Shown piece after piece: positions 1-64,000 of a DNA stretch of 64,000 nucleotides. The stretch is from positions 45,324,001 through 45,388,000 of the forward strand of contig NC_087251.1 of assembly GCF_037042905.1 (NCBI RefSeq), given 5' to 3'. A program made the translations under genes and the position numbers. The notes below the pieces were generated by a model. It was not told where the DNA came from. It saw only the letters and a list, made by a program, of their open reading frames with translations, and did no database searches. This DNA comes from Lytechinus pictus. Lineage: Eukaryota. Within the stretch, counting starts at the first letter, position 1. Each line of letters opens with the position of its first letter.

Positions 1-959
1 CTTAATGTTTTCATCTTTGATTCGTGTTTGCAGTGGCAGCTGTTTGAATTTGGACCTTTGAATAATCTATGAATTCATTTATTTCAGGATCTTCATTTAC
101 TTGTAGAATATTATTAAAAATTATTATTACTTATGTTGGATGCTTGCTAAAAATGCTGGGTTGAAACTAAGCATACCATATATTTGCTAAGATGATGTGA
201 TACTTCAAATGTTTGATTTTTTTTTTAATGTAGCATGTACATCATTGTTACCATTGATTTTTTTGTACAGATTTTTTTTTGTCTGTACCATCATTGGCAT
301 ACACCAAAAAGGTTTTTTTTTTTAAGAGGGTTACTTTCACAACTTCCTGCGTAAATCTGCGTCTGCAACATCGGTTAAGCTTTAACATGGAAGGGAATGG
401 GGATTTTCCAGGGCCGTTTTCAGCATTGGGGGTGGGGGAAATCACCCTGAGCCCCATCTAATTTCGTCCCTGGACATAGTTTTCCATATTTCAGACAAAA
501 TGGTTGGTACAGAATCCTTACAGAAGTCAGTTCAAGAAATTGAACAATATTGGAGAGATCTCATTTTCAAGATTAATTCCTCTTTACTCAGGTATTTGAT
601 GTATTGGACATATTGGTATTTTTCTGCAATTGTTGACATCTCTAGACATTTTCCTGATGCTGCATATTTTGTGAAAGATGACCCTGCCATATTTAAGAAT
701 TGAAAGCGAAAATAATTACGGTAGGATTGATACAATAGGCGAAAATGATCTATTAGAGTTTCCCATTCTCATTTGAAAGTGGGGTATAGTTTTTGGTGTT
801 TGATAGTCTATCATAGATAGAGTTAGAGTGCCATCATTACTGACAATATGAATTTTTAAGGGAGAATAATTGCAGGTTGAAACCAAGCGTTTCCTTACAC
901 ACAAAAAATGTATTCGATCTTCCAAGTTTCAGCCATGTTGAACAATTGCATGACCAGTA

Positions 960-1570
960 CCATATGGGCACTAGTATTCAACCCGGCATAATTCAAAGAT
1001 TTGGACAAATTCCCCCAAATATTTAGAAATAGGGAATTTATCTTAATTTCATACCTTTGTTATTTCCAGGGTAATCTGTTGTCGGTATTTTCTTTATCAA
1101 TCTGTCGACTGTATGCACGGAGGATCGAATTATGCGGCGATGACCTTTTGCACTGAAATGCACTAGTATTCAACCTAGTGATGATAGACAGCGAATTTAA
1201 AAATTGTTTAGATTGCTAAATTAGATCTAGATCTATGTAAGTCTCTGGCTTTGACTAATTCCCTGTTTGGTCTCATCTCAAATGGTCTAGTCCTTAGTCG
1301 GATGGGACAAGGGCAGATTGAGAGACAGGGCCATCTTTCGTTGCTAAGATGAATAATAGTGCCGACGGGTTGAATACTAGTGCCAAAAACCATCGCCGTA
1401 TAATTCGATCGCCCGCGCACACAGTCGACTGGTTGAAGAAAAAAATAACGCAAAAAGAATAACCAGCATTTGCTCTTGGAAATAACACAGGTCTGAAATT
1501 AAGGTAGATTCCATATTTCTATATATTTGAGGAAACTCTCCAAACGGGTTGAATACCAGTGCCCTTACGG
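960..1570. mobile_element. Non-autonomous TIR element (Tc1/mariner-pogo-like ends) with nested inner inverted repeat
   Basis: TA|ccatatgggcactagtattcaacccg ... cgggttgaataccagtgcccttacgg|TA. Inner arms at about 1095-1176 and 1366-1436. Confidence 0.7.
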
Positions 1571-2769
1571 TACTTATCTTCAATGAATAGTAAATACTTG
1601 ACTATAGTGAAGGGGTCCATCGTCCTTGGAGCAAGTCCGCAGATCACATGATTATTGGTTGTGTGATCCTTATTTATAGCGCAAACAAAGAAAAACAAAA
1701 AGAATATGTCAAAAGTGTAAATGGACATCAATTATATGAATTCATACTTCGTACATTTACTTATATTATGAAGATTGCTATTAAAAGGAGCTTGTTTTGT
1801 TATAAAGGCATGTAGTTTCTACTAAAGTATGCAGTAAATACATGATTTTTCATTAACCCTCGTAAATTTACATTGACAACAGTTACATGTATAGTTGATG
1901 GGGCTAATTTACCCATTTATGGGACACATACATCATGGAGACATACTAGCCCCTCTTGAACCCTGTTACACGAAGTGATACAATTAAAGTTTAAATTGGT
2001 TGTAACTTTCGTGTATGGGTTTTTCATAGTTTCTGGCAAAGATACACACAATTATCCAGGATAGGACTAAATGTGGGTCATTAATGAGTTTGATTTTTGT
2101 CATATGACATATATTATGATTTGGGGATAGGAAGAGTTTATTATCAAAAGGATGTGGCATTGTAATTATGTAGACAAAATTGTTTCATAAGTAATTTTTT
2201 TGCATTGTTTTGTGACATGATTTAAAATCAAGTTTACATTACACTGCTAATTAAAAGAGCCTAATATTGATTTATTTCCAAAGTAACGTGTGTTTTTATG
2301 GAGCTCATTGGGGTGCCTTTATCACAAAATTCTGAACTTGACCGTGATCTCAATTTAAAGTAATGTGATAAAACTTTCCTTCTGCATTATTATTGAGTAG
2401 AATTCTTATTCAATTAGAAAATGGTATTTATTGATGAACAAACATGTCAATAATAATTGCACATATGAAAAAAACAGCCGGAGCTGGAAAATTCATGTTT
2501 ACAAGTTTGTGTTGGCACAATAAATTACACAGTAAAAAAACATAGTAAAATGCATTACAAAAGCTGTACATTTAAAAAGCTAATGCAATTTTTGTTCACA
2601 ATTTTAGATGATACAGCATAAAAGGCAATGAATGAATTTAATATGATAATGGCAAACTTGAAGGAGAGGAGACGGGCACTTTATTTTAATGACAAAATTG
2701 ACTGTAAGGTGGGGAGGGGGTGACCATTGTCCATTGCCTTTTTTATTGGACACACACACACACATCTTT

Positions 2770-2995
2770 TCTTGAGTATGTCAACCAAAAAAGGCAATGG
2801 ACTATTTTGAAATCTTGTTGTTCTTGTTTGAAATTGTTGATAATTGTTCTTACGACGAAGAGATATGTTTGTATGTTTTTTTCTGAGGTAGCCATGTCTT
2901 ACACAGAGCATGAATTGAAAGTGATTTTGCAAATTTTGTACACAGTGCCAGTCTTCTCTCCTCAAGTGTTGGTAAATTACACATCTGAAATGCAC
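2770..2995 (-). mobile_element. 3' fragment of a CR1/L2-group LINE ORF2
   Basis: LPTLEERRLALCTKFAKSL and RTTRFQNSPLPFLVDIL in shifted frames, typical of the ORF2 C-terminus. Confidence 0.6.
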
Positions 2996-4498
2996 TTGTG
3001 TATGTAATGTAATTATAATATAACATACTCTGTTGTATTTTTTTCAATAATATTATTGAAAGTTACATTGCCTTATAAGGCAATGTGACTTTGTATGAAA
3101 TTATGTAATGTCTCATAAGGACAAAGGTCTTTAAAATATGATGATTCTCAAAACTACGTGACATGGGACACATGAAGAGTATTGCTCAAATAATTTAGGC
3201 ATAACATGTATTTCATTTGTATTAATGTCACAAATATGCAGGTGATTAAATGCAATTATATTTTGTTTGTATTTATGCTGTGAATAGGCATTTTCCACCC
3301 ATTTTGAGTATTATCATGAAAGTAGTCATTTCAGGGTTGATTGATGCTAAGTATTTTGGGCAAGGTATCGTTAAAAAGACATGGTATTTATACATCACCT
3401 GTTTTTTAAAACTGTATTATAGGACTTTCAACTGAGTATGTGTGATGGTGTTTATTCTCTTGTCAGTATTGTATCGTACACAATGTCTTGATGTAATGAT
3501 CTGTTTGATTTTCAGCATAAGCTATAGAGAATTTGGCATATGAAATATTGCCAGTAGAAAGCTAATCAGCCTAACGGGTATCACTTAATACATGTATTTC
3601 GAATCAAAGATTGAATGAGATTGTGATTATCGTTCCTTTTCAGAGAATTTCTCCTAGCAATAATTTTCTCTTCCACCCTGAACTCTTCATATTAATATCA
3701 TATATCTCCAACTTTATTAATTATTTTGAGAAAGTATAGTATAGTATAATAATATTAATTAAGAACAAAATAATATAACTAAGAACTTATTAGTAATTAT
3801 TGTAATAATTAATATAAATTATTATTACTACTCTATTCATTTTTCGAAAGGAATCATGTCACCTCATTAAATTTATTAAGTCAAACGAACAAAGAAATCA
3901 TGCTTAAAAATAAAATGTCTTGGTCCATGACACAAAGCAACAACAAAAAATCATATTTTGATAAAAATTGTATTATAATTATAATCTATTATATGTGTTT
4001 ATGGTTGGTTGTAAAGGGGGATAAATCATATAGTGTTTTGATTAATTTCTTTCTTTTTTGTTTTGTTTTGTAACAACTAACATGTATTGTTTTCAATAGG
4101 TATACTTGGCAATGGAGACAGGAATTAACAACTTCTTAAAAATAAAATAGAAGTTAGTAAACTATTGCTCCCTGGATATCACGCCTTCTTTCCCACTAAC
4201 ACTGAGCAAATGTGCCGCTAGCGTTGCGAATGGATATATATAGTCAAAGAGTTTTTACTGGCTGTTGTTATAAGCTTCGGAAATCCTTGCTTCTAATTGG
4301 CTCAATGCAAATTCATCAGTGAATATCATTGACCAATTTACTTTATGAAAACAATTCCATGGTTTCTTTTCTTATTACTGTGCAAGTGTTTATAATGTGT
4401 TCTCGTTTCTCAGGTGAATTAATTTTTTTTATAAGAAACATGTTTGTGATTTTGTAACAGTTCAATAAAGGTAGTTAGAGGATGGTTCGATTGCTTAA

Positions 4499-5101
4499 AG
4501 GTCAAGTCCACCCCAGCAAAATGTTGATTTGAATAAATAGAGAAAAATCAAACTAGCATAACACTGAAAATTTCATCAAAATCGGATCTAAAATAAGAAA
4601 GTTATGGCATTTTAAAGTTTCGCTTATTTTTTCACAAAACAGTGATATGCACAACTCAGTGACATGCAAATGAGACTGTCGATGATGTCCATCACTCACT
4701 ATTTCTTTTGTTTTTTATTGTTTGAATTACACAATATTTCTTTTTTTACAGATTTGACCATAGGTACCGACTTGACTGAATCATATAGTATTAAACAATG
4801 CTAATTCCACATGTTCAGGGAGGAATTAATCACTGTTGCACTTGACAATTAGGAGAAAATTAGAATATTTCATATTTCATATAATAAAATACAAAAGAAA
4901 TAGTGAGTGGATGACATCATCAGTCTCCTCATTTGCATACCAACCAGGATATGCATATAACTGTTTTGTGAAATTAAGCGAAACTTTAAAATGCCATAAC
5001 TTTCTTATTTTACATCCGATTTTGATGAAATTTTCAGTGTTATGCTTGTTGGATTTTTCTGTTTTTATTCAAATCAATTTTTGTTGGGGTGAACTTGTCC
5101 T
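4499..5101. mobile_element. TTAA-flanked MITE (Kolobok/piggyBac-type ends)
   Basis: TTAA|AGGTCAAGTCCACCCCA...TGGGGTGAACTTGTCCT|TTAA with about 120-bp imperfect TIRs. Second copy at 63470-64000. Confidence 0.85.
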
Positions 5102-6214
5102 TTAAATGTATACTATGCTGGATGATTGCTATGATTGCTTGAATCATTCAGATGTATTTCAACCAAATCTGTTGTAATTCGTAATTCAAATACCTAAGAC
5201 TTATGTTGCCTCAAGAGATTCCCTCGTTTATGTTGTTTGAGGACACCTTAGTTGTTTATGTGTGCAATTTTCACTACATTCCAAGTTTAAGGCAAAGCCA
5301 TAATACACCGTAATATGTATATTTTGAACAAAAAAATATGCCAGTGTACAAAATGGTGATCAATTAGCAAGAAATTTGATTGGTTGATAATGATATGAAA
5401 ATAAATATTCGACGATCTTATCTTGCTTTAATAGAAGAATGAACCTGTTGATACCTCTTAGATTACAGGATTGATTTTTTTAACATCAAAATGTATAACA
5501 AAATATAATTGCTGCCCCGAATCTAAACAAAGATTTTAATTTAATTGTCTATTTACAATTTTTTGTAGCCTTAAATGTACACAAACAGTAACTTGATGTG
5601 ACATGGTGATTTCAGTGTCATGATATGCATATTGATACTGCTAGTAATATGACAGTAACGAGTCTGTAATGTTGAAACTAATACAATTATTTAAATAATA
5701 TAGTATTCTACTTTGATATAATGCTTAATATTGGTAAATTAAACTTATTTTGTAGTAAATAGTAAACAAATCATGTTATTTTCAGTATTATACATTGTTA
5801 CTCCTTTATATGTAGAGGAACTCTGAAAGAAATTATGAAATTTTCTTGTATTTGTTTTGTCGGAGGCAGAATTCTACCATTATGTATCTTTTTTTTTTTT
5901 TGACTTATGTATTGAATTACTTTGAATGTTTAAAATGTATTTTGGTTCCTTCCACTATTAATGATATTTCTTCTCAAGCAATAAATATATAACACTCCTT
6001 AAATGACTTTTGATGACTATTTTTTGTGCCGTTTCTTAGACAAGAAATAAAGACTTTAACCTGATATATCGTTTGGAATAATAGTTAAAATAGAATTTGA
6101 ATGATTGCATGAGCACACATGATGAGGATTTCTTGGAGAAAATGGGGGAAAATAACGAGAGAGAGAGAGGAGGGGTGAGGAAGAACCCCAAAAAAAATAT
6201 GTGCTCCATTGAAA

Positions 6215-6570
6215 CGGTTTATTTTCAATTCATCTAATGCCAATTCGACCAATTGCCAACTCGTCTATTACCATTTGGTCTATCATCAGTTCGTCTACTC
6301 ACTACATGGTCTACTTTCATTTAGTCTAATGCCATTCCATCTAATAACCATTAAGTCCACAAACCATTTGGTCTAATTAAACTTAAGTGTTAATTGTGCA
6401 AAATGAATGAAAAGAAAATGGGTATTAGACGAAATGGTAATAGACAAAATCGTGATTAGACGAAGTGGTGATTGGACCAAATGGTTGTTAGACGAAATGT
6501 TGATGGACGGAATGGCATTAGACTAAATGAAGGTAGACCATGTGGTGAGTGGACGAATTGGCAATTTCCC
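6215..6570. mobile_element. Palindromic MITE built of short internal (g)gtcta / tagac subrepeats
   Basis: ctcactacatggtctactttcatttagtctaatgccattcc (about 6298-6340) is the inverted counterpart of ggaatggcattagactaaatgaaggtagaccatgtggtgag (about 6509-6549). Confidence 0.7.
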
Positions 6571-7195
6571 GTTAAAACAGGTTGAATGGAAAGGATTATT
6601 TTACATGTAGTTTGAAATTAGGCAAATCTTTTTTTTTTAATTACAGGCTAAATATTATTCAGATATATGAGATCTAAATGCTATAATACGAACAAACAAA
6701 ATAAAAGACCTAACATCTAGTCAGGCGCAGATCCAGGAAGGGGGGGCATGGGGTACTGTTGTGCCCCTCCCCCTTTGGAGGTGAGGTTGGATTTTAATGA
6801 AAAATATTTTCCGCTTGTCAGAGTTCTCAAAAAGGAAATAGCGCGGGGGGGGGGGGGGGGCTTGTCCAAATATTTTTTGCAAAACCCAAGTGGATCAGGT
6901 TTTATGTACAAAAAACAAAAAAGCAAAACAGAAACAAAACAATTTTGAAATCCTGAATCCGCCCCCGTTTGTAGTTAACACTTTCAATGACATTCTGAAT
7001 GGAAAGTGGGTTATTCTTTCAACTGCTGCTCTTTTATATTGATTAATATTTATTGATTATTATCATAGTACAATCGGATCGGAAAATAAGGGAATTATAC
7101 AGTTATTTTGAGAACTATGGTTAAATGCTAGATGAGTATTCATTTAACAGTTTTCAGCGGAACACGATTCCCAATATATCACAAAGGACTTGATC

Positions 7196-7292
7196 ATGGA
7201 TATGTTAAGGCGTTTTCTGTTATATTCAGTTGTCATCTTGACATGTTTCTCATACTTCTCGGAAATTTGTCACGCATGGAGAATTTCATCAG
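7196..7292 (+). CDS. Small Arg/Gly-ectopeptide TM protein, paralogue A, exon 1 (signal peptide)
   Basis: ATG 7196 reads MDMLRRFLLYSVVILTCFSYFSEICHAWRISS+G: hydrophobic leader, C-x-A cleavage motif, phase-1 donor G|GTGAGG at 7293. Same layout as exon 1 of paralogues B and C. Confidence 0.75.
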
Positions 7293-7691
7293 GTGAGGCA
7301 TGTGCATTTAATTTGAGTATAAATACAGATGCTCTGAATTCCTGATATGATCCCAAATATCCCACGCAAGACCATTGTCGTTTACTGAGCACAACGTGAC
7401 ATATCTGGGGAAAATGTCTAAAAAGAAGAGAGCAAAGCGAGAGAGCAAAATTTTAGACAAAAATCTAATCTTGTTAGATTTGACAAAAATATTCAGAAAT
7501 CAATAACATTTAGTAGGCCCAACTTTCCTGCCAAATAGGAAAATTTTGGAAGCAAGAACAATACTCGCTATAATACATCAACACTTAAACGTAAAACCGG
7601 ATAAATCTTTGACAGTCTGATTACTTTTCTTCGTTATATAATTTATAATATGTTATGTGCCCTAAATTGCTCCTTCGTGTCCTTCATACAG

Positions 7692-8165
7692 GCTCGTCCA
7701 GACGAACACGTCCACGAACAAGATTCGGCACCGGCGGAGGATTTCGTGGACCATCGGAACCCTCGGGAATATCGTCTATAACATGGACACCAGCCAACAT
7801 CGTCTTCGCCATCCTGCTCATCCTGGTACCAGTGTCATTCGTCGCTTTCCTGAGCGCAGCCTTTTGATGTTTGGCTAGGTTTGATGATGATGGTGGTGTC
7901 GATGTCGATGATGATAAGAGTAAGACAGACCAAGCAAACAAGAAAGGGGGTCGAGAAGAGGATGGCATACTGACAAGAGGTGGTGACGGTAATACCCAGG
8001 GAGGAAGAGCCATGTGGTATTCTGCAGTCCAGTCGGTCTGGGATCGAGGGCCTATATAGTACAGGAGCTACAACTCAACGAGCTTCAGCAGAATCCACAC
8101 CATCGCCGCCATCTTACGAGACAGTCGTAGGCATCGATGTGGAAGGGCAGAACAGAATGAAGTAA
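7692..8165 (+). pseudogene. Paralogue A exon 2: cationic ectopeptide + TM, then an in-frame TGA and a frameshifted PPSY tail (probable pseudogene or truncated 90-aa product)
   Basis: Acceptor ttcatacAG at 7690-7691, phase 1. Reads SSRRTRPRTRFGTGGGFRGPSEPSGISSITWTPANIVFAILLILVPVSFVAFLSAAF, then TGA 7865-7867. The tail ...STPSPPSYETVVGIDVEGQNRMK* (7980-8165) is in a different frame. Confidence 0.65.
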
Positions 8166-9529
8166 CCCAAGACCGGGAGGCTTATGGATTATGTCCACCA
8201 ATCACGCCAATAGAGACTTTACTGAAGACAATATCAGACCCCAAAAAATTCCAGACGAAAATTATTGGAACCGTCTCTTAACCAGTGATTTCTATTATAC
8301 GACACACATCACACATGCATGTAGGCCTACTTCAGTGCACTGGCGTAATGAGCCAAAAAAAATTGAGGGGCTAGATATGGCCTATGGGGAAGTATATATA
8401 TATATATATATATAATATATATATATATATCGCAAATGGGGGGGGGGGGCACAGGGCAGATATGTGCCTCACCCTAAAGAGTACCATTATCAAACGTTTC
8501 TGATTAAAAAACACCGTAATCAGTAACGTCTCATTAGTTGGTTGTCTTTTGTTGGGAATATTGTTTTCCTATATATAGTCAATGCGAACATATATAGGGA
8601 AGTATATATATATATATAATATATATATATATATATCGCAAATGATAGTGATTTTTGTCCAGAACTTTTTGGGAAAAAAAATAAGTCTTCCAACCCAATA
8701 GCTCTCAGGGGAGGGGGGGGGGGGCACAGGGCAGATATGTGCCTCACCCTAAAGAGTACCATTATCAAACGTTTCTGATTAAAAAACACCGTAATCAGTA
8801 ACGTCTCATTAGTTGGTTGTCTTTTGTTGGGAATATTGTTTTCCTATATATAGTCAATGCGAACCTATATAGTTGCTGCACAATCATTGAGTAATTATCA
8901 ATTGCGTTCTAACAGTGGTTTCGTTATAACATACTTAATGATTACTCAATGATTATGTAATCCTGAATTGCAGGGGTGTTATAGATCATGTAGATTGTTT
9001 GAATGATTTGTTATGAATCATGTTGAACGGTTAATTTAACGATTCTTCAGGAAGTTTAACAAGTGTAAAAAAAGAGGATTTTATTAACAGTAAAATCGTA
9101 CTAACGACGCTCTCATTACAACGTATCTGTATGAGAGGATACAAGAGGCCTAGATAATGAGAAAGAAGACAAGAAAGATGAACTGATAGGAGAAAGAAAA
9201 GAGTGAAAAATGTGTCAGATTATATTAGGGTTATGAATTTTCTACGATGCGACATATTTACAGCAAAGACGTCGCTAAATAAGTAATCCTTAATGTAAGA
9301 CCAATCGGTACCTTATTTCCAGTTTATTTGCGAAAGTGAGTTATTTACCTCTGATCTTGAAACGATGACGATGAAGTTGATATTTTCGACTTTCATTAAT
9401 TACCATCTAACTCTTCATCGGTTGTAAAAAAAGAAAAGAAAAAAAAGTGAGAAAATATTGAACCTGTGTTTAATTGGAATAAATTTCATTTTTTGCGCAA
9501 TAAAAATATCATTGCACATTGTTAATGAT

Positions 9530-9740
9530 AATTTGTTAGCGCTGCATTACCCCGGCTATAGCACGGCGACACTGATCGGACGCTCGAGCATTCAAGGAAT
9601 TCCTTCCTATATACCGGGTACCCATTAACTACACCTGGGTGGAGAGTGACAAATGTAGATAAACACCTTGCCAAAGGACGCGAGTGCCCCGGACTTTGTG
9701 GTTCAAAGTCCGGAGACTTATCACTGAGCCGCAACATCTC
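9530..9740 (-). mobile_element. tRNA-derived SINE (degenerate)
   Basis: Contains ccgggtacccattaactacacctgggt, the core shared with the other SINE copies, plus a degenerate B box. Confidence 0.6.
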
Positions 9741-10585
9741 TACCATTGTTAATCGAAGATGGAATGTAATTTGAAATCTTATAGCTAGCATATATATATA
9801 TAGTTCTAAACATAATTCATCTACATTTATTAATAGGAATCCTTTAAAAAAGCGTATAAGAAACATAATTGTTTTCATTGATACTATCATGCTAGTATTG
9901 TGTATAGGAGAGGTGACAGTGTTAATTTCAAACAAAATGCAATGAAATGGCGTATCTAAGAAATCACTGAGCGCCAAGGGTAACGATAAATTCATAGTAG
10001 AATTTAATACTAATAGTGAGACATGGAATATCTTACTGTGTAATGTTCTAAATCATTGTACGAATACCTATGTTCAAATCTGTGACTATGCTATCATCCT
10101 TTTTAGAATAAAAGTCAATTTAATATCTAGTCGTAATGACAGTCATAGCAATCGTACGGCTCGCTACGATTTGAAACAAATTTGGCCTTTACTCCAAAAT
10201 AAAGGCGTGCAATCATCCAAAAAATTATATCGGTATTCTTTCAGTTAATTTCAGCCTCAAATAAAAAGATACTCCCCATTCACATTTTCAGAAAATGAGC
10301 AAAATCCGATTCGTTCCAAAATCGGATCGTGGACCAGCCGTAAGGTATGCGGTGGCCTTATTGGCTGAAAAAAAGGAGATCGCGCCCCAACCTTATTTTT
10401 GCTTGTCGCTTCTTTTGTTGTTTATCATAATTTCATAAAACACTTTTTTTTCCTCGCCCATCATTTCCAATCTTTGTCTCCCCATCCCCCCCGAGACTTC
10501 CCCTGGGGCACTTACACCCCTGCCATCTCTTCCATACGCCTCCATCAGGGAGGGGTGCTGTTTACATGATGAAAAGCGCCTAAAA

Positions 10586-10634
10586 TATATAAAAGTAGAT
10601 GTGTCTGAGCAACGTGCATCTACTTTGTGACTCA
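10586..10634 (+). promoter_or_regulatory. Candidate promoter motifs of paralogue B (TATA-like TATATAAAAG 10586-10595; AP-1-like TGACTCA 10628-10634)
   Basis: Motif matches about 150-200 nt upstream of ATG 10787. Short motifs in AT-rich DNA, so weak evidence. Confidence 0.3.
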
Positions 10635-10786
10635 TCTATAATCATGCCCGCACACTACATGGACAACAGATACTGCATTAGCTCGAAGCGACGCCGCGCC
10701 GTGGTTGCAGTATTACTTTTTCAGTTGCGCTCATCTTGAATGGGAGTGGTTTGACGGGGAGATCGGCAGCATCCTTGGAAGTTAGG

Positions 10787-10874
10787 ATGCGTTTAATTCG
10801 CTGTCATGCATGCCTTTATCTTTTGATTTCCATCTTCGTTCTTTTTCTTGTGGTGAACTGCCAAGCAAGAAGAG
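10787..10874 (+). CDS. Small Arg/Gly-ectopeptide TM-PPxY protein, paralogue B, exon 1 (signal peptide)
   Basis: MRLIRCHACLYLLISIFVLFLVVNCQARR+G, followed by phase-1 donor G|GTAAGC at 10875. Confidence 0.85.
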
Positions 10875-11372
10875 GTAAGCTGTATAATGAATTTATAAGT
10901 AGATAGTGACTTGGCTTTCTGTTGCCTCCTCAGATCATATCGACGAGGCTATCTCACGTGATGGTGCTCACCATGCAATAAATTTCTGTATAAACCGGCG
11001 TAGTTCAGTTCATGTAGCTCTAATCTAACTGATTCTCTGTTGCATGGTCAGTTGATCAATGCCCTGGGAAGCGGGGGTGATTTTAAAACATTGTACACCC
11101 CTGGAAATTAGTTTGGTATGCTAAAATGTAAAGATTTTACCCCAAATCTCCTCCATTTGGGAGCTAAAACCACTTTTTTTTTTGGGGGGGGGGCTTGTCA
11201 ATTTTTTTCTGACTAAATCACTTTCGTTTTGGAGGGATAAGTATTTTTTTCATCCTTTATTTCTTTATTTTATTTTTTGCTTGTTGACGAACCAGCACCC
11301 CCTCTTAAATATCGTTCCCAGGCCCCTGCAGTTGATTTGAAAAAAAAAAACCCAAAACAATAAACACCATAT

Positions 11373-11531
11373 CAGGGCTGCGGAACGGTTTTCAAAGTGG
11401 GGGGGGGGGGGGGCCGGGGGGGGGGGGGCTGACCGTGCAAAAAATCACAATCATATGGTCATTTTTACGTTTTTGTACACGGTTTTGGAAAAAAGTGGGC
11501 GCTGAAGCCCCCCCCCCCCCGGCGGCCCCTG
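11373..11531. mobile_element. Short G/C-tract TIR element, 3 copies in the window (also 32010-32156 and 51301-51430)
   Basis: CAGGG(G)CCGCGGAACGGTTTTCAAAGTG(G)n...CATGCAAAAAATCACAATC...CCCCTG. 5-bp target duplications catat/catat here and tattc/tattc at the 32010 copy. Confidence 0.8.
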
Positions 11532-13312
11532 CATATCACCCTGCCAGCCTTTTTCAATTGTAGAATAAACACTTACACCTTGAAAAGCCTTGAATGCATA
11601 TTAATTTCCAGCGGGCAGGGGCTGCGATCCTGGGGGGAGGCGGGGGCACAGTGCCCCCACTTTTGGAAGCACTGAAAAAGTGACCTCTTTTCGCAAAAAA
11701 AATGCCCCCTCACGATCACTGTGCCCCTTTCATCAGAAGAGGACCCGTTTTAGGTGTTACCAAGTGCCAATTTTTCCCCCAAAATGCCCCCATACGGACG
11801 TGTTCTGTGCCCTTTCGCCTCAGAAGGACCCTTTCTGTGTTAGCAAGTGCCATGTCTCGTATAAGTGCCAAATTTTACCAAACATTTCCCCCTCACGAAC
11901 GTGTTCTGTGCCCCTTTCACCTGAGAAGGACCCGTCTTATGTCTGAGCAAGTGTTCCTCTGCCTTCTTATACAGTGTAAAAAAAATCCTCTGAATTAGTA
12001 GTTAACACTTAATGTACATAAGTAGAATTTATTATTTGTAATTATTTCTCGATTTTTTTTTCAGTAGATTTTTTAATTTACTTGATTTATTTGGGTTCAA
12101 TACATTTACGAAAATTCATGCATTGCTAGCTTGCTTCGATTAAGTAAATCTAACTCCACTTAGTCAAAGATAATAATTACTTATAAAATCACGTGGACTG
12201 TACTTATATTTTTCCATTAACGCCTTATTCAATTATATACCTGTATGTTTATTAAGAACAAGTTCATGTTAAAATTTTTAATTAACTGTGATGTCTATTT
12301 GTGTTTGAAATTGCTTTGGATTAGCAAAATATTTTATTCTTTTGTCGAATAAAAATGAGCAACATTGAATAGTCACTCATCAGAAAATTTCAGATTTCTT
12401 TTTTTTTAGGTTTTCGGTAAATGTTAATTATTCTCACTGTTGTATTTGTTAGGATGAACCCAAGAAAATTCCCCTCACGAACATGTCCTGTGCCCCTTTC
12501 ACCTGAGAAGGATCCGTTTTATGCCGGTAGCAAGTGCCCCTTTGCCTTCTTATAGGCGTCCTTTCTCGTATCAGTACCCCCTTTTACCCAAGAAAAGTGC
12601 CCTCCATGTTCTGTGCCTGAGGAGGACCGGTTTCCCCTTTGCCTTCTTATTGGTGCCTGTTCTTCATTTTACTGAAAAACCACTCTTTTTAGCCCGATGA
12701 GCGCTCGGTTTCTTTTATTCTTTATTTAGCGCCGTTCTGCTTCTTTCTGCAAGAGCTCATGAATGAAAAAAAAAAAACGTGTAAAATTACGTACCTTAAG
12801 TTTAATGAGTCATGTGGGTGGGGGTAGATAGGTCATTTTTTCCCTTTGTTTTAAGATCGTGGCCGTACGCAGCGGGGGGAGGGGGGCAGCTCCCCCCCCC
12901 CGAAATTTTGAAAACTCACTTCTTTTTACTGCAGATTTTCACAAAATTCACCAAAAGTATGCACAAAATCCATCAATTTCACTTCGCTCCCTTGCTTTTG
13001 ATTTCTTTTCCAAAAAGTTGACGCATGCTGCCCCCAGCGAAAAAAATTCTGCATACGGCCATGTTTAAGATAGTGCCCTTTTCCCTGTGCCCCCCTTCTT
13101 TCAACTTCGCTCCGCCGCTCCTGCCAGCTGGCACCACCCCGGATCAAATTTTACTCCGCAGAAATACAAAATTCTGTCAAAGAACGTAAAACAACAAGAA
13201 AAAAAATGAATAAAAAACTTCGTCCTCCCATAACCCCTATTTCGGTTGCTGAAAAAAAAGCATAGGTCCAAAGAATACACCTTGCTGAATCCCTCTTTGT
13301 TTACCTATACAG

Positions 13313-13716
13313 GGAGCAGATCACGTTCCCGGATTCGCTATGGTTCGGGATCGGGATCGTCGGGAGTGGGATCTTCTCCCGTTTTCTGGATTGTCCTCGG
13401 CATCATTGTCTTTTTCATTGTCGTCTTCTTAATTTACGTGTGTTGTCGTCAGTCGAATTCACAAGACAGGAAAAGACAACAAGAAGCCTTGCAGGCGAAC
13501 GCCACCCAATCCCTTCAGGTGTCAAATAACGAGGAGACTCCTGCAGCGGGCCCAGGACACCCGAAGGTCTTTGTCCAAGAAAATCCTCTAGAAATGCCAC
13601 CGCCAAGCTACTTCGATGCTACTAAACCAGATGGAATAACACATCGAGGAGGGGGAGGGGACACTTATGAAATGCATAAAGTGGATGACGTCACGGAAAA
13701 GGGTACCGGCGTCTAA
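13313..13716 (+). CDS. Paralogue B exon 2 (ectopeptide, TM, PPSY tail); spliced product 163 aa
   Basis: Acceptor cctatacAG 13311-13312, in phase with exon 1. Reads SRSRSRIRYGSGSGSSGVGSSP-VFWIVLGIIVFFIVVFLIYV-CCRQ...EMPPPSYFD...GITHRGGGGDTYEM...GTGV*. Tail is alignable with paralogue C. Confidence 0.88.
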
Positions 13717-15226
13717 TTCTGTAACCATGGCATCTCAATATTACGCTTAACGACATACATTATTTACAATGATATAACCATACAGGTATGTTAATAAATT
13801 GCAAAGTTGATTTGTTTCGAAATACCTGAAGGATCTGCGTGCGATTACAAAATGAAATCGATGAAATAAAATGATTTTGCTGCTTCGTCATTTTTCACTG
13901 ACACAGTGTGTTTTCTTTTCAAAATTATCTGCTTCCTCTTTTCCTTTTATGTTCATAGCAATAATATTAGTAATCAATAATATTAGTAATATTAGTAAAA
14001 CAGAGAAGGGAAAGAAAAGGATTTCAGTACACGGTTCAATTATGTGGAATATTCCAGGTCTTAAGACACAATTCGCTAAACTTTATTATGTTTGTATCGT
14101 TCTAATTTTGTTGTCCTTTGTTTTTTTCTTTTGTATGTGTTTAAATGTAGCAGGGCCCTCTGAGAGAACAGTGTACGTCACTGATGAGGCTACCCTGGAT
14201 AAATAAGACTTTATAATAATAATAATAATAATAATCAAAATAATGTGTAGCCTTATACATGGAACTACTTAATTGCAGATTGTAGATTAGGCTTTTAAAT
14301 TCAAAGATCAAATTACACATGGCCGTGATACAGAAAGTTTTTGCTGGGGGGCATAATTTTTTCAAACAAACTCGAAAGAGTGGGAGCGAAGCGAACGAGC
14401 CTGTCATCGGGGATCTTTTGCATTTTGTAAAGTGAAATTGAAACATTTAGTCGTGCATACTTCTGGTATAAATTTTGAGAAAATAGTCGGTAAAAAAATG
14501 GACTTTCCAAAATTCGGGGGGGGGGGGGCGCCTACCCTCCCCTGCTGCGTATGGCCATGATATATATAAAAAAGTTGTTCTTGTATGGTACTGTAGTAGG
14601 TTTCAGACTGATCAGTCATGCATGTCTTTCAGATGGTGAGGTAAAGAGGTTGGTCCAGAACTAGATTTCTAATTGATAAGTGTGTGTGTGTGAAAACACA
14701 TAAGCACACACTTTCTCAACTTATAAATAACTTTATGAAATTACCAAAGCACAAGGGGATACAAGGTAATGGCAACTATTCCTTTGAATTTTGAAAAGAT
14801 CAATTAAAAATAGGGGCGGTGCCGCGGAGGGGGGGGGGGCGAGATAAAGAGGGACATTTTTTCTTCAGGGCAATTCCGTAATATAATCAACCTTTGTGTA
14901 CGTCTGACCCTCATTTTGTACTTCATAAACTGACCAAATCATAATCATTTGACAGACTGTTATAAGAATCAGAAATCAGAGACAGAAAATGTCATGAAGG
15001 TCTCAAATACATGGGGTGGGACGTACATATTTTATAGAATTGCCCTTTAGCTTTTTAGCCCTCCAAATGCCTTTTATTGAGTCAAGTAATATCAATATAC
15101 ACACATGCAAACATTATTACACAATAAATAAATGAACAATAATAATACTTCACAATTCTCTCAAGTAAATAAAGAATGAAGTGACATCCATTTAGTATTA
15201 AATTTGTTAAACAAACCCGATATATA

Positions 15227-16211
15227 CAGTACGTATCAAAAAAAAGTTTACACTTTGAAAAAGCCCTGGGAATTAAAAAATATGCAACATGTGGGTAATT
15301 TTTTCACATGTAATCTTGGGTTTGGGTCTCATCTATCTAATGCAAGTTGAAGTTTTGACAGAATGTTACACTTGAGTGAGCACTGTCCATTTTTGTAAAG
15401 CTCGCAGAAAACTGTTTGCGCAAAAATGCTTGTTTTCACGCTGTGTAAAGGGGAAAGGGCGAAATCAAACTTACCCTGCGAAACATTTTTCATCCATTTC
15501 CCTTGCACTTTTAGTCAATTGAAATTAAATGGATATACATTCAAGCATTTTGTAACAATTTTGCCACCAAAATTGAAATTTCAACACTTAGTAAGCACAA
15601 CCTTTACCCTTTTTGTGCCAGCTGGATCTGAGGATATAACTGAATCTGAACAAAAGTTTATATCAGACATCTCCAGCATTTTTTCACTAAGTTTGTATCA
15701 TTTAAAGTGGGTTTACATTTCATTTTTCATTTAATACTTGTTTCTCCACACTTTTCCCAAGCTTGACAATGATTAACAAAATGAAAATGAAGCCTAAGCC
15801 ATTTTATGTAAATCACATCTCAGTGTAAAGCAAACATCGCCACGATGGCCTCGGTTTGTGGGGGAGTGGGGTGAGGCGCAATGCATCTTCGAAGTGTTTT
15901 GGCCAAGGAAACAAGTTAAAAAGGGTAAAAGATATCTTCAAATCAATTTTACTAGCTAAATTCCTCGTGTTCTTCATGATTAAGGTCTACTTTTATTCGC
16001 ATAACTATTTCAGAGTTCTGCGCAAATCATTTTTCACTAACTTTTCAAAAGTAAGTGGTGCTCATTCAGGCGGGAATATTTTTGACAGTTATATCGTCAT
16101 TTGCTTAAGTGGATCTGTACCAATGTTAAAATGTGGAAAAATCTTCAGTATTGAAAATATATAATTTTACAGGATTTTTTCTAAGTGTAAACTTTTTTTT
16201 GATACGCACTG
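15227..16211. mobile_element. Non-autonomous Tc1/mariner-type element, copy 1
   Basis: TA|CAGTACGTATCAAAAAAAAGTTTACACTT...AAGTGTAAACTTTTTTTTGATACGCACTG. Highly similar along its length to 22176-23082. Confidence 0.88.
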
Positions 16212-16214
16212 AAG

Positions 16215-17600
16215 AACTAATATATTTCTCATCTTCATAATATTGAATCATTTATTTTCTTTGCATATGTAAACACAGAATTTTTACTGTTTTACTTTTG
16301 AAGAAATAAATGTTGTTTGATTATACATACAAAACAATTCAATGCATCATTTGTTTTTCTAATCGAAACCAAAGATTATATTTTTCAAACTAAACTTGAC
16401 GTGTGCCTGAGAACATTCATTTATCAAATGCATGTTTCCTTCCAAATTTCTTTACTAACTTTACATTCATAAAAAAGTGTACAATATCTTCCAACTCCTT
16501 ATTACAAAATGAACACATTTCATTTTTAACAACCTTCATCTAATATAATTGTTTATTCAGAAATAATATTCTATTTACTATCTTATACTGAAAGTATCTA
16601 AAACCAATATCTGAAGTAAGGCGAAATATCATAAGGTATTTCTCAATTTAGTATAAGGAGGGTCATCTAAATATCGATCCCATTTTGAACATATCAAAAG
16701 AACACATTTTGTTTTTCCAAGCAAAGTTTTATAGATATATTGACATCGTTCATGTATAATTTAATATGTTAAAGTATCAAAGGATTTTCTATATTCTTTC
16801 CACAATTTTCAACGTTTACTCGATATCGACACTTTATTGTTTGACTTAAATTCTATAAATCGTAAGCGGGAAGACTAGTCCTGTGAAAGTAAAAAATATT
16901 TATCTTGTATTCTAACCTTTTAAATATTTTTAGAAAGGAAAACCGGTTCTTCCGGTGATCTGTTTGGTGTATATAAAAAAAGAATGCTATAGGGTCGTAT
17001 AATTTTTCTTGTGACCTACATGAAATAGGTGAAGTATAATGTTTAAGTGAATTGTATACATGTTTAAATAATTCAACATAATTATATTTCAGAAATGAAA
17101 TGCGACGTTTGTCCCTAGTAGGGTCCATTAGTATACATTAAGTAATTTATCAATTAAAAACGCTTTATGGTTATTCGTGCAACATTATTCTGACATGATA
17201 ATAACTGGTTAAATTTGTGACTATGTGAATACATGAATATCATTATATTATATTTTCTTCTTTGTGAAACATTTTTTTAAACATTATTCTAATGATTTAT
17301 CATTCAATTGATCACGACAGAATTGTTTGTAATTTTCATAGAAGTTTTTTCTGAATGGAAGTATTGTATGGTTTATCTAGACATGGATCCCGATAGAGCT
17401 TGGGGTACCACAGGGGATATTCTTTGGGCCTATGCTCTTTTTTTTCTCGCAAAGGAAACGGGAGTTTACAAAATGATGATATACCGTCAATGATAATCAT
17501 GGTATTTTCTTAAAATTAAATTTGAGGTATCGATGTTATTTCATTTATTGATAGTAGTCCCCATCCTTAAATTAAGAAAACACAACAATTTTACAATGGC
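16215..17600 (-). mobile_element. Decayed L1/Tx1-type LINE ORF2 3' fragment
   Basis: The reverse strand at about 16430-16525 reads NEMCSFCNKELEDIVH(x)F(x)ECKVSKEIWKE with one frameshift, the CxxC...H...C zinc knuckle typical of L1/Tx1 ORF2. Boundaries approximate. Confidence 0.65.
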
Positions 17601-18371
17601 ACGGATGGCAACTGGGTTTTGTTTTCAGATTCAGATTCAGGCCAATTTTAAAAAGTCCCACAGTTAATTGAAAATGCTCGAATCAGGGGTCCGATTCACT
17701 TAAAGTAATTGTAACTTTGTCATTATGGTGATTACCATAGAAACCTTGATTCGGATTGGCCGCAGAGCCCAGTTTCCGTGGTTTATACCTGTTGCCGTAA
17801 TGGCAAAGTTACTATAATTGTATTTATGTCACCTTATAGGCTCCACACCAAAAAATTCGAATAACTTAAATCTGACGGATTATGTTTTCTTCTGAAAGTT
17901 TCCCCTGTACCCTCCAAATACCTAACATTTTGTCTGTTGTCATTTTAATGAACTTTGTTATAATAACGTGTACCCTAGCATGGTTACAATAACAACGGCC
18001 GAATTATTCACTTCTCTTAGATTTTTACATTTGCTTTGCACTTGTTATAATTGTAGCTTCGAAATCGTACATTATCATCATACCATTGTATATCAAGTAT
18101 CATATTGCTGAATGTTGCTATTTGAATAATTTTCCTGTCCCCATCGCCACTCCTTACTTATGTCATTAAAGTATTACATGTTTTCATTCTTTGTTTAATA
18201 TACTGATGTTTTATATCTTTTTATATTGCTTTTATATTCTACATAAATTGTTTTTACATAATATAATTTTTATTGATAATAATTATTTTTGTAATCATTC
18301 TGTTGTGTAATGTGTATGATGAGACTACTTCCATTTTTGTTTAGTTCACCGTATTTGTTTAATTCTCTATA

Positions 18372-19176
18372 TGAAGAGCTCAGTTGCAAAAGGGGTTAGG
18401 TCCATTTTTCATCAAATGTTATGTTTTTGTCTCAATGTATAGATTTTTAGTAGCTTTATAAGATGATACCAAAGAAAAGTTGAAATTCCCATTAAAAAGT
18501 GAACAAAAATGACCCTTTTTTCAAAAGGGGTTAGGTCCATTTCAGTTTGGTTGCAAAAGCGGTTAGGTCCACAAAGACATTTTTTGAAAAAGAATATTTA
18601 AAAGAATATGAAGACAGGTAGATTTCTTTTTAACCCAATTTTATGTTCATATTGTATGGTATGAAAATTTAGTTTCGCACAAGAATATTGCAAAATGTAA
18701 GAATAAAAAAATTATTTTCTTGGAGTGGACCTTACCCCTTTTGCAACCAAACTCTTCTGAAGAGCTCATTTGTCAAAAGGGTCAATTTTTCATAAATTTT
18801 TATTGTTTTTTGTCTCAAAACCTATAGATTTTTAGTCGCTCTGATGATACGAAAGAAAATTTGAAATTCACTTTAAAACGTGAATAAAAGTGGCAAAGAA
18901 AATCACTTTTTAATTCAAAAGAGATTGGATTCATTACCGTTTGCTTGCAAAAGGGGTTAGGTCCACAATGATATTTTATTTGAAATTTTTTTTTTTTTAA
19001 ATTGAAGACAGGTAGATTTCTTTTATACCCAAATTTATGTTCACATGATAGGGTAGTACACCATAACAATTTAGTTTCTTATAAGAATATTGCAATAAGT
19101 GAGAATAAAAAAACAAAACATGATTTTCCTCGGAATGGTCCAAAGTGGACCTGACCCCTTTTGCAACCAAACTCTG
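18372..19176. repeat. Tandemly duplicated ~400-bp unit with inverted termini (probable MITE dimer)
   Basis: gttgcaaaaggggttaggtcca recurs at about 18383, 18520, 18550 and 18945. Inverse copies tggacc...ccccttttgcaaccaaactct lie at about 18726 and 19146. Confidence 0.65.
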
Positions 19177-20015
19177 TATCCAGGGACATGGCCGGCCCTG
19201 GGAAGCGGGGTGCTGCGTGTGTTATTCACTATACAGGCAGCACCACCTGGTAATCGGGTAGGTATGCTAGAAGTAGAAATTTAACCAAAATCACCTTTAA
19301 TTTTTAGCGATTTTTTTTTGGGGGGCTGTTGTCAAATATTTTTCTTCCAAACCAGCACCCCTCAGAAAAATAATTCCAAGCCCTATCCAGGGACTATTTC
19401 ATCAAACTTTCATTAGCATATTGATCGCCTCCTGTGGGCTATTAAACAAAAAGCTTACCATAGTTTAATGGACATGTGCTCAAATTGATTACCGACTGAG
19501 GTGAAAAAATTATGGGGGCAGAAAGAGGTCTATCTAGTGAAAACGTTCTATTGCAAATTTTCGAAATCAACTGTGACATTGCATATACTGTCCACTGACA
19601 AATCACAAACTTCGATTCATATTTGTTGATAATCGAAAACTTTGATTTTTGGAGTTTGGTATCAGTGCTAGGCTTGGTCAGTATTATAAGATTATGTGCG
19701 TGTTTTTGAAGAAAAGAATGGGTTGACCCAATTAACTTTGATTTAATGTGAATTTATATAACGAGAGGGATGAAATGTGTTCAAGTGTGTCCATGTATCT
19801 TGTGCTACTTTTGAATAAAAAGTTTCCATCATTTTAATCTAACCTTACTGAATACTTTGCTATTTGTTACGTCGTGACTATTTTATTTAATTCGTTTCTT
19901 AATATCAAAATTTACGAAATGAACCGCATATTATTATATACATGTGTATAAAAAGAATGCATCGAATAATTTGTTTTCCAGAATAAAGCATGTCCGTAGG
20001 AGTAGGGGAACAAAT

Positions 20016-20016
20016 G

Positions 20017-20050
<34 letters not shown>

Positions 20051-20153
20051 AGTTCGAGTAGTAGTAGTAGTAGTAGTAGAAGTAGTAGTAGTAGTGGTGG
20101 TGGTGGTGGTGGTGTTGGTGTTGGTGATGGTAGTAGTAGTAGTAGTAGTAGTA

Positions 20154-20189
<36 letters not shown>

Positions 20190-20503
20190 AAGCAGTAGTA
20201 GTAGTAGTATTAGTAGTAGTAGTAGAATTAGTAGAAATCAGTAGTAGCAGCATCAATGGCGAACAGATGGGGGCTGGGGCGCTTGCCCCCCCCCCCAAAA
20301 AAAAAAAATAATAATAATAATCATAATAAAAATCATGGCCAAGAAAAGAGTGAAATGTGATATTGTTTTTTTAATATGTCAAAATCTATCGCAAATTTGA
20401 TTTTTATAATGAAAATGTCTAAATTTTTATAAAGTTTCCCTGATACACCATATCTGGTCCCTCAAATTCTTTGCTCATTACGCCACTGAAAAATATACTA
20501 ACA

Positions 20504-20554
<51 letters not shown>

Positions 20555-20717
20555 ATAGATGTAGTAGTAGTAGTAATAGTAGTAGTAGTAATAATAGATG
20601 TAGTAGTAGTAGTAGTAGTAGTAATAGTAGTAGTAGTAATAGAGGTAGTAAAAGTGGTAGTAGTAGTAGTAGTAGTAGTAGTAGTAATAGTAGTAGTATT
20701 AGTAGTAGTAGTAGTAA

Positions 20718-20758
<41 letters not shown>

Positions 20759-20843
20759 ATAGTAGTAGTAGTAGTAGTAGTAATATATGTAGTAGTAGTA
20801 GTAGTAGTAGTAATAGATGTAGTAGTAGTAGTAGTAGTAGTAA

Positions 20844-20893
<50 letters not shown>

Positions 20894-21002
20894 ATAGTAG
20901 TAGTAGTAATAGATGTAGTAAAAGTGGTAGTAGTAGTAGTAGTAGTAGTAATAGTAGTAGTAGTAGTAGTAGTAAAAGTAGTAGTAGTAGTAGTAGTAGT
21001 AA

Positions 21003-21034
<32 letters not shown>

Positions 21035-21035
21035 A

Positions 21036-21067
<32 letters not shown>

Positions 21068-21073
21068 ATATAT

Positions 21074-21124
<51 letters not shown>

Positions 21125-21220
21125 ATAGACGCAGTAGTAGTAGTAGTAGTAGCAGCAGCAGTAGTAGTAATAGTAGTAATAGTAATAGTAGTAGTAGTAG
21201 TAATAGATGTAGTAGTAGTG

Positions 21221-21274
<54 letters not shown>

Positions 21275-21415
21275 ATAGTAGTAGTAGTAATAATAGATGT
21301 TGTAGTAGTAGTAATTGATGTAGTAGTAGTAGTAATAGTAGTAGTAGTAGTAGTAGTAGTTATAGTAGTAGTAGTATTAATAATAGATGTAGTAGTAATA
21401 TTAGTAGTAATAGAT

Positions 21416-21460
<45 letters not shown>

Positions 21461-21490
21461 ATAGATGTAGTAGTAGTAGTGGTAGTAATG

Positions 21491-21551
<61 letters not shown>

Positions 21552-21584
21552 CAGTAGTAGTAGTATAGAACTAGTAGAAGTAGT

Positions 21585-21616
<32 letters not shown>

Positions 21617-21645
21617 TAGTAGCAGCAGTAGTAGCAGTAGTAGCA
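20016..21645. repeat. Very long interrupted (GTA)n microsatellite (blocks about 20016-20250 and 20502-21645)
   Basis: Directly visible. It explains the spurious poly-Val, poly-Leu and poly-Tyr ORFs. Confidence 0.97.
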
Positions 21646-22175
21646 AAATTTACAAAATATTTAGTGGTATCTTTTTCATGCATGTGCCCATTTTACCCAT
21701 TATGATGTAAGGGTATTACTGTATATAGTAACAAAGTCCAGACCTTTTCTTTTAAACTTTTCCTCTCTGTCTTCCCTTGCCTCCTCTTCCCTTTTTTCTC
21801 CTCCTTTTTTATGATTGAAAAATCAAAGGGGTAGCCTCCTGCCCCTGAGGCGCCGTCTTTGAAAGCAGTATTAATGAATACCATGCACGTTTATTTCGTG
21901 TATCGCTTAAAGGGCGTGTCCCCATACCTGTACGCATACTTTTTTTTTGCCGGGGGGCATTAAGGTAACGAATCGAGTGATGAAGGGTGTAGAGGTCAAC
22001 CCTTTCTTGTTAATGGATGTTCTTAATTACATTTATTGATAGCAACATTCATACATCCATCACGCGTACCCTTCATCATTAAGCTAGATGTATTCCACGC
22101 CAATACTCTATATACGCCCACTGGTGAAAGATAATTATGTAGACATGGTCTATGATTACTTGCATGAGGGCTATA

Positions 22176-23082
22176 CAGTGCGTATCAAAAAAAACTTTAC
22201 ACTTTGAAAAAGCCCTGGGAATTAAAAAATATACACCATGTAGGTAATTTTTTTACATGTAATCTTGGGTTTGGGTCTCATCTATCCAATGAAAGTAAAA
22301 GTTTTGACAGAATGGTACACTTGAGTGAGCACTGTCCATTTTTGTAAAGCTCGCAGAAATCTGTTTGCGCAGAAGTGCTTGTTTTCACGCGGTGTCAAGG
22401 GGAAAGGGCGAAATTAAACTTACCCTGCGAAACATTTCTCATACATTTCCCTTGCACCTTTAGTCAACTGAGATAAAACGTCTACATTCAAGCATTTTGT
22501 AACAATTTTGCCACCCAAATTGAAATTTCAACACTTAGTAAGCACAACCTTTACCCTTTTTGTGCCAGCTGGATCTGAGGATGTAACTGAATCTGAACAA
22601 AAGTTTATATCAGACATCTCCAACATTTTTTCACTAAGTTTTTATCATTTAAAGTGGGTTTACATTTCATGTTTGATTTAATACTTGATTCTCCACACTT
22701 TTCCCCAAGTTTGACAATGATTAACAAAATGAAAATCAAGCCTAAGCCATTTCATGAAAATCACAGCTCAGTGTAAAACTATAAATATCGTCACGATGGC
22801 CTCGGTGTGTGGGGAGTGGGGTGGGCGCAATGCACTCTTCGAAATGTTTTGGGCAAGGAAACACGTTAAAAAGGTAAAAGATATCTTCAAATCAATTTTA
22901 CTAGCTAAATTCCACGTGTTCTTCATGATTAAGGTCTACTTGTATTCGCATAACTATTTCAAAGTTCTGCGCAAATCCTTTTTCACCAAATTTTTAAAAG
23001 TATGTGGTGCTCACTCAAGCGGAAATACAATACAATTTTACAGGATTTTTTCTAAGTGTAAACTTTTTATTGATACGCACTG
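22176..23082. mobile_element. Non-autonomous Tc1/mariner-type element, copy 2
   Basis: TA|CAGTGCGTATCAAAA...TTGATACGCACTG|TA. Lacks about 80 bp present in copy 1. Confidence 0.9.
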
Positions 23083-23379
23083 TATAACAAAAAGGACACA
23101 TATCGGAATTAAACAACGACACTTTCCAACCTATTTGTCTCCATAGTTATATGACTTAAGTCACGTTCACGTCTATCGAATGTTTGCCATTACGGGGCTG
23201 GGTTATACTGAAAATATACACCGAGTACCGCGCACCACGGATGTACGCCAGCAGACGATGGTAGAAAGCCTAGTACAGACTTTCGCGTCTCCATCATCAG
23301 CGGTGATTAATTCTCATTAGGATTTTGATTTTGAACGCATGCCAATCGCCGCAAAGACCATCATTCTTTATGAACTAGT

Positions 23380-23476
23380 ATGGATATCAACCGTGTCTAT
23401 CGTCTCATTCTGGTCTTAGTATACTTTGTCTCTCTCTTTGGAATATGTCTGGCTCGGAGAGGAGGAGGAGGAAGAG
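23380..23476 (+). CDS. Small Arg/Gly-ectopeptide TM-PPxY protein, paralogue C, exon 1 (signal peptide)
   Basis: MDINRVYRLILVLVYFVSLFGICLARRGGGGR+G, followed by phase-1 donor G|GTGAGA at 23477. Confidence 0.85.
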
Positions 23477-25174
23477 GTGAGATTGATGCTATCTTCAGTA
23501 GATGTGTAATAAAATGTTATGATTGCTCTTGTACATAAACCACCGTCATATATGTACACAATTTATGTCTTAAAACTACATGTATCTTGCATTTGTTTAA
23601 CTTAAGATTATTAGATAAAAAGATCATAGGCCTACACTCGGAATTGATTAATAACAACAATAATAATACAATACTAAACATATAAATAATGAATAATATA
23701 GGATTTATATAGCGCTCGTATCCACCTTATTATGTGCTGAAGGCGCATTCTCATAAGTCAATCATATTGATGTCGGATTCAGGGTATAAAACAATCTCCT
23801 TAGATTTAGTTCAACGCACGAGGAGTTACTTGTAACTCGATCCTCACTACACTCAAATTTCAAATTGATAATTCTCTTTCTGAAAAACAATCCGTCACAA
23901 TTGAGAAGTGGAACTGTACTGTCCACACTGTCTTGTCTCACCGGCGTTTCTAACTCTCAATCTCGTAACTATGGATTTGGATCAGAAATATCCACAGGTT
24001 CCATATGGAGAGCCAATATTACTCCTCTAAAATACACGTACAATCAGACTCAAATCAAACTACTTGCATGATGTTTTTACTGGCCCTGCAATACATATTG
24101 ACCAAGATTATGATAACGTTCGGGGAATAATCTCATGATTTGGCGACACAGTCTCTTGTTGATTTCGCAATCACTCTCAATTTTTTTTTGTAGGTCATTC
24201 ATCGAAAAGAGTCAATTATTCATAAGTTTTGGATTGATACAGATCACCATAAATGAGATGAACGTCCCAGTCCGTTCTATGACGCCACTTTCGTTTAAAT
24301 TTTCCATGTGCTTCAAAGTTTGTTGACGCTCAGAAGACACGACAGTGGTTTCAAAACACCAAGCTCTGGGTATTGTGCCATCTAAAGCACAAAACAATTA
24401 AAGGCACAAACAAAATATGTACTATATGTTCTCTTTGAATTCAACAATACTTAAAAAGCCATTTCTTTTACAGCATTCAACGAAATAAAGATAAACTGCA
24501 CAAAATCTCATTTGTTTGATAGAATTTTGATTATCTTACCACTCTTACTTTTATTGAGATTTTCACCATGTACAATGCTCAACTAAACTTCTACAGAATA
24601 CATCACTTCATAAAGTCACATTTCTTAGTAATAACAATATCACAATTATCACTCACCGATGGTAGTGTAGGGAATGAACTTGGAAACTACAAGTGTAAAG
24701 AAGACTTCACAAAGAAAAGTGCCCGTGTCTTCTGGTTTTCCAAAATTTGATCAGAAAATAAACCAGCCATCTTTGCACACCAAGACTGATTCGTAAGGTG
24801 TGTCTTCTTACCACTATCCTAGTACAGCAGCAACTGCTATCTATCTACATACATAGGCTAATACACCATGCTAATACATAAGAGTTATACAAAACATGTT
24901 TAAGGTTCATTAACAAGTGTCAATGCCATACCACTTTCCTTTTCATTGCTAGGCATGAAGCATTACACACAATACAACTAGCACTCTATTAAACACCAGG
25001 TATCTGGACTGATCACTCAACCATCAATGGCAGCATTCTCCTCTCCCCCCCCCCCCCCTCTCTCTCTCTGTGTCTTTCAATCGTGTTTTTTTTTTCGTCC
25101 TCTTCCCCATACTCTCTCTGTCTATCACATTCCCTAATTTAATTGCATCTCTATTTTCTGCCACTCTACTATAC

Positions 25175-25419
25175 ACACTGAAAAACACCGGTGTTAATTT
25201 AACACCAGTCTGGTATCTATATATCACTCCACACCAGAGAGGCATTGTAACAACACCGGTTTGGCGTTATAGGCTAACACCAATTTGGCATTTAAGCAAC
25301 ACCAATTAGTGTGTTAAACCAATATTGGTTTGATTAACTGGTGTTGTTTCAACGCTTCTCTGGAGTGGACCGATAGATACCGGGCTGGTGTTTAATCAAC
25401 ACCGGTGTTTTTGCAGTGC
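25175..25419. mobile_element. MITE with CACTG...CAGTG ends and acacc/ggtgt subrepeats
   Basis: cactgaaaaacaccggtgtt ... aacaccggtgtttttgcagtg. Related partial copy at about 38930-39101. Confidence 0.7.
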
Positions 25420-26624
25420 ACGAATGTCTGTACAAAGGTTAGCCATGGTGCAGCTGTAAGATCTATTTTGGGTTCTGACGCGATATCCCATTATTCGCAC
25501 AGTAACGGCATTTATGCGACGCCCACGATCCAGTTTGAGAATTACCGTGAAAGCTGCAACAATTTGAGATAGGGTGGGACAGTATCCCGGGACAGTACAG
25601 TGTAGTTAGGAGCCACGGGCGTAAATCCCGGGGGATGGGGGATCACCCCCAACACTTTTCGGAGAGGGGGAATGGCATGTACAATCACCCCCGGAATCAC
25701 CCCCCCCCCACACTTTTCAAGATAAAAAATCATCTTTAAATGCAGTCAAAGTGCTTGATTTGGCCTAAGTTTGCATTTTAAAAATGCAAAATTTCTCGCG
25801 CGGTCGCTCCGCTCTCACGCTCAACCCATCTATAAGAATTTGGCCGTGTCAAATCCCTACGTTTGGTTATTGCAAAGGTTATATCCACTGCATCATGGGA
25901 ATTTAGTTATAATAAGTCCATTTATGAATATGTGATTCCAGTGACTTTCAAATATGACTTTAATCATAAATGAATTAAAACATCCTTTAAATACACTTTC
26001 ATGAATATGGGAGGGGTTCATCTGGTATCTTTGTGGAAGCGGGGATTTTGTACGAAAAATATTTGGCCTACCATATTCTTCAAAAGTATGCGATGAGTTC
26101 ATGCCGTTAATGAAACATTCATCTTTACCATCTTATCCATTTATCGAGGAATTTAAATCACATTAATTAACACAACAATGTAATAGATGTATCATAAATG
26201 AATTTTGCTCAAAATTTGGAATGTTGCATCATCTCCCAATATATCTTAAAGATTATTCGAAATCTTTCATTTTCATATTCATCATTGTGATATTTCCACG
26301 TTTTTGGAAGTTTATATTGTGACCTGTGATGGCCTATGATCATTTCATATGGCACCCTTATTCCCGATAATCAAGATCCTATTTTTGTTTTCATTCTCAT
26401 CTCACCTTTGACCAGTGAGGAAATGGGCTTTCATTGAACAAAACTCGACTATTTAAATCCCTATTTGCTCTTTATACCTTATCATCCTCTGTATTTAATG
26501 CATATTATTTTAAACGACTGAAGCAACTTTTTAAGGCTCGCTAACTACGCTCACCGCCGCAATTTCTCACATTATTACACTCCCTTGAAAGACGATTCGA
26601 TAATGATTCTGTTTCTGTTTCTTC

Positions 26625-27650
26625 CAACTATGGAAAATTTGCTCACTCGCATTTTGATACTAACTGTAATCCAGTACTACAGTAGTTTACGTCACAACAA
26701 ATCCATTACAATATAACCGTCATCGTGATAGTCCTTCAAGTGAAAGATTGTATATTATGCACGCAGTTATATACCCCTGTACATAATTTATAGCCCGTGA
26801 TGTGATAACTACACACCCGTTGAAAGAGGTTTTGGGGCAACATTCTTTCTTCCACCTACTGAAAATTTGCTCGCTCGCTATGCTCGTTCGCCACAATATC
26901 CGATAATCACACCCCATGGACGACGATTTTGCTCATCATGTCTTCCAAATACTGAAAATTTGCTTGCACTATTCGCTCTCTTTGGCCCGAATTCACAAAG
27001 GTGGATTTTGCAGAATCCCCCTTTGTGAATTCGGGCCTTTGCGACTTAAAAAAAGTTGCCCCATACACCCTAACACTGGCGTAAATCCGGTCCAAGCAGT
27101 GGGGGAGGGGGGGGGGGGGTGAAAGCAATATATTGACCTAAAAATCAAAAATTTTGGGGACACCCCCACACCTAAGGCTAAGTATACGGGGTATATTACA
27201 GTATAAATAATCCTTTTTTAGTTAAAGGTTTCTAAGGATTTTTTTTTTATCAATGGCTATATAATTATGAATTTGTTGTGTTATAAACGACTGAACTACA
27301 GTTAATCAAAATGCGAGCGAGCGAATTTTCAGTAGTTGGAAGACATGGTGACCAAAATCGTCTTCCATGAGTTGTGATTATTGGATAATGTGGCGAATGA
27401 GCATAGCTAGCGAGCAAATTTTCAGTAGGTGGAAGAAAGAATGTTGCCCCAAAACCTCTTTCAACCGGTGTGTAATTATCACATCACGGGCTATAAATTA
27501 TGCACAGGGGTATATAACTGCGTGCATAATACTACCATCTTTCACTTGAAGGACTATCACGATGACGGTTATATTGTAATGGCTTTGTTGTGACGTAAAA
27601 TACTGGATTACAGTTAGTATCAAAATGCGAGTGACTGAGCAAATTTTCCA
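26625..27650. repeat. Long inverted repeat (arms about 26625-26975 and 27310-27650) in the intron of paralogue C
   Basis: The arms are reverse complements. ORFs 26720-26917(-) and 27367-27549(+) are near-identical translations. Confidence 0.9.
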
Positions 27651-29062
27651 GATATAGACTGTTTCATTATCAATTTTTAATACGAGAAGCTGATTTTTTT
27701 TTCTGTTATAGATTATGACAAAATGTTTAGAAAATAATATATTTCACCCCTTTTCTTTTCATTTTCTCCTTTTCTTTCTCGGTTGTAGAACCACCCGTTT
27801 TCTCTATCGCTCTCTTTCTTTCTTCCCTTTCTCAGCCCCCCCCCCCCCCTTTACACAATGCACTCTCTATTTTTTTTTTCCCTCTCCCATTTTCAAAGTT
27901 CATATAGGCATGGATGCCGGGCAATGTTTTTGGTTTATATTTTGACACTGTTTGCACATTATTATCATTTTCATGGATTTGTCCACATATTGAAGGTTAT
28001 TGCTTGATACCTTTTATCGGGCATTGCGTTCCAGCTTACATTCACATAAACTAATTACTATACTTAATTTCAAATTGAAGTAAAATAAAAGCGTTTAAAC
28101 TGAATTGCAGTGAAAGGAATAAATGATGTCAATTGAGATAACTATATGTTTAAGGTATGGTACAAAAGGCACATTTATTAATATTAATAGCCTTACGAGA
28201 GACACTATAGTGCGGTTCAATAATTATGTGGACTTTTGACGATAGTCTACGTTTGTTGGGTGGAACGGACGTGGCCTCACCCTTTCTAGACAACTTCAGG
28301 GGGAGTCTCATGTACCAGTTGTTTTTCTATGTCTATGTAAGTTTGGGGGTCGAGAATTATGAAATTCAAGTTCAAGTTTCCTTTATTTCATTTCGACTCA
28401 ACATATTACACAAATATGAAATAATAAGGCATACAAATCAATACAAAGGGATATACTATGTAAGCAATAAGACCATACAAGGGAAATAAATAAGTTTGAA
28501 GTTTGAAGTTTGAATAGATAAATGTTTTCGGTAAACAATTATGCAATTTTATTCAAATATCAACCAAAAAAGGCAGGCAGATCGTCTTTTCTCCTACTGA
28601 CATCATGTTGGGGTTTTGCTATCATTTTGATATATGATTTTCATAGAAACAACTGCTTCAGAAAACTTATCATGTCATTGCCTTTTGTGAAAAAGCCCCT
28701 TCCATTGTTAGACTCGAAAGGTGTGGCCACTCCCATTCCACCCCCACTTCATTAACGTATAGACTATCGTCACTAGTGGTCGAAAACTCGTGTTCCACGA
28801 AGTCTTAAAAAAGATTGGTCAAAATATAGGCCTAACCAATCTGTTGGTGGACATAATGTGCCCGATCGATATTGTCAATCAATCAAAATTCTGGTACCGC
28901 GGTGGTAGATTCTTTCCAATTTACATGGTAAAATGGTCAAAATGGTTGATTTTGACAATTTTTGTAAGTCGAACATAATTTATTATTCACCAACACATTG
29001 GGTTTTTCCAATCCTTTTTAAGAGTGGATTTCTTATTCTTTCTTCATTTTTTTTGCATACAG

Positions 29063-29514
29063 GATACAGGCGTCCCCGAACCCGCATCAGCGGTGGTTCT
29101 TCCGGTGGTTCATCCGGTCCTATAGAGACCAGTGACATTATATGGATCACATGCTGCATCGGCATACCATTGGGTATGTTATTCGTCTACCTGTGTTATT
29201 ATTGCTTCGTGAAGAAGCCAAAGAAGAAGAAAAAGAGAGAGGAAAGCCAGGCCGTCGTTTCCGCCAATTCCCAAGACACTCAAGCTCCGAGTGATGACCA
29301 CTATCAAGGCATCACCAACCACGCATTGTCGCCCGATGTTCCGCCTGAAGGTTTCTCAACGACAGGACCTGGACAGGACAAGACACCCTTTCAACAGTAT
29401 CCACAGGAAATGGCGCCACCAACCTACAACCATGTCATAGGTTTAGAAGGTATCACCTTCAGGGGTGCAGGGGATATTCATGAAATGTATCGAACGGATC
29501 AAACGAACAAATAG
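29063..29514 (+). CDS. Paralogue C exon 2 (ectopeptide, TM, Lys-rich stop-transfer, PPTY tail); spliced product 182 aa
   Basis: Polypyrimidine tract and tgcatacAG 29061-29062. Reads YRRPRTRISGGSSGGSSGPIETSD-IIWITCCIGIPLGMLFVYLCYYCFV-KKPKKKKKR...EMAPPTYNHV...GITFRGAGDIHEM...*. Confidence 0.88.
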
Positions 29515-29589
29515 TCACAACTATAATTTGATCTTTAACTGGCTGAATTTGGCATTTGGGTATTTTCTTTAAAACAAGACACAATTAAC

Positions 29590-29782
29590 CTTGTTTAGCC
29601 CCGCAGCCTTTTACAGCGCAAAGGAGTAAATTCCTGCCAGGTACCCATTTACCTCACCTGGGTTGAGTGCAGCACAACGTGGATACATTTCTTGCCAAAG
29701 GAAATTACGCTATGGCTAGGATTCGAACCCACGACCCTCTGTTCAAAGTCAGAAGACAAATCCACTGGACCACAACGCTCCC
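29590..29782 (-). mobile_element. tRNA-derived SINE
   Basis: ggattcgaacccacgaccctctg (B box, reverse strand) plus the ggtacccattt/cacctcacctggg core. Same family as 40905-41158 and 62900-63195. Confidence 0.85.
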
Positions 29783-31074
29783 GATTGTTGTATCAACAAT
29801 TTTCTTACTATTTGGGGTCGCAATTAGAGACAATTCTCAAATAATGTCAGATTTCCCGAAATATTTGTCTATGAGTTAAGCTGATGCCTGACCCCATGCA
29901 GTTTTTATAAAAGCATTTAATGAGAAAACCAAAGAAATATTCCATCGCAAGACCAAAGACTTTTCCATTCAGAACACATTTACTGAAGAAGAAGAAGAAG
30001 AAGAAGAGGAGGAGAAGGAAGAGGAAAAAGAAACAAAGTTGGGGGGGGGACACAGCAGCAGTAGAGTGGTGCATAGAAGCCATGCAGTTTCCATGAAACT
30101 ATCCTGCAATTAAATTTTGCAAGAAAAATGATGAATATAACATATTCAAAAGGAGACCATGTTGATTGCAGTTGAGGAACAATATCAATAAGAAACCTTT
30201 AAACTACTAATGGAATATCTTAATGTTTATGAATGATTTCATGGCTAAAAAGGAGCCACCATATTTGAATAAAAGGTGACGAATAATATGAATACACATT
30301 TTCCAGAATAACGATGAAGATAAATATTTGTTACAATATCTTAATGTATATCATACTTCTTCTTGCAGACACCGTGGAAAATAGTATAGGGTTTTAATTG
30401 TGCTAACGGTTTTCATACCGAATGTTCATTGCTTTGCATAACTGTGAACCGTGATTTTTATGTGCAATATTTCAATGTCGGATATAAGATTTGTAGAAAC
30501 AATGAACAACCAACTCATTATAATTATTATTATTATGATTATTAATATTATTTATTCGGCAAATAATACAAAAATGCATTTACATAAACAATACAAAATA
30601 AGAAATATCAACCATTGGAACGCCAGGGACAGAATAAGTTAACTGAATTACTGTGGCATGAAGCCTCCTGTCCCAATTCCAATGGTTGATTTACAATATA
30701 TATTAATAACTAAATAATAATTAATTACTCGTAATATAAAGGGGTGTAGCATGCGACTCATTATCACATCACTCTTAAAAAGTAGGCCTATATAACCAGT
30801 CTGTTGGTGAATATGAGTCCGACCGATACAAATGGTCAATATCAAACAAAATTTTTGGAGATTCTAGTATAGTTTAGTTTAGTTTACTACAACGATGTTG
30901 TAGGACTAAGCCTGTTCATCGATCAAAGTAGAATGTCTATTGCTGCTTTCCTTCAGACAAAATTAGATGCACTACTTATAATGTTGACAGGGAGGGGTGG
31001 CAGGGATATCGTAGACAGCAAAAAATTCCATGAAAAACACACGAAATCGAAAATCACTCAAAATCATAGGCAAT

Positions 31075-31275
31075 CTTCTACCAATGCTTGTCCAGTCTAT
31101 TCTTAAATGCAATCACTGAACAAGCAGTATATAGCTACATCTTCTGGGAGACTGTTCCACACATCTATCACTCGGTTAGCAAAGAAAAACTTACGCACAT
31201 CAAGACGTGAATATCTTTTCTCCAGCTCCCGCTCCAGCCTTAAGGAATGACCATGTGTTTACCACCATTTCTCAG
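31075..31275 (-). mobile_element. CR1-type LINE ORF2 C-terminal fragment
   Basis: The reverse strand reads ...GHSLR...LEKRYSRLDVRKFFFANRVIDVWNSLPEDV...SVIAFKNRLDKHW, the classic CR1 3' motif. Confidence 0.85.
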
Positions 31276-34141
31276 ACAGAAAAGCTCAGAACTTGAATCA
31301 TAGTAACAGCGGCGTAACAGGGGTCTGTGTCCAGGGGGGGGGGGGGCAAGAGCCAAAACTTTGCCGGTCATATCATGGTATGAACAGGCGTAATGAGGCG
31401 ACTATATTGCGTATCGGGCAGAATTTATCTTTTAAAAAAAAGTTGCGAGCGAGCGAAGCGAGCAAAAATTTTGACCTTTTTAATACAAAAATCCAATTTG
31501 ACATGATATCCGAAAACAATATATTTCACTCTTCTCTCTTTCCATTCATTTTTTGTGGTCTGTACGCCACTGTGAACAGGATTCTTTGCGGCAGTAGCGT
31601 GATTCGTGAAGAGTAACAAAAAAAAAAACGAGGGGCGCAGTATGACACATTGTGCTCAAAAGCTGCTTAATACAAGTCCCGAGCGAGCGAAGCGAGCGAG
31701 AAAAAAATCACCTTTTCATGAAAATCGAACTTTGAGATATTTTTGAAATTATATTAAGTAAATAAAATGATATCCTACACTTTTCCTTTGCTTTTCTTTC
31801 CTCCCTTTTTTGTTCTTGTTTGTAGAACTTTTGGGGGCCAATGGCCCAACCCTTCTATAATCATATACGGCAGTGCTGTGCGGTTGGGGTCCGGGGCGGA
31901 GCCCCTGGAACTTCTTGATATCAAAGCCATTTAAACCTCGCAGATTGCCGTTATTTTAATCAAATCGCGGGTATATACAAAATATAGCTTTTACACAACA
32001 CATTTATTCCAGGGGCCGCGGAACGGTTTTCAAAGGGGGGGGGGGGGGGCTTACCATGCAAAAAATCACAATCCTATGGTAATTTTTACGTTTTTGAACA
32101 CGGTTTTGGAAATAAGTGGGGGCTGAAGCCCCCCCCCCCCGCTTCCGCGGCCCCTGTATTCATCCCAGTTGCGTAATGAACCAGATATATTTGAGGGGGC
32201 AAAACATAGCAATGTGGGAAAATTTACATCCTACATCTACTGCATGTTGGTTCTACTCTTTCTATTTGTCATTATATTGATTTGTTTATGTATTGTTTTT
32301 TTATTGTTCATATAATATTGTATATTGTATAGTGTACCTTTTTAATGGATGTGAGTAAAGTGAATTGAATTGAATTGAATAGACTTGAAGTTGTTAACAG
32401 TCGCCAGCGTGCAAAGCGAGCTGGAAAAAAAAATGCCTATTGAAATTAAATTCTAATTATGTGATAGATTTTTCCATTATATTCAGCAAATAACACATTT
32501 CATTGTTTCCATTCATTTCATTATACGTTGTCTCCTATAATTTCTTTTATTTCCTCTTGGGTGTGGAACCAAGACCCCCCCCCCCCCCCGTGCCTGTACG
32601 CCAGTGATTGAACGGGGGCGTTATTGATGAAGAGCCCCTTTGCCCCGGTAGCTTATTTGCATAAAATTTAGCAAGCTTATAGCACAATGTTGTATGCAGT
32701 CCATCTTTCTTCCCGCTCTTTATTTTCAATCCTCGGCAGCCCGGTCGTGTTATTATTTTTTTTCTTGTCCCTTTTCTTTGTTTTCTAATTTAGCTTTTGA
32801 CTTATTCCATTCTACCTCCGTTTCCCGCTATCGTTTGCTATTTTGTCATCTTTTAATTTATTTCCCATCATGCTATTTCATTTCATAAACCTATTTCGGA
32901 ATGATTTATTCTTTGTCAAATGTTCTTCTTTCGTATACCTTTTCTCGCTTTTTTCCTTTTCCATTAAAAAAAAAGTCGTTTTCTTTTCCCTTTTCCTTTC
33001 CTTTTTATTGATTTTGACCATTTTTATCGGTCGGACTCATGGCAAGTTTGCAATAAAGCACTACATATTTTTTTTTTCATTGTAGAGTACTAGTACTGGT
33101 ATATGATTGTATTATTTTGTTATTAAAATAAAATATTTATGTGTAATAAGAAGCGCTAAATCAATCAATTTGAAATTGAATGTTATATATTTTGTCTCTA
33201 ATGAAATGTGAATAAAGTAATATTGATGCTAACATAATCATGATAATATAGTGTGTGTAAATTTAATCATGTAAAGATGAACCGGTTGATGGGGGTGGAA
33301 TGCTCTTTTGGGGAAAATGTGACTGGCGATTGGTTGGCTATATATGCATTACATCAATTTACATACACATTAAATTCTAATGGTGTGACCAGTCGCATAT
33401 TAGATTGTTCGTTTTGAAAATCTTGCCATAGATCTGTGTGCAAGGAAGCAAGGAAGTCAGCATAATACAATTCATGTATATTTGCCCTTATATCATATTA
33501 TGCTGTGTACTTTTTTTTCTTTCTATTTAATTGTTTGTGAATGTGCCATTTTTTTATTTCAAATAAAGAGGATATAATAATATTTTCCACCAAAGTGACC
33601 TTGCGTTTTATCCATGCAAATTCACTATATGAAATCAATAAATATATATCAAACGTAAATATTTGCAGAATTATCTGCTTTTCCTGTGAATGGACAATCT
33701 TCAGTAATTCGCAATTCATGACGAAGTTTGATAGTATGATGTTATGTTTATACATGGGTTTGCAAACATACACGGCCCATTGTTTACATCGAAGCCAAAG
33801 TCAGAGCCACAGGTGAAAAGAAGTGGCGTATGTATTGTGACTCCGTTCAACCCCACGTTCAACCGCAGAATTCATCATCATCACTATTATATATACCAGT
33901 TTCCTCGTAAATACCATGCATTTATGGTTATTCCATTTTCTGGAAATTTACTACTGCTCAGCGCTGCTAATACATTGTCTACTTCAAACACCGGCTGTAT
34001 TAAACCATGTTATATTCAAGCATCATAATTATGTAGCGCGGATTTGCTGCACATTCGGTGTCAAAGACTATCATCTGTTCGGGTGGCCTGTTCATCGAAA
34101 TTGGCGTTTAAATTGTGACTTTCAAATTCGCTTCAATTGGC

Positions 34142-34235
34142 ATGGACATGATGGATGGTATATTGAATATATGGATGTATGTATTCACGTATGGAGTATG
34201 GTGTACATTGTTGGGGCGGAGTGCATTCGGTGCAA
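34142..34235 (+). CDS. Three-SRCR type-I membrane receptor, exon 1 (signal peptide)
   Basis: MDMMDGILNIWMYVFTYGVWCTLLGRSAFGA+A, then donor GTAAGT at 34236. Phase 1 matches the exon at 39647. The exact start ATG is uncertain (three nearby). Confidence 0.65.
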
Positions 34236-35028
34236 GTAAGTATATAATTATAAGTTCACGTTTCTACCGCCCATTCTCATTTGTGACTATGCAGATATGT
34301 ATATGTATATTTTTAGTTTTGTTTTGAATTTATTTTATATCCCCGTTGGAATTACACGATATATAGATTAAATATTTACCATTACATAGCACCCTTGAAC
34401 TAGATAAAACCAGATACTACACGAAAGTGTCAGTTAGGTCAGGGCCCTGCCGGTTAACAATCTTTGAATAGGGGGTGCTGAGGGTTTTGTTCAGGGGGTT
34501 AAAAAACAAAACAAGCAAATAGATAAACAAACACTAAAAGGTTATTGCTCCCATTATCTCCGTCATTTGGGAGCAATAATCTTACCCTTATTTGTCAATC
34601 TGATTTCCAGGGGGTGCTTCCCCGTGCTGCCTATGGTACATAATACGCAGCACGTACCCCCTGAAAAATCTTATGGGGTGCTTCAGCATATCTGACTATT
34701 TTCTACTTTTCTAGTCACTTTTGACTAGATCGATCGATCGATATACAGTTGGGACCAGAATAAAGTTAAGGTAAATGACTAGACATCAATTCAATTCACT
34801 TCATTTATTCAACCATCAAAGGGATAAAAACAGTACAAGATAAAATATTAACAAAGTATCAGAAAAACAAAACAAATAGATGGTTCGGAGACCCCGGAGA
34901 AGCGGTGCTTATAAAAGGGGTCACCACGATGCATTGATACATTACAAATAACAAGTGTGAAGAAAAATATAACAAATATAATATATATATATAAATATAA
35001 CATATATAACAGTATATATAATATAAAT

Positions 35029-35214
35029 GACTGGGCGTTGTGGCGTACGCCTGTAATCCAAGCTGTGGGGAAGTTACAAATTGATGCAGAGGTTCGAAGT
35101 TCGAGCCCTGGTGACGTCTTTCGGATGGTGACGTTAAAGGTCGGTCCCAGACGTAAAAAAATCCTATCTGATTGATACACGTCTGACAAACTCAAATACA
35201 CACACACACACACA
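35029..35214 (+). mobile_element. SINE-like element with a 7SL RNA/Alu-domain-like 5' head
   Basis: GACTGGGCGTTGTGGCGTACGCCTGTAATCCAAGCT resembles the 7SL/Alu 5' end. B-box-like GTTCGAGCC at about 35098, non-7SL body, (CA)n tail. Confidence 0.65.
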
Positions 35215-35402
35215 TTATTTAAAACAATGAAAAAAAATGCAATATAAATGTGGTTTGATCAAATGATTACAAAATTAAAAAGAGTGAAAATATTAGATCA
35301 AAATTAAATAAAAAACTCCTGCAGCAGCAAAAAAAAATCAATTGCACCCAACTGACTATAAACCGATCTTGTCATTTTAACTATAACATAGTTTGTTTTA
35401 TA

Positions 35403-37228
35403 CAGTGCGTCCCAAAAAAAACTATACACTTTTGAAATGGCTGCCAAATAAAAAATATAGCATTTTGGGATATTTTTTTAAACATATATGGAAAGCCAAT
35501 AAAGTCAACTTTCAAATGACACCAAAAAATTGGAAAACTGTTTATGCTTGAGCGAGCACTGCCAACTGAAACAAAGGGTATGAAAATTAGGGTGGGCTGG
35601 AATTAGCCTTCCAATTTATGTCAGTTTTTAAGAGGCAAATCCTTTCGAACTTGCAAAGTTAAGGGCGTTGTGATAAATTAATGATCAACCGTAACCAGTT
35701 TTGGTTGCTTATGCAAATTCTATAAATTATTAAATTGAACTTTAATGCATGAGTGAACACAAATTACACTTTTGGGGCAGCATTTCAACTTTATCATTTG
35801 GATCTCTTTTTGGGCAGCATTTCAACTTTATCATTTGGATCTCTTTTTGGGCAGCATTTCAACTTTATCATGTGGATCTCAGCAGTGTGTTCATGGGAGT
35901 CGGGAGAATAGGGGGTGAGATAGGACTTAAGTGGGAGAAGTAGGTTGATGGAATAAGGGTCAACAGAACATTCAGCCCCCGCCCCCTCCCTCTTTCCCGC
36001 CCTCCCCTCCTGTTGAGAGACTGATGGCTATTGTCATGCAAGCGTGAAGTCCAGAGTGGAATGTTGATTTAATGATTAATTCTGAATTGGGGCATCAACT
36101 TTTTCCTGTCAATCATTTCATCAACAATTTATCAGTGAATCAACTCATTCAATGTGCAATGTGATCAATCAAACATTCAGGTTTTTTTAAATGAATTATT
36201 TCATTAATCATCATAATCATTAAATTTCTTGGTAATAATTCAATAAAAAAAGTGACCATCAGCCACCGGTCACTTGGCAGCTAAGTTTTGAATAGGCTAC
36301 AATCCAGGAAGTGAGACAGAGAGGGGGGCTGGGAAATGGAGGTGGAGAGGGGAGGGTACATAATTATGACTTTCAATTTGTAAAAGGACAAAAAGAAGAA
36401 GAATGCCCTTTAAACCAAGTCTTAGCATATCTCGCCCTCTTGCTTGTAACAGGTACCATCACATTACTCTGACTCTCACGAACACACTTCTGAGGTCCAC
36501 AAGATGAATATGCTACACTAAAATTACAATTCCTGTTCACTCATGCATTAAATTTCAATTTAGTAACTCATGAAATTTGCCTAAGAAACCAAAACTTATC
36601 TCACTCATTAATTTAGCTTAGCAAGTTCCAAAGGACTAACCACTCAAAAAAACTGTAAGGCTAATTCCTGCCCAGCCTAGCCGAGCTTAGTGTCTGAGGA
36701 GGAAAGAAGCGGGGGTGGGGGGGTTGAGATGGAGGGAGGGGTTGCTAAATGTTCTGTTGACCTTTATCCCATCAACGTACTTCACCTACCTAAGTCATAT
36801 TACCCCCTCTTCTCCTGACTTTCATAAACACATTGTTGAGATCCACATGATAAAGGCAAAATGCTGCACTAAAAATTGCAATTCACGATCACTCATGCAT
36901 TAAATTTCAATGTAATAAACGCATTGAATTTTCACAAACAACAAACTATCACAACTGATCTTTAATTCACCAAAGAACCCTCAACTTTGCAAGTACCAAA
37001 CAAAAATCCTGAAAGAAATTGGAAGGCTAATTCCGGCCCACCCTAATTTTCATACCACTTGTTTCAGTGGGCAGTGCTCGCTCAAGCATGAATAGTTTTC
37101 CAACTTTTTGGTGTCACTTGAAAGTTGACTTTATCGGCTTTCCATATCTATAAGTTATTTCCCCCAAAGTGCTATATTTTTTATTTGCAGCCATTTCAAA
37201 AGTGTATAGTTTTTTTGGGGACGCACTG
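35403..37228. mobile_element. 1.8-kb non-autonomous Tc1/mariner-type element with very long imperfect TIRs
   Basis: TA|CAGTGCGTCCCAAAAAAAACTATACACTTTTGAAATGGCTGC ... GCAGCCATTTCAAAAGTGTATAGTTTTTTTGGGGACGCACTG|TA. Inverted similarity runs about 550 bp inward. Contains a ~38-bp x3 tandem at about 35770-35880. Confidence 0.9.
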
Positions 37229-37460
37229 TAGAGTGTAGTATACAATGTGAACTAATATTCTGGGTAATTCCATGAAAATATTTTGTTTTTAAAATGTATT
37301 CCCGACCTTTTCTCCATTCTTACTCCTCTTTGCTAGCTGCTCTATCCATGAAAATTGGAGAGTATCAAAATTTGTCATCTAAAATATAATTCAATATTCA
37401 TGTGAATGGCGTAGATGAATAGAAAATTGAAACCAAAAATATCATTCGTCAAAATATTAA

Positions 37461-38051
37461 AGGAGAATGAAACCCTTGAAACCAGCTGAATCCATATCAA
37501 AGAGAAAAATCAAAGAAACATATTGTTGAAAGTTTGAGGAAGATTGAATGAATAATAAGAAAGTTATGAGCATTTGAATATTGAGATCACTAATGCCATG
37601 TAGGTGAGATCACTAATGCCATTGACAATGCGACCAAGATCTGTGATGTCACACACGTACAACTCCCTCATTACTTATACTTATTTCACTTATATTCTCA
37701 CTTTTATAGAGTCTATCACAAGGTGAGGTGTTCTCTTTATGAGAGCACAAGTACAGAGGTTTCACAACATTATATCATTGATGAATCGTTTGTCATATGA
37801 TTAGAATGAGCAAAAAGATATGTTTTTTGGTATATTTTCAGTGTCCAAAAGGGGAGAGTTGTTCATCTGTGACATCATAGATCTTGGTCGCATTGCCAAT
37901 GGGAGGATCTCCATAGCATTAGTGATCTCGACATTCAAATGATCATAACTCTTCTATTGCTAGTCCTATTTTACTCAAACTTTTGTTGATCTTATTCTTT
38001 GATTTTTCTGCTTTCACAAAAGCTAACTTGCTCCTAGAGTTTCATTCTCCT
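37461..38051. mobile_element. TTAA-flanked MITE (second family)
   Basis: TTAA|AGGAGAATGAAAC...GTTTCATTCTCCT|TTAA with long imperfect TIRs. Confidence 0.85.
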
Positions 38052-39272
38052 TTAACGAGAGTCACCATCGACCTGACTCTATATGGGCGGTATTCCAATT
38101 ATTAAACCTAGGTGTAACCTTTTCTAAACTAGAATTTTAAGCCACACTGCTATGGAATGCTGGACTTACTCAGATTTCTTCTATATTCGAGGCAATTATA
38201 ATGCATACATTAATTCGTCACTTCATTAGATTTTTGTATTTTCTTATTCTTTCCATTTCACGTCTAAATTATATTTTTGACATTTTTTCTTGGCAGCAGG
38301 AAAAGAAAACCTTCAATTGGTGAATGAGGGAGATGACAACTGGCACTCCATAAAAATGTGGTCTAAATTAACCCAGGTTTCACTAAACCATGGCTATCAG
38401 AATGTGCCACCATATGTCAATAGGAAATATCTATCGACCAAATATTTTGCCTCGCTGAGTGTATATTTACTTATATTTTTGGTGTAAAAAGGACGCATAC
38501 CGATAAATAAATGAAAATCAACCAAAAATATTTGATGTAAATTAAAGACATACCCATCCCCTCCCCTGGAAAGAATGAGGGTAGGTTTTAATACCGCAAA
38601 TAAACCTAAACAAAACCAACGTGACATTATTTAACAGTGTGATTTAAAAAAAAAATCCTCGGTTTTTTCCTACTTGGTGTTCTATCAGACGCTCTAAAAT
38701 AAAAAAAAAATCGAGGGTCAGTTTTGACCCCACAAATTAGTCCATTGACACTTACAGGGAGAAAATGACTCCGAATTAGGTTAATATATCATTTCTGGAT
38801 CAGGTCTGATCCTCTCTGTGTCACATCGGATCTATTTCCGAGTCATTTTAAGACAGAACTTGTTATCCTATACAATGCAAAACCTCCGACCACGAACCTA
38901 GAATCTATAAAATTATGTCCCCACCGTATAGAAGTGTTAAACAACACCAGTTTGGTTTTGGTCTAACACCAGATAGGTGATTATACAACATAAAACAGTT
39001 TCGGTTTGATTCCAAAATGTTGTTGTTTTTAAATACTTCTGTGGTCATATACAGGATAGATTCCGGGCTGGTGGTAAATCAACTCCGGAGTTTTTGCAGT
39101 GTGGATTGATTTCCCAGTCACCCCCCCCCCAAAAAAAAAAATAAAGACTGAATTATTTAAAAGTGGACGTTGTCTTACCATGGAGCTATAAACACAGAGT
39201 AGTATCTCCATGGTCTCACCACTAGGAGGGTCCTCTTATCCAGGCGGAAATCCAGCCGGATCAGATCCAATA

Positions 39273-39457
39273 GTGGGGGCGTTTCATAAAGCTGTTTGTA
39301 AGTTAAGAGCGACTTTGAGAACGATTTGTGATCCTTTCTTATGCGCTAAATCACCAATTAACATTTAATGGTGAATATCACTTACCACAAAAAAGGGTCA
39401 CCAGACGTACGTAAAGTCGCTCTTACCTTACCAACAGCTATACGAACTGACCCCCTG
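39273..39457. mobile_element. Short hairpin MITE (second copy at about 58031-58172)
   Basis: ggggcgtttcataaagctgtt(t/c)gtaagttaagagcgacttt occurs at both sites, each with an inverted 3' arm. Confidence 0.8.
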
Positions 39458-39646
39458 TACCATTTCAGCGGCCATATTGTTTTTGGACAATAATAATAGT
39501 TTCAAGTTTCAAAATTTATTGATCAAAATCCACACATATATATAAATAATAATAAACATGCCAACACTAGTCGGTATCTCAAAACTAATCCGGTTCGATC
39601 CGCGCCTGTTCTTATCTATCATATAATTTCAAATTTCCATACGCAG

Positions 39647-39848
39647 TGAGTGAGATGAACCTACTGAGTGGTTCATCAAGCTTCGAAGGCGTTGTTCAGT
39701 ATCGCTATGATGGTGTGACTGGTTTAATCTGCGATCAGGACTGGGATCATCTTGACGCGGAGGTGGCATGTCGACAGCTTGGCTACCAGCAAGGACTGAG
39801 TCTAAAACCGGTATCACTTGGACCAATCTCTGGTTACATCTGGAATAG
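39647..39848 (+). CDS. SRCR receptor exon 2 (SRCR1 N-half)
   Basis: LLSGSSSFEGVVQYRYDGVTGLICDQDWDHLDAEVACRQLGY...GPISGYIWN matches the SRCR consensus. Acceptor AG 39645-39646, phase-2 donor GT 39849. Confidence 0.9.
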
Positions 39849-40904
39849 GTATTCATTTTCAGAATTTGTTCCCAATGCGCTATGTCTGGCCCCTCAAAAT
39901 ATTTGACTCATTGCGCTACTGGAAGTAGGGCCCTGGGAACGATTTTTTTGACTGGGGGTGCTGTAAATTTGACAAGCAAAAAAAAACACACAAAAAAAGG
40001 ATTTCACTAAAAAAGAAAATTATTATCGTCCCGAAAACGAAAAATTTCATGAGCAAAAGAAAAAAAAAGGGTTTCACTATAAAATATAGGTCATAAGTCA
40101 TTTTGCTTACATCTCTCTGTTTTTTTTAAACACCAACCAGAATTCCTTGGGGTGCTGCCTATGGGGAATAATACATGCAACACCCCCGGCACATGACTAG
40201 AAGGTCGAATGACCAAATCTGGACACGTTTATGATAATCAAAATACAATCGTAGATGAAAGCAACCAATTTGACAACAACCAAGTAAATTGGTAAACAAC
40301 ATGAAAATCATTGTCAGGTATATAGGCAAATACTACATGACAGAATGTCACTTTGAAATGGAGACCTGTTTAATGGCCAGCAATGAGCTAATCTGCCAAG
40401 AGAATTACGCTTTCTCAATTTGGGGTGAAGGTCCTAACTCAATGAGTCGCAAATAATATCTGCGATTGGTTGTAACTTTATGAACAAAGTCAGCCGTAGA
40501 CCGACAACTGGGCCCCGTATAGTAACACAAAGGTTAGCGATTAATCGTACACTGGATTTTCACGATTGATTGTACACTGTAGTCTATGGAATCAATCGCA
40601 GAAAAATGTTCTACGATCATTGCTAAGCTTTGTGTTACAGGCCCCTGCACTGTCTTATTGGTGTAGTCAGGAATTGTCAACAGGACATGCAACAAGAGCC
40701 AGAGGGGCAAGGAGAGGTACCCGAGCACTCGAGGAGAGGGAAGCAGGGTTTGGAAAGGGGTGCTCTCCTGTTCCGATATGCATGATATAAGTTTTCAAAC
40801 AGTCATAATTTACTTGTATTCCTTGTCTAATATTTTTGAAAATGTCCCATTTATCTTCTTTCACATAAATCATCTTATGTAATAATAACAATAATAATAA
40901 TAAT

Positions 40905-41158
40905 AGCTGGATTTATAAAGCGCTTTTTGCCTGAGGATTACAAAGCGCTGCTATTATTACCCCGGCTTTAGCTCGAGCTACCGTCACCGGCGCTCAGTGC
41001 ATGCAACGAATTGCTCCTGCCGGGTACCCATTCACCTCACCTGGGTCGAGTGCAGCATAGTGTGGATATTTTTTTTGCTGAAGGAAAACACGTCATGGCT
41101 AGGATTCGAACCCACGACCCTCTGTTTCAAAGGCGAGAGTCAGAACCACTAGACCACG
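40905..41158 (-). mobile_element. tRNA-derived SINE
   Basis: Near-full copy with B box, gggtacccattcacctcacctgggtcgagtgcagc core and (TAA)n tail. Matches 62900-63195. Confidence 0.88.
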
Positions 41159-41219
41159 TTATATTATAACCAACGTTCCCTTTGTAGGGGTTGTACTGTT
41201 TTTGTGACTCCACCTACAG

Positions 41220-41344
41220 AGATTTCGATTGTATAGGAACAGAAGATCGCCTTGAGAACTGTACCTTCACAGATGGGGACATACCGATCTTTCCGCCTTG
41301 TCCTTCAGATCACATCGCACAAGTCTCTTGTGGACCTCCCCGTG
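41220..41344 (+). CDS. SRCR receptor exon 3 (SRCR1 C-half); missing from the ORF track
   Basis: Acceptor cctacAG, then (R)DFDCIGTEDRLENCTFTDGDIPIFPPCPSDHIAQVSCGPPR+G and donor GTGAGT. Supplies the C-x-G-x-E-x-x-L-x-x-C ... C ... V-x-C half, in phase on both sides. Confidence 0.9.
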
Positions 41345-42564
41345 GTGAGTGTGTATACACTAAGAAATGAAGGTTCAAGTTTGTATCCTAAATGAAACTC
41401 CATCAAAGAATAAAAAAGTTATCAGAATTTTCATTATTTGCTTTGTGACGTCATATGCGAGCAGCTTTCCTACATATCTTATGGTAACTGAAAAATCAAT
41501 GAAATGTCATTTTCGCAGAAAACTGGAAATGTTTTTTACTGTTCCGTTAGTATATCAATACACAAACCATATTTCACACCCGCTCCTTAAAAAAATAAAT
41601 AAATAAGTCGTCACGAACCATTACAAATGAAATTTATGCATTTTATATTACATAACATATGGGGCAGCTGCTCGTTTATGACGTCACAAATTTAAAACAA
41701 AACCTTGAATTTCTAATAACTTTCTTTATCTTTAATTAACTCTCCTCAAACCTTCATCAATAATTTTTTTCTGCTATTTTTAGAACAAAGTTTTCGTCAG
41801 GGTGAATTACTTCCCCTTTAAGGATCTAAATGGCTAAAAGTGCAAAAAAAAATCACATTTTTTTATTATTATAGACCCCTATGCACCAAGAAATGCTCGT
41901 TTACATCCTAAAAGGTTACGTAAAGAATGATTCAAATCTGCACCTTCATTACCTGGTTGGTCTCTGTACCCTATTACCATGATTACGGTGTTTAATGTCG
42001 CTATTAAAGCTGCACAAATGAGCATAATTACACGCATTAGCACCCCTTGTGGTGCTGCTAACCCTATATAGGGGGTGCTACAATAGCAGCCTGCTATTGT
42101 AGCACCCCCTATAGGGTTCAAATTTGGACTCCTTTGGGATCGTAGAAAGAGATGTAACAATAACCGTTTTTTTTTTAAAACAACAACAACAACTCGATAG
42201 TTCTGCATGTAGTCCGTGATTAAGAAAACGAGCCATTGTGACACGGTGACACGTCATAGGTTTGATAGAGTTTACAAGTAAACTTGCTCAAGTTGCACTT
42301 CTAGAAGTCGCGCAAGACGAAGCAATTCTTTCAGAATAGATTATGCACAACATTTCTGGGTAGAATTTCGTCTAATTCGAATAGATCTCAGTGGTCCCAA
42401 GGCAATTGACTTATATACACAGGAAGGTTGGAAGCTCATTCTAGTGGCTGTAGATCATTCTCCCCACCAGACCCACAGTCCCGCATTCCTGGGCCGTCTC
42501 TCTTACTCCCTCATTTTCATCTTCTTTCTTGTATTGTGTCGATCATCATTCTCTTCAATCCGGA

Positions 42565-42860
42565 CTTTTTGCATTTACTACGGAGACACTCTGCACTCTC
42601 CAATTCCTTTGAAAATGCACTGTGGAGAACTGAGAGGCTCTTGTCGAAAGTAGGCGCGGACCGGGACAGCATCGGAATCTCTTGACTCTGGACAATGACA
42701 TTATTTGCAATTGTTCGTCCGGTGCAAATCTTTGGATGTTCTGCTGTCCCAGTCCATCAACTTTCGACAAAACCCCTCTCAGCTCTCCATTGTGATTTTA
42801 ATTGCGTTTTCAAAGGAATCGATGCGTTGTGGAGAGTGTCTCCGTAGTAAATGCAAAAAC
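42565..42860. mobile_element. Hairpin MITE ending just upstream of the SRCR exon 4 acceptor
   Basis: tttttgcatttactacggagacactct ... agagtgtctccgtagtaaatgcaaaaa. Confidence 0.8.
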
Positions 42861-42878
42861 TCTCTAATCTCTCCATAG

Positions 42879-43235
42879 ACTTCGACATCCGAATGGCGGG
42901 TAGTAACTTCACAGAGCAGGGTCGGTTAGAGGTTCACCTGGATGGTGAGTGGGGCTCTGTTGCCGACAGAGGATCGTTCGACGAGGAGACCCTTGGGGTC
43001 GTTTGCAGGGTACTGGGATACCGGGACGGGTCGTCGTTCCGTACCAATTCCGCGGGATTCGGGAGAGGAGACGGACCAATTCTAATCGACGACCTGCAAT
43101 GTGATATGTATACACGGGGCTTCATTTTCTCTTCTTTAACAACTAATATATCTCAGTGCAATGTGATGTTTACAAATGATAATACAACTACGCAGATTCA
43201 TCAAAACGACATTGGTGTCGTTTGCTATCCATATG
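42879..43235 (+). CDS. SRCR receptor exon 4 (SRCR2, complete, 4-Cys variant)
   Basis: DIRMAGSNFTEQGRLEVHLDGEWGSVADR...VVCRVLGY...FGRGDGPILIDDLQC...ISQC...HQNDIGVVC. Phase 1-1 exon with donor GTGAGT at 43236. Confidence 0.92.
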
Positions 43236-43730
43236 GTGAGTTTTGTGATGAATCAGTGGATTTTACAATTTGCTCCCTCTCTCTCTCTCTTCGATAGAAA
43301 TCTTAATTGGTGAAGCGCATTTTTCAAAGTGGCAATCTTGAATTACTTGCAAGTTGATATGATGCAGATAACATTTTCTAGAAAACTAAGCTCAAATGGG
43401 TTCCTCTTCATTAAAATGACTAGCAAAAGTGTGCGAATCGCGACACAGCAAAGTTTGATAAATCACCATTATCATAAATAATTATATGATTTATAATTCC
43501 ATACTTTACTTTATCTCTATTAGTTGCATACCTTTTGAAAACAAATCATTGATTTAATCTGCATTAAATATTTTTTGATCTCTCATTGAGGTTGATGAGG
43601 AAATTATGATAAATAAGATTAATAGATAAGATGAACATTTAGTTTACTATAGACCTATATGCATAATATTTTCTTCTACGGAATATAGACGAGTCTTAAT
43701 TTTTATCATAAAATTACGTATTTTGAACAG

Positions 43731-43864
43731 AATCAGTTGCAAATCACCCTGTAAGATTGATCGATGAAGACGGTGAAATCAACCCCGATTATGGACGAGT
43801 TGAGATCTACCACGATGGGGAATGGCGCTCCGTATGCTCGGAAGATTACCATAGGTTTTACTAT
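43731..43864 (+). CDS. SRCR receptor exon 5 (SRCR3 N-part); missing from the ORF track
   Basis: Acceptor ttttgaacAG, then ESVANHPVRLIDEDGEINPDYGRVEIYHDGEWRSVCSEDYHRFYY and phase-0 donor GTGAGT. Confidence 0.9.
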
Positions 43865-44319
43865 GTGAGTTATTAAGATAGTTCCTTGACGGCACGGCTT
43901 GACCTTGATCTTGATGATCCATATTCTGGTATAAAGTTTTGGTTTAACAATGGAAAGCCAATTCTGTCCCGGAATAAGATTAGATGATGTTATTCATCCT
44001 TGAATTAAGCAGAAACAGAGAACATAATAATGTAAGAAAAATGCAATGTGAACAAAATGTTGACACTAATTTAGTTAGTAAGCGCTAAACAAATTCTTGA
44101 GATACAGATTCCCGTCTTGGTCACTGGCGGACCCGGGGGGGGGGGGGCACAGCCGGCCCGTGCCGCCCCCCCCCCCTTTGAGAAGCAAAAGTAAAATTTG
44201 TAATGTAAAACTGTCATTAAAACAGAACTGTGCCCTCCTTTTGAAAGTGAAGACCTTTTTTTTTTGCTTGTCAAATTTTTCCTCGGAAAGATGTGCCCCC
44301 CTTTTGGAAAATCATGGAT

Positions 44320-45500
44320 CCGCCCCTGGTCTTGGTCATCTTGGGCGTCAACTTGATCATCATGAGGAGAACCATCTCGATTTCGGGCATGGACTTTTTG
44401 TTTACTGTTTCCTCTGGCTCGGTACAGTATAGAGCACATTATCTTGCTTCAAACATGGACCTACAATGCTTCAAAATGATGCACATGCCTTCTTGATAGG
44501 TTTCTCCATGCCTTTCGATTTTGTCCATGAGCTTAAATGTGCCATAGCCTATTTTGTACAATGATAATGCATTTGTTTTCATCGCGTCCTGTCTTTGTAT
44601 TGAGCGTAGGTGCGACTCTCTTTCGCTCGCTAGAGGAAAGTTGTCTAGCTAGGACGATCTTCGGAAGGCGGCTTTTCTCCATCCCGTCGACATGCCAAGC
44701 CCAACGCAGCTTCAGTTGGACGAGGATCATGTGGCTTCGATACTCACACGGTCTTGTCAGCCAATCCTGAATATGCTACGGGGACATCGCCAATGGAAGC
44801 GTTCTACATGTATATAGGAGGGGTTTGTGGCGGCAATAGAAAGTCCAAGACTTGGTTTACAGTCCTCAGAGTTCATGGGCTAGGAGTGCACATCTACACT
44901 TGGTCGTTTTATAGCATCGTTGTCCTGATTTAAGATCCTCAAACTCCAATATTATTGATTTCGACTACGTAGTAAGATGCCCATTGACCGTGACAAGCCA
45001 ACTGGGTGTCCTGAAGATAAGCATTTTATAGGCTTTTCTAGTCCCTCAGGCTCCCGATTGAAGCAAGCATAGCCCCCCCCCCCCTAGATAAGGCTGCTTA
45101 ATCGCATATAGGATGTACCGGGTGATATTGTCATTTCTGCGTCAACAACGACCAATATCGATGCCGCTTGCATCAGGCAAGATTGGAACTGCAGATCCCA
45201 GCATCGTCTTGTCAGGCTACTCTCTTTCTCATCGCTACAAGACTTCTTGGTGGCAAAAGGTTTGATCTCCCTGTCTTTGTACTGAAGTTTTAAGCTTGGG
45301 TACAGTACTTGCCCTGCTATACCGGTCCCTCCTTGAAGAGTACAGCGAAATCTCGAGACCGTAGCCACTCCTAAGAAGGTGACCCCAAATGCAGTGGGAA
45401 TTCTTACCCTGGACAAGGGACCGTTACCGGTTACTGACAGCCGGAGCCAGCTGAGCCCGGGACTCGTGTCAGGCAGGGTCGTCACGCCCTGAAGTAGTAG
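44320..45500 (-). mobile_element. Internally deleted RTE-clade LINE in SRCR intron 5
   Basis: The reverse strand gives LERFHWRC..SIFRIG*QDRV and QLKLRWAWHVDGMEKSRLPKIVLARQLSSSERKR, the RTE ORF C-terminal motif. A GC-rich, 5'UTR-like part lies at 45100-45500. Confidence 0.75.
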
Positions 45501-45994
45501 ACAATTCCACTACCCACTACCTATATTACACCATTCCCAAGGGCTGATGATATCATTTCCAAAATGCTTTTTCACTGGCTTTGTCTATGTGTTGGATACT
45601 GCTATTTTAGGATGAATGATACTACCACAGAAAGAGAAAATAACCCCTCCTATAACTGGTATAACGCAACCTTGGATGCAAAAACATACAGAGGTGTGAC
45701 AATTAGACAAAATGTCTCTTTGTTCTTCCTAAATGATCTCGAGAAATCTCACTTTAAATTTCACTTTTAAATAAGTCCATCGTTTTGAGATAATCATTCA
45801 GGCTTTGTGAAGAAAAATATTGTCGTTCTGATATGTGTCATCTTCTTCTTTCCTTCAAAGGGTCCTCGTGCCGTGGCGGAATAGCAAAGAAATGAATAAT
45901 ATACATATACATCTTTATCGCTTACATGCATTGATTTTGTTAATAACATCTTTCATAAATGCTATATTTACACAGTCATAATCCCTTTTTTTAG

Positions 45995-46229
45995 CAAATA
46001 TGTTTGGAACTGGACCCGGGATGGGATTTCATCGGGGACACATTGGATCTGACGTCTTACAACTTATCGACATCCGCTAAACAGGCTTGGTTCGATCTTC
46101 ACGCATGTCTTGGAGTTGAACGACTTTATAAATGTGACCACGGTGGATGGGGTCAAATCGGACAATGTCCTGTTCAAAACATTGCCGGACTGAGTTGTAT
46201 TCGGATACTAACCACTAGAGAACCACCAA
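45995..46229 (+). CDS. SRCR receptor exon 6 (SRCR3 C-part)
   Basis: Acceptor tttttttAG, then QICLELDPGWDF...AWFDLHACLGVERLYKCDHGGWGQIGQCPVQNIAGLSC...REPP+A and donor GTAAGT. Phase 0-1. Confidence 0.88.
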
Positions 46230-46397
46230 GTAAGTTGAGAATGTTCCTTTCTTCTGGAACATTATGATGATGTTGTTGTTGATCAGTGGCGGGCCGTGAC
46301 CCGGAGGAGACATGATTGGAGGGGGCACTGTATTGTTTGTGAACAATGCTGTGCCCCTCCAATGCTTTGTCTTCTCCGGGTCACGGTCCGCCACTGT

Positions 46398-46546
46398 TGT
46401 TGATGATGAGGATGATGATAATGATGGTGATGATGGTGGTGGTGGTGATGATAATGATGATGATGATGATAGTGATGATGATGATGACGATGATGATGGT
46501 GGTGGTGATGATGATGATGGTGATCATGATCATGATGATGGTGATA
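46398..46546. repeat. (GAT/GGT)n microsatellite in SRCR intron 6; a second (GAT)n tract at about 47333-47412
   Basis: Directly visible. It is the source of the spurious poly-His, poly-Asp and poly-Met ORFs. Confidence 0.95.
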
Positions 46547-46639
46547 ACAAATTTGACGTTGACATATTTTTTCAAAGACATGACGGTCAGAAGGGAAAAA
46601 TATAAATACATTTATTTCTTTCCGCATGAAATCTTACAG

Positions 46640-46986
46640 CTTACCAACCCTCTCCTGGACCTGAGGCATGGCTATTCGTAGTCGTTGGCTTCGCAATTAT
46701 CACGATCCTTTTCTTCGTAGTCCTTTGCATCTGGCGCTTATATAAAGGAATCCAAGCCCAGACGAATTCCACTTCTGTTAGGTCACAACCTACAGTCAAC
46801 ATGGTCGAAGTCAGGGCAGTATATCCTTCAGCGTCGAACCCTGATTCCACTGTTACTGATTCAGCCCTTAGCTATAACAACGACCTGCCGCCATCTTATG
46901 AATCGGTTGTTTCTGGATCGCACGCGCAGGTTAAGAGCAATGACACAGAAACAGGGGATCTAGGTGGTGACGTTGGTCAGGATTGA
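46640..46986 (+). CDS. SRCR receptor exon 7 (TM helix + cytoplasmic tail with PPSY); full spliced product 497 aa
   Basis: Acceptor cttacAG, then TYQPSPGPEAWLFVVVGFAIITILFFVVLCIWRLYK...DLPPSYESVVSG...GQD*. The seven exon lengths sum to 1494 nt with an open frame. Confidence 0.88.
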
Positions 46987-47920
46987 TGTTGGTAATAGTG
47001 GATGAGACTGGAACTGAAGTACCCTTTCCAGATACTCTTCCAGAGAAAGGGACACTCTCTGACTTGGAATCAGTCTTTCATACTTGGAATCACCAATCAG
47101 GTAGTAATGATGATATTGGTAGGGCTGGAACCGGAGTAGCCCTACCTGATGAAGCCTATAGTCTTTCTTTTATGACGGTAATTTCGGTAGGACTGGAACT
47201 TCAGTATCCCCATCAGAGACCCTTCCGGCCTTTGGACTTGGAATCAGTCTTTCGGACGAGGAGTCACCAATGGAACCGAAGAAGCCCTTCGTGAGGAACT
47301 CTAGTCCTTCCGACTTGAAATCAGCTGTTAATTATGATGATGATGATGATGATTATGGTGATGATGATTATGATCATAATGATGATGATGGTGATGATGA
47401 TGAGTTGATGATGCTAATAGTGCTGTGGGCTGGAACTGACGTACTCCTTCAAAAGGAACCCTATCATATTTCTGTCTATAAATCCAAACGACCCTCCATT
47501 TTAAAGATTTGTCCAATGTAATTTGTATTCGAAAACTATGCAAGAACGAATTATGGAAATCATTTGTCTATTTCATACGAATCTTGAATCCTTTTGGAAA
47601 GAAGAGTCATTTAAAGATATAATTGTTGAATTACGATATGATTGTTGAAAAGTAAACACCGACTAAATTTACTCACTATAAAAGGTAATTCCTCTTTTCT
47701 ATTGCCCAACAAAATGCAATGAATGTTTATATTGCATTTATCTCGGTATTAAACTCATTAATGAAATATCGATCCCATTAAACGTGTGTCGTGTTCTTTT
47801 TAAATGTATGTTTACTTTTTGTTGGAATTTCAAGTCTATTAATTTACTATTTTCATATATCTAATATGCTGCACCCCTAGGTACTTTCAAAAGTAGGATT
47901 GTAATTACTCTCAAATGTAT

Positions 47921-49349
47921 GGCTTGTTACGATCGTCTGCGTTCGCGGAGCGGGGATGGAGCGGGGGTGGCCGCACCCTTTCGAGAAAACCGGGGGAGCT
48001 TTTCTCGAAAGGGTGGGTTGAGGGAGGGGAGTCAAAATAACGCACCTTTTCGAGACAACCGGGGGAGCTTTTCACGAGAGTCAGTGCTGAGTAGTCTCTT
48101 GTACCTGCAGTTGTTTATTTGTGTGTAAATTTGTGCGAGGGTATTGAGGCCGCATATGAGATGAGGTTGTGTGTGCATGGGTGTGTGTGTGTGGGTGCAT
48201 GTGTGTCATCTTTGGAACACTTCGACGGACATTTGCATTAAAAAAGGAAGGAAAAAATACAAATTTTGTGCATTTTCATTTAGGCTTATTTATTTTCAAT
48301 AGTCTCGGCGGTGCACGCGTCCACCGGATTCTACCGTACATGGTAACAAGTTACTACTAGCTAGCAGCTTGCGAAGGAAAGCCAGTTTCAAAGTAATTGC
48401 TTCCCTGTGGTGTCCAGATGAGAGGGGGGGGGGAATTCGGGGGCTTGCCCCCTTCCCCTCCCAAACAAAAAAATAACCACGTCCAAGAAAAAAAAAGAAA
48501 GGAAAAGAGAGAAGGGTGAAATATATTTTTTCTGAATATTATGCCATACATAATTGATTTTTTTTTTAAAGATAAAATTGTCAAAATTTTTGCTCGCTCA
48601 CAACTTCTTTTTCAATTTTGCCCGATACGCCATTTCTAGCCCCCTCAAATTCTTTGGCTCATTACGCCACTGATATGTTTCATTATTTCTAGGTAAATGC
48701 TAATTTATTCAGAATAGAATATGCTATTTCTCCTAATTCCATTGTTTTATGATTTTGTGGAATTCTTATGGGCCCAGAATTACTTCATTAATATGCAATT
48801 TTATTCAAAATCACAAAAAAACTGCAAGCTCTCTTCTTTTTCTCCTAATTATCAGTGGCGTAATGAGTCCAAAATTTTGAGGTGCCAGATATGTCGTATT
48901 GGGCAAAATGTACTAACAGTTGTGAGCGAGCAAGAAAAAAAATCTTTTTTTTTATTTTAAAAAAAAAATCAAATTTTGTACCAGATTTTGACATAAAAAT
49001 ATTCAGAAAATGATATCATATTTCACCTTTCTCTCTTTTCTTTTTTCTTTTTCTTTTCTTTTCTTTCCTTTCCTTTTTTTGCCATTTTGGTTTGGGGGTG
49101 TGCACTTCTACTTACATAGTCTATTAATATTATATTGTTGTTATTATTTGATGAATAATTTTCATAGAAACAACTGGTTCAGAAAACTATTGAACACAGT
49201 CTTTCGTGAAAAGCTCCCCCGGTTTTCCCGAAAAGGTGCGTTTCTTTGACTCCCCTTCCTCAACCCACCCTTTCGAGAAAAGCTCCCCCAGTTTTCTTCA
49301 AAGGTGCGGCCATCCCCGCTCCGCGAACGCAGACGATCATAACAAGCCC
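47921..49349. mobile_element. ~1.4-kb element bounded by ~150-bp GC-rich inverted repeats
   Basis: ggcttgttacgatcgtctgcgttcgcggagcggggatgg... (47921-48080) is the reverse complement of ...ccatccccgctccgcgaacgcagacgatcataacaagcc (49200-49349). Confidence 0.8.
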
Positions 49350-49500
49350 AAATGTATGTTGTTTTTTTCAGAATGTCGATTCATATATGCAATGTATATG
49401 TTGTGGTTGTACCATGTATTCATTACACTCTAAAAACTGAAATGCTAAAATAAATATTTTGAAAGGCTGGAGTGACAACCTTCTCTAAATGTTGCATTTA

Positions 49501-49926
49501 CAGACCTGCCAACCGTCTACAACCAAAAAAAGTATTCTTAGAAGGAGAAAAAAGTATTTTTTGACAAAAAGACAATTTTTAAACATTTGGCTCAACATAA
49601 CAATCGGCTTTAATCGCCAGCCTGTTGTAGTGAGATCGGTGAAAAAACATGTGAAATGACCCTACTTAAAACTTGATAATTCACCCTTTTAAACATGTGC
49701 TCGTAGGCGAGAATTTACTTGTTCTTTTCATGCAACAAGTTACTAGCCTGATAGGGATTTTTACCGGTCTGGAACTGTCAGACCGCCGCGGCACGAGATG
49801 TGTATAATACATACTCCATGATTGGAAATAATAAAAAAAAGTAACAAATCATACAAAAAAAGTATTGGTGTATTCATAGCAAAAAGAGAAACAAATACTC
49901 TAAAAAGCAATTGGTTGCCGTGTCTG
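49501..49926. mobile_element. MITE with CAGACCTGCCAACC-type TIRs
   Basis: cattta|CAGACCTGCCAACC ... GGTTGCCGTGTCTG|cattta, a 6-bp direct flank. Confidence 0.65.
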
Positions 49927-52463
49927 CATTTACCACTTAAATGATTTGGATTCGGCTTTATGTAAGGTTGGATATAACATCTGAAAAAAGTTGTCCCTCC
50001 TGCAGTCTTTAAAGTGTTAATTTAACATTTCAATTTTTGTTTATATCTACTATTGATTATGGGATTTACAACTTGAAGAAATGTGAAGAAAATTATCCTT
50101 TAACCGAGACGAGCATTTATTTTAAAACTCTTATTCACTACCTATCCAAAAGAGCTTCCCTTTTTTCCCAAGAAATTATGATATCTTGGCAATGCAAGAT
50201 ACAATTTCATCACAAAATGTTAAATGATGTTTCTGTGTCATAATGAGAATAATGTTACCCAATTCCCTTCAAGATTAATTCAAATTGAAAAATCCATGGC
50301 ATTCGTAGCAAACTAGAAGTAAATTCAAATAGTTACAACCCCTCTTTGCCACCCGCATGCTTATCCGATCTGGATTCATATACATTGAATGCCCTTGGAC
50401 CTATTTGCTAGAATAATAGAATTCATTACTTAATTCAACTAATGCATATATATTTCTACAACAATAAAAAAAAAAGTAGGGCCTATATTTCCGGAACCAA
50501 AAACGTCTTAACCAAGGTTATTTTCATTGTAATAACTCCCTTTCGGATGTTTGTTTTATAGGCGTAATTTCCTTCGGCAAGAAATTCATCCACATTGTAC
50601 TGCACTCGACCTAGGTGAGGTGAATGGGTACCAGGCGGGATTTATTCCTTGAACGCTTTAGCGCCTATTAATATGGCGGCTTAGCTAGCTACAGCCGGGG
50701 TAATAATAATTTTATGATACTAAGTATCAAAGCACGGTTGAGTATATGCACATAGTAACTGCGCTATATAAATGGACATATTATTATTATTTATAATTAT
50801 TGTAGTCCGTTTGTCATTGTTTTAATGTAATTTATATATTAATTTGTAATTCATGGCGCCAATTCATTCAGGCTTTTCTCCCTTTTTAAGCACCTACGAT
50901 ATATTCATGCCATTGAATTTTGTATGAATAAAAGTTGAATTAAATGCATATAATATATTTTACAAAAAGAATCAATCTCTCCATTTTTTCCCCTTAAAGA
51001 CGTCTCTAATACTGTACTTTTAATTAACGTGGCCCCGTTGCATAAAAGCTACTATGATAATACTAACTTTGTCATCCAATGGTATCATCTATAGGGAATT
51101 CTTGAATTTCATCGGCCGTTGAGCATTGTTGCCATAATTACCATTGGATGGTAAAATTATAAACATGATAATAGTAACTTATATGCAAATGGACCGTGGT
51201 CGTAATTAGTCTGCAGGCACAGACCATGATTGAAACTTTGTTCAACAAGTGGATCTCCACGCAAAGACTAGCTCATACAAAAATTACACAAGGTATTAGA
51301 CAGGGGCCGCGGAAAAGATTTCAAAGTGGGGGGGGGGGGGGGCTGACCATGCAAAAAATCACAATCCTATGGTAATTTTTACGTTTTTGTACACGGTTTT
51401 GGAAAAAAGTGGGGGGGGGGGGCTGAAGCCTATAGGTTAAAGGGGTCCAGGCAGAAAATGATATGATTTGAAGAGATAAAGTAAAATCAGAACCCCCACC
51501 CCCAAAAAAGGGTGAAAATTATTTTCATCAAATTCGGAAAAGGAATAACAATATGAATGAGATGTGGAAAAGTAATTAAAATCTGATTTAAGGTGCAAGA
51601 TAATCATTGCCGCAACTTATGTAACAAGGTAAATCGTACACACGTGTATGAAAATATGAAATAATTACGATGTCATATAATAACAAAAGAGAATGAAAAG
51701 GGGGACATGACATCAACAACCAACCTAATGCATAGTGGCGGCGTGCATATATAACCGTTTCCACAAAATATTGGTAAGCTTTAAAATTCAATAACTTCCT
51801 CATTTGTTATCAGATTTTTGTGAAAATTTCGGTGTGATGAATGGTGAAAAAATGAGGAAAAACAAGGAAGCAGGTAGAATTAAAATACATGTACTCACAA
51901 GAGAGGTTTGGGGCATTTAACTCTATAATTACCCGCTATCCAAGTAAAAGGGGGCCTCCATTTGTCTTACCCCCCCCCCCCCCCCCGAAAATCAAAATTT
52001 GATGGCGCCGGCCATGGTTCCATTTATATATACATACAAATATTTTTTTCTTCCCACATTGATGTAAGGAAAGAGCAGTAGTGAAGAAGACGAGAGATGG
52101 CGCTCTTTCGCTGAAACAGATAAAGCACTTTGAACGTGCCAGAAAATTGTGCTGTGCAAGAGTCTAAATATTTTATTGAGAAATACATATCTTCTGCAGA
52201 ATGTACTGAAGTGTACAGAAAGTATGGAATGAGGTTGGAAAGGGAATTTAAATTGTCTGTTTATGTTCTATGTATAGAACAATGTTTTTTTTTAAGAAAT
52301 AGGCCTACTATAGCTACAAATATCCAACCATATATTGTACAATAAGGTAACAAGATCATGGATCTCATCATGATGTAAACTTTTAGAATATGAGATGATC
52401 ATGGATCTTATACTGACGACATGCTTTTTTAGAGATGAACAGATGACAAAAACCTGTTTTATG

Positions 52464-52706
52464 ACCGGTGTGCTGGCTCAGTTGGTAGAGCATCCGTCTC
52501 ACAACCAGGAGGTCGGGAGTTCAAACCCCGGCCGCGTTGGACCAAAAGACGTTAAAAGATGGGAGTTGCTGCTACCCCGTTTGGTGTTCAATGATTAAAA
52601 GGATAGAGCCTCGTCGATCTGGCGCTCCACAGCAGCTGCCAGGCCCATGATCAATTGGGCAAAACAAATTTTCGGAGTATTTCATTCCATGTCTATTTCG
52701 AACAAT
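52464..52706 (+). mobile_element. tRNA-headed SINE (different family)
   Basis: A box TGGCTCAGTTGG and B box GTTCAAACC, continuing into a non-tRNA body (gaccaaaagacgttaaaa...) and an A-rich end. Confidence 0.75.
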
Positions 52707-55700
52707 AAAATAATCATTTAAAAAAATATTCAAAAATGATGTCTACATGAGAATCAGATTTCATAATCTCATCATTTTCTACCGGGATGACCGGGGGGGG
52801 GGGGGGGTGTACCAGCATGGCACGATTGAATATTTTATCACCTGATTATCTCTTCTGAAGAGATCCACGCTTTAGTCGTGTGATCAACTACTCTGAAAGA
52901 TGTCAACATGATTAGATCTTTGATCCTGCATCATCAGGCCATCTCTTCTTGTCTTGTTTGTTTTAAACTGTTTGTTATTCAAAATTGTTACTTGACTTTA
53001 ACTTAAACTATAAATGACAATCAAAATAATAAAAAAGCACAATCCTGCCTTCTTTTTCAAGCAAACACTTCTTTCTAGTATTTAATCTTTTTATCTGTCA
53101 TGACATTAACACACATATACAATGATATAATATAACCATCTTGAATATATTGATATACATGTATGACCCTCAAAGGTCAACATTTTTTTATCACACAACA
53201 AAAAATCTTTAAGGTGCCATATTTGGACTATTTCAATATACTTTCTTAAAGGAACACAGTCAATACTCTATTTATGATTATATTTTGTCAAAGCACATGA
53301 TGTCGTATTTACAAGATGAAGGCTTTAATCGATTTTCAAAGAACGTATGGTAAATGGCAAACATCTTCTTATGGTTTATATAGAAAAAAATTGCCCCCTT
53401 TCAACATTAAGAGCATATGATGTTATGCCAAACAACATAATTCTATTTTCTACTACTTTTTGATATTCTAAGAGAACAAAGCACAGTGCTATCTGCGCTC
53501 AAGGCTTCATGTACAGTTCTATGTACTGGAAGGATATCTATGGACTCTATGATAAAAGGGAAAGGAAACTAGTCACTTTGTCAAAAGCGTAAATACTTTT
53601 CAGTGAAGAAGCGGATGAGAAGACGAATTCAATATTTCACCATCAACATTAAAAACAAATAAATTGCAATCAAATACACAGAGAAATTAACAAAAATATA
53701 ATAGAAAAATTGACTAAAATCAGTACATATAAGTGTTTCAATCGAAAATTAACTGTAATTGACTTTAAGAACCAGAGACGGATTATTCGCAATCAATCAA
53801 CTGAACATCAAAATATGCAAAATTATATAAAGAAAAGCACAAAGTTCAAGTTGACGGTTTTTTTTTTTAATGTTAAGTTTTAGGATGCTTTCCTTGCTGT
53901 GTTTCTTTTTAACATTCAAACCAGTGAGCATTTAAAAAAAATAATTTTAACATTTTCAGGTCAAGACAACAAAACCTGTATTACATGATGTTTATCATTC
54001 AATACCAAACAATCTTCTTTTCTTACATAAAAAACAAGGTAAAAGACCTATCGCAAAAGGGTTACTCATAATTACTCTCCAAAATGAAAAAAATGTATCA
54101 AAAAGGAAGTACTTCAAGTGGAGGATTCCATATGTGATAAGAAAAAACATGCTTGAAAATAAAATATATCAAATTATATTCTGTAATTTGTTCTTCCATT
54201 TCTTCGCAATTCATTAGGATTTCATGACTCAAAATAATTTTTGCCACAACTAACTTCACTTCATAAGTTTTGTCTACTATTTTGTTTATTGACACAATCC
54301 AGCAGCTCATGCAATATCCTTTCTCAACTCCTCAAGGAAGTTTAGAAAATCTACACTTAATATTTCTCCCTTCTCTAGTAATAATGTAAAAATGCCTGAA
54401 ACCATTAAAAAGATTCTTCATTTCATTACTTACCCTGCTTTTTTCATCTAATAAATTGCCGTTTTTTTTTAAAGATTTCTTCCTGACTGAAACAGACAAG
54501 ATTTTCTATTTGCATTAAAAGCATGGCTCTACTGCAACAACTGAATTAAAAAAAACTGTCTATCTACACTCAGAATAAAATCATGTATATCCTGGTTCTA
54601 CAAAGCTGAAAATAATCAAGATAATTCAGATTAAGACGTGATGTTTCATTCAATACAAAGTGAAACATCACTGATCCAGATGAAAGAAACAAATATCAAG
54701 CTTGCACGGGATAGAATCATCACCAGATAAACAATCCAATGCAATGCAATCGCCTACTTGGAATCATAAATTCATTGAATTATTAATCAATGGATATGCA
54801 CATCATTCATTGATGCTACAAAGATGAAAATAAAATCACTTGGGATTCCCCGTACACTGACAATTTGAATGCCCTAATTCAATATAAAAACACAATCAGA
54901 GAGACAACGATGACCAAAGTGTGACCGGTTTTGAAAGACACATGACATATATCATTCACATAAATCATGATCGTGGGCATGATACTTGGTAAAGAATATA
55001 TCCTTAGTAGATTATTATTTTTTTCTAGGTAAAAACATGAAAAACTCTTTCAACAATATTTCCCATGTCCCCATTCGCTGTAACACATTCTTAGAAATGC
55101 AAGGTTGAAAGCAAAGAGATAATGTCGCATGGATGAGAACATGAGTATTTATTCCGGTTTTGAGTGCAAATATAACTCAATTAATTGGACTGGACATTTT
55201 ATGCCCACTCACCGATTGTAATAAAATCATTCTTCGAAATTCAAAAGCATTTTAGCTGAGGCATAATGCAGCTCAGATCATTATTAGCACATTAATATTC
55301 AAATAAGCAATATTTTCAATAAAACCAAATTTACTCCATTTTGGAGTGCAAATAGAATTCAATTGCTGGACTAAACATTTCATGTCCATTCAATGAAATT
55401 AATACTTTCATTTATTTGAAATAATAATCTGAAATAAGAATATCAATATTCAATAAAATCTATTTGAATAATTCATTATAATTCTAAGAATAAGCAAATC
55501 ACATGAAGGAAGTACAATTTCTCTATGAAACAAAAAAATTAAAAAAACAGAGAGTATAATTTCATTTATGTTTCATCTGTGAAAACTACAATAAAATACT
55601 TTAACCATGATTGGCAGAAAAGCATGGTTACTATAGTAACCTATCATAAATAACTGCGATGAACAGGGCCCCAAAATAAGAAAAATTTACCAACATAGAT

Positions 55701-56454
55701 TTTACCCCAGAACATCAATATAGAAAAAGTGGAAAGCAATGCAAATTCTCTCAATCTCATTCATATATTCTGTCATTACACCTGCATGTCACCAACAGCA
55801 CCAATAACAGAGAATGTTATTTAAATAAACTTGTCGAAAACTTGATTTCACACAAAAAAATAGTACAACAAACACTGAATTTGTTCTTAAGACAACACTT
55901 TTCCATTCCCTATGGCACTTTATATCCTCTCCAAAATGCACTGTGACACACATAAAAATACAATCTGAAAAAGAAAATATAGACAATGTACTATCTGTTT
56001 TAGAAGACAACGATTCAAATATAGTCTGATTATTATTTACATTACAGTTACACAAATAACTTAAGTGATAAAAAAGAGAAATCGACAATGAAGATGGGGA
56101 GACGGGACAGAGAGAGAGAGAAATAGAAAATATTTGACACTATAAATTATACAATCTGAATCTATTAACCAATTGACAACTGGAAATTATACAGCCCTGT
56201 ACAAACTCTAAAAGGGTTGATATAATCTCAAAGTAAATAGGTTAATGAATGCACAAAGTGGTGGAGGAAAGTTACACAAGTAAAACATATATATATCTAT
56301 ATTATATACATTGTAACTTGGAAAGCACCTCAAGTAAAGTTACTAGTAGTCTGTTTCAAGATTTGTTTTAGAATTTAATTCACCATCAAACCTGGCAAGT
56401 GTACACAAATTGTGTGGTAGCTAATCTTAACGGACAGTGTCAATGTGGTAAAGT

Positions 56455-56582
56455 GGGGGCGTCGTGGTCTAGTGGGTAAGATTCTCGTCTTCAATCTGAG
56501 GGACGTGGGCTCGATTCCAAGCCGTGGCGTGTTTCCCTTCAGCAAGAAATTTACCCACATTACGCTGCACTCAACCCAGGTT
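56455..56582 (+). mobile_element. 5' part of a tRNA-derived SINE (related partial 3' copy at about 50560-50790)
   Basis: gtcgtggtctagtggg A box, tcgattcc B box, then ccttcagcaagaaatttacccacatt...gcactcaacccagg. Confidence 0.75.
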
Positions 56583-57469
56583 AGTGTAGACATTTATCAT
56601 TTTTTTGTACCCCCCCTCCCACAGCTCTCGATGGTGTTACAAATCGAATCTATGCCCAACTTCACTTAATTACAAATAAGACGCTGTAAGCATGGACATC
56701 GGGCAGAAAAGTTTCAACGATTTATTGCACACAACAGGGTATCTGAAAGTGACATCCTTCTATATTCATAGACCAATGAAGCTTGCATCATTAGACATGT
56801 ATGAGCTCATTTAAGGGTCTTATTGATAGAAAATGTATTAGTGTGAGGATAGTGAAGAAGATAAATTAAAAAAATCCCTAAAAACTCACATTTTCATCAA
56901 TATGATTATTTCCAGGAAAAAATCTAGTGGAAATGGGTGGTTTACTTCAATATTCTCGGCAAACACACAATCTTCTCAGAGCTGTTCGACTTCATTCAGT
57001 TTTCACCGTCTTTGCCCCTGTGCATGTTTCTTGTGTTTAAGTCGCATACCCCTTACTTCATCATCATCATCGCAGCCTTAATCTCTGATCTAGCACAACC
57101 CAATTTTCCTGTCGGCAAATTTCAAAGATTTGGAAATAGTGAGTAATCTCTTTTTGTTCACACAGTTATAATAACAGTGAACTTTATGGCATTGCTGCAT
57201 TCAGAGCCGTAATAAGTATTTGTTGTTATTCTAGTTTTTCCTTTAATAAAAATTCATGTACTTGCATAATATAATGCCATGAGAGGATACAGATACTACT
57301 AAACCATCATCATCCTCATTTCCTTTTTGTTTAGAATGAACCTTCTTTCCAAATCATCTCCAAACAGTACTCTGAGATTGAGAGTGATCAAACCATCTTG
57401 ATTTAAATCTTGGTTAAAAAATATCATAGAACCCTGTAGAAAGTGAAAGAATATAGCAATTAGGAGGTC

Positions 57470-59604
57470 ATCCAGACATGTCTCCTCTTCATCAAGTGTT
57501 GTTGGTGACCAATGGAAAAGTTCCTGAGGATATGATGTTGCAGGGGGTCAAAGACCCAACAGCGGACGAATACTGCATCAGGATTATATCTTGCAGAGGG
57601 ATGTCAGCTTTACCTTGGTAGTTGCTCCACAAAGGTTAAGTCTGACCCAAAATCTGTTCACCCAGTATTGTTGGTAACCAATAGCATAGGTTCCTGAGGA
57701 TATGCCGTTGCAAGAAATCAGAGACCTTACAACAGACCAAATAATGCATCAGGATTAATGTCCTGCAAATGATGCAATTTTTACATTAGTAGATGCTCAA
57801 AGGTTCAGGCTGACCCAAATCTACTGTTCACCAGTGGTCCCGCAGTATGGAATTCAGGGCACAGACCCAAACAACAGACAAATAATGCATACAGATCAAA
57901 GTCCTGCAGAGCGATGCCATCTTTTACTCTGATAGTTGTTCAGAGGTTCATGCTGACAAATCATCTCCTGTACACCAAGTGGTCCATGAGTATGGATTCT
58001 TGAGGATGTAACAGCGTCGAAGTCATAAACCAGGGGGCCGTTTCATAAAGCTGTTCGTAAGTTAAGAGCGACTTTAAGAACGACTGGTGATTATTTAGCG
58101 CGTAAGAAAGGATCACCAGTCGTTCTTAAAGTTGGTCTTAACTTACGAACAGCTTTATGAAACACCTACCTGGAGACAGATGAATACTGCATCAGGATCA
58201 AATCATGCAGAGAGATATCATCCTTACTTTGGTGGTTAGCCAGTGGTTCAGGCTGGAAAATCATCTTCTATTCAGCAAGTGTTCTTACTGAACATCAGTA
58301 TGGAATTTCGAGGAAACAAGGCTGCTTTAAGTCATCAACCTTAAAGAGGAATACTGCATCAGGATCAAAATCTAGCAATAGGTAGTTTGTTCACAGATAC
58401 AATCTGACCCAAAATCTCCTGTTCACCATGTGTTGTTGGTGTCCGACTGTATCGGTTCCTCAGGATATAATGTTGTGAGAAGTCAATGACCTAACAACCG
58501 AACTGTGTCAAAATCAATAGAGGGATGTCATCTTTAATAGGTAGTTGTTTGGAGGTTCAGGCTGATCAACCCTTCCTGATCATCAAGTGGTGTTTATGAA
58601 CATCAGTATGAGTACTTGAGGACTTGAGTAAGAAGTCATAAACCTAATGAGAGATTAATAAAACACAATGATCAAAACTCAGTAGAATGATGTCATCTTT
58701 AATAGGTGATTTTTCAGAGGTTCAGGCTGACCCAACGTGGTCCATCAGTACGAGTTCTTGAGGACATGACATTGCAGAAGTCATAAACCTGATGACAGAG
58801 AAATATCGTGTCAGGATCGAAATCCAGGAGAGGGATGTCATCTTTACTTTGGTAGATCTATGAAGGATTAGGCTGATCCAACGTTTCCTATTCACCAAGG
58901 GGTGTTTACGCCGATCTGGATGGATCCTTAAGGACAAGATATTGCAAGAAGTGATAGACTTGAGGACAGAAGAAACCCAGAGGTGGTATGACACCTTTCA
59001 TTTGTACAGTTCTCCAAAGGTTCAGGGACATAGCTGCTACTCGGATGGATAGATTCTGACCCAACATCTCCCGTTCATCAGGTGGTCCATCAGTATGGAT
59101 CGTTGAGGACACACCATTGCGGGAAGTCATAAACCTGATGAAAGAGGAACACTGCATCAGGTTCAAAACCCTGGGGTGGGGGTGGCACCTTCCCTTGTGT
59201 AGTTCTCCAAAGGTTCAGGGACATAGCTTCTACCAGGATGGACACCTTCTGACCCAACATCTGTTCATCAATTGGTCCATCAGTATGGATTTTTGAGGAC
59301 ACGCTGTTGCCTAAAGTCACACACTTGACGGCAAAGGAACACTGCATCAGGATCAAAACCCTGAGGTGGGGGTGGCATTTTTCCTTGGGTAGATTCATTC
59401 TGATTCAACGTCTTCTGTTCACCAAGCGGTGAATATGAACATAAGTATGGGTTCTTGAGGTCACAATGTTGCAAGAAGTCATAAACTTAACAAGAGATGA
59501 ACAAAACACCAGGATCAAAACCCAGCAGAGGGATGTCATCTTTAATAGGTTGTTGTGCAGAGGTACAGGCCAACCCATCATCTTCTATTCATCAAAGTGG
59601 TCCA
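57470..59604 (-). repeat. Degenerate tandem array (about 12 units of roughly 130-190 bp) derived from the BAHD1 terminal exon
   Basis: Recurrent plus-strand anchors tactgcatcaggatcaaa, gaagtcataaacct, cagtatggattcttgagga and aggttcaggctgac. Translations give PPPQGFDPDAVFLCRQVCDFRQQRVLKNPY and PPPQGFEPDAVFLFHQVYDFPQWCVLNDPY. Confidence 0.9.
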
Positions 59605-59791
59605 TCAGTATGGATTCTTGAGGACACGCCGTTGCCTGAAGTCATAGACCTGACGACAGAGGAATACTGCATCGGGATCAAAACCCTGAGGTGGTATGGA
59701 ATCTTTCCTTGGGTAGTTCTCCAGAGGTTCAGGGACATAGCTTCTACTAGGACGGATTCCTTCCATCGCCATCTGTAGCTTGGAATAGAAC
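59605..59791 (-). CDS. BAHD1: BAHD1-like terminal coding exon; upstream exons were not found in the window
   Basis: Acceptor ttatgcAG, then (R)FYSKLQMAMEGIRPSRSYVPEPLENYPRKDSIPPQGFDPDAVFLCRQVYDFRQRRVLKNPY*. Resembles the recalled BAHD1 C-terminus ([24 protein letters not shown]). Phase 2 fits the previous exon. Confidence 0.88.
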
Positions 59792-60432
59792 CTGCATAAA
59801 ATAATGAAAGAAATAAAAGAAGGCCTCATAACATAAATCATCACATGACTCTATGTGAAAAAAAAATTGAAGTATGTGGAAAATCATATTGGTTAAATAT
59901 GGAAACAGGGTGTAAAGTCTTAATTTGAGTTGTTACTAAATTGATAAAAAACTACAAACTTTCCTGAGGAGTTTTTACTGCATGTAGGAAAGAAATATGG
60001 GACTGCACACTAATCATTTTCAATTCAATTCAATTCATTTATTTTTTCTTTCAATCTTTTTACATTTACAATGATAGTTCAATATACATATTTACAAAAT
60101 ATAACATTTAAAGCATTTTTTATAAAACAATAATACCATGAAATCGAAAGGGAAGGAGACCAACTAAAAAGCAGAGCTTGTAGGGTGAAGGCCCCCTTTT
60201 ATAAGTAAATTTTATGAATAAAAAAACAAGATGAAATAAAGAAATAAACAATATATATATATATTTAATGAATAAAAACACAATACTGGATCTTATCTAC
60301 TAAATATTAGACATTTTAAACCAATATTCTTTTCAAACAAAATGAATAGAATGCAAAAGCTCACAATTTACCCATAAATCCCCAAAACTGAATTTTGCAT
60401 TTTAAGTCCCTACTAAAATTTCATACACAAAC

Positions 60433-60524
60433 CTGTTGTATTCAGCTAGGGTGACAACGTAGCATTTGTCCTCTATGCATGCAACGCTGTTAATATCCCA
60501 GTGTCTGCAAGCAAAGATCTCGTT
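60433..60524 (-). CDS. BAHD1: BAHD1-like (bromo adjacent homology domain protein), penultimate coding exon
   Basis: Acceptor tttgcAG, then [30 protein letters not shown]+AG and donor GT. Closely resembles the BAH-domain segment of vertebrate BAHD1 as I recall it ([31 protein letters not shown]). Confidence 0.88.
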
Positions 60525-61324
60525 CTGCAAAGAAACAAAGAGAAACAGAATATTTACTCTTAGTGCGCTAGATAGACATGATGCAACATGATAGTTGCAT
60601 GTTGTCATATTCAATAATCAAATCAAATACAAGGAGAGATTCAATCTATAATACTGCTGTACACTGTCAAGAAAGAGTGACAATACAACATTTCTTGTAA
60701 AAGACAAAGATGCAAATGTATCTGCCATTTAAACTGAAGTACATGTAAATGTAATACCATGATGCTTTGCCTGACACATGTCACTTGATATGGTGTGGTC
60801 ATAGTTAATATTCTATCAATGAGAGCACAATAAACAACCATTAATAACTCATATTCAGTTTACAACATCCTTGTTTCATTGGGCAAATGCAGTGTAGAAC
60901 AGTGTACAGTTTTAATTATAAAACACCTAGAACTCTGTAAGTCATCTTTCCTTGAGAATTCACCGGAACAAACTAAAATCTCCTTTTCAGGGAGTCTCCC
61001 ATTATTAAAGAAGACTGATGCTCTTAATGATTTCACGGGAAGAAACAAGTAGGTAGGGCATACGAAGAGCTCTTGAGTTCACACAGACCTAAATCATTCT
61101 CAATCACTCCTTCAGGGCTCATACACCTCATTAGCGACTTGGCATCGCAGCACTCGCATCATTAGCATCATTGGCAATGATGCACTACAGTACCTCAAGC
61201 AAAAGAGCATACAATGTATTCACATGATAAAGAGCACATCTTATATACATGTAATCACTCCGTTCGCAGACCCAATAACACTGAACTTGTCAACATGGTT
61301 ACTGTATGTGCAATCCAGTTCCAT

Positions 61325-61572
61325 GACATTTGCTCCGCTCTAAATTCCACACACTAATCCAATGACCAACTTCAACCCTGGGTTTAACATTTGCTCTGGC
61401 GACATTTGCTCCGCTCTAAATTCCACACTCTAATCCAATGACCAACTTCAACCCTGGGTTTAACACTGTACCGTACCCTAAACCTAACATAAACCCATAT
61501 TGCAACCCTAAACCGAACTCTTAGATGAAATTAAGTCCGGCGGAGCAATTGTCGCAGGAGCAAATATGTCAC
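61325..61572. mobile_element. MITE with an internal ~75-bp tandem duplication
   Basis: gacatttgctccgctctaaattccacac...ccctgggtttaaca occurs twice. The right end ggagcaaatatgtca is inverted relative to the left end. Confidence 0.7.
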
Positions 61573-62899
61573 CGTGCAATCCATACCAACTACCATGACA
61601 AAACTGCCCAACAGCCAATCAAATTACAGGATTCAACTTCAATTACAATTGATTGTATAGTTATAATTAATGGTAAGGTTTTATGCAGATTAACTATTAA
61701 TTCCTGCATTCTCCCATTCTCATTGTTCAGAGACTACATGTACCTGCTTTCATTAGGTAACAGAGTAAAATGATAATGTAAAGTTCTAGACAAAATATGA
61801 ATAATTATTTATTGAAGTATTTCTCATGCCCTTTTCTATACTCTTATAATGTACATTTATTTATGCTAGATTCAGGAAATCATCTCATAAATCATAAACC
61901 TTCTAAATACAATTTTTTGTTTGCGGAAAATAGATTTGAGAGAACACACACACTAATCTACAAATCGTACTTTCTATGCACCAACATGCTACAAAAAAAG
62001 ATGAATTTGTCCGTCACGCAGAAGTGACAAGCTCGGAGTAGCCTATGGCTAAAGTACATCATTCATAATTCAGGAGTGAAGTGATTCAGATCTCTGCTAC
62101 AAACAGATGGATAGAGAAGAAATTGAGGTATAGGGGTAATGTCATGGCAAGTGTACTCAAACAAGGCTTATTTTTTAAGTAAATATTGTGTTTCCTCTTA
62201 ATCCTCCTCCATTTTTTCTTTTTGTATGCATACTGTAATTCTCATCATAATAAAAAGGGACTCCTGGTTGAAAGTTGTGTGATTTGACCATATATAGTAA
62301 AATCAGACAAACAAAACACTGACAATTCAATCACCATTGGAAAAAGGAGAACAAAGTTGTGACATTTCAAAGTTTTACATTAGTCCTCATGAAATGCAAC
62401 AAACAAGCTGATAATTCCAGTGTGACAATTTGTCAGCATATATTTCATTGTTTTACAAAGTTAGGTTTATATGAATGAACCATATCTAGACAATTTACGA
62501 TGACACAGTGACAACTGATCATAATTTTAGAGACTATCTCATGATATTGTTTGCTGTGTCTGCATTAGTTTATCATTAATTTATGATTAAGACGATAAAC
62601 ACATATTTATCGACCCTTTTTGTTTGATAATTATACATCATTCAATATTTTTCAAGTTCAATAGAGCTCTCTCCATCCATGTCAATCCAAGTCATCTATG
62701 CCCTTTAGCAATTCATAATTCATGTTCATCCGAATATCCGCCCACACCATCAATAAAGATCATTTCCGATCAACTACCCCCTCTTCCTGTAGTGTAAACT
62801 TTCTCTCATGATCTCTTTCCCTTGCATATCCCCCCCCCCTCCGTTTCTTGTTGCCCTTGGTTTAAAAAAAAACCCACAAAATTCATGGGCTCCTGTCAA

Positions 62900-63195
62900 C
62901 TAATAATAATAATAATAATAGGCATTTATAAAGCGCCATCTATCTATAAATATTCTATTCCGAGGCGCGTTGTTATTATTATTACCCCGGCTTTAGCTCG
63001 AGCTGCCTTTCAGCGCTCATGCATTCAAGGAATTAATCCTGCCGGGTACCCATTCACCTCACCTGGGTCGAGTGCAGCACAATGTGGATACATTTCTTGC
63101 TGAAGGAAATTACGCCATGGCTGGGATTCGAACCCACGACCCTCTGTTTCATAGTCAGGAGACTTATCCACTGGGCCACAAGGCTCCACAACGCT
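62900..63195 (-). mobile_element. tRNA-derived SINE
   Basis: Same family as 40905-41158 and 29590-29782. Confidence 0.88.
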
Positions 63196-63469
63196 CCACA
63201 ACTACACTAACTGGTTGGATCACTTTTTGATCAGATTTCTTTTCTACTTTTCTCAGGTTAGCACGATTGCACTTACATTGTAAAAGTAGCTTATGTTCGT
63301 TGCATTCAAAACACAAGGGCATATATACCTCAGAAATATGCTTGGTTTTTTTTAATCTGCAAGTAAATAATGACATTTCAAAAATGATTGTGATTTGGCA
63401 CATATTAATATAAAATGCACATTGGTACATGCAGCTTTTAAAGCACTTACTATAAGTTTTTATCATCAA

Positions 63470-64000
63470 AGGTCAAGTCCACCCCAGAAAAATGTTGATT
63501 TGAATATATAAAGAAAAATCAAACTAGCATAACGCTGAAAATTTCATCAAAATTTGATGTAAAATAAGAATGTTATGACATTTTAAAGTTTCGCTTATTT
63601 TTCACAAAACAGTTATATGCACAACTCAGTGACATGCAAATGAGACAGTCGATGATGTCCCTCACTATTTCTTTTGTTTTTTATTGTTTGAATTATGTAA
63701 TATTTCATTTTTTTCCAGATTTTAAAATAAGGACCAACTTGACTAAACCATATAGCATAAAAAACAATGCTAATTCCACATGTTCAGGAAGGAATTAATT
63801 GTTGTTTCACTTGACAATGAGGAGAAAATTAGAATATTTCATATTTCATATCATAAAATACAAAAGAAATAGTGAGTGGATGATGTCATCGGTCTCCTCA
63901 TTTGCATACCAACCAGGATGTGAATATAACTTTAAAATGTCATAACTTTCTTATCATACATCCGTTTTGATGAAATTTTCAGTGTTATGCTTATTGATGG
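63470..64000. mobile_element. Second copy of the 4499-5101 MITE, truncated by the window end
   Basis: aggtcaagtccaccccagaaaaatgttgatttgaat..., collinear with the copy starting at 4499. Confidence 0.88.

What the first reader, a model, noticed from the sequence alone, without database searches (positions are those of the whole stretch)
7196..29514. Hidden tandem family of two-exon membrane-tethered cationic-peptide genes with PPxY tails
Seen: three co-oriented genes with identical architecture that the ORF track does not assemble. Exon 1 is a signal peptide ending C-x-A (CHA, CQA, CLA), followed by a phase-1 intron within a Gly codon and an acceptor ending atacAG in all three. Exon 2 encodes an Arg-rich stretch (RRTRPRTRF, RSRSRIRY, RRPRTRI), a Gly/Ser linker, a TM helix starting near a Trp, juxtamembrane Cys and a tail with PPSY/PPTY. 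B and C tails align: GPGHPKVFVQENPLEMPPPSYFDATKPDGITHRGGGGDTYEM vs GPGQDKTPFQQYPQEMAPPTYNHVIGLEGITFRGAGDIHEM. Established: PPxY binds WW domains of NEDD4-family E3 ligases, and small single-pass PPxY proteins such as Commissureless and PMEPA1 act as trafficking or ubiquitination adaptors. Inference: I recognise no family with this tiny, Cys-free, polycationic ectodomain. It may be an undescribed, fast-diverging family of polyanion-binding (LPS, nucleic acid, sulfated glycan) surface sensors or ubiquitin-ligase adaptors.
Basis: partly seen in the sequence, partly recalled or inferred. Interest (0 to 1): 0.85.

Follow-up and report, generated by a model that had tools for sequence, protein, structure and literature searches.

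The report
Small sea-urchin PPxY membrane protein genes
Two neighbouring two-exon sea-urchin genes, plus a truncated third copy, encode tiny single-pass membrane proteins with an arginine-rich outer tip and a conserved PPxY tail; public annotation already predicts two of them as uncharacterised proteins, and their function is still untested.

Summary
The observation largely holds. Genes B (10787-10874 + 13313-13716) and C (23380-23476 + 29063-29514) are real paralogues. Each has a signal-peptide exon, a phase-1 intron inside a Gly codon and an ATACAG acceptor. The second exon encodes an Arg-rich stretch, a Ser/Gly stalk, a TM helix, juxtamembrane Cys and a tail with an invariant EM-x-PP-x-Y block.

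They are not hidden. Proteins with the same exon join are named by their source as uncharacterised LOCs of Lytechinus pictus (B, 99% identical), L. variegatus (B and C) and Strongylocentrotus purpuratus.

Gene A is transcribed and spliced as predicted: contigs from two runs skip its intron. In this assembly, however, a TGA follows its TM helix directly, and its PPSY lies in another frame. A is therefore a tail-less or decaying copy.

The genome holds no further members. No Pfam family reaches its cut-off and no solved structure matches.

The most likely function is inferred, not shown: a type I membrane adaptor whose PPxY tail recruits NEDD4-family ligases, as CYYR1, WBP1L, Comm and Rcr1 do. 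The conserved polybasic N-terminus is unexplained. Interest is modest.

The parts
7196..7292 (+). Gene A exon 1 (coding part): Met, a hydrophobic signal-like segment ending C-H-A, then WRISS and the first base of a Gly codon. Donor CAG|gtgagg.
   Evidence: Sequence. A piece of an X1 contig ends at about 7290 (table 3: places 7252 and 7258 lie 38 and 32 letters from the end).
7293..7691 (+). Gene A intron, phase 1, acceptor atacag.
   Evidence: The X1 contig (816 letters, depth 14.8) and the X2 contig (163 letters, depth 2.5) resume at 7689. Mean depths in the 7100-7766 bin (3.65 and 0.36) equal cover of exon letters only: 14.8 x 165/667 and 2.5 x 97/667.
7692..7867 (+). Gene A exon 2, coding part: SSRRTRPRTRF, a Gly-rich stalk, the TM helix, then the TGA stop at 7865-7867.
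   Evidence: hhalign to the B/C profile gives E 1.1e-6 over 27 columns.
7868..8383 (+). Transcribed remainder of A exon 2, a decayed tail or 3' UTR. A Cys codon follows the stop. A remnant DGILTRGGDG lies in the TM frame at 7961-7990. PPSYETVV at 8106 lies in another frame.
   Evidence: E 0.004. The X1 contig covers 7689-8383. The X1 and X3 contigs have 4 letters fewer within 8009-8305 (table 8).
10787..10874 (+). Gene B exon 1: MRLIRCHACLYLLISIFVLFLVVNCQA|RR plus the first base of a Gly codon. Donor GAG|gtaagc.
   Evidence: The spliced product is identical to P0002 except L10R and H151Q.
10875..13312 (+). Gene B intron, phase 1, acceptor atacag. It holds a 101-bp tandem repeat at 11762-11953.
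13313..13716 (+). Gene B exon 2 coding part (stop included): SRSRSRIRY, a GS stalk, the TM helix, CC, and a tail with EMPPPSY, GITHRGGGG and YEM. AATAAA at 13793.
   Evidence: (99% to L. pictus LOC129265684). An X2 contig lies on 13587-13754.
23380..23476 (+). Gene C exon 1: MDINRVYRLILVLVYFVSLFGICLA|RRGGGGR plus the first base of a Gly codon. Donor GAG|gtgaga.
   Evidence: All 25 of 25 signal-peptide residues match L. variegatus P0001.
23477..29062 (+). Gene C intron, phase 1, acceptor atacag.
   Evidence: The join is the same as in P0001.
29063..29514 (+). Gene C exon 2 coding part (stop included): YRRPRTRIS, a GS stalk, a TM helix with Cys residues, KKPKKKKKRE, and a tail with EMAPPTY, GITFRGAGD and HEMYRTDQTNK.
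   Evidence: (84% to L. variegatus LOC121417953).

Best explanation
SHOWN
- This is a small family, robustly shown only in sea urchins (echinoids), of two-exon genes for 160-185-residue single-pass membrane proteins.
- B and C are intact paralogues.
- A is a third, highly diverged copy. It is still transcribed and spliced, but it stops right after the TM helix, so it is a tail-less variant or a decaying pseudogene.

INFERRED ARCHITECTURE
- A cleaved signal peptide (small residues at -3 and -1: C-x-A).
- A new N-terminus of the form RR-x-R-x-R-x-R-[YFI], displayed on a 15-20-residue Ser/Gly/Thr stalk outside the cell or in the lumen.
- One TM helix with Cys residues in and just after it, which are likely cytosolic palmitoylation sites.
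- A basic stop-transfer stretch.
- A disordered cytosolic tail.

INFERRED MECHANISM
- The invariant tail block [LQK]-E-M-x-P-P-x-Y docks WW domains of NEDD4-family HECT ligases.
- The protein then acts as a membrane adaptor or activator that directs ubiquitin-dependent sorting of itself and of neighbouring membrane proteins.
- This is how other short PY-motif membrane proteins work: CYYR1, WBP1L, Comm/PRRG4 and yeast Rcr1.
- The role of the conserved polybasic tip is open.

MY ODDS
- About 0.9 that the B and C gene models and the family are real.
- About 0.7 that A is truncated or non-functional.
- About 0.4 that the PPxY-ligase adaptor mechanism is right.
For: GENE MODELS
- P0002 (L. pictus LOC129265684, 163 aa) is 99% identical to B.
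- P0003 and P0001 (L. variegatus LOC121417952 and LOC121417953, consecutive numbers) are 86% and 84% identical to B and C.

PARALOGY AND FAMILY SIZE
- In the own genome, B and C hit only each other, and A (as P0004) hits only itself. All other matches have E of 0.02 or worse.
- A profile search over 1.84 billion representatives gave 11 proteins at E <= 1e-3. Three are clear: P0002, P0001 and S. purpuratus LOC105437121 (P0005, E 1.2e-27).

CONSERVATION
- The invariant columns fall in four places: the R-x-R core, the TM helix with Cys73, GPG, and E-M-x-P-P-x-Y...G-I..R-G.

SPLICING OF A
-, tables 2, 3 and 8: contigs from X1 and X2 cover both exons but not the intron.

TOPOLOGY
- Each intact protein has two hydrophobic segments, the first short and ending C-x-A.

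PRECEDENT
- CYYR1 has a signal peptide, a TM helix and PPxY motifs, and binds WWP1, WWP2 and ITCH through those motifs (PMC11399591, passages read).
- WBP1L binds NEDD4-family ligases and regulates CXCR4 (PMC6991692, abstract only).
- Comm, PRRG4 and Rcr1 are short PY-motif TM proteins with very little sequence conservation outside the motifs (PMC5578492, passages read).
- The genome encodes many WW domains, including a four-WW cluster at C2:43.87-43.89 Mb. That this cluster is NEDD4-like is my reading from recall of NEDD4 WW domains.
Against: - No binding, localisation or topology was tested.
- There is a single PPxY per protein, whereas deleting one of the three CYYR1 motifs barely affected binding and pairs of motifs mattered.
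- The ectodomain carries about +5 to +7 charge. That is unusual for a translocated segment and leaves an inverted or hairpin topology possible, which would put the PPxY outside the cytosol.
- No Pfam family of PY adaptors reaches its cut-off. WBP-1 scores 13-14 bits against 28.1. RCR scores at best 26.1 against 27.8. Comm and CYYR1 give no match to A, B or C.
- The membership of A rests on short, low-complexity matches.
- The runs are only guessed to be RNA and come from one study.
- Junction-spanning transcript evidence for B and C was not seen here. It rests on the source's predicted proteins.
Confidence: 0.55

Rival explanations
1. Ectodomain-first reading. The free polybasic N-terminus on a flexible stalk is the working part. 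It acts as a minimal surface receptor or anchor for polyanions such as sulfated glycans, LPS or nucleic acids. The PPxY only drives internalisation or turnover.
For: The R-x-R-x-R core directly after the predicted cleavage site is kept in B, C, A, the two L. variegatus proteins and the S. purpuratus protein, while most of the rest diverges. Ectodomain identity between B and C (14 of 33 columns) is as high as in the distal tail (22 of 55). An SRCR scavenger-type receptor gene lies next door.
Against: No ligand test was done. The L. variegatus copy of C has fewer Arg residues (RRSRTGTS). Arg/Ser-rich low-complexity sequence can persist without a binding role. Being next to an SRCR gene is not evidence of shared function.
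Confidence: 0.15
2. Other topology. The first hydrophobic segment is an uncleaved reverse signal anchor. The Arg-rich loop then sits in the cytosol and the C-terminal tail is lumenal or extracellular, so the PPxY is not a WW ligand.
For: The charge between the two hydrophobic segments is +5 to +6, against +1 to +2 at the N-terminus. By the positive-inside rule (established knowledge) this favours a cytosolic loop. RSRSRSR resembles cytosolic or nuclear SR-type sequence.
Against: The first segment is short and ends with small residues at -3 and -1 in all copies, as in cleaved signal peptides. The stretch after the TM helix is also basic (KKPKKKKKRE in C). Cys residues next to the TM helix and a conserved PPxY fit a cytosolic tail. 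The N-x-T sequon in the B tail is not kept in L. variegatus.
Confidence: 0.1
3. The proteins are clients, not adaptors. They have some other role, for example as accessory subunits or O-glycosylated stalk proteins, and the PPxY merely marks them for NEDD4-dependent down-regulation.
For: A single PY motif is typical of ligase substrates (established knowledge, for example ENaC subunits). CYYR1 itself is ubiquitinated by WWP1 and WWP2.
Against: The ectodomain is too small to suggest another activity. The tail also holds conserved blocks beyond PPxY (GPG, GI..RG, [YH]E[MK]) that suggest further partners.
Confidence: 0.15

Closest known systems
STMC6 / Shisa-like transmembrane adaptors (CYYR1, WBP1, WBP1L/OPAL1, VOPP1, TMEM92)
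   Same: Short type I proteins with a signal peptide, a small ectodomain, one TM helix containing Cys residues, and a proline-containing cytosolic tail whose PPxY binds NEDD4-family WW domains (PMC11399591 passages; PMC6991692 abstract; PMC5578492 passages). The Atlas neighbours of B and of the oyster look-alike are clusters named CYYR1-like, shisa-5-like and WBP1-like, all scoring under 0.9, so these are leads only.
   Different: The mature ectodomain here has no Cys at all and is polybasic, rather than carrying the C*C*CC*CC cysteine pattern. There is one PPxY, not several. The Pfam models WBP-1, CYYR1 and Shisa_N do not match at their cut-offs.
Commissureless / PRRG4
   Same: Short single-pass proteins with an L/PPxY motif that bind Nedd4 and control trafficking of a receptor. 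Sequence is barely conserved outside the motif (PMC5578492).
   Different: There is no Pfam Comm match for A, B or C. The only sub-threshold Comm hit (E 0.002, 18.8 bits against 27) is to the neighbouring SRCR gene's tail exon. There is no Gla domain, and the extended motif GLPSY[DE]x[AV] is not present in B or C.
Yeast Rcr1/Rcr2 (Pfam RCR, PF12273)
   Same: Very short lumenal N-terminus, one TM helix, and a cytosolic tail with PY motifs that bind Rsp5 (PMC5578492). This is the best-scoring Pfam family for B: 26.1 bits for P0003 and 23.2 for P0002.
   Different: It falls below the curated cut-off of 27.8 bits. The match is driven by the TM region. There is no match for C or A. It is a fungal family.
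Source-named predicted proteins LOC129265684 (L. pictus), LOC121417952 and LOC121417953 (L. variegatus), LOC105437121 (S. purpuratus)
   Same: These are the same genes or their orthologues, with the same exon join.
   Different: All are labelled 'uncharacterized protein'. No paper in the searched library mentions these identifiers. No protein corresponding to A was found, and none corresponding to C was found from L. pictus.

Membership tests
STMC6 / WBP-1 (PF11669) | Pfam model at or above its gathering score | tested here: not met
   WBP-1 gives E 0.16 and 13 bits for B exon 2, and E 0.075 and 14.1 bits for P0003, against a cut-off of 28.1. There is no match for C or A.
STMC6 / Shisa-like / CYYR1 | Cys-rich ectodomain with conserved cysteines (C*C*CC*CC pattern, as described in PMC5578492) | tested here: not met
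   The stretch between the predicted cleavage site and the TM helix has no Cys in A, B, C, P0001, P0003 or P0005. The Pfam CYYR1 and Shisa_N models give no hit.
STMC6 / CYYR1 | Cys residues within or next to the TM helix and PPxY in the cytosolic tail | tested here: met
   Cys73 is invariant, with CC or C..C in or after the TM helix. P126, P127 and Y129 are invariant.
Commissureless (PF15957) | Pfam model at or above its gathering score | tested here: not met
   No Comm hit for A, B or C at E <= 1 or E <= 0.1.
RCR (PF12273) | Pfam model at or above its gathering score of 27.8 bits | tested here: not met
   26.1 bits (P0003), 23.2 (P0002), 20 (B exon 2), and none for P0001 or P0004.
WW-domain ligand (functional class, not a family) | PPxY motif located in the cytosol and bound by a WW domain | not testable with these tools
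   The motif is present and conserved. Topology and binding could not be tested.
SRCR receptors (PF00530) | An SRCR domain in the same gene | tested here: not met
   SRCR hits occur only at 39589-39906 and 42851-43297, in the neighbouring gene. The source-named B and C proteins start with their own Met and signal peptide.
Selenoprotein (reading of the TGA in A) | A SECIS element in the 3' UTR | tested here: not met
   No SECIS family among the 15 Rfam matches at E <= 10 in 7100-9000. There are no matches at gathering score anywhere in the window.

The most novel reading that the evidence does not exclude
The family may be old and widespread in marine invertebrates, not confined to echinoids. 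The candidates are the oyster protein P0006 and the unnamed transcript-derived protein P0009. Both show the same order of parts: a signal peptide ending ..VE-x-C-x-A, then R-x-R-x-R-x-RY, a Ser/Gly/Tyr stalk, a TM helix with Cys, and ..APP-x-YN or PPPSY-x-DA-x-K. On this reading the family is a minimal endocytic receptor. A free polybasic N-terminal peptide on a stalk captures polyanionic ligands, and the PPxY tail couples capture to NEDD4-driven internalisation.
Probability: 0.1. Interest if true: 0.65.

Novelty: new variant of a known kind. Interest (0 to 1): 0.3.

Why it matters
If the inferred mechanism is right, this is one more independent example of a recurring design: a very short single-pass membrane protein whose PY motif brings a NEDD4-type ligase to the membrane. 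Here the ectodomain is a Cys-free polybasic tip instead of the usual Cys-rich domain. L. pictus can be raised and edited in the laboratory (recalled, not checked here), so the pair B and C, with a naturally tail-less A, could be tested directly. As it stands, the result is mainly an annotation point. B and C are correct and already predicted. A is an unannotated, truncated relative.

Tried and rejected
- RNA holders: no RNA holder listed. Three runs from one study, only guessed to be RNA, held 5-12% of the sampled words.
The table of joints was cut (56 rows not shown) and did not list 7292/7692. I inferred that junction from tables 2, 3 and 8.
- The TGA in A: whether transcripts keep the TGA at 7865 could not be read. 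191 rows of differences were not shown. Only 7823 C>T and 7864 T>C were listed out of the 5 differences in that contig piece.
- Complex prediction: a NEDD4-like WW domain from the own genome with B tail residues 100-163 gave no verdict (score 0.09, mark 0.34; controls were not run; the alignment was not used).
- Protein search with A read through using X at the stop: 16 candidates, none at E <= 10.
- DNA-level similarity among A, B, C and the SRCR tail exon: only short low-complexity matches.
- PDB profile search: 4 hits at E 0.048-0.87, all driven by TM regions.
- Atlas: all scores under 0.9, so leads only.
- Literature searches for the LOC and XP identifiers: 0 papers.
- Earlier findings of this scan: none.
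- Pfam on 11 other ORFs in the window: 0 families.
- ARAGORN: 0 tRNA genes. My impression of a tRNA-derived SINE after gene C is therefore unverified.
- Weak profile hits: those from a breviate, a ciliate, a fungus and a rotifer (P0007, P0010, P0011, P0013; E 1.8e-5 to 5e-4) I treat as compositional or architectural look-alikes, not as relatives.
- Rejected functions: a GAG-attachment (proteoglycan) reading of the SG repeats, because the S. purpuratus protein has S/T-rich sequence with few SG pairs. A furin-site reading of the R-x-x-R strings, because cleavage would release only a handful of residues.

Full report
**What the window is.** The translated second exon of gene B is 99% identical to a protein that its source names 'uncharacterized protein LOC129265684 [Lytechinus pictus]' (P0002). 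The window lies at C7:45324001-45388000 of an 812-Mb, 368-contig genome. It is therefore sea-urchin DNA.

**Check of the observation.**
- I read the three units and spliced them in scripts.
- All three have a GT donor, an acceptor ending ATACAG|G, and a phase-1 intron that splits a Gly codon. Exon 1 ends shortly after C-H-A (A), C-Q-A (B) or C-L-A (C).
- Exon 2 encodes RRTRPRTRF, RSRSRIRY or RRPRTRI, then a Gly/Ser stretch, then a hydrophobic helix that begins near a Trp.
- Two corrections are needed. The start codon of B is at 10787, because the ATG at 10806 is out of frame.
- In A, the codon after the TM helix is TGA (7865-7867). It is followed by TGT, at the position where B has CC. The PPSY at 8106 lies in a different frame. 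A as assembled therefore encodes 90 residues with no tail.
- Downstream of the stop, in the TM frame, a remnant DGILTRGGDG (7961-7990) matches the DGITHRGGGGD block of B (BLASTP E 0.004). This suggests a tail that was once coding.

**Are the gene models real?**
- For C, the only database hit is L. variegatus LOC121417953 (P0001, 184 aa; 84% identity over 88% of the query). Its N-terminus is identical to the window's exon 1 over the 25-residue signal peptide, and it has the same join.
- For B, P0002 (L. pictus) and P0003 (L. variegatus LOC121417952) have the predicted join. The window's product differs from P0002 at two residues.
- For A, no protein was found, but there is transcript-like evidence.
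  - One X1 contig of 816 letters lies on 7689-8383. Table 3 lists differences at 7252 and 7258, in one X1 contig of the same depth (14.8), 38 and 32 letters from that piece's end, which puts the end near the donor. I take this to be the same contig.
  - One X2 contig of 163 letters begins 19 letters before 7689.
  - The bin depths of 3.65 and 0.36 for 7100-7766 equal exactly what cover of the exon letters alone would give.
  - The last three letters of exon 1 and of the intron are both CAG, which explains the apparent start at 7689.
- Limits on the transcript evidence:
  - The runs are only guessed to be RNA and come from one study.
  - The joint itself was not among the rows shown.
  - I did not lay exon 2 of C.
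  - The X1 and X3 contigs carry four fewer letters somewhere in 8009-8305. I could not see where, nor whether this brings PPSY into the TM frame.
  - No SECIS-like element is present, so I read the TGA as a stop.

**Family size and range.**
- In the own genome, B and C find only each other (E 1.5e-9 and 3.2e-9, 39-40% identity). A finds only itself. Everything else has E of 0.02 or worse and mostly contains stops.
- A aligns to the B/C profile only over the Arg-rich and Gly-rich stretch (27 columns, E 1.1e-6, probability 91%). Its membership rests on that match, the shared gene structure, the GI..RGG remnant and its position 2.6 kb upstream of B.
- A profile of B and C with their L. variegatus counterparts was scored against 1.84 billion representatives. 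It found 11 proteins at E <= 1e-3.
  - Three are clear: P0002, P0001 and S. purpuratus LOC105437121 (P0005, 1.2e-27).
  - Eight are weak (1.5e-5 to 5e-4). They come from an oyster, a breviate, two unnamed assemblies, a fungus, a ciliate, a clam and a rotifer.
- Most of the weak hits are probably look-alikes of the signal-peptide, Ser-rich, TM and basic pattern. Two deserve a second look.
  - The oyster protein aligns colinearly with the S. purpuratus protein from the signal peptide to APP-x-YN (43 of 163 identical, E 0.002 for that single comparison).
  - P0009 shares both the TM-CC block and PPPSY-[FY]-DA-[TV]-K with B.
- Between the two Lytechinus species, identity is 143 of 164 columns for B and 159 of 184 for C. 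The S. purpuratus protein shares 64 of 187 columns with B and 77 of 193 with C.

**What is conserved.** Across B, C and their L. variegatus counterparts, the invariant columns cluster in four places:
- the R-x-R core just after the predicted cleavage site;
- the TM helix and the Cys after it;
- GPG;
- E-M-x-P-P-x-Y followed by G-I-x-x-R-G and E-M.

When A is added, only R32, R34 and C73 stay invariant.

**Comparison with known families.**
- No Pfam model reaches its cut-off for B, C, A, their orthologues or the weak hits. The matches are driven by TM regions. The best is RCR at 26.1 bits against a cut-off of 27.8.
- There is no PDB relative.
- Atlas neighbours score under 0.9. They are small single-pass proteins, including mollusc clusters named CYYR1-like, shisa-5-like and WBP1-like.
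- The literature I read describes exactly this kind of protein.
  - CYYR1 has a signal peptide, a Cys-rich domain, a TM helix and three PPxY motifs. It binds WWP1, WWP2 and ITCH through the PPxY motifs and belongs to the STMC6 group with WBP1, VOPP1, WBP1L and TMEM92 (PMC11399591, passages).
  - WBP1L binds NEDD4-family ligases and regulates CXCR4 (PMC6991692, abstract).
  - Comm, PRRG4 and yeast Rcr1 are short PY-motif membrane proteins with almost no conservation outside the motifs (PMC5578492, passages).
- The sea-urchin proteins share the layout, the Cys residues in and after the TM helix, and the PPxY. They lack the defining Cys-rich ectodomain. I therefore do not file them as members.

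**Mechanism.**
- I commit to a type I topology with a cytosolic tail whose PPxY recruits NEDD4-family ligases. My odds for that mechanism are about 0.4. Only the sequence features are shown; the rest is inferred.
- The main internal difficulty is the +5 to +6 charge of the stretch between the two hydrophobic segments. It keeps an inverted topology alive as a rival.
- The conserved polybasic tip is the one feature without precedent in the families I compared.

**Context.**
- A separate gene with SRCR exons (39589-39906 and 42851-43297; E 1.9e-10 and 1.8e-15) lies downstream.
- Downstream of those exons, on the same strand, is an exon with a phase-1 acceptor that encodes a TM helix and an LPPSYESVV tail (46630-46986). 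I take it to be that gene's last exon; no transcript evidence links them.
- That tail resembles the out-of-frame PPSYETVV of A (9 of 20 identical, E 0.002). It shows no similarity to B or C.

**Verdict.** This is a real, small, fast-evolving gene family. B and C are already present in public annotation as uncharacterised proteins. A is a transcribed, truncated third copy. The function is unknown, and the most likely one is an ordinary one.

Noticed in passing
window 39589-47000 (+): A multi-exon gene with SRCR-domain exons (39589-39906, 42851-43297). An exon at 46630-46986, which I take to be its last, has a phase-1 acceptor and encodes a TM helix and a tail with LPPSYESVV. This is a second PPxY-tailed membrane protein in the window. 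Sub-threshold Pfam hits to Comm (E 0.002) and WBP-1 (E 0.0045) fall on this tail.
   Followed up: partly
window 20017-20247 and 20503-21643: Long trinucleotide arrays lie between genes B and C: (GTA)n with 77 copies and (AGT)n with 381 copies. They account for the GC-skew peak of 0.574 in the 20001-22000 bin.
   Followed up: partly
window 15100-16400 and 21800-23100: Two stretches share an ORF-like sequence (..VKDIFKSILLAKF..VFFMIKVY.YSHNYF.VLRKSFFT.F.KV.GAHS.GN). Both draw contig depths in the thousands, so this is a high-copy interspersed repeat, one copy just upstream of gene C. No Pfam match.
   Followed up: partly
window 11762-11953: A 101-bp tandem repeat (1.9 copies) lies inside the intron of gene B, in a region of high contig depth with many rearranged joints.
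   Followed up: no
window 46284-46396: A 29-nt inverted repeat, 93% complementary, with arms 55 nt apart, followed by a GAT/GGT-rich microsatellite (46380-46540) just upstream of the TM/tail exon. It is MITE-like.
   Followed up: no
window 29600-29790: Just after the stop of gene C, the sequence looks like part of a tRNA-derived repeat on the minus strand (ggattcgaacccacgaccc). ARAGORN and Rfam find nothing there.
   Followed up: partly
window 58722-59404 (-): Three overlapping open frames share a repeated ~60-residue unit (..C.HPH.RVL.LMQCS.. ..S.IHTDGP.DE..MLGQ..SI.V.AMSLNLWRT). This is a tandemly repeated sequence of unknown nature. No Pfam match.
   Followed up: partly
G000:C2:43873659-43888812 (-): Four WW-domain exons lie within 15 kb in the own genome. 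By recall they resemble the WW domains of NEDD4. This is a candidate partner ligase gene for bench tests.
   Followed up: partly
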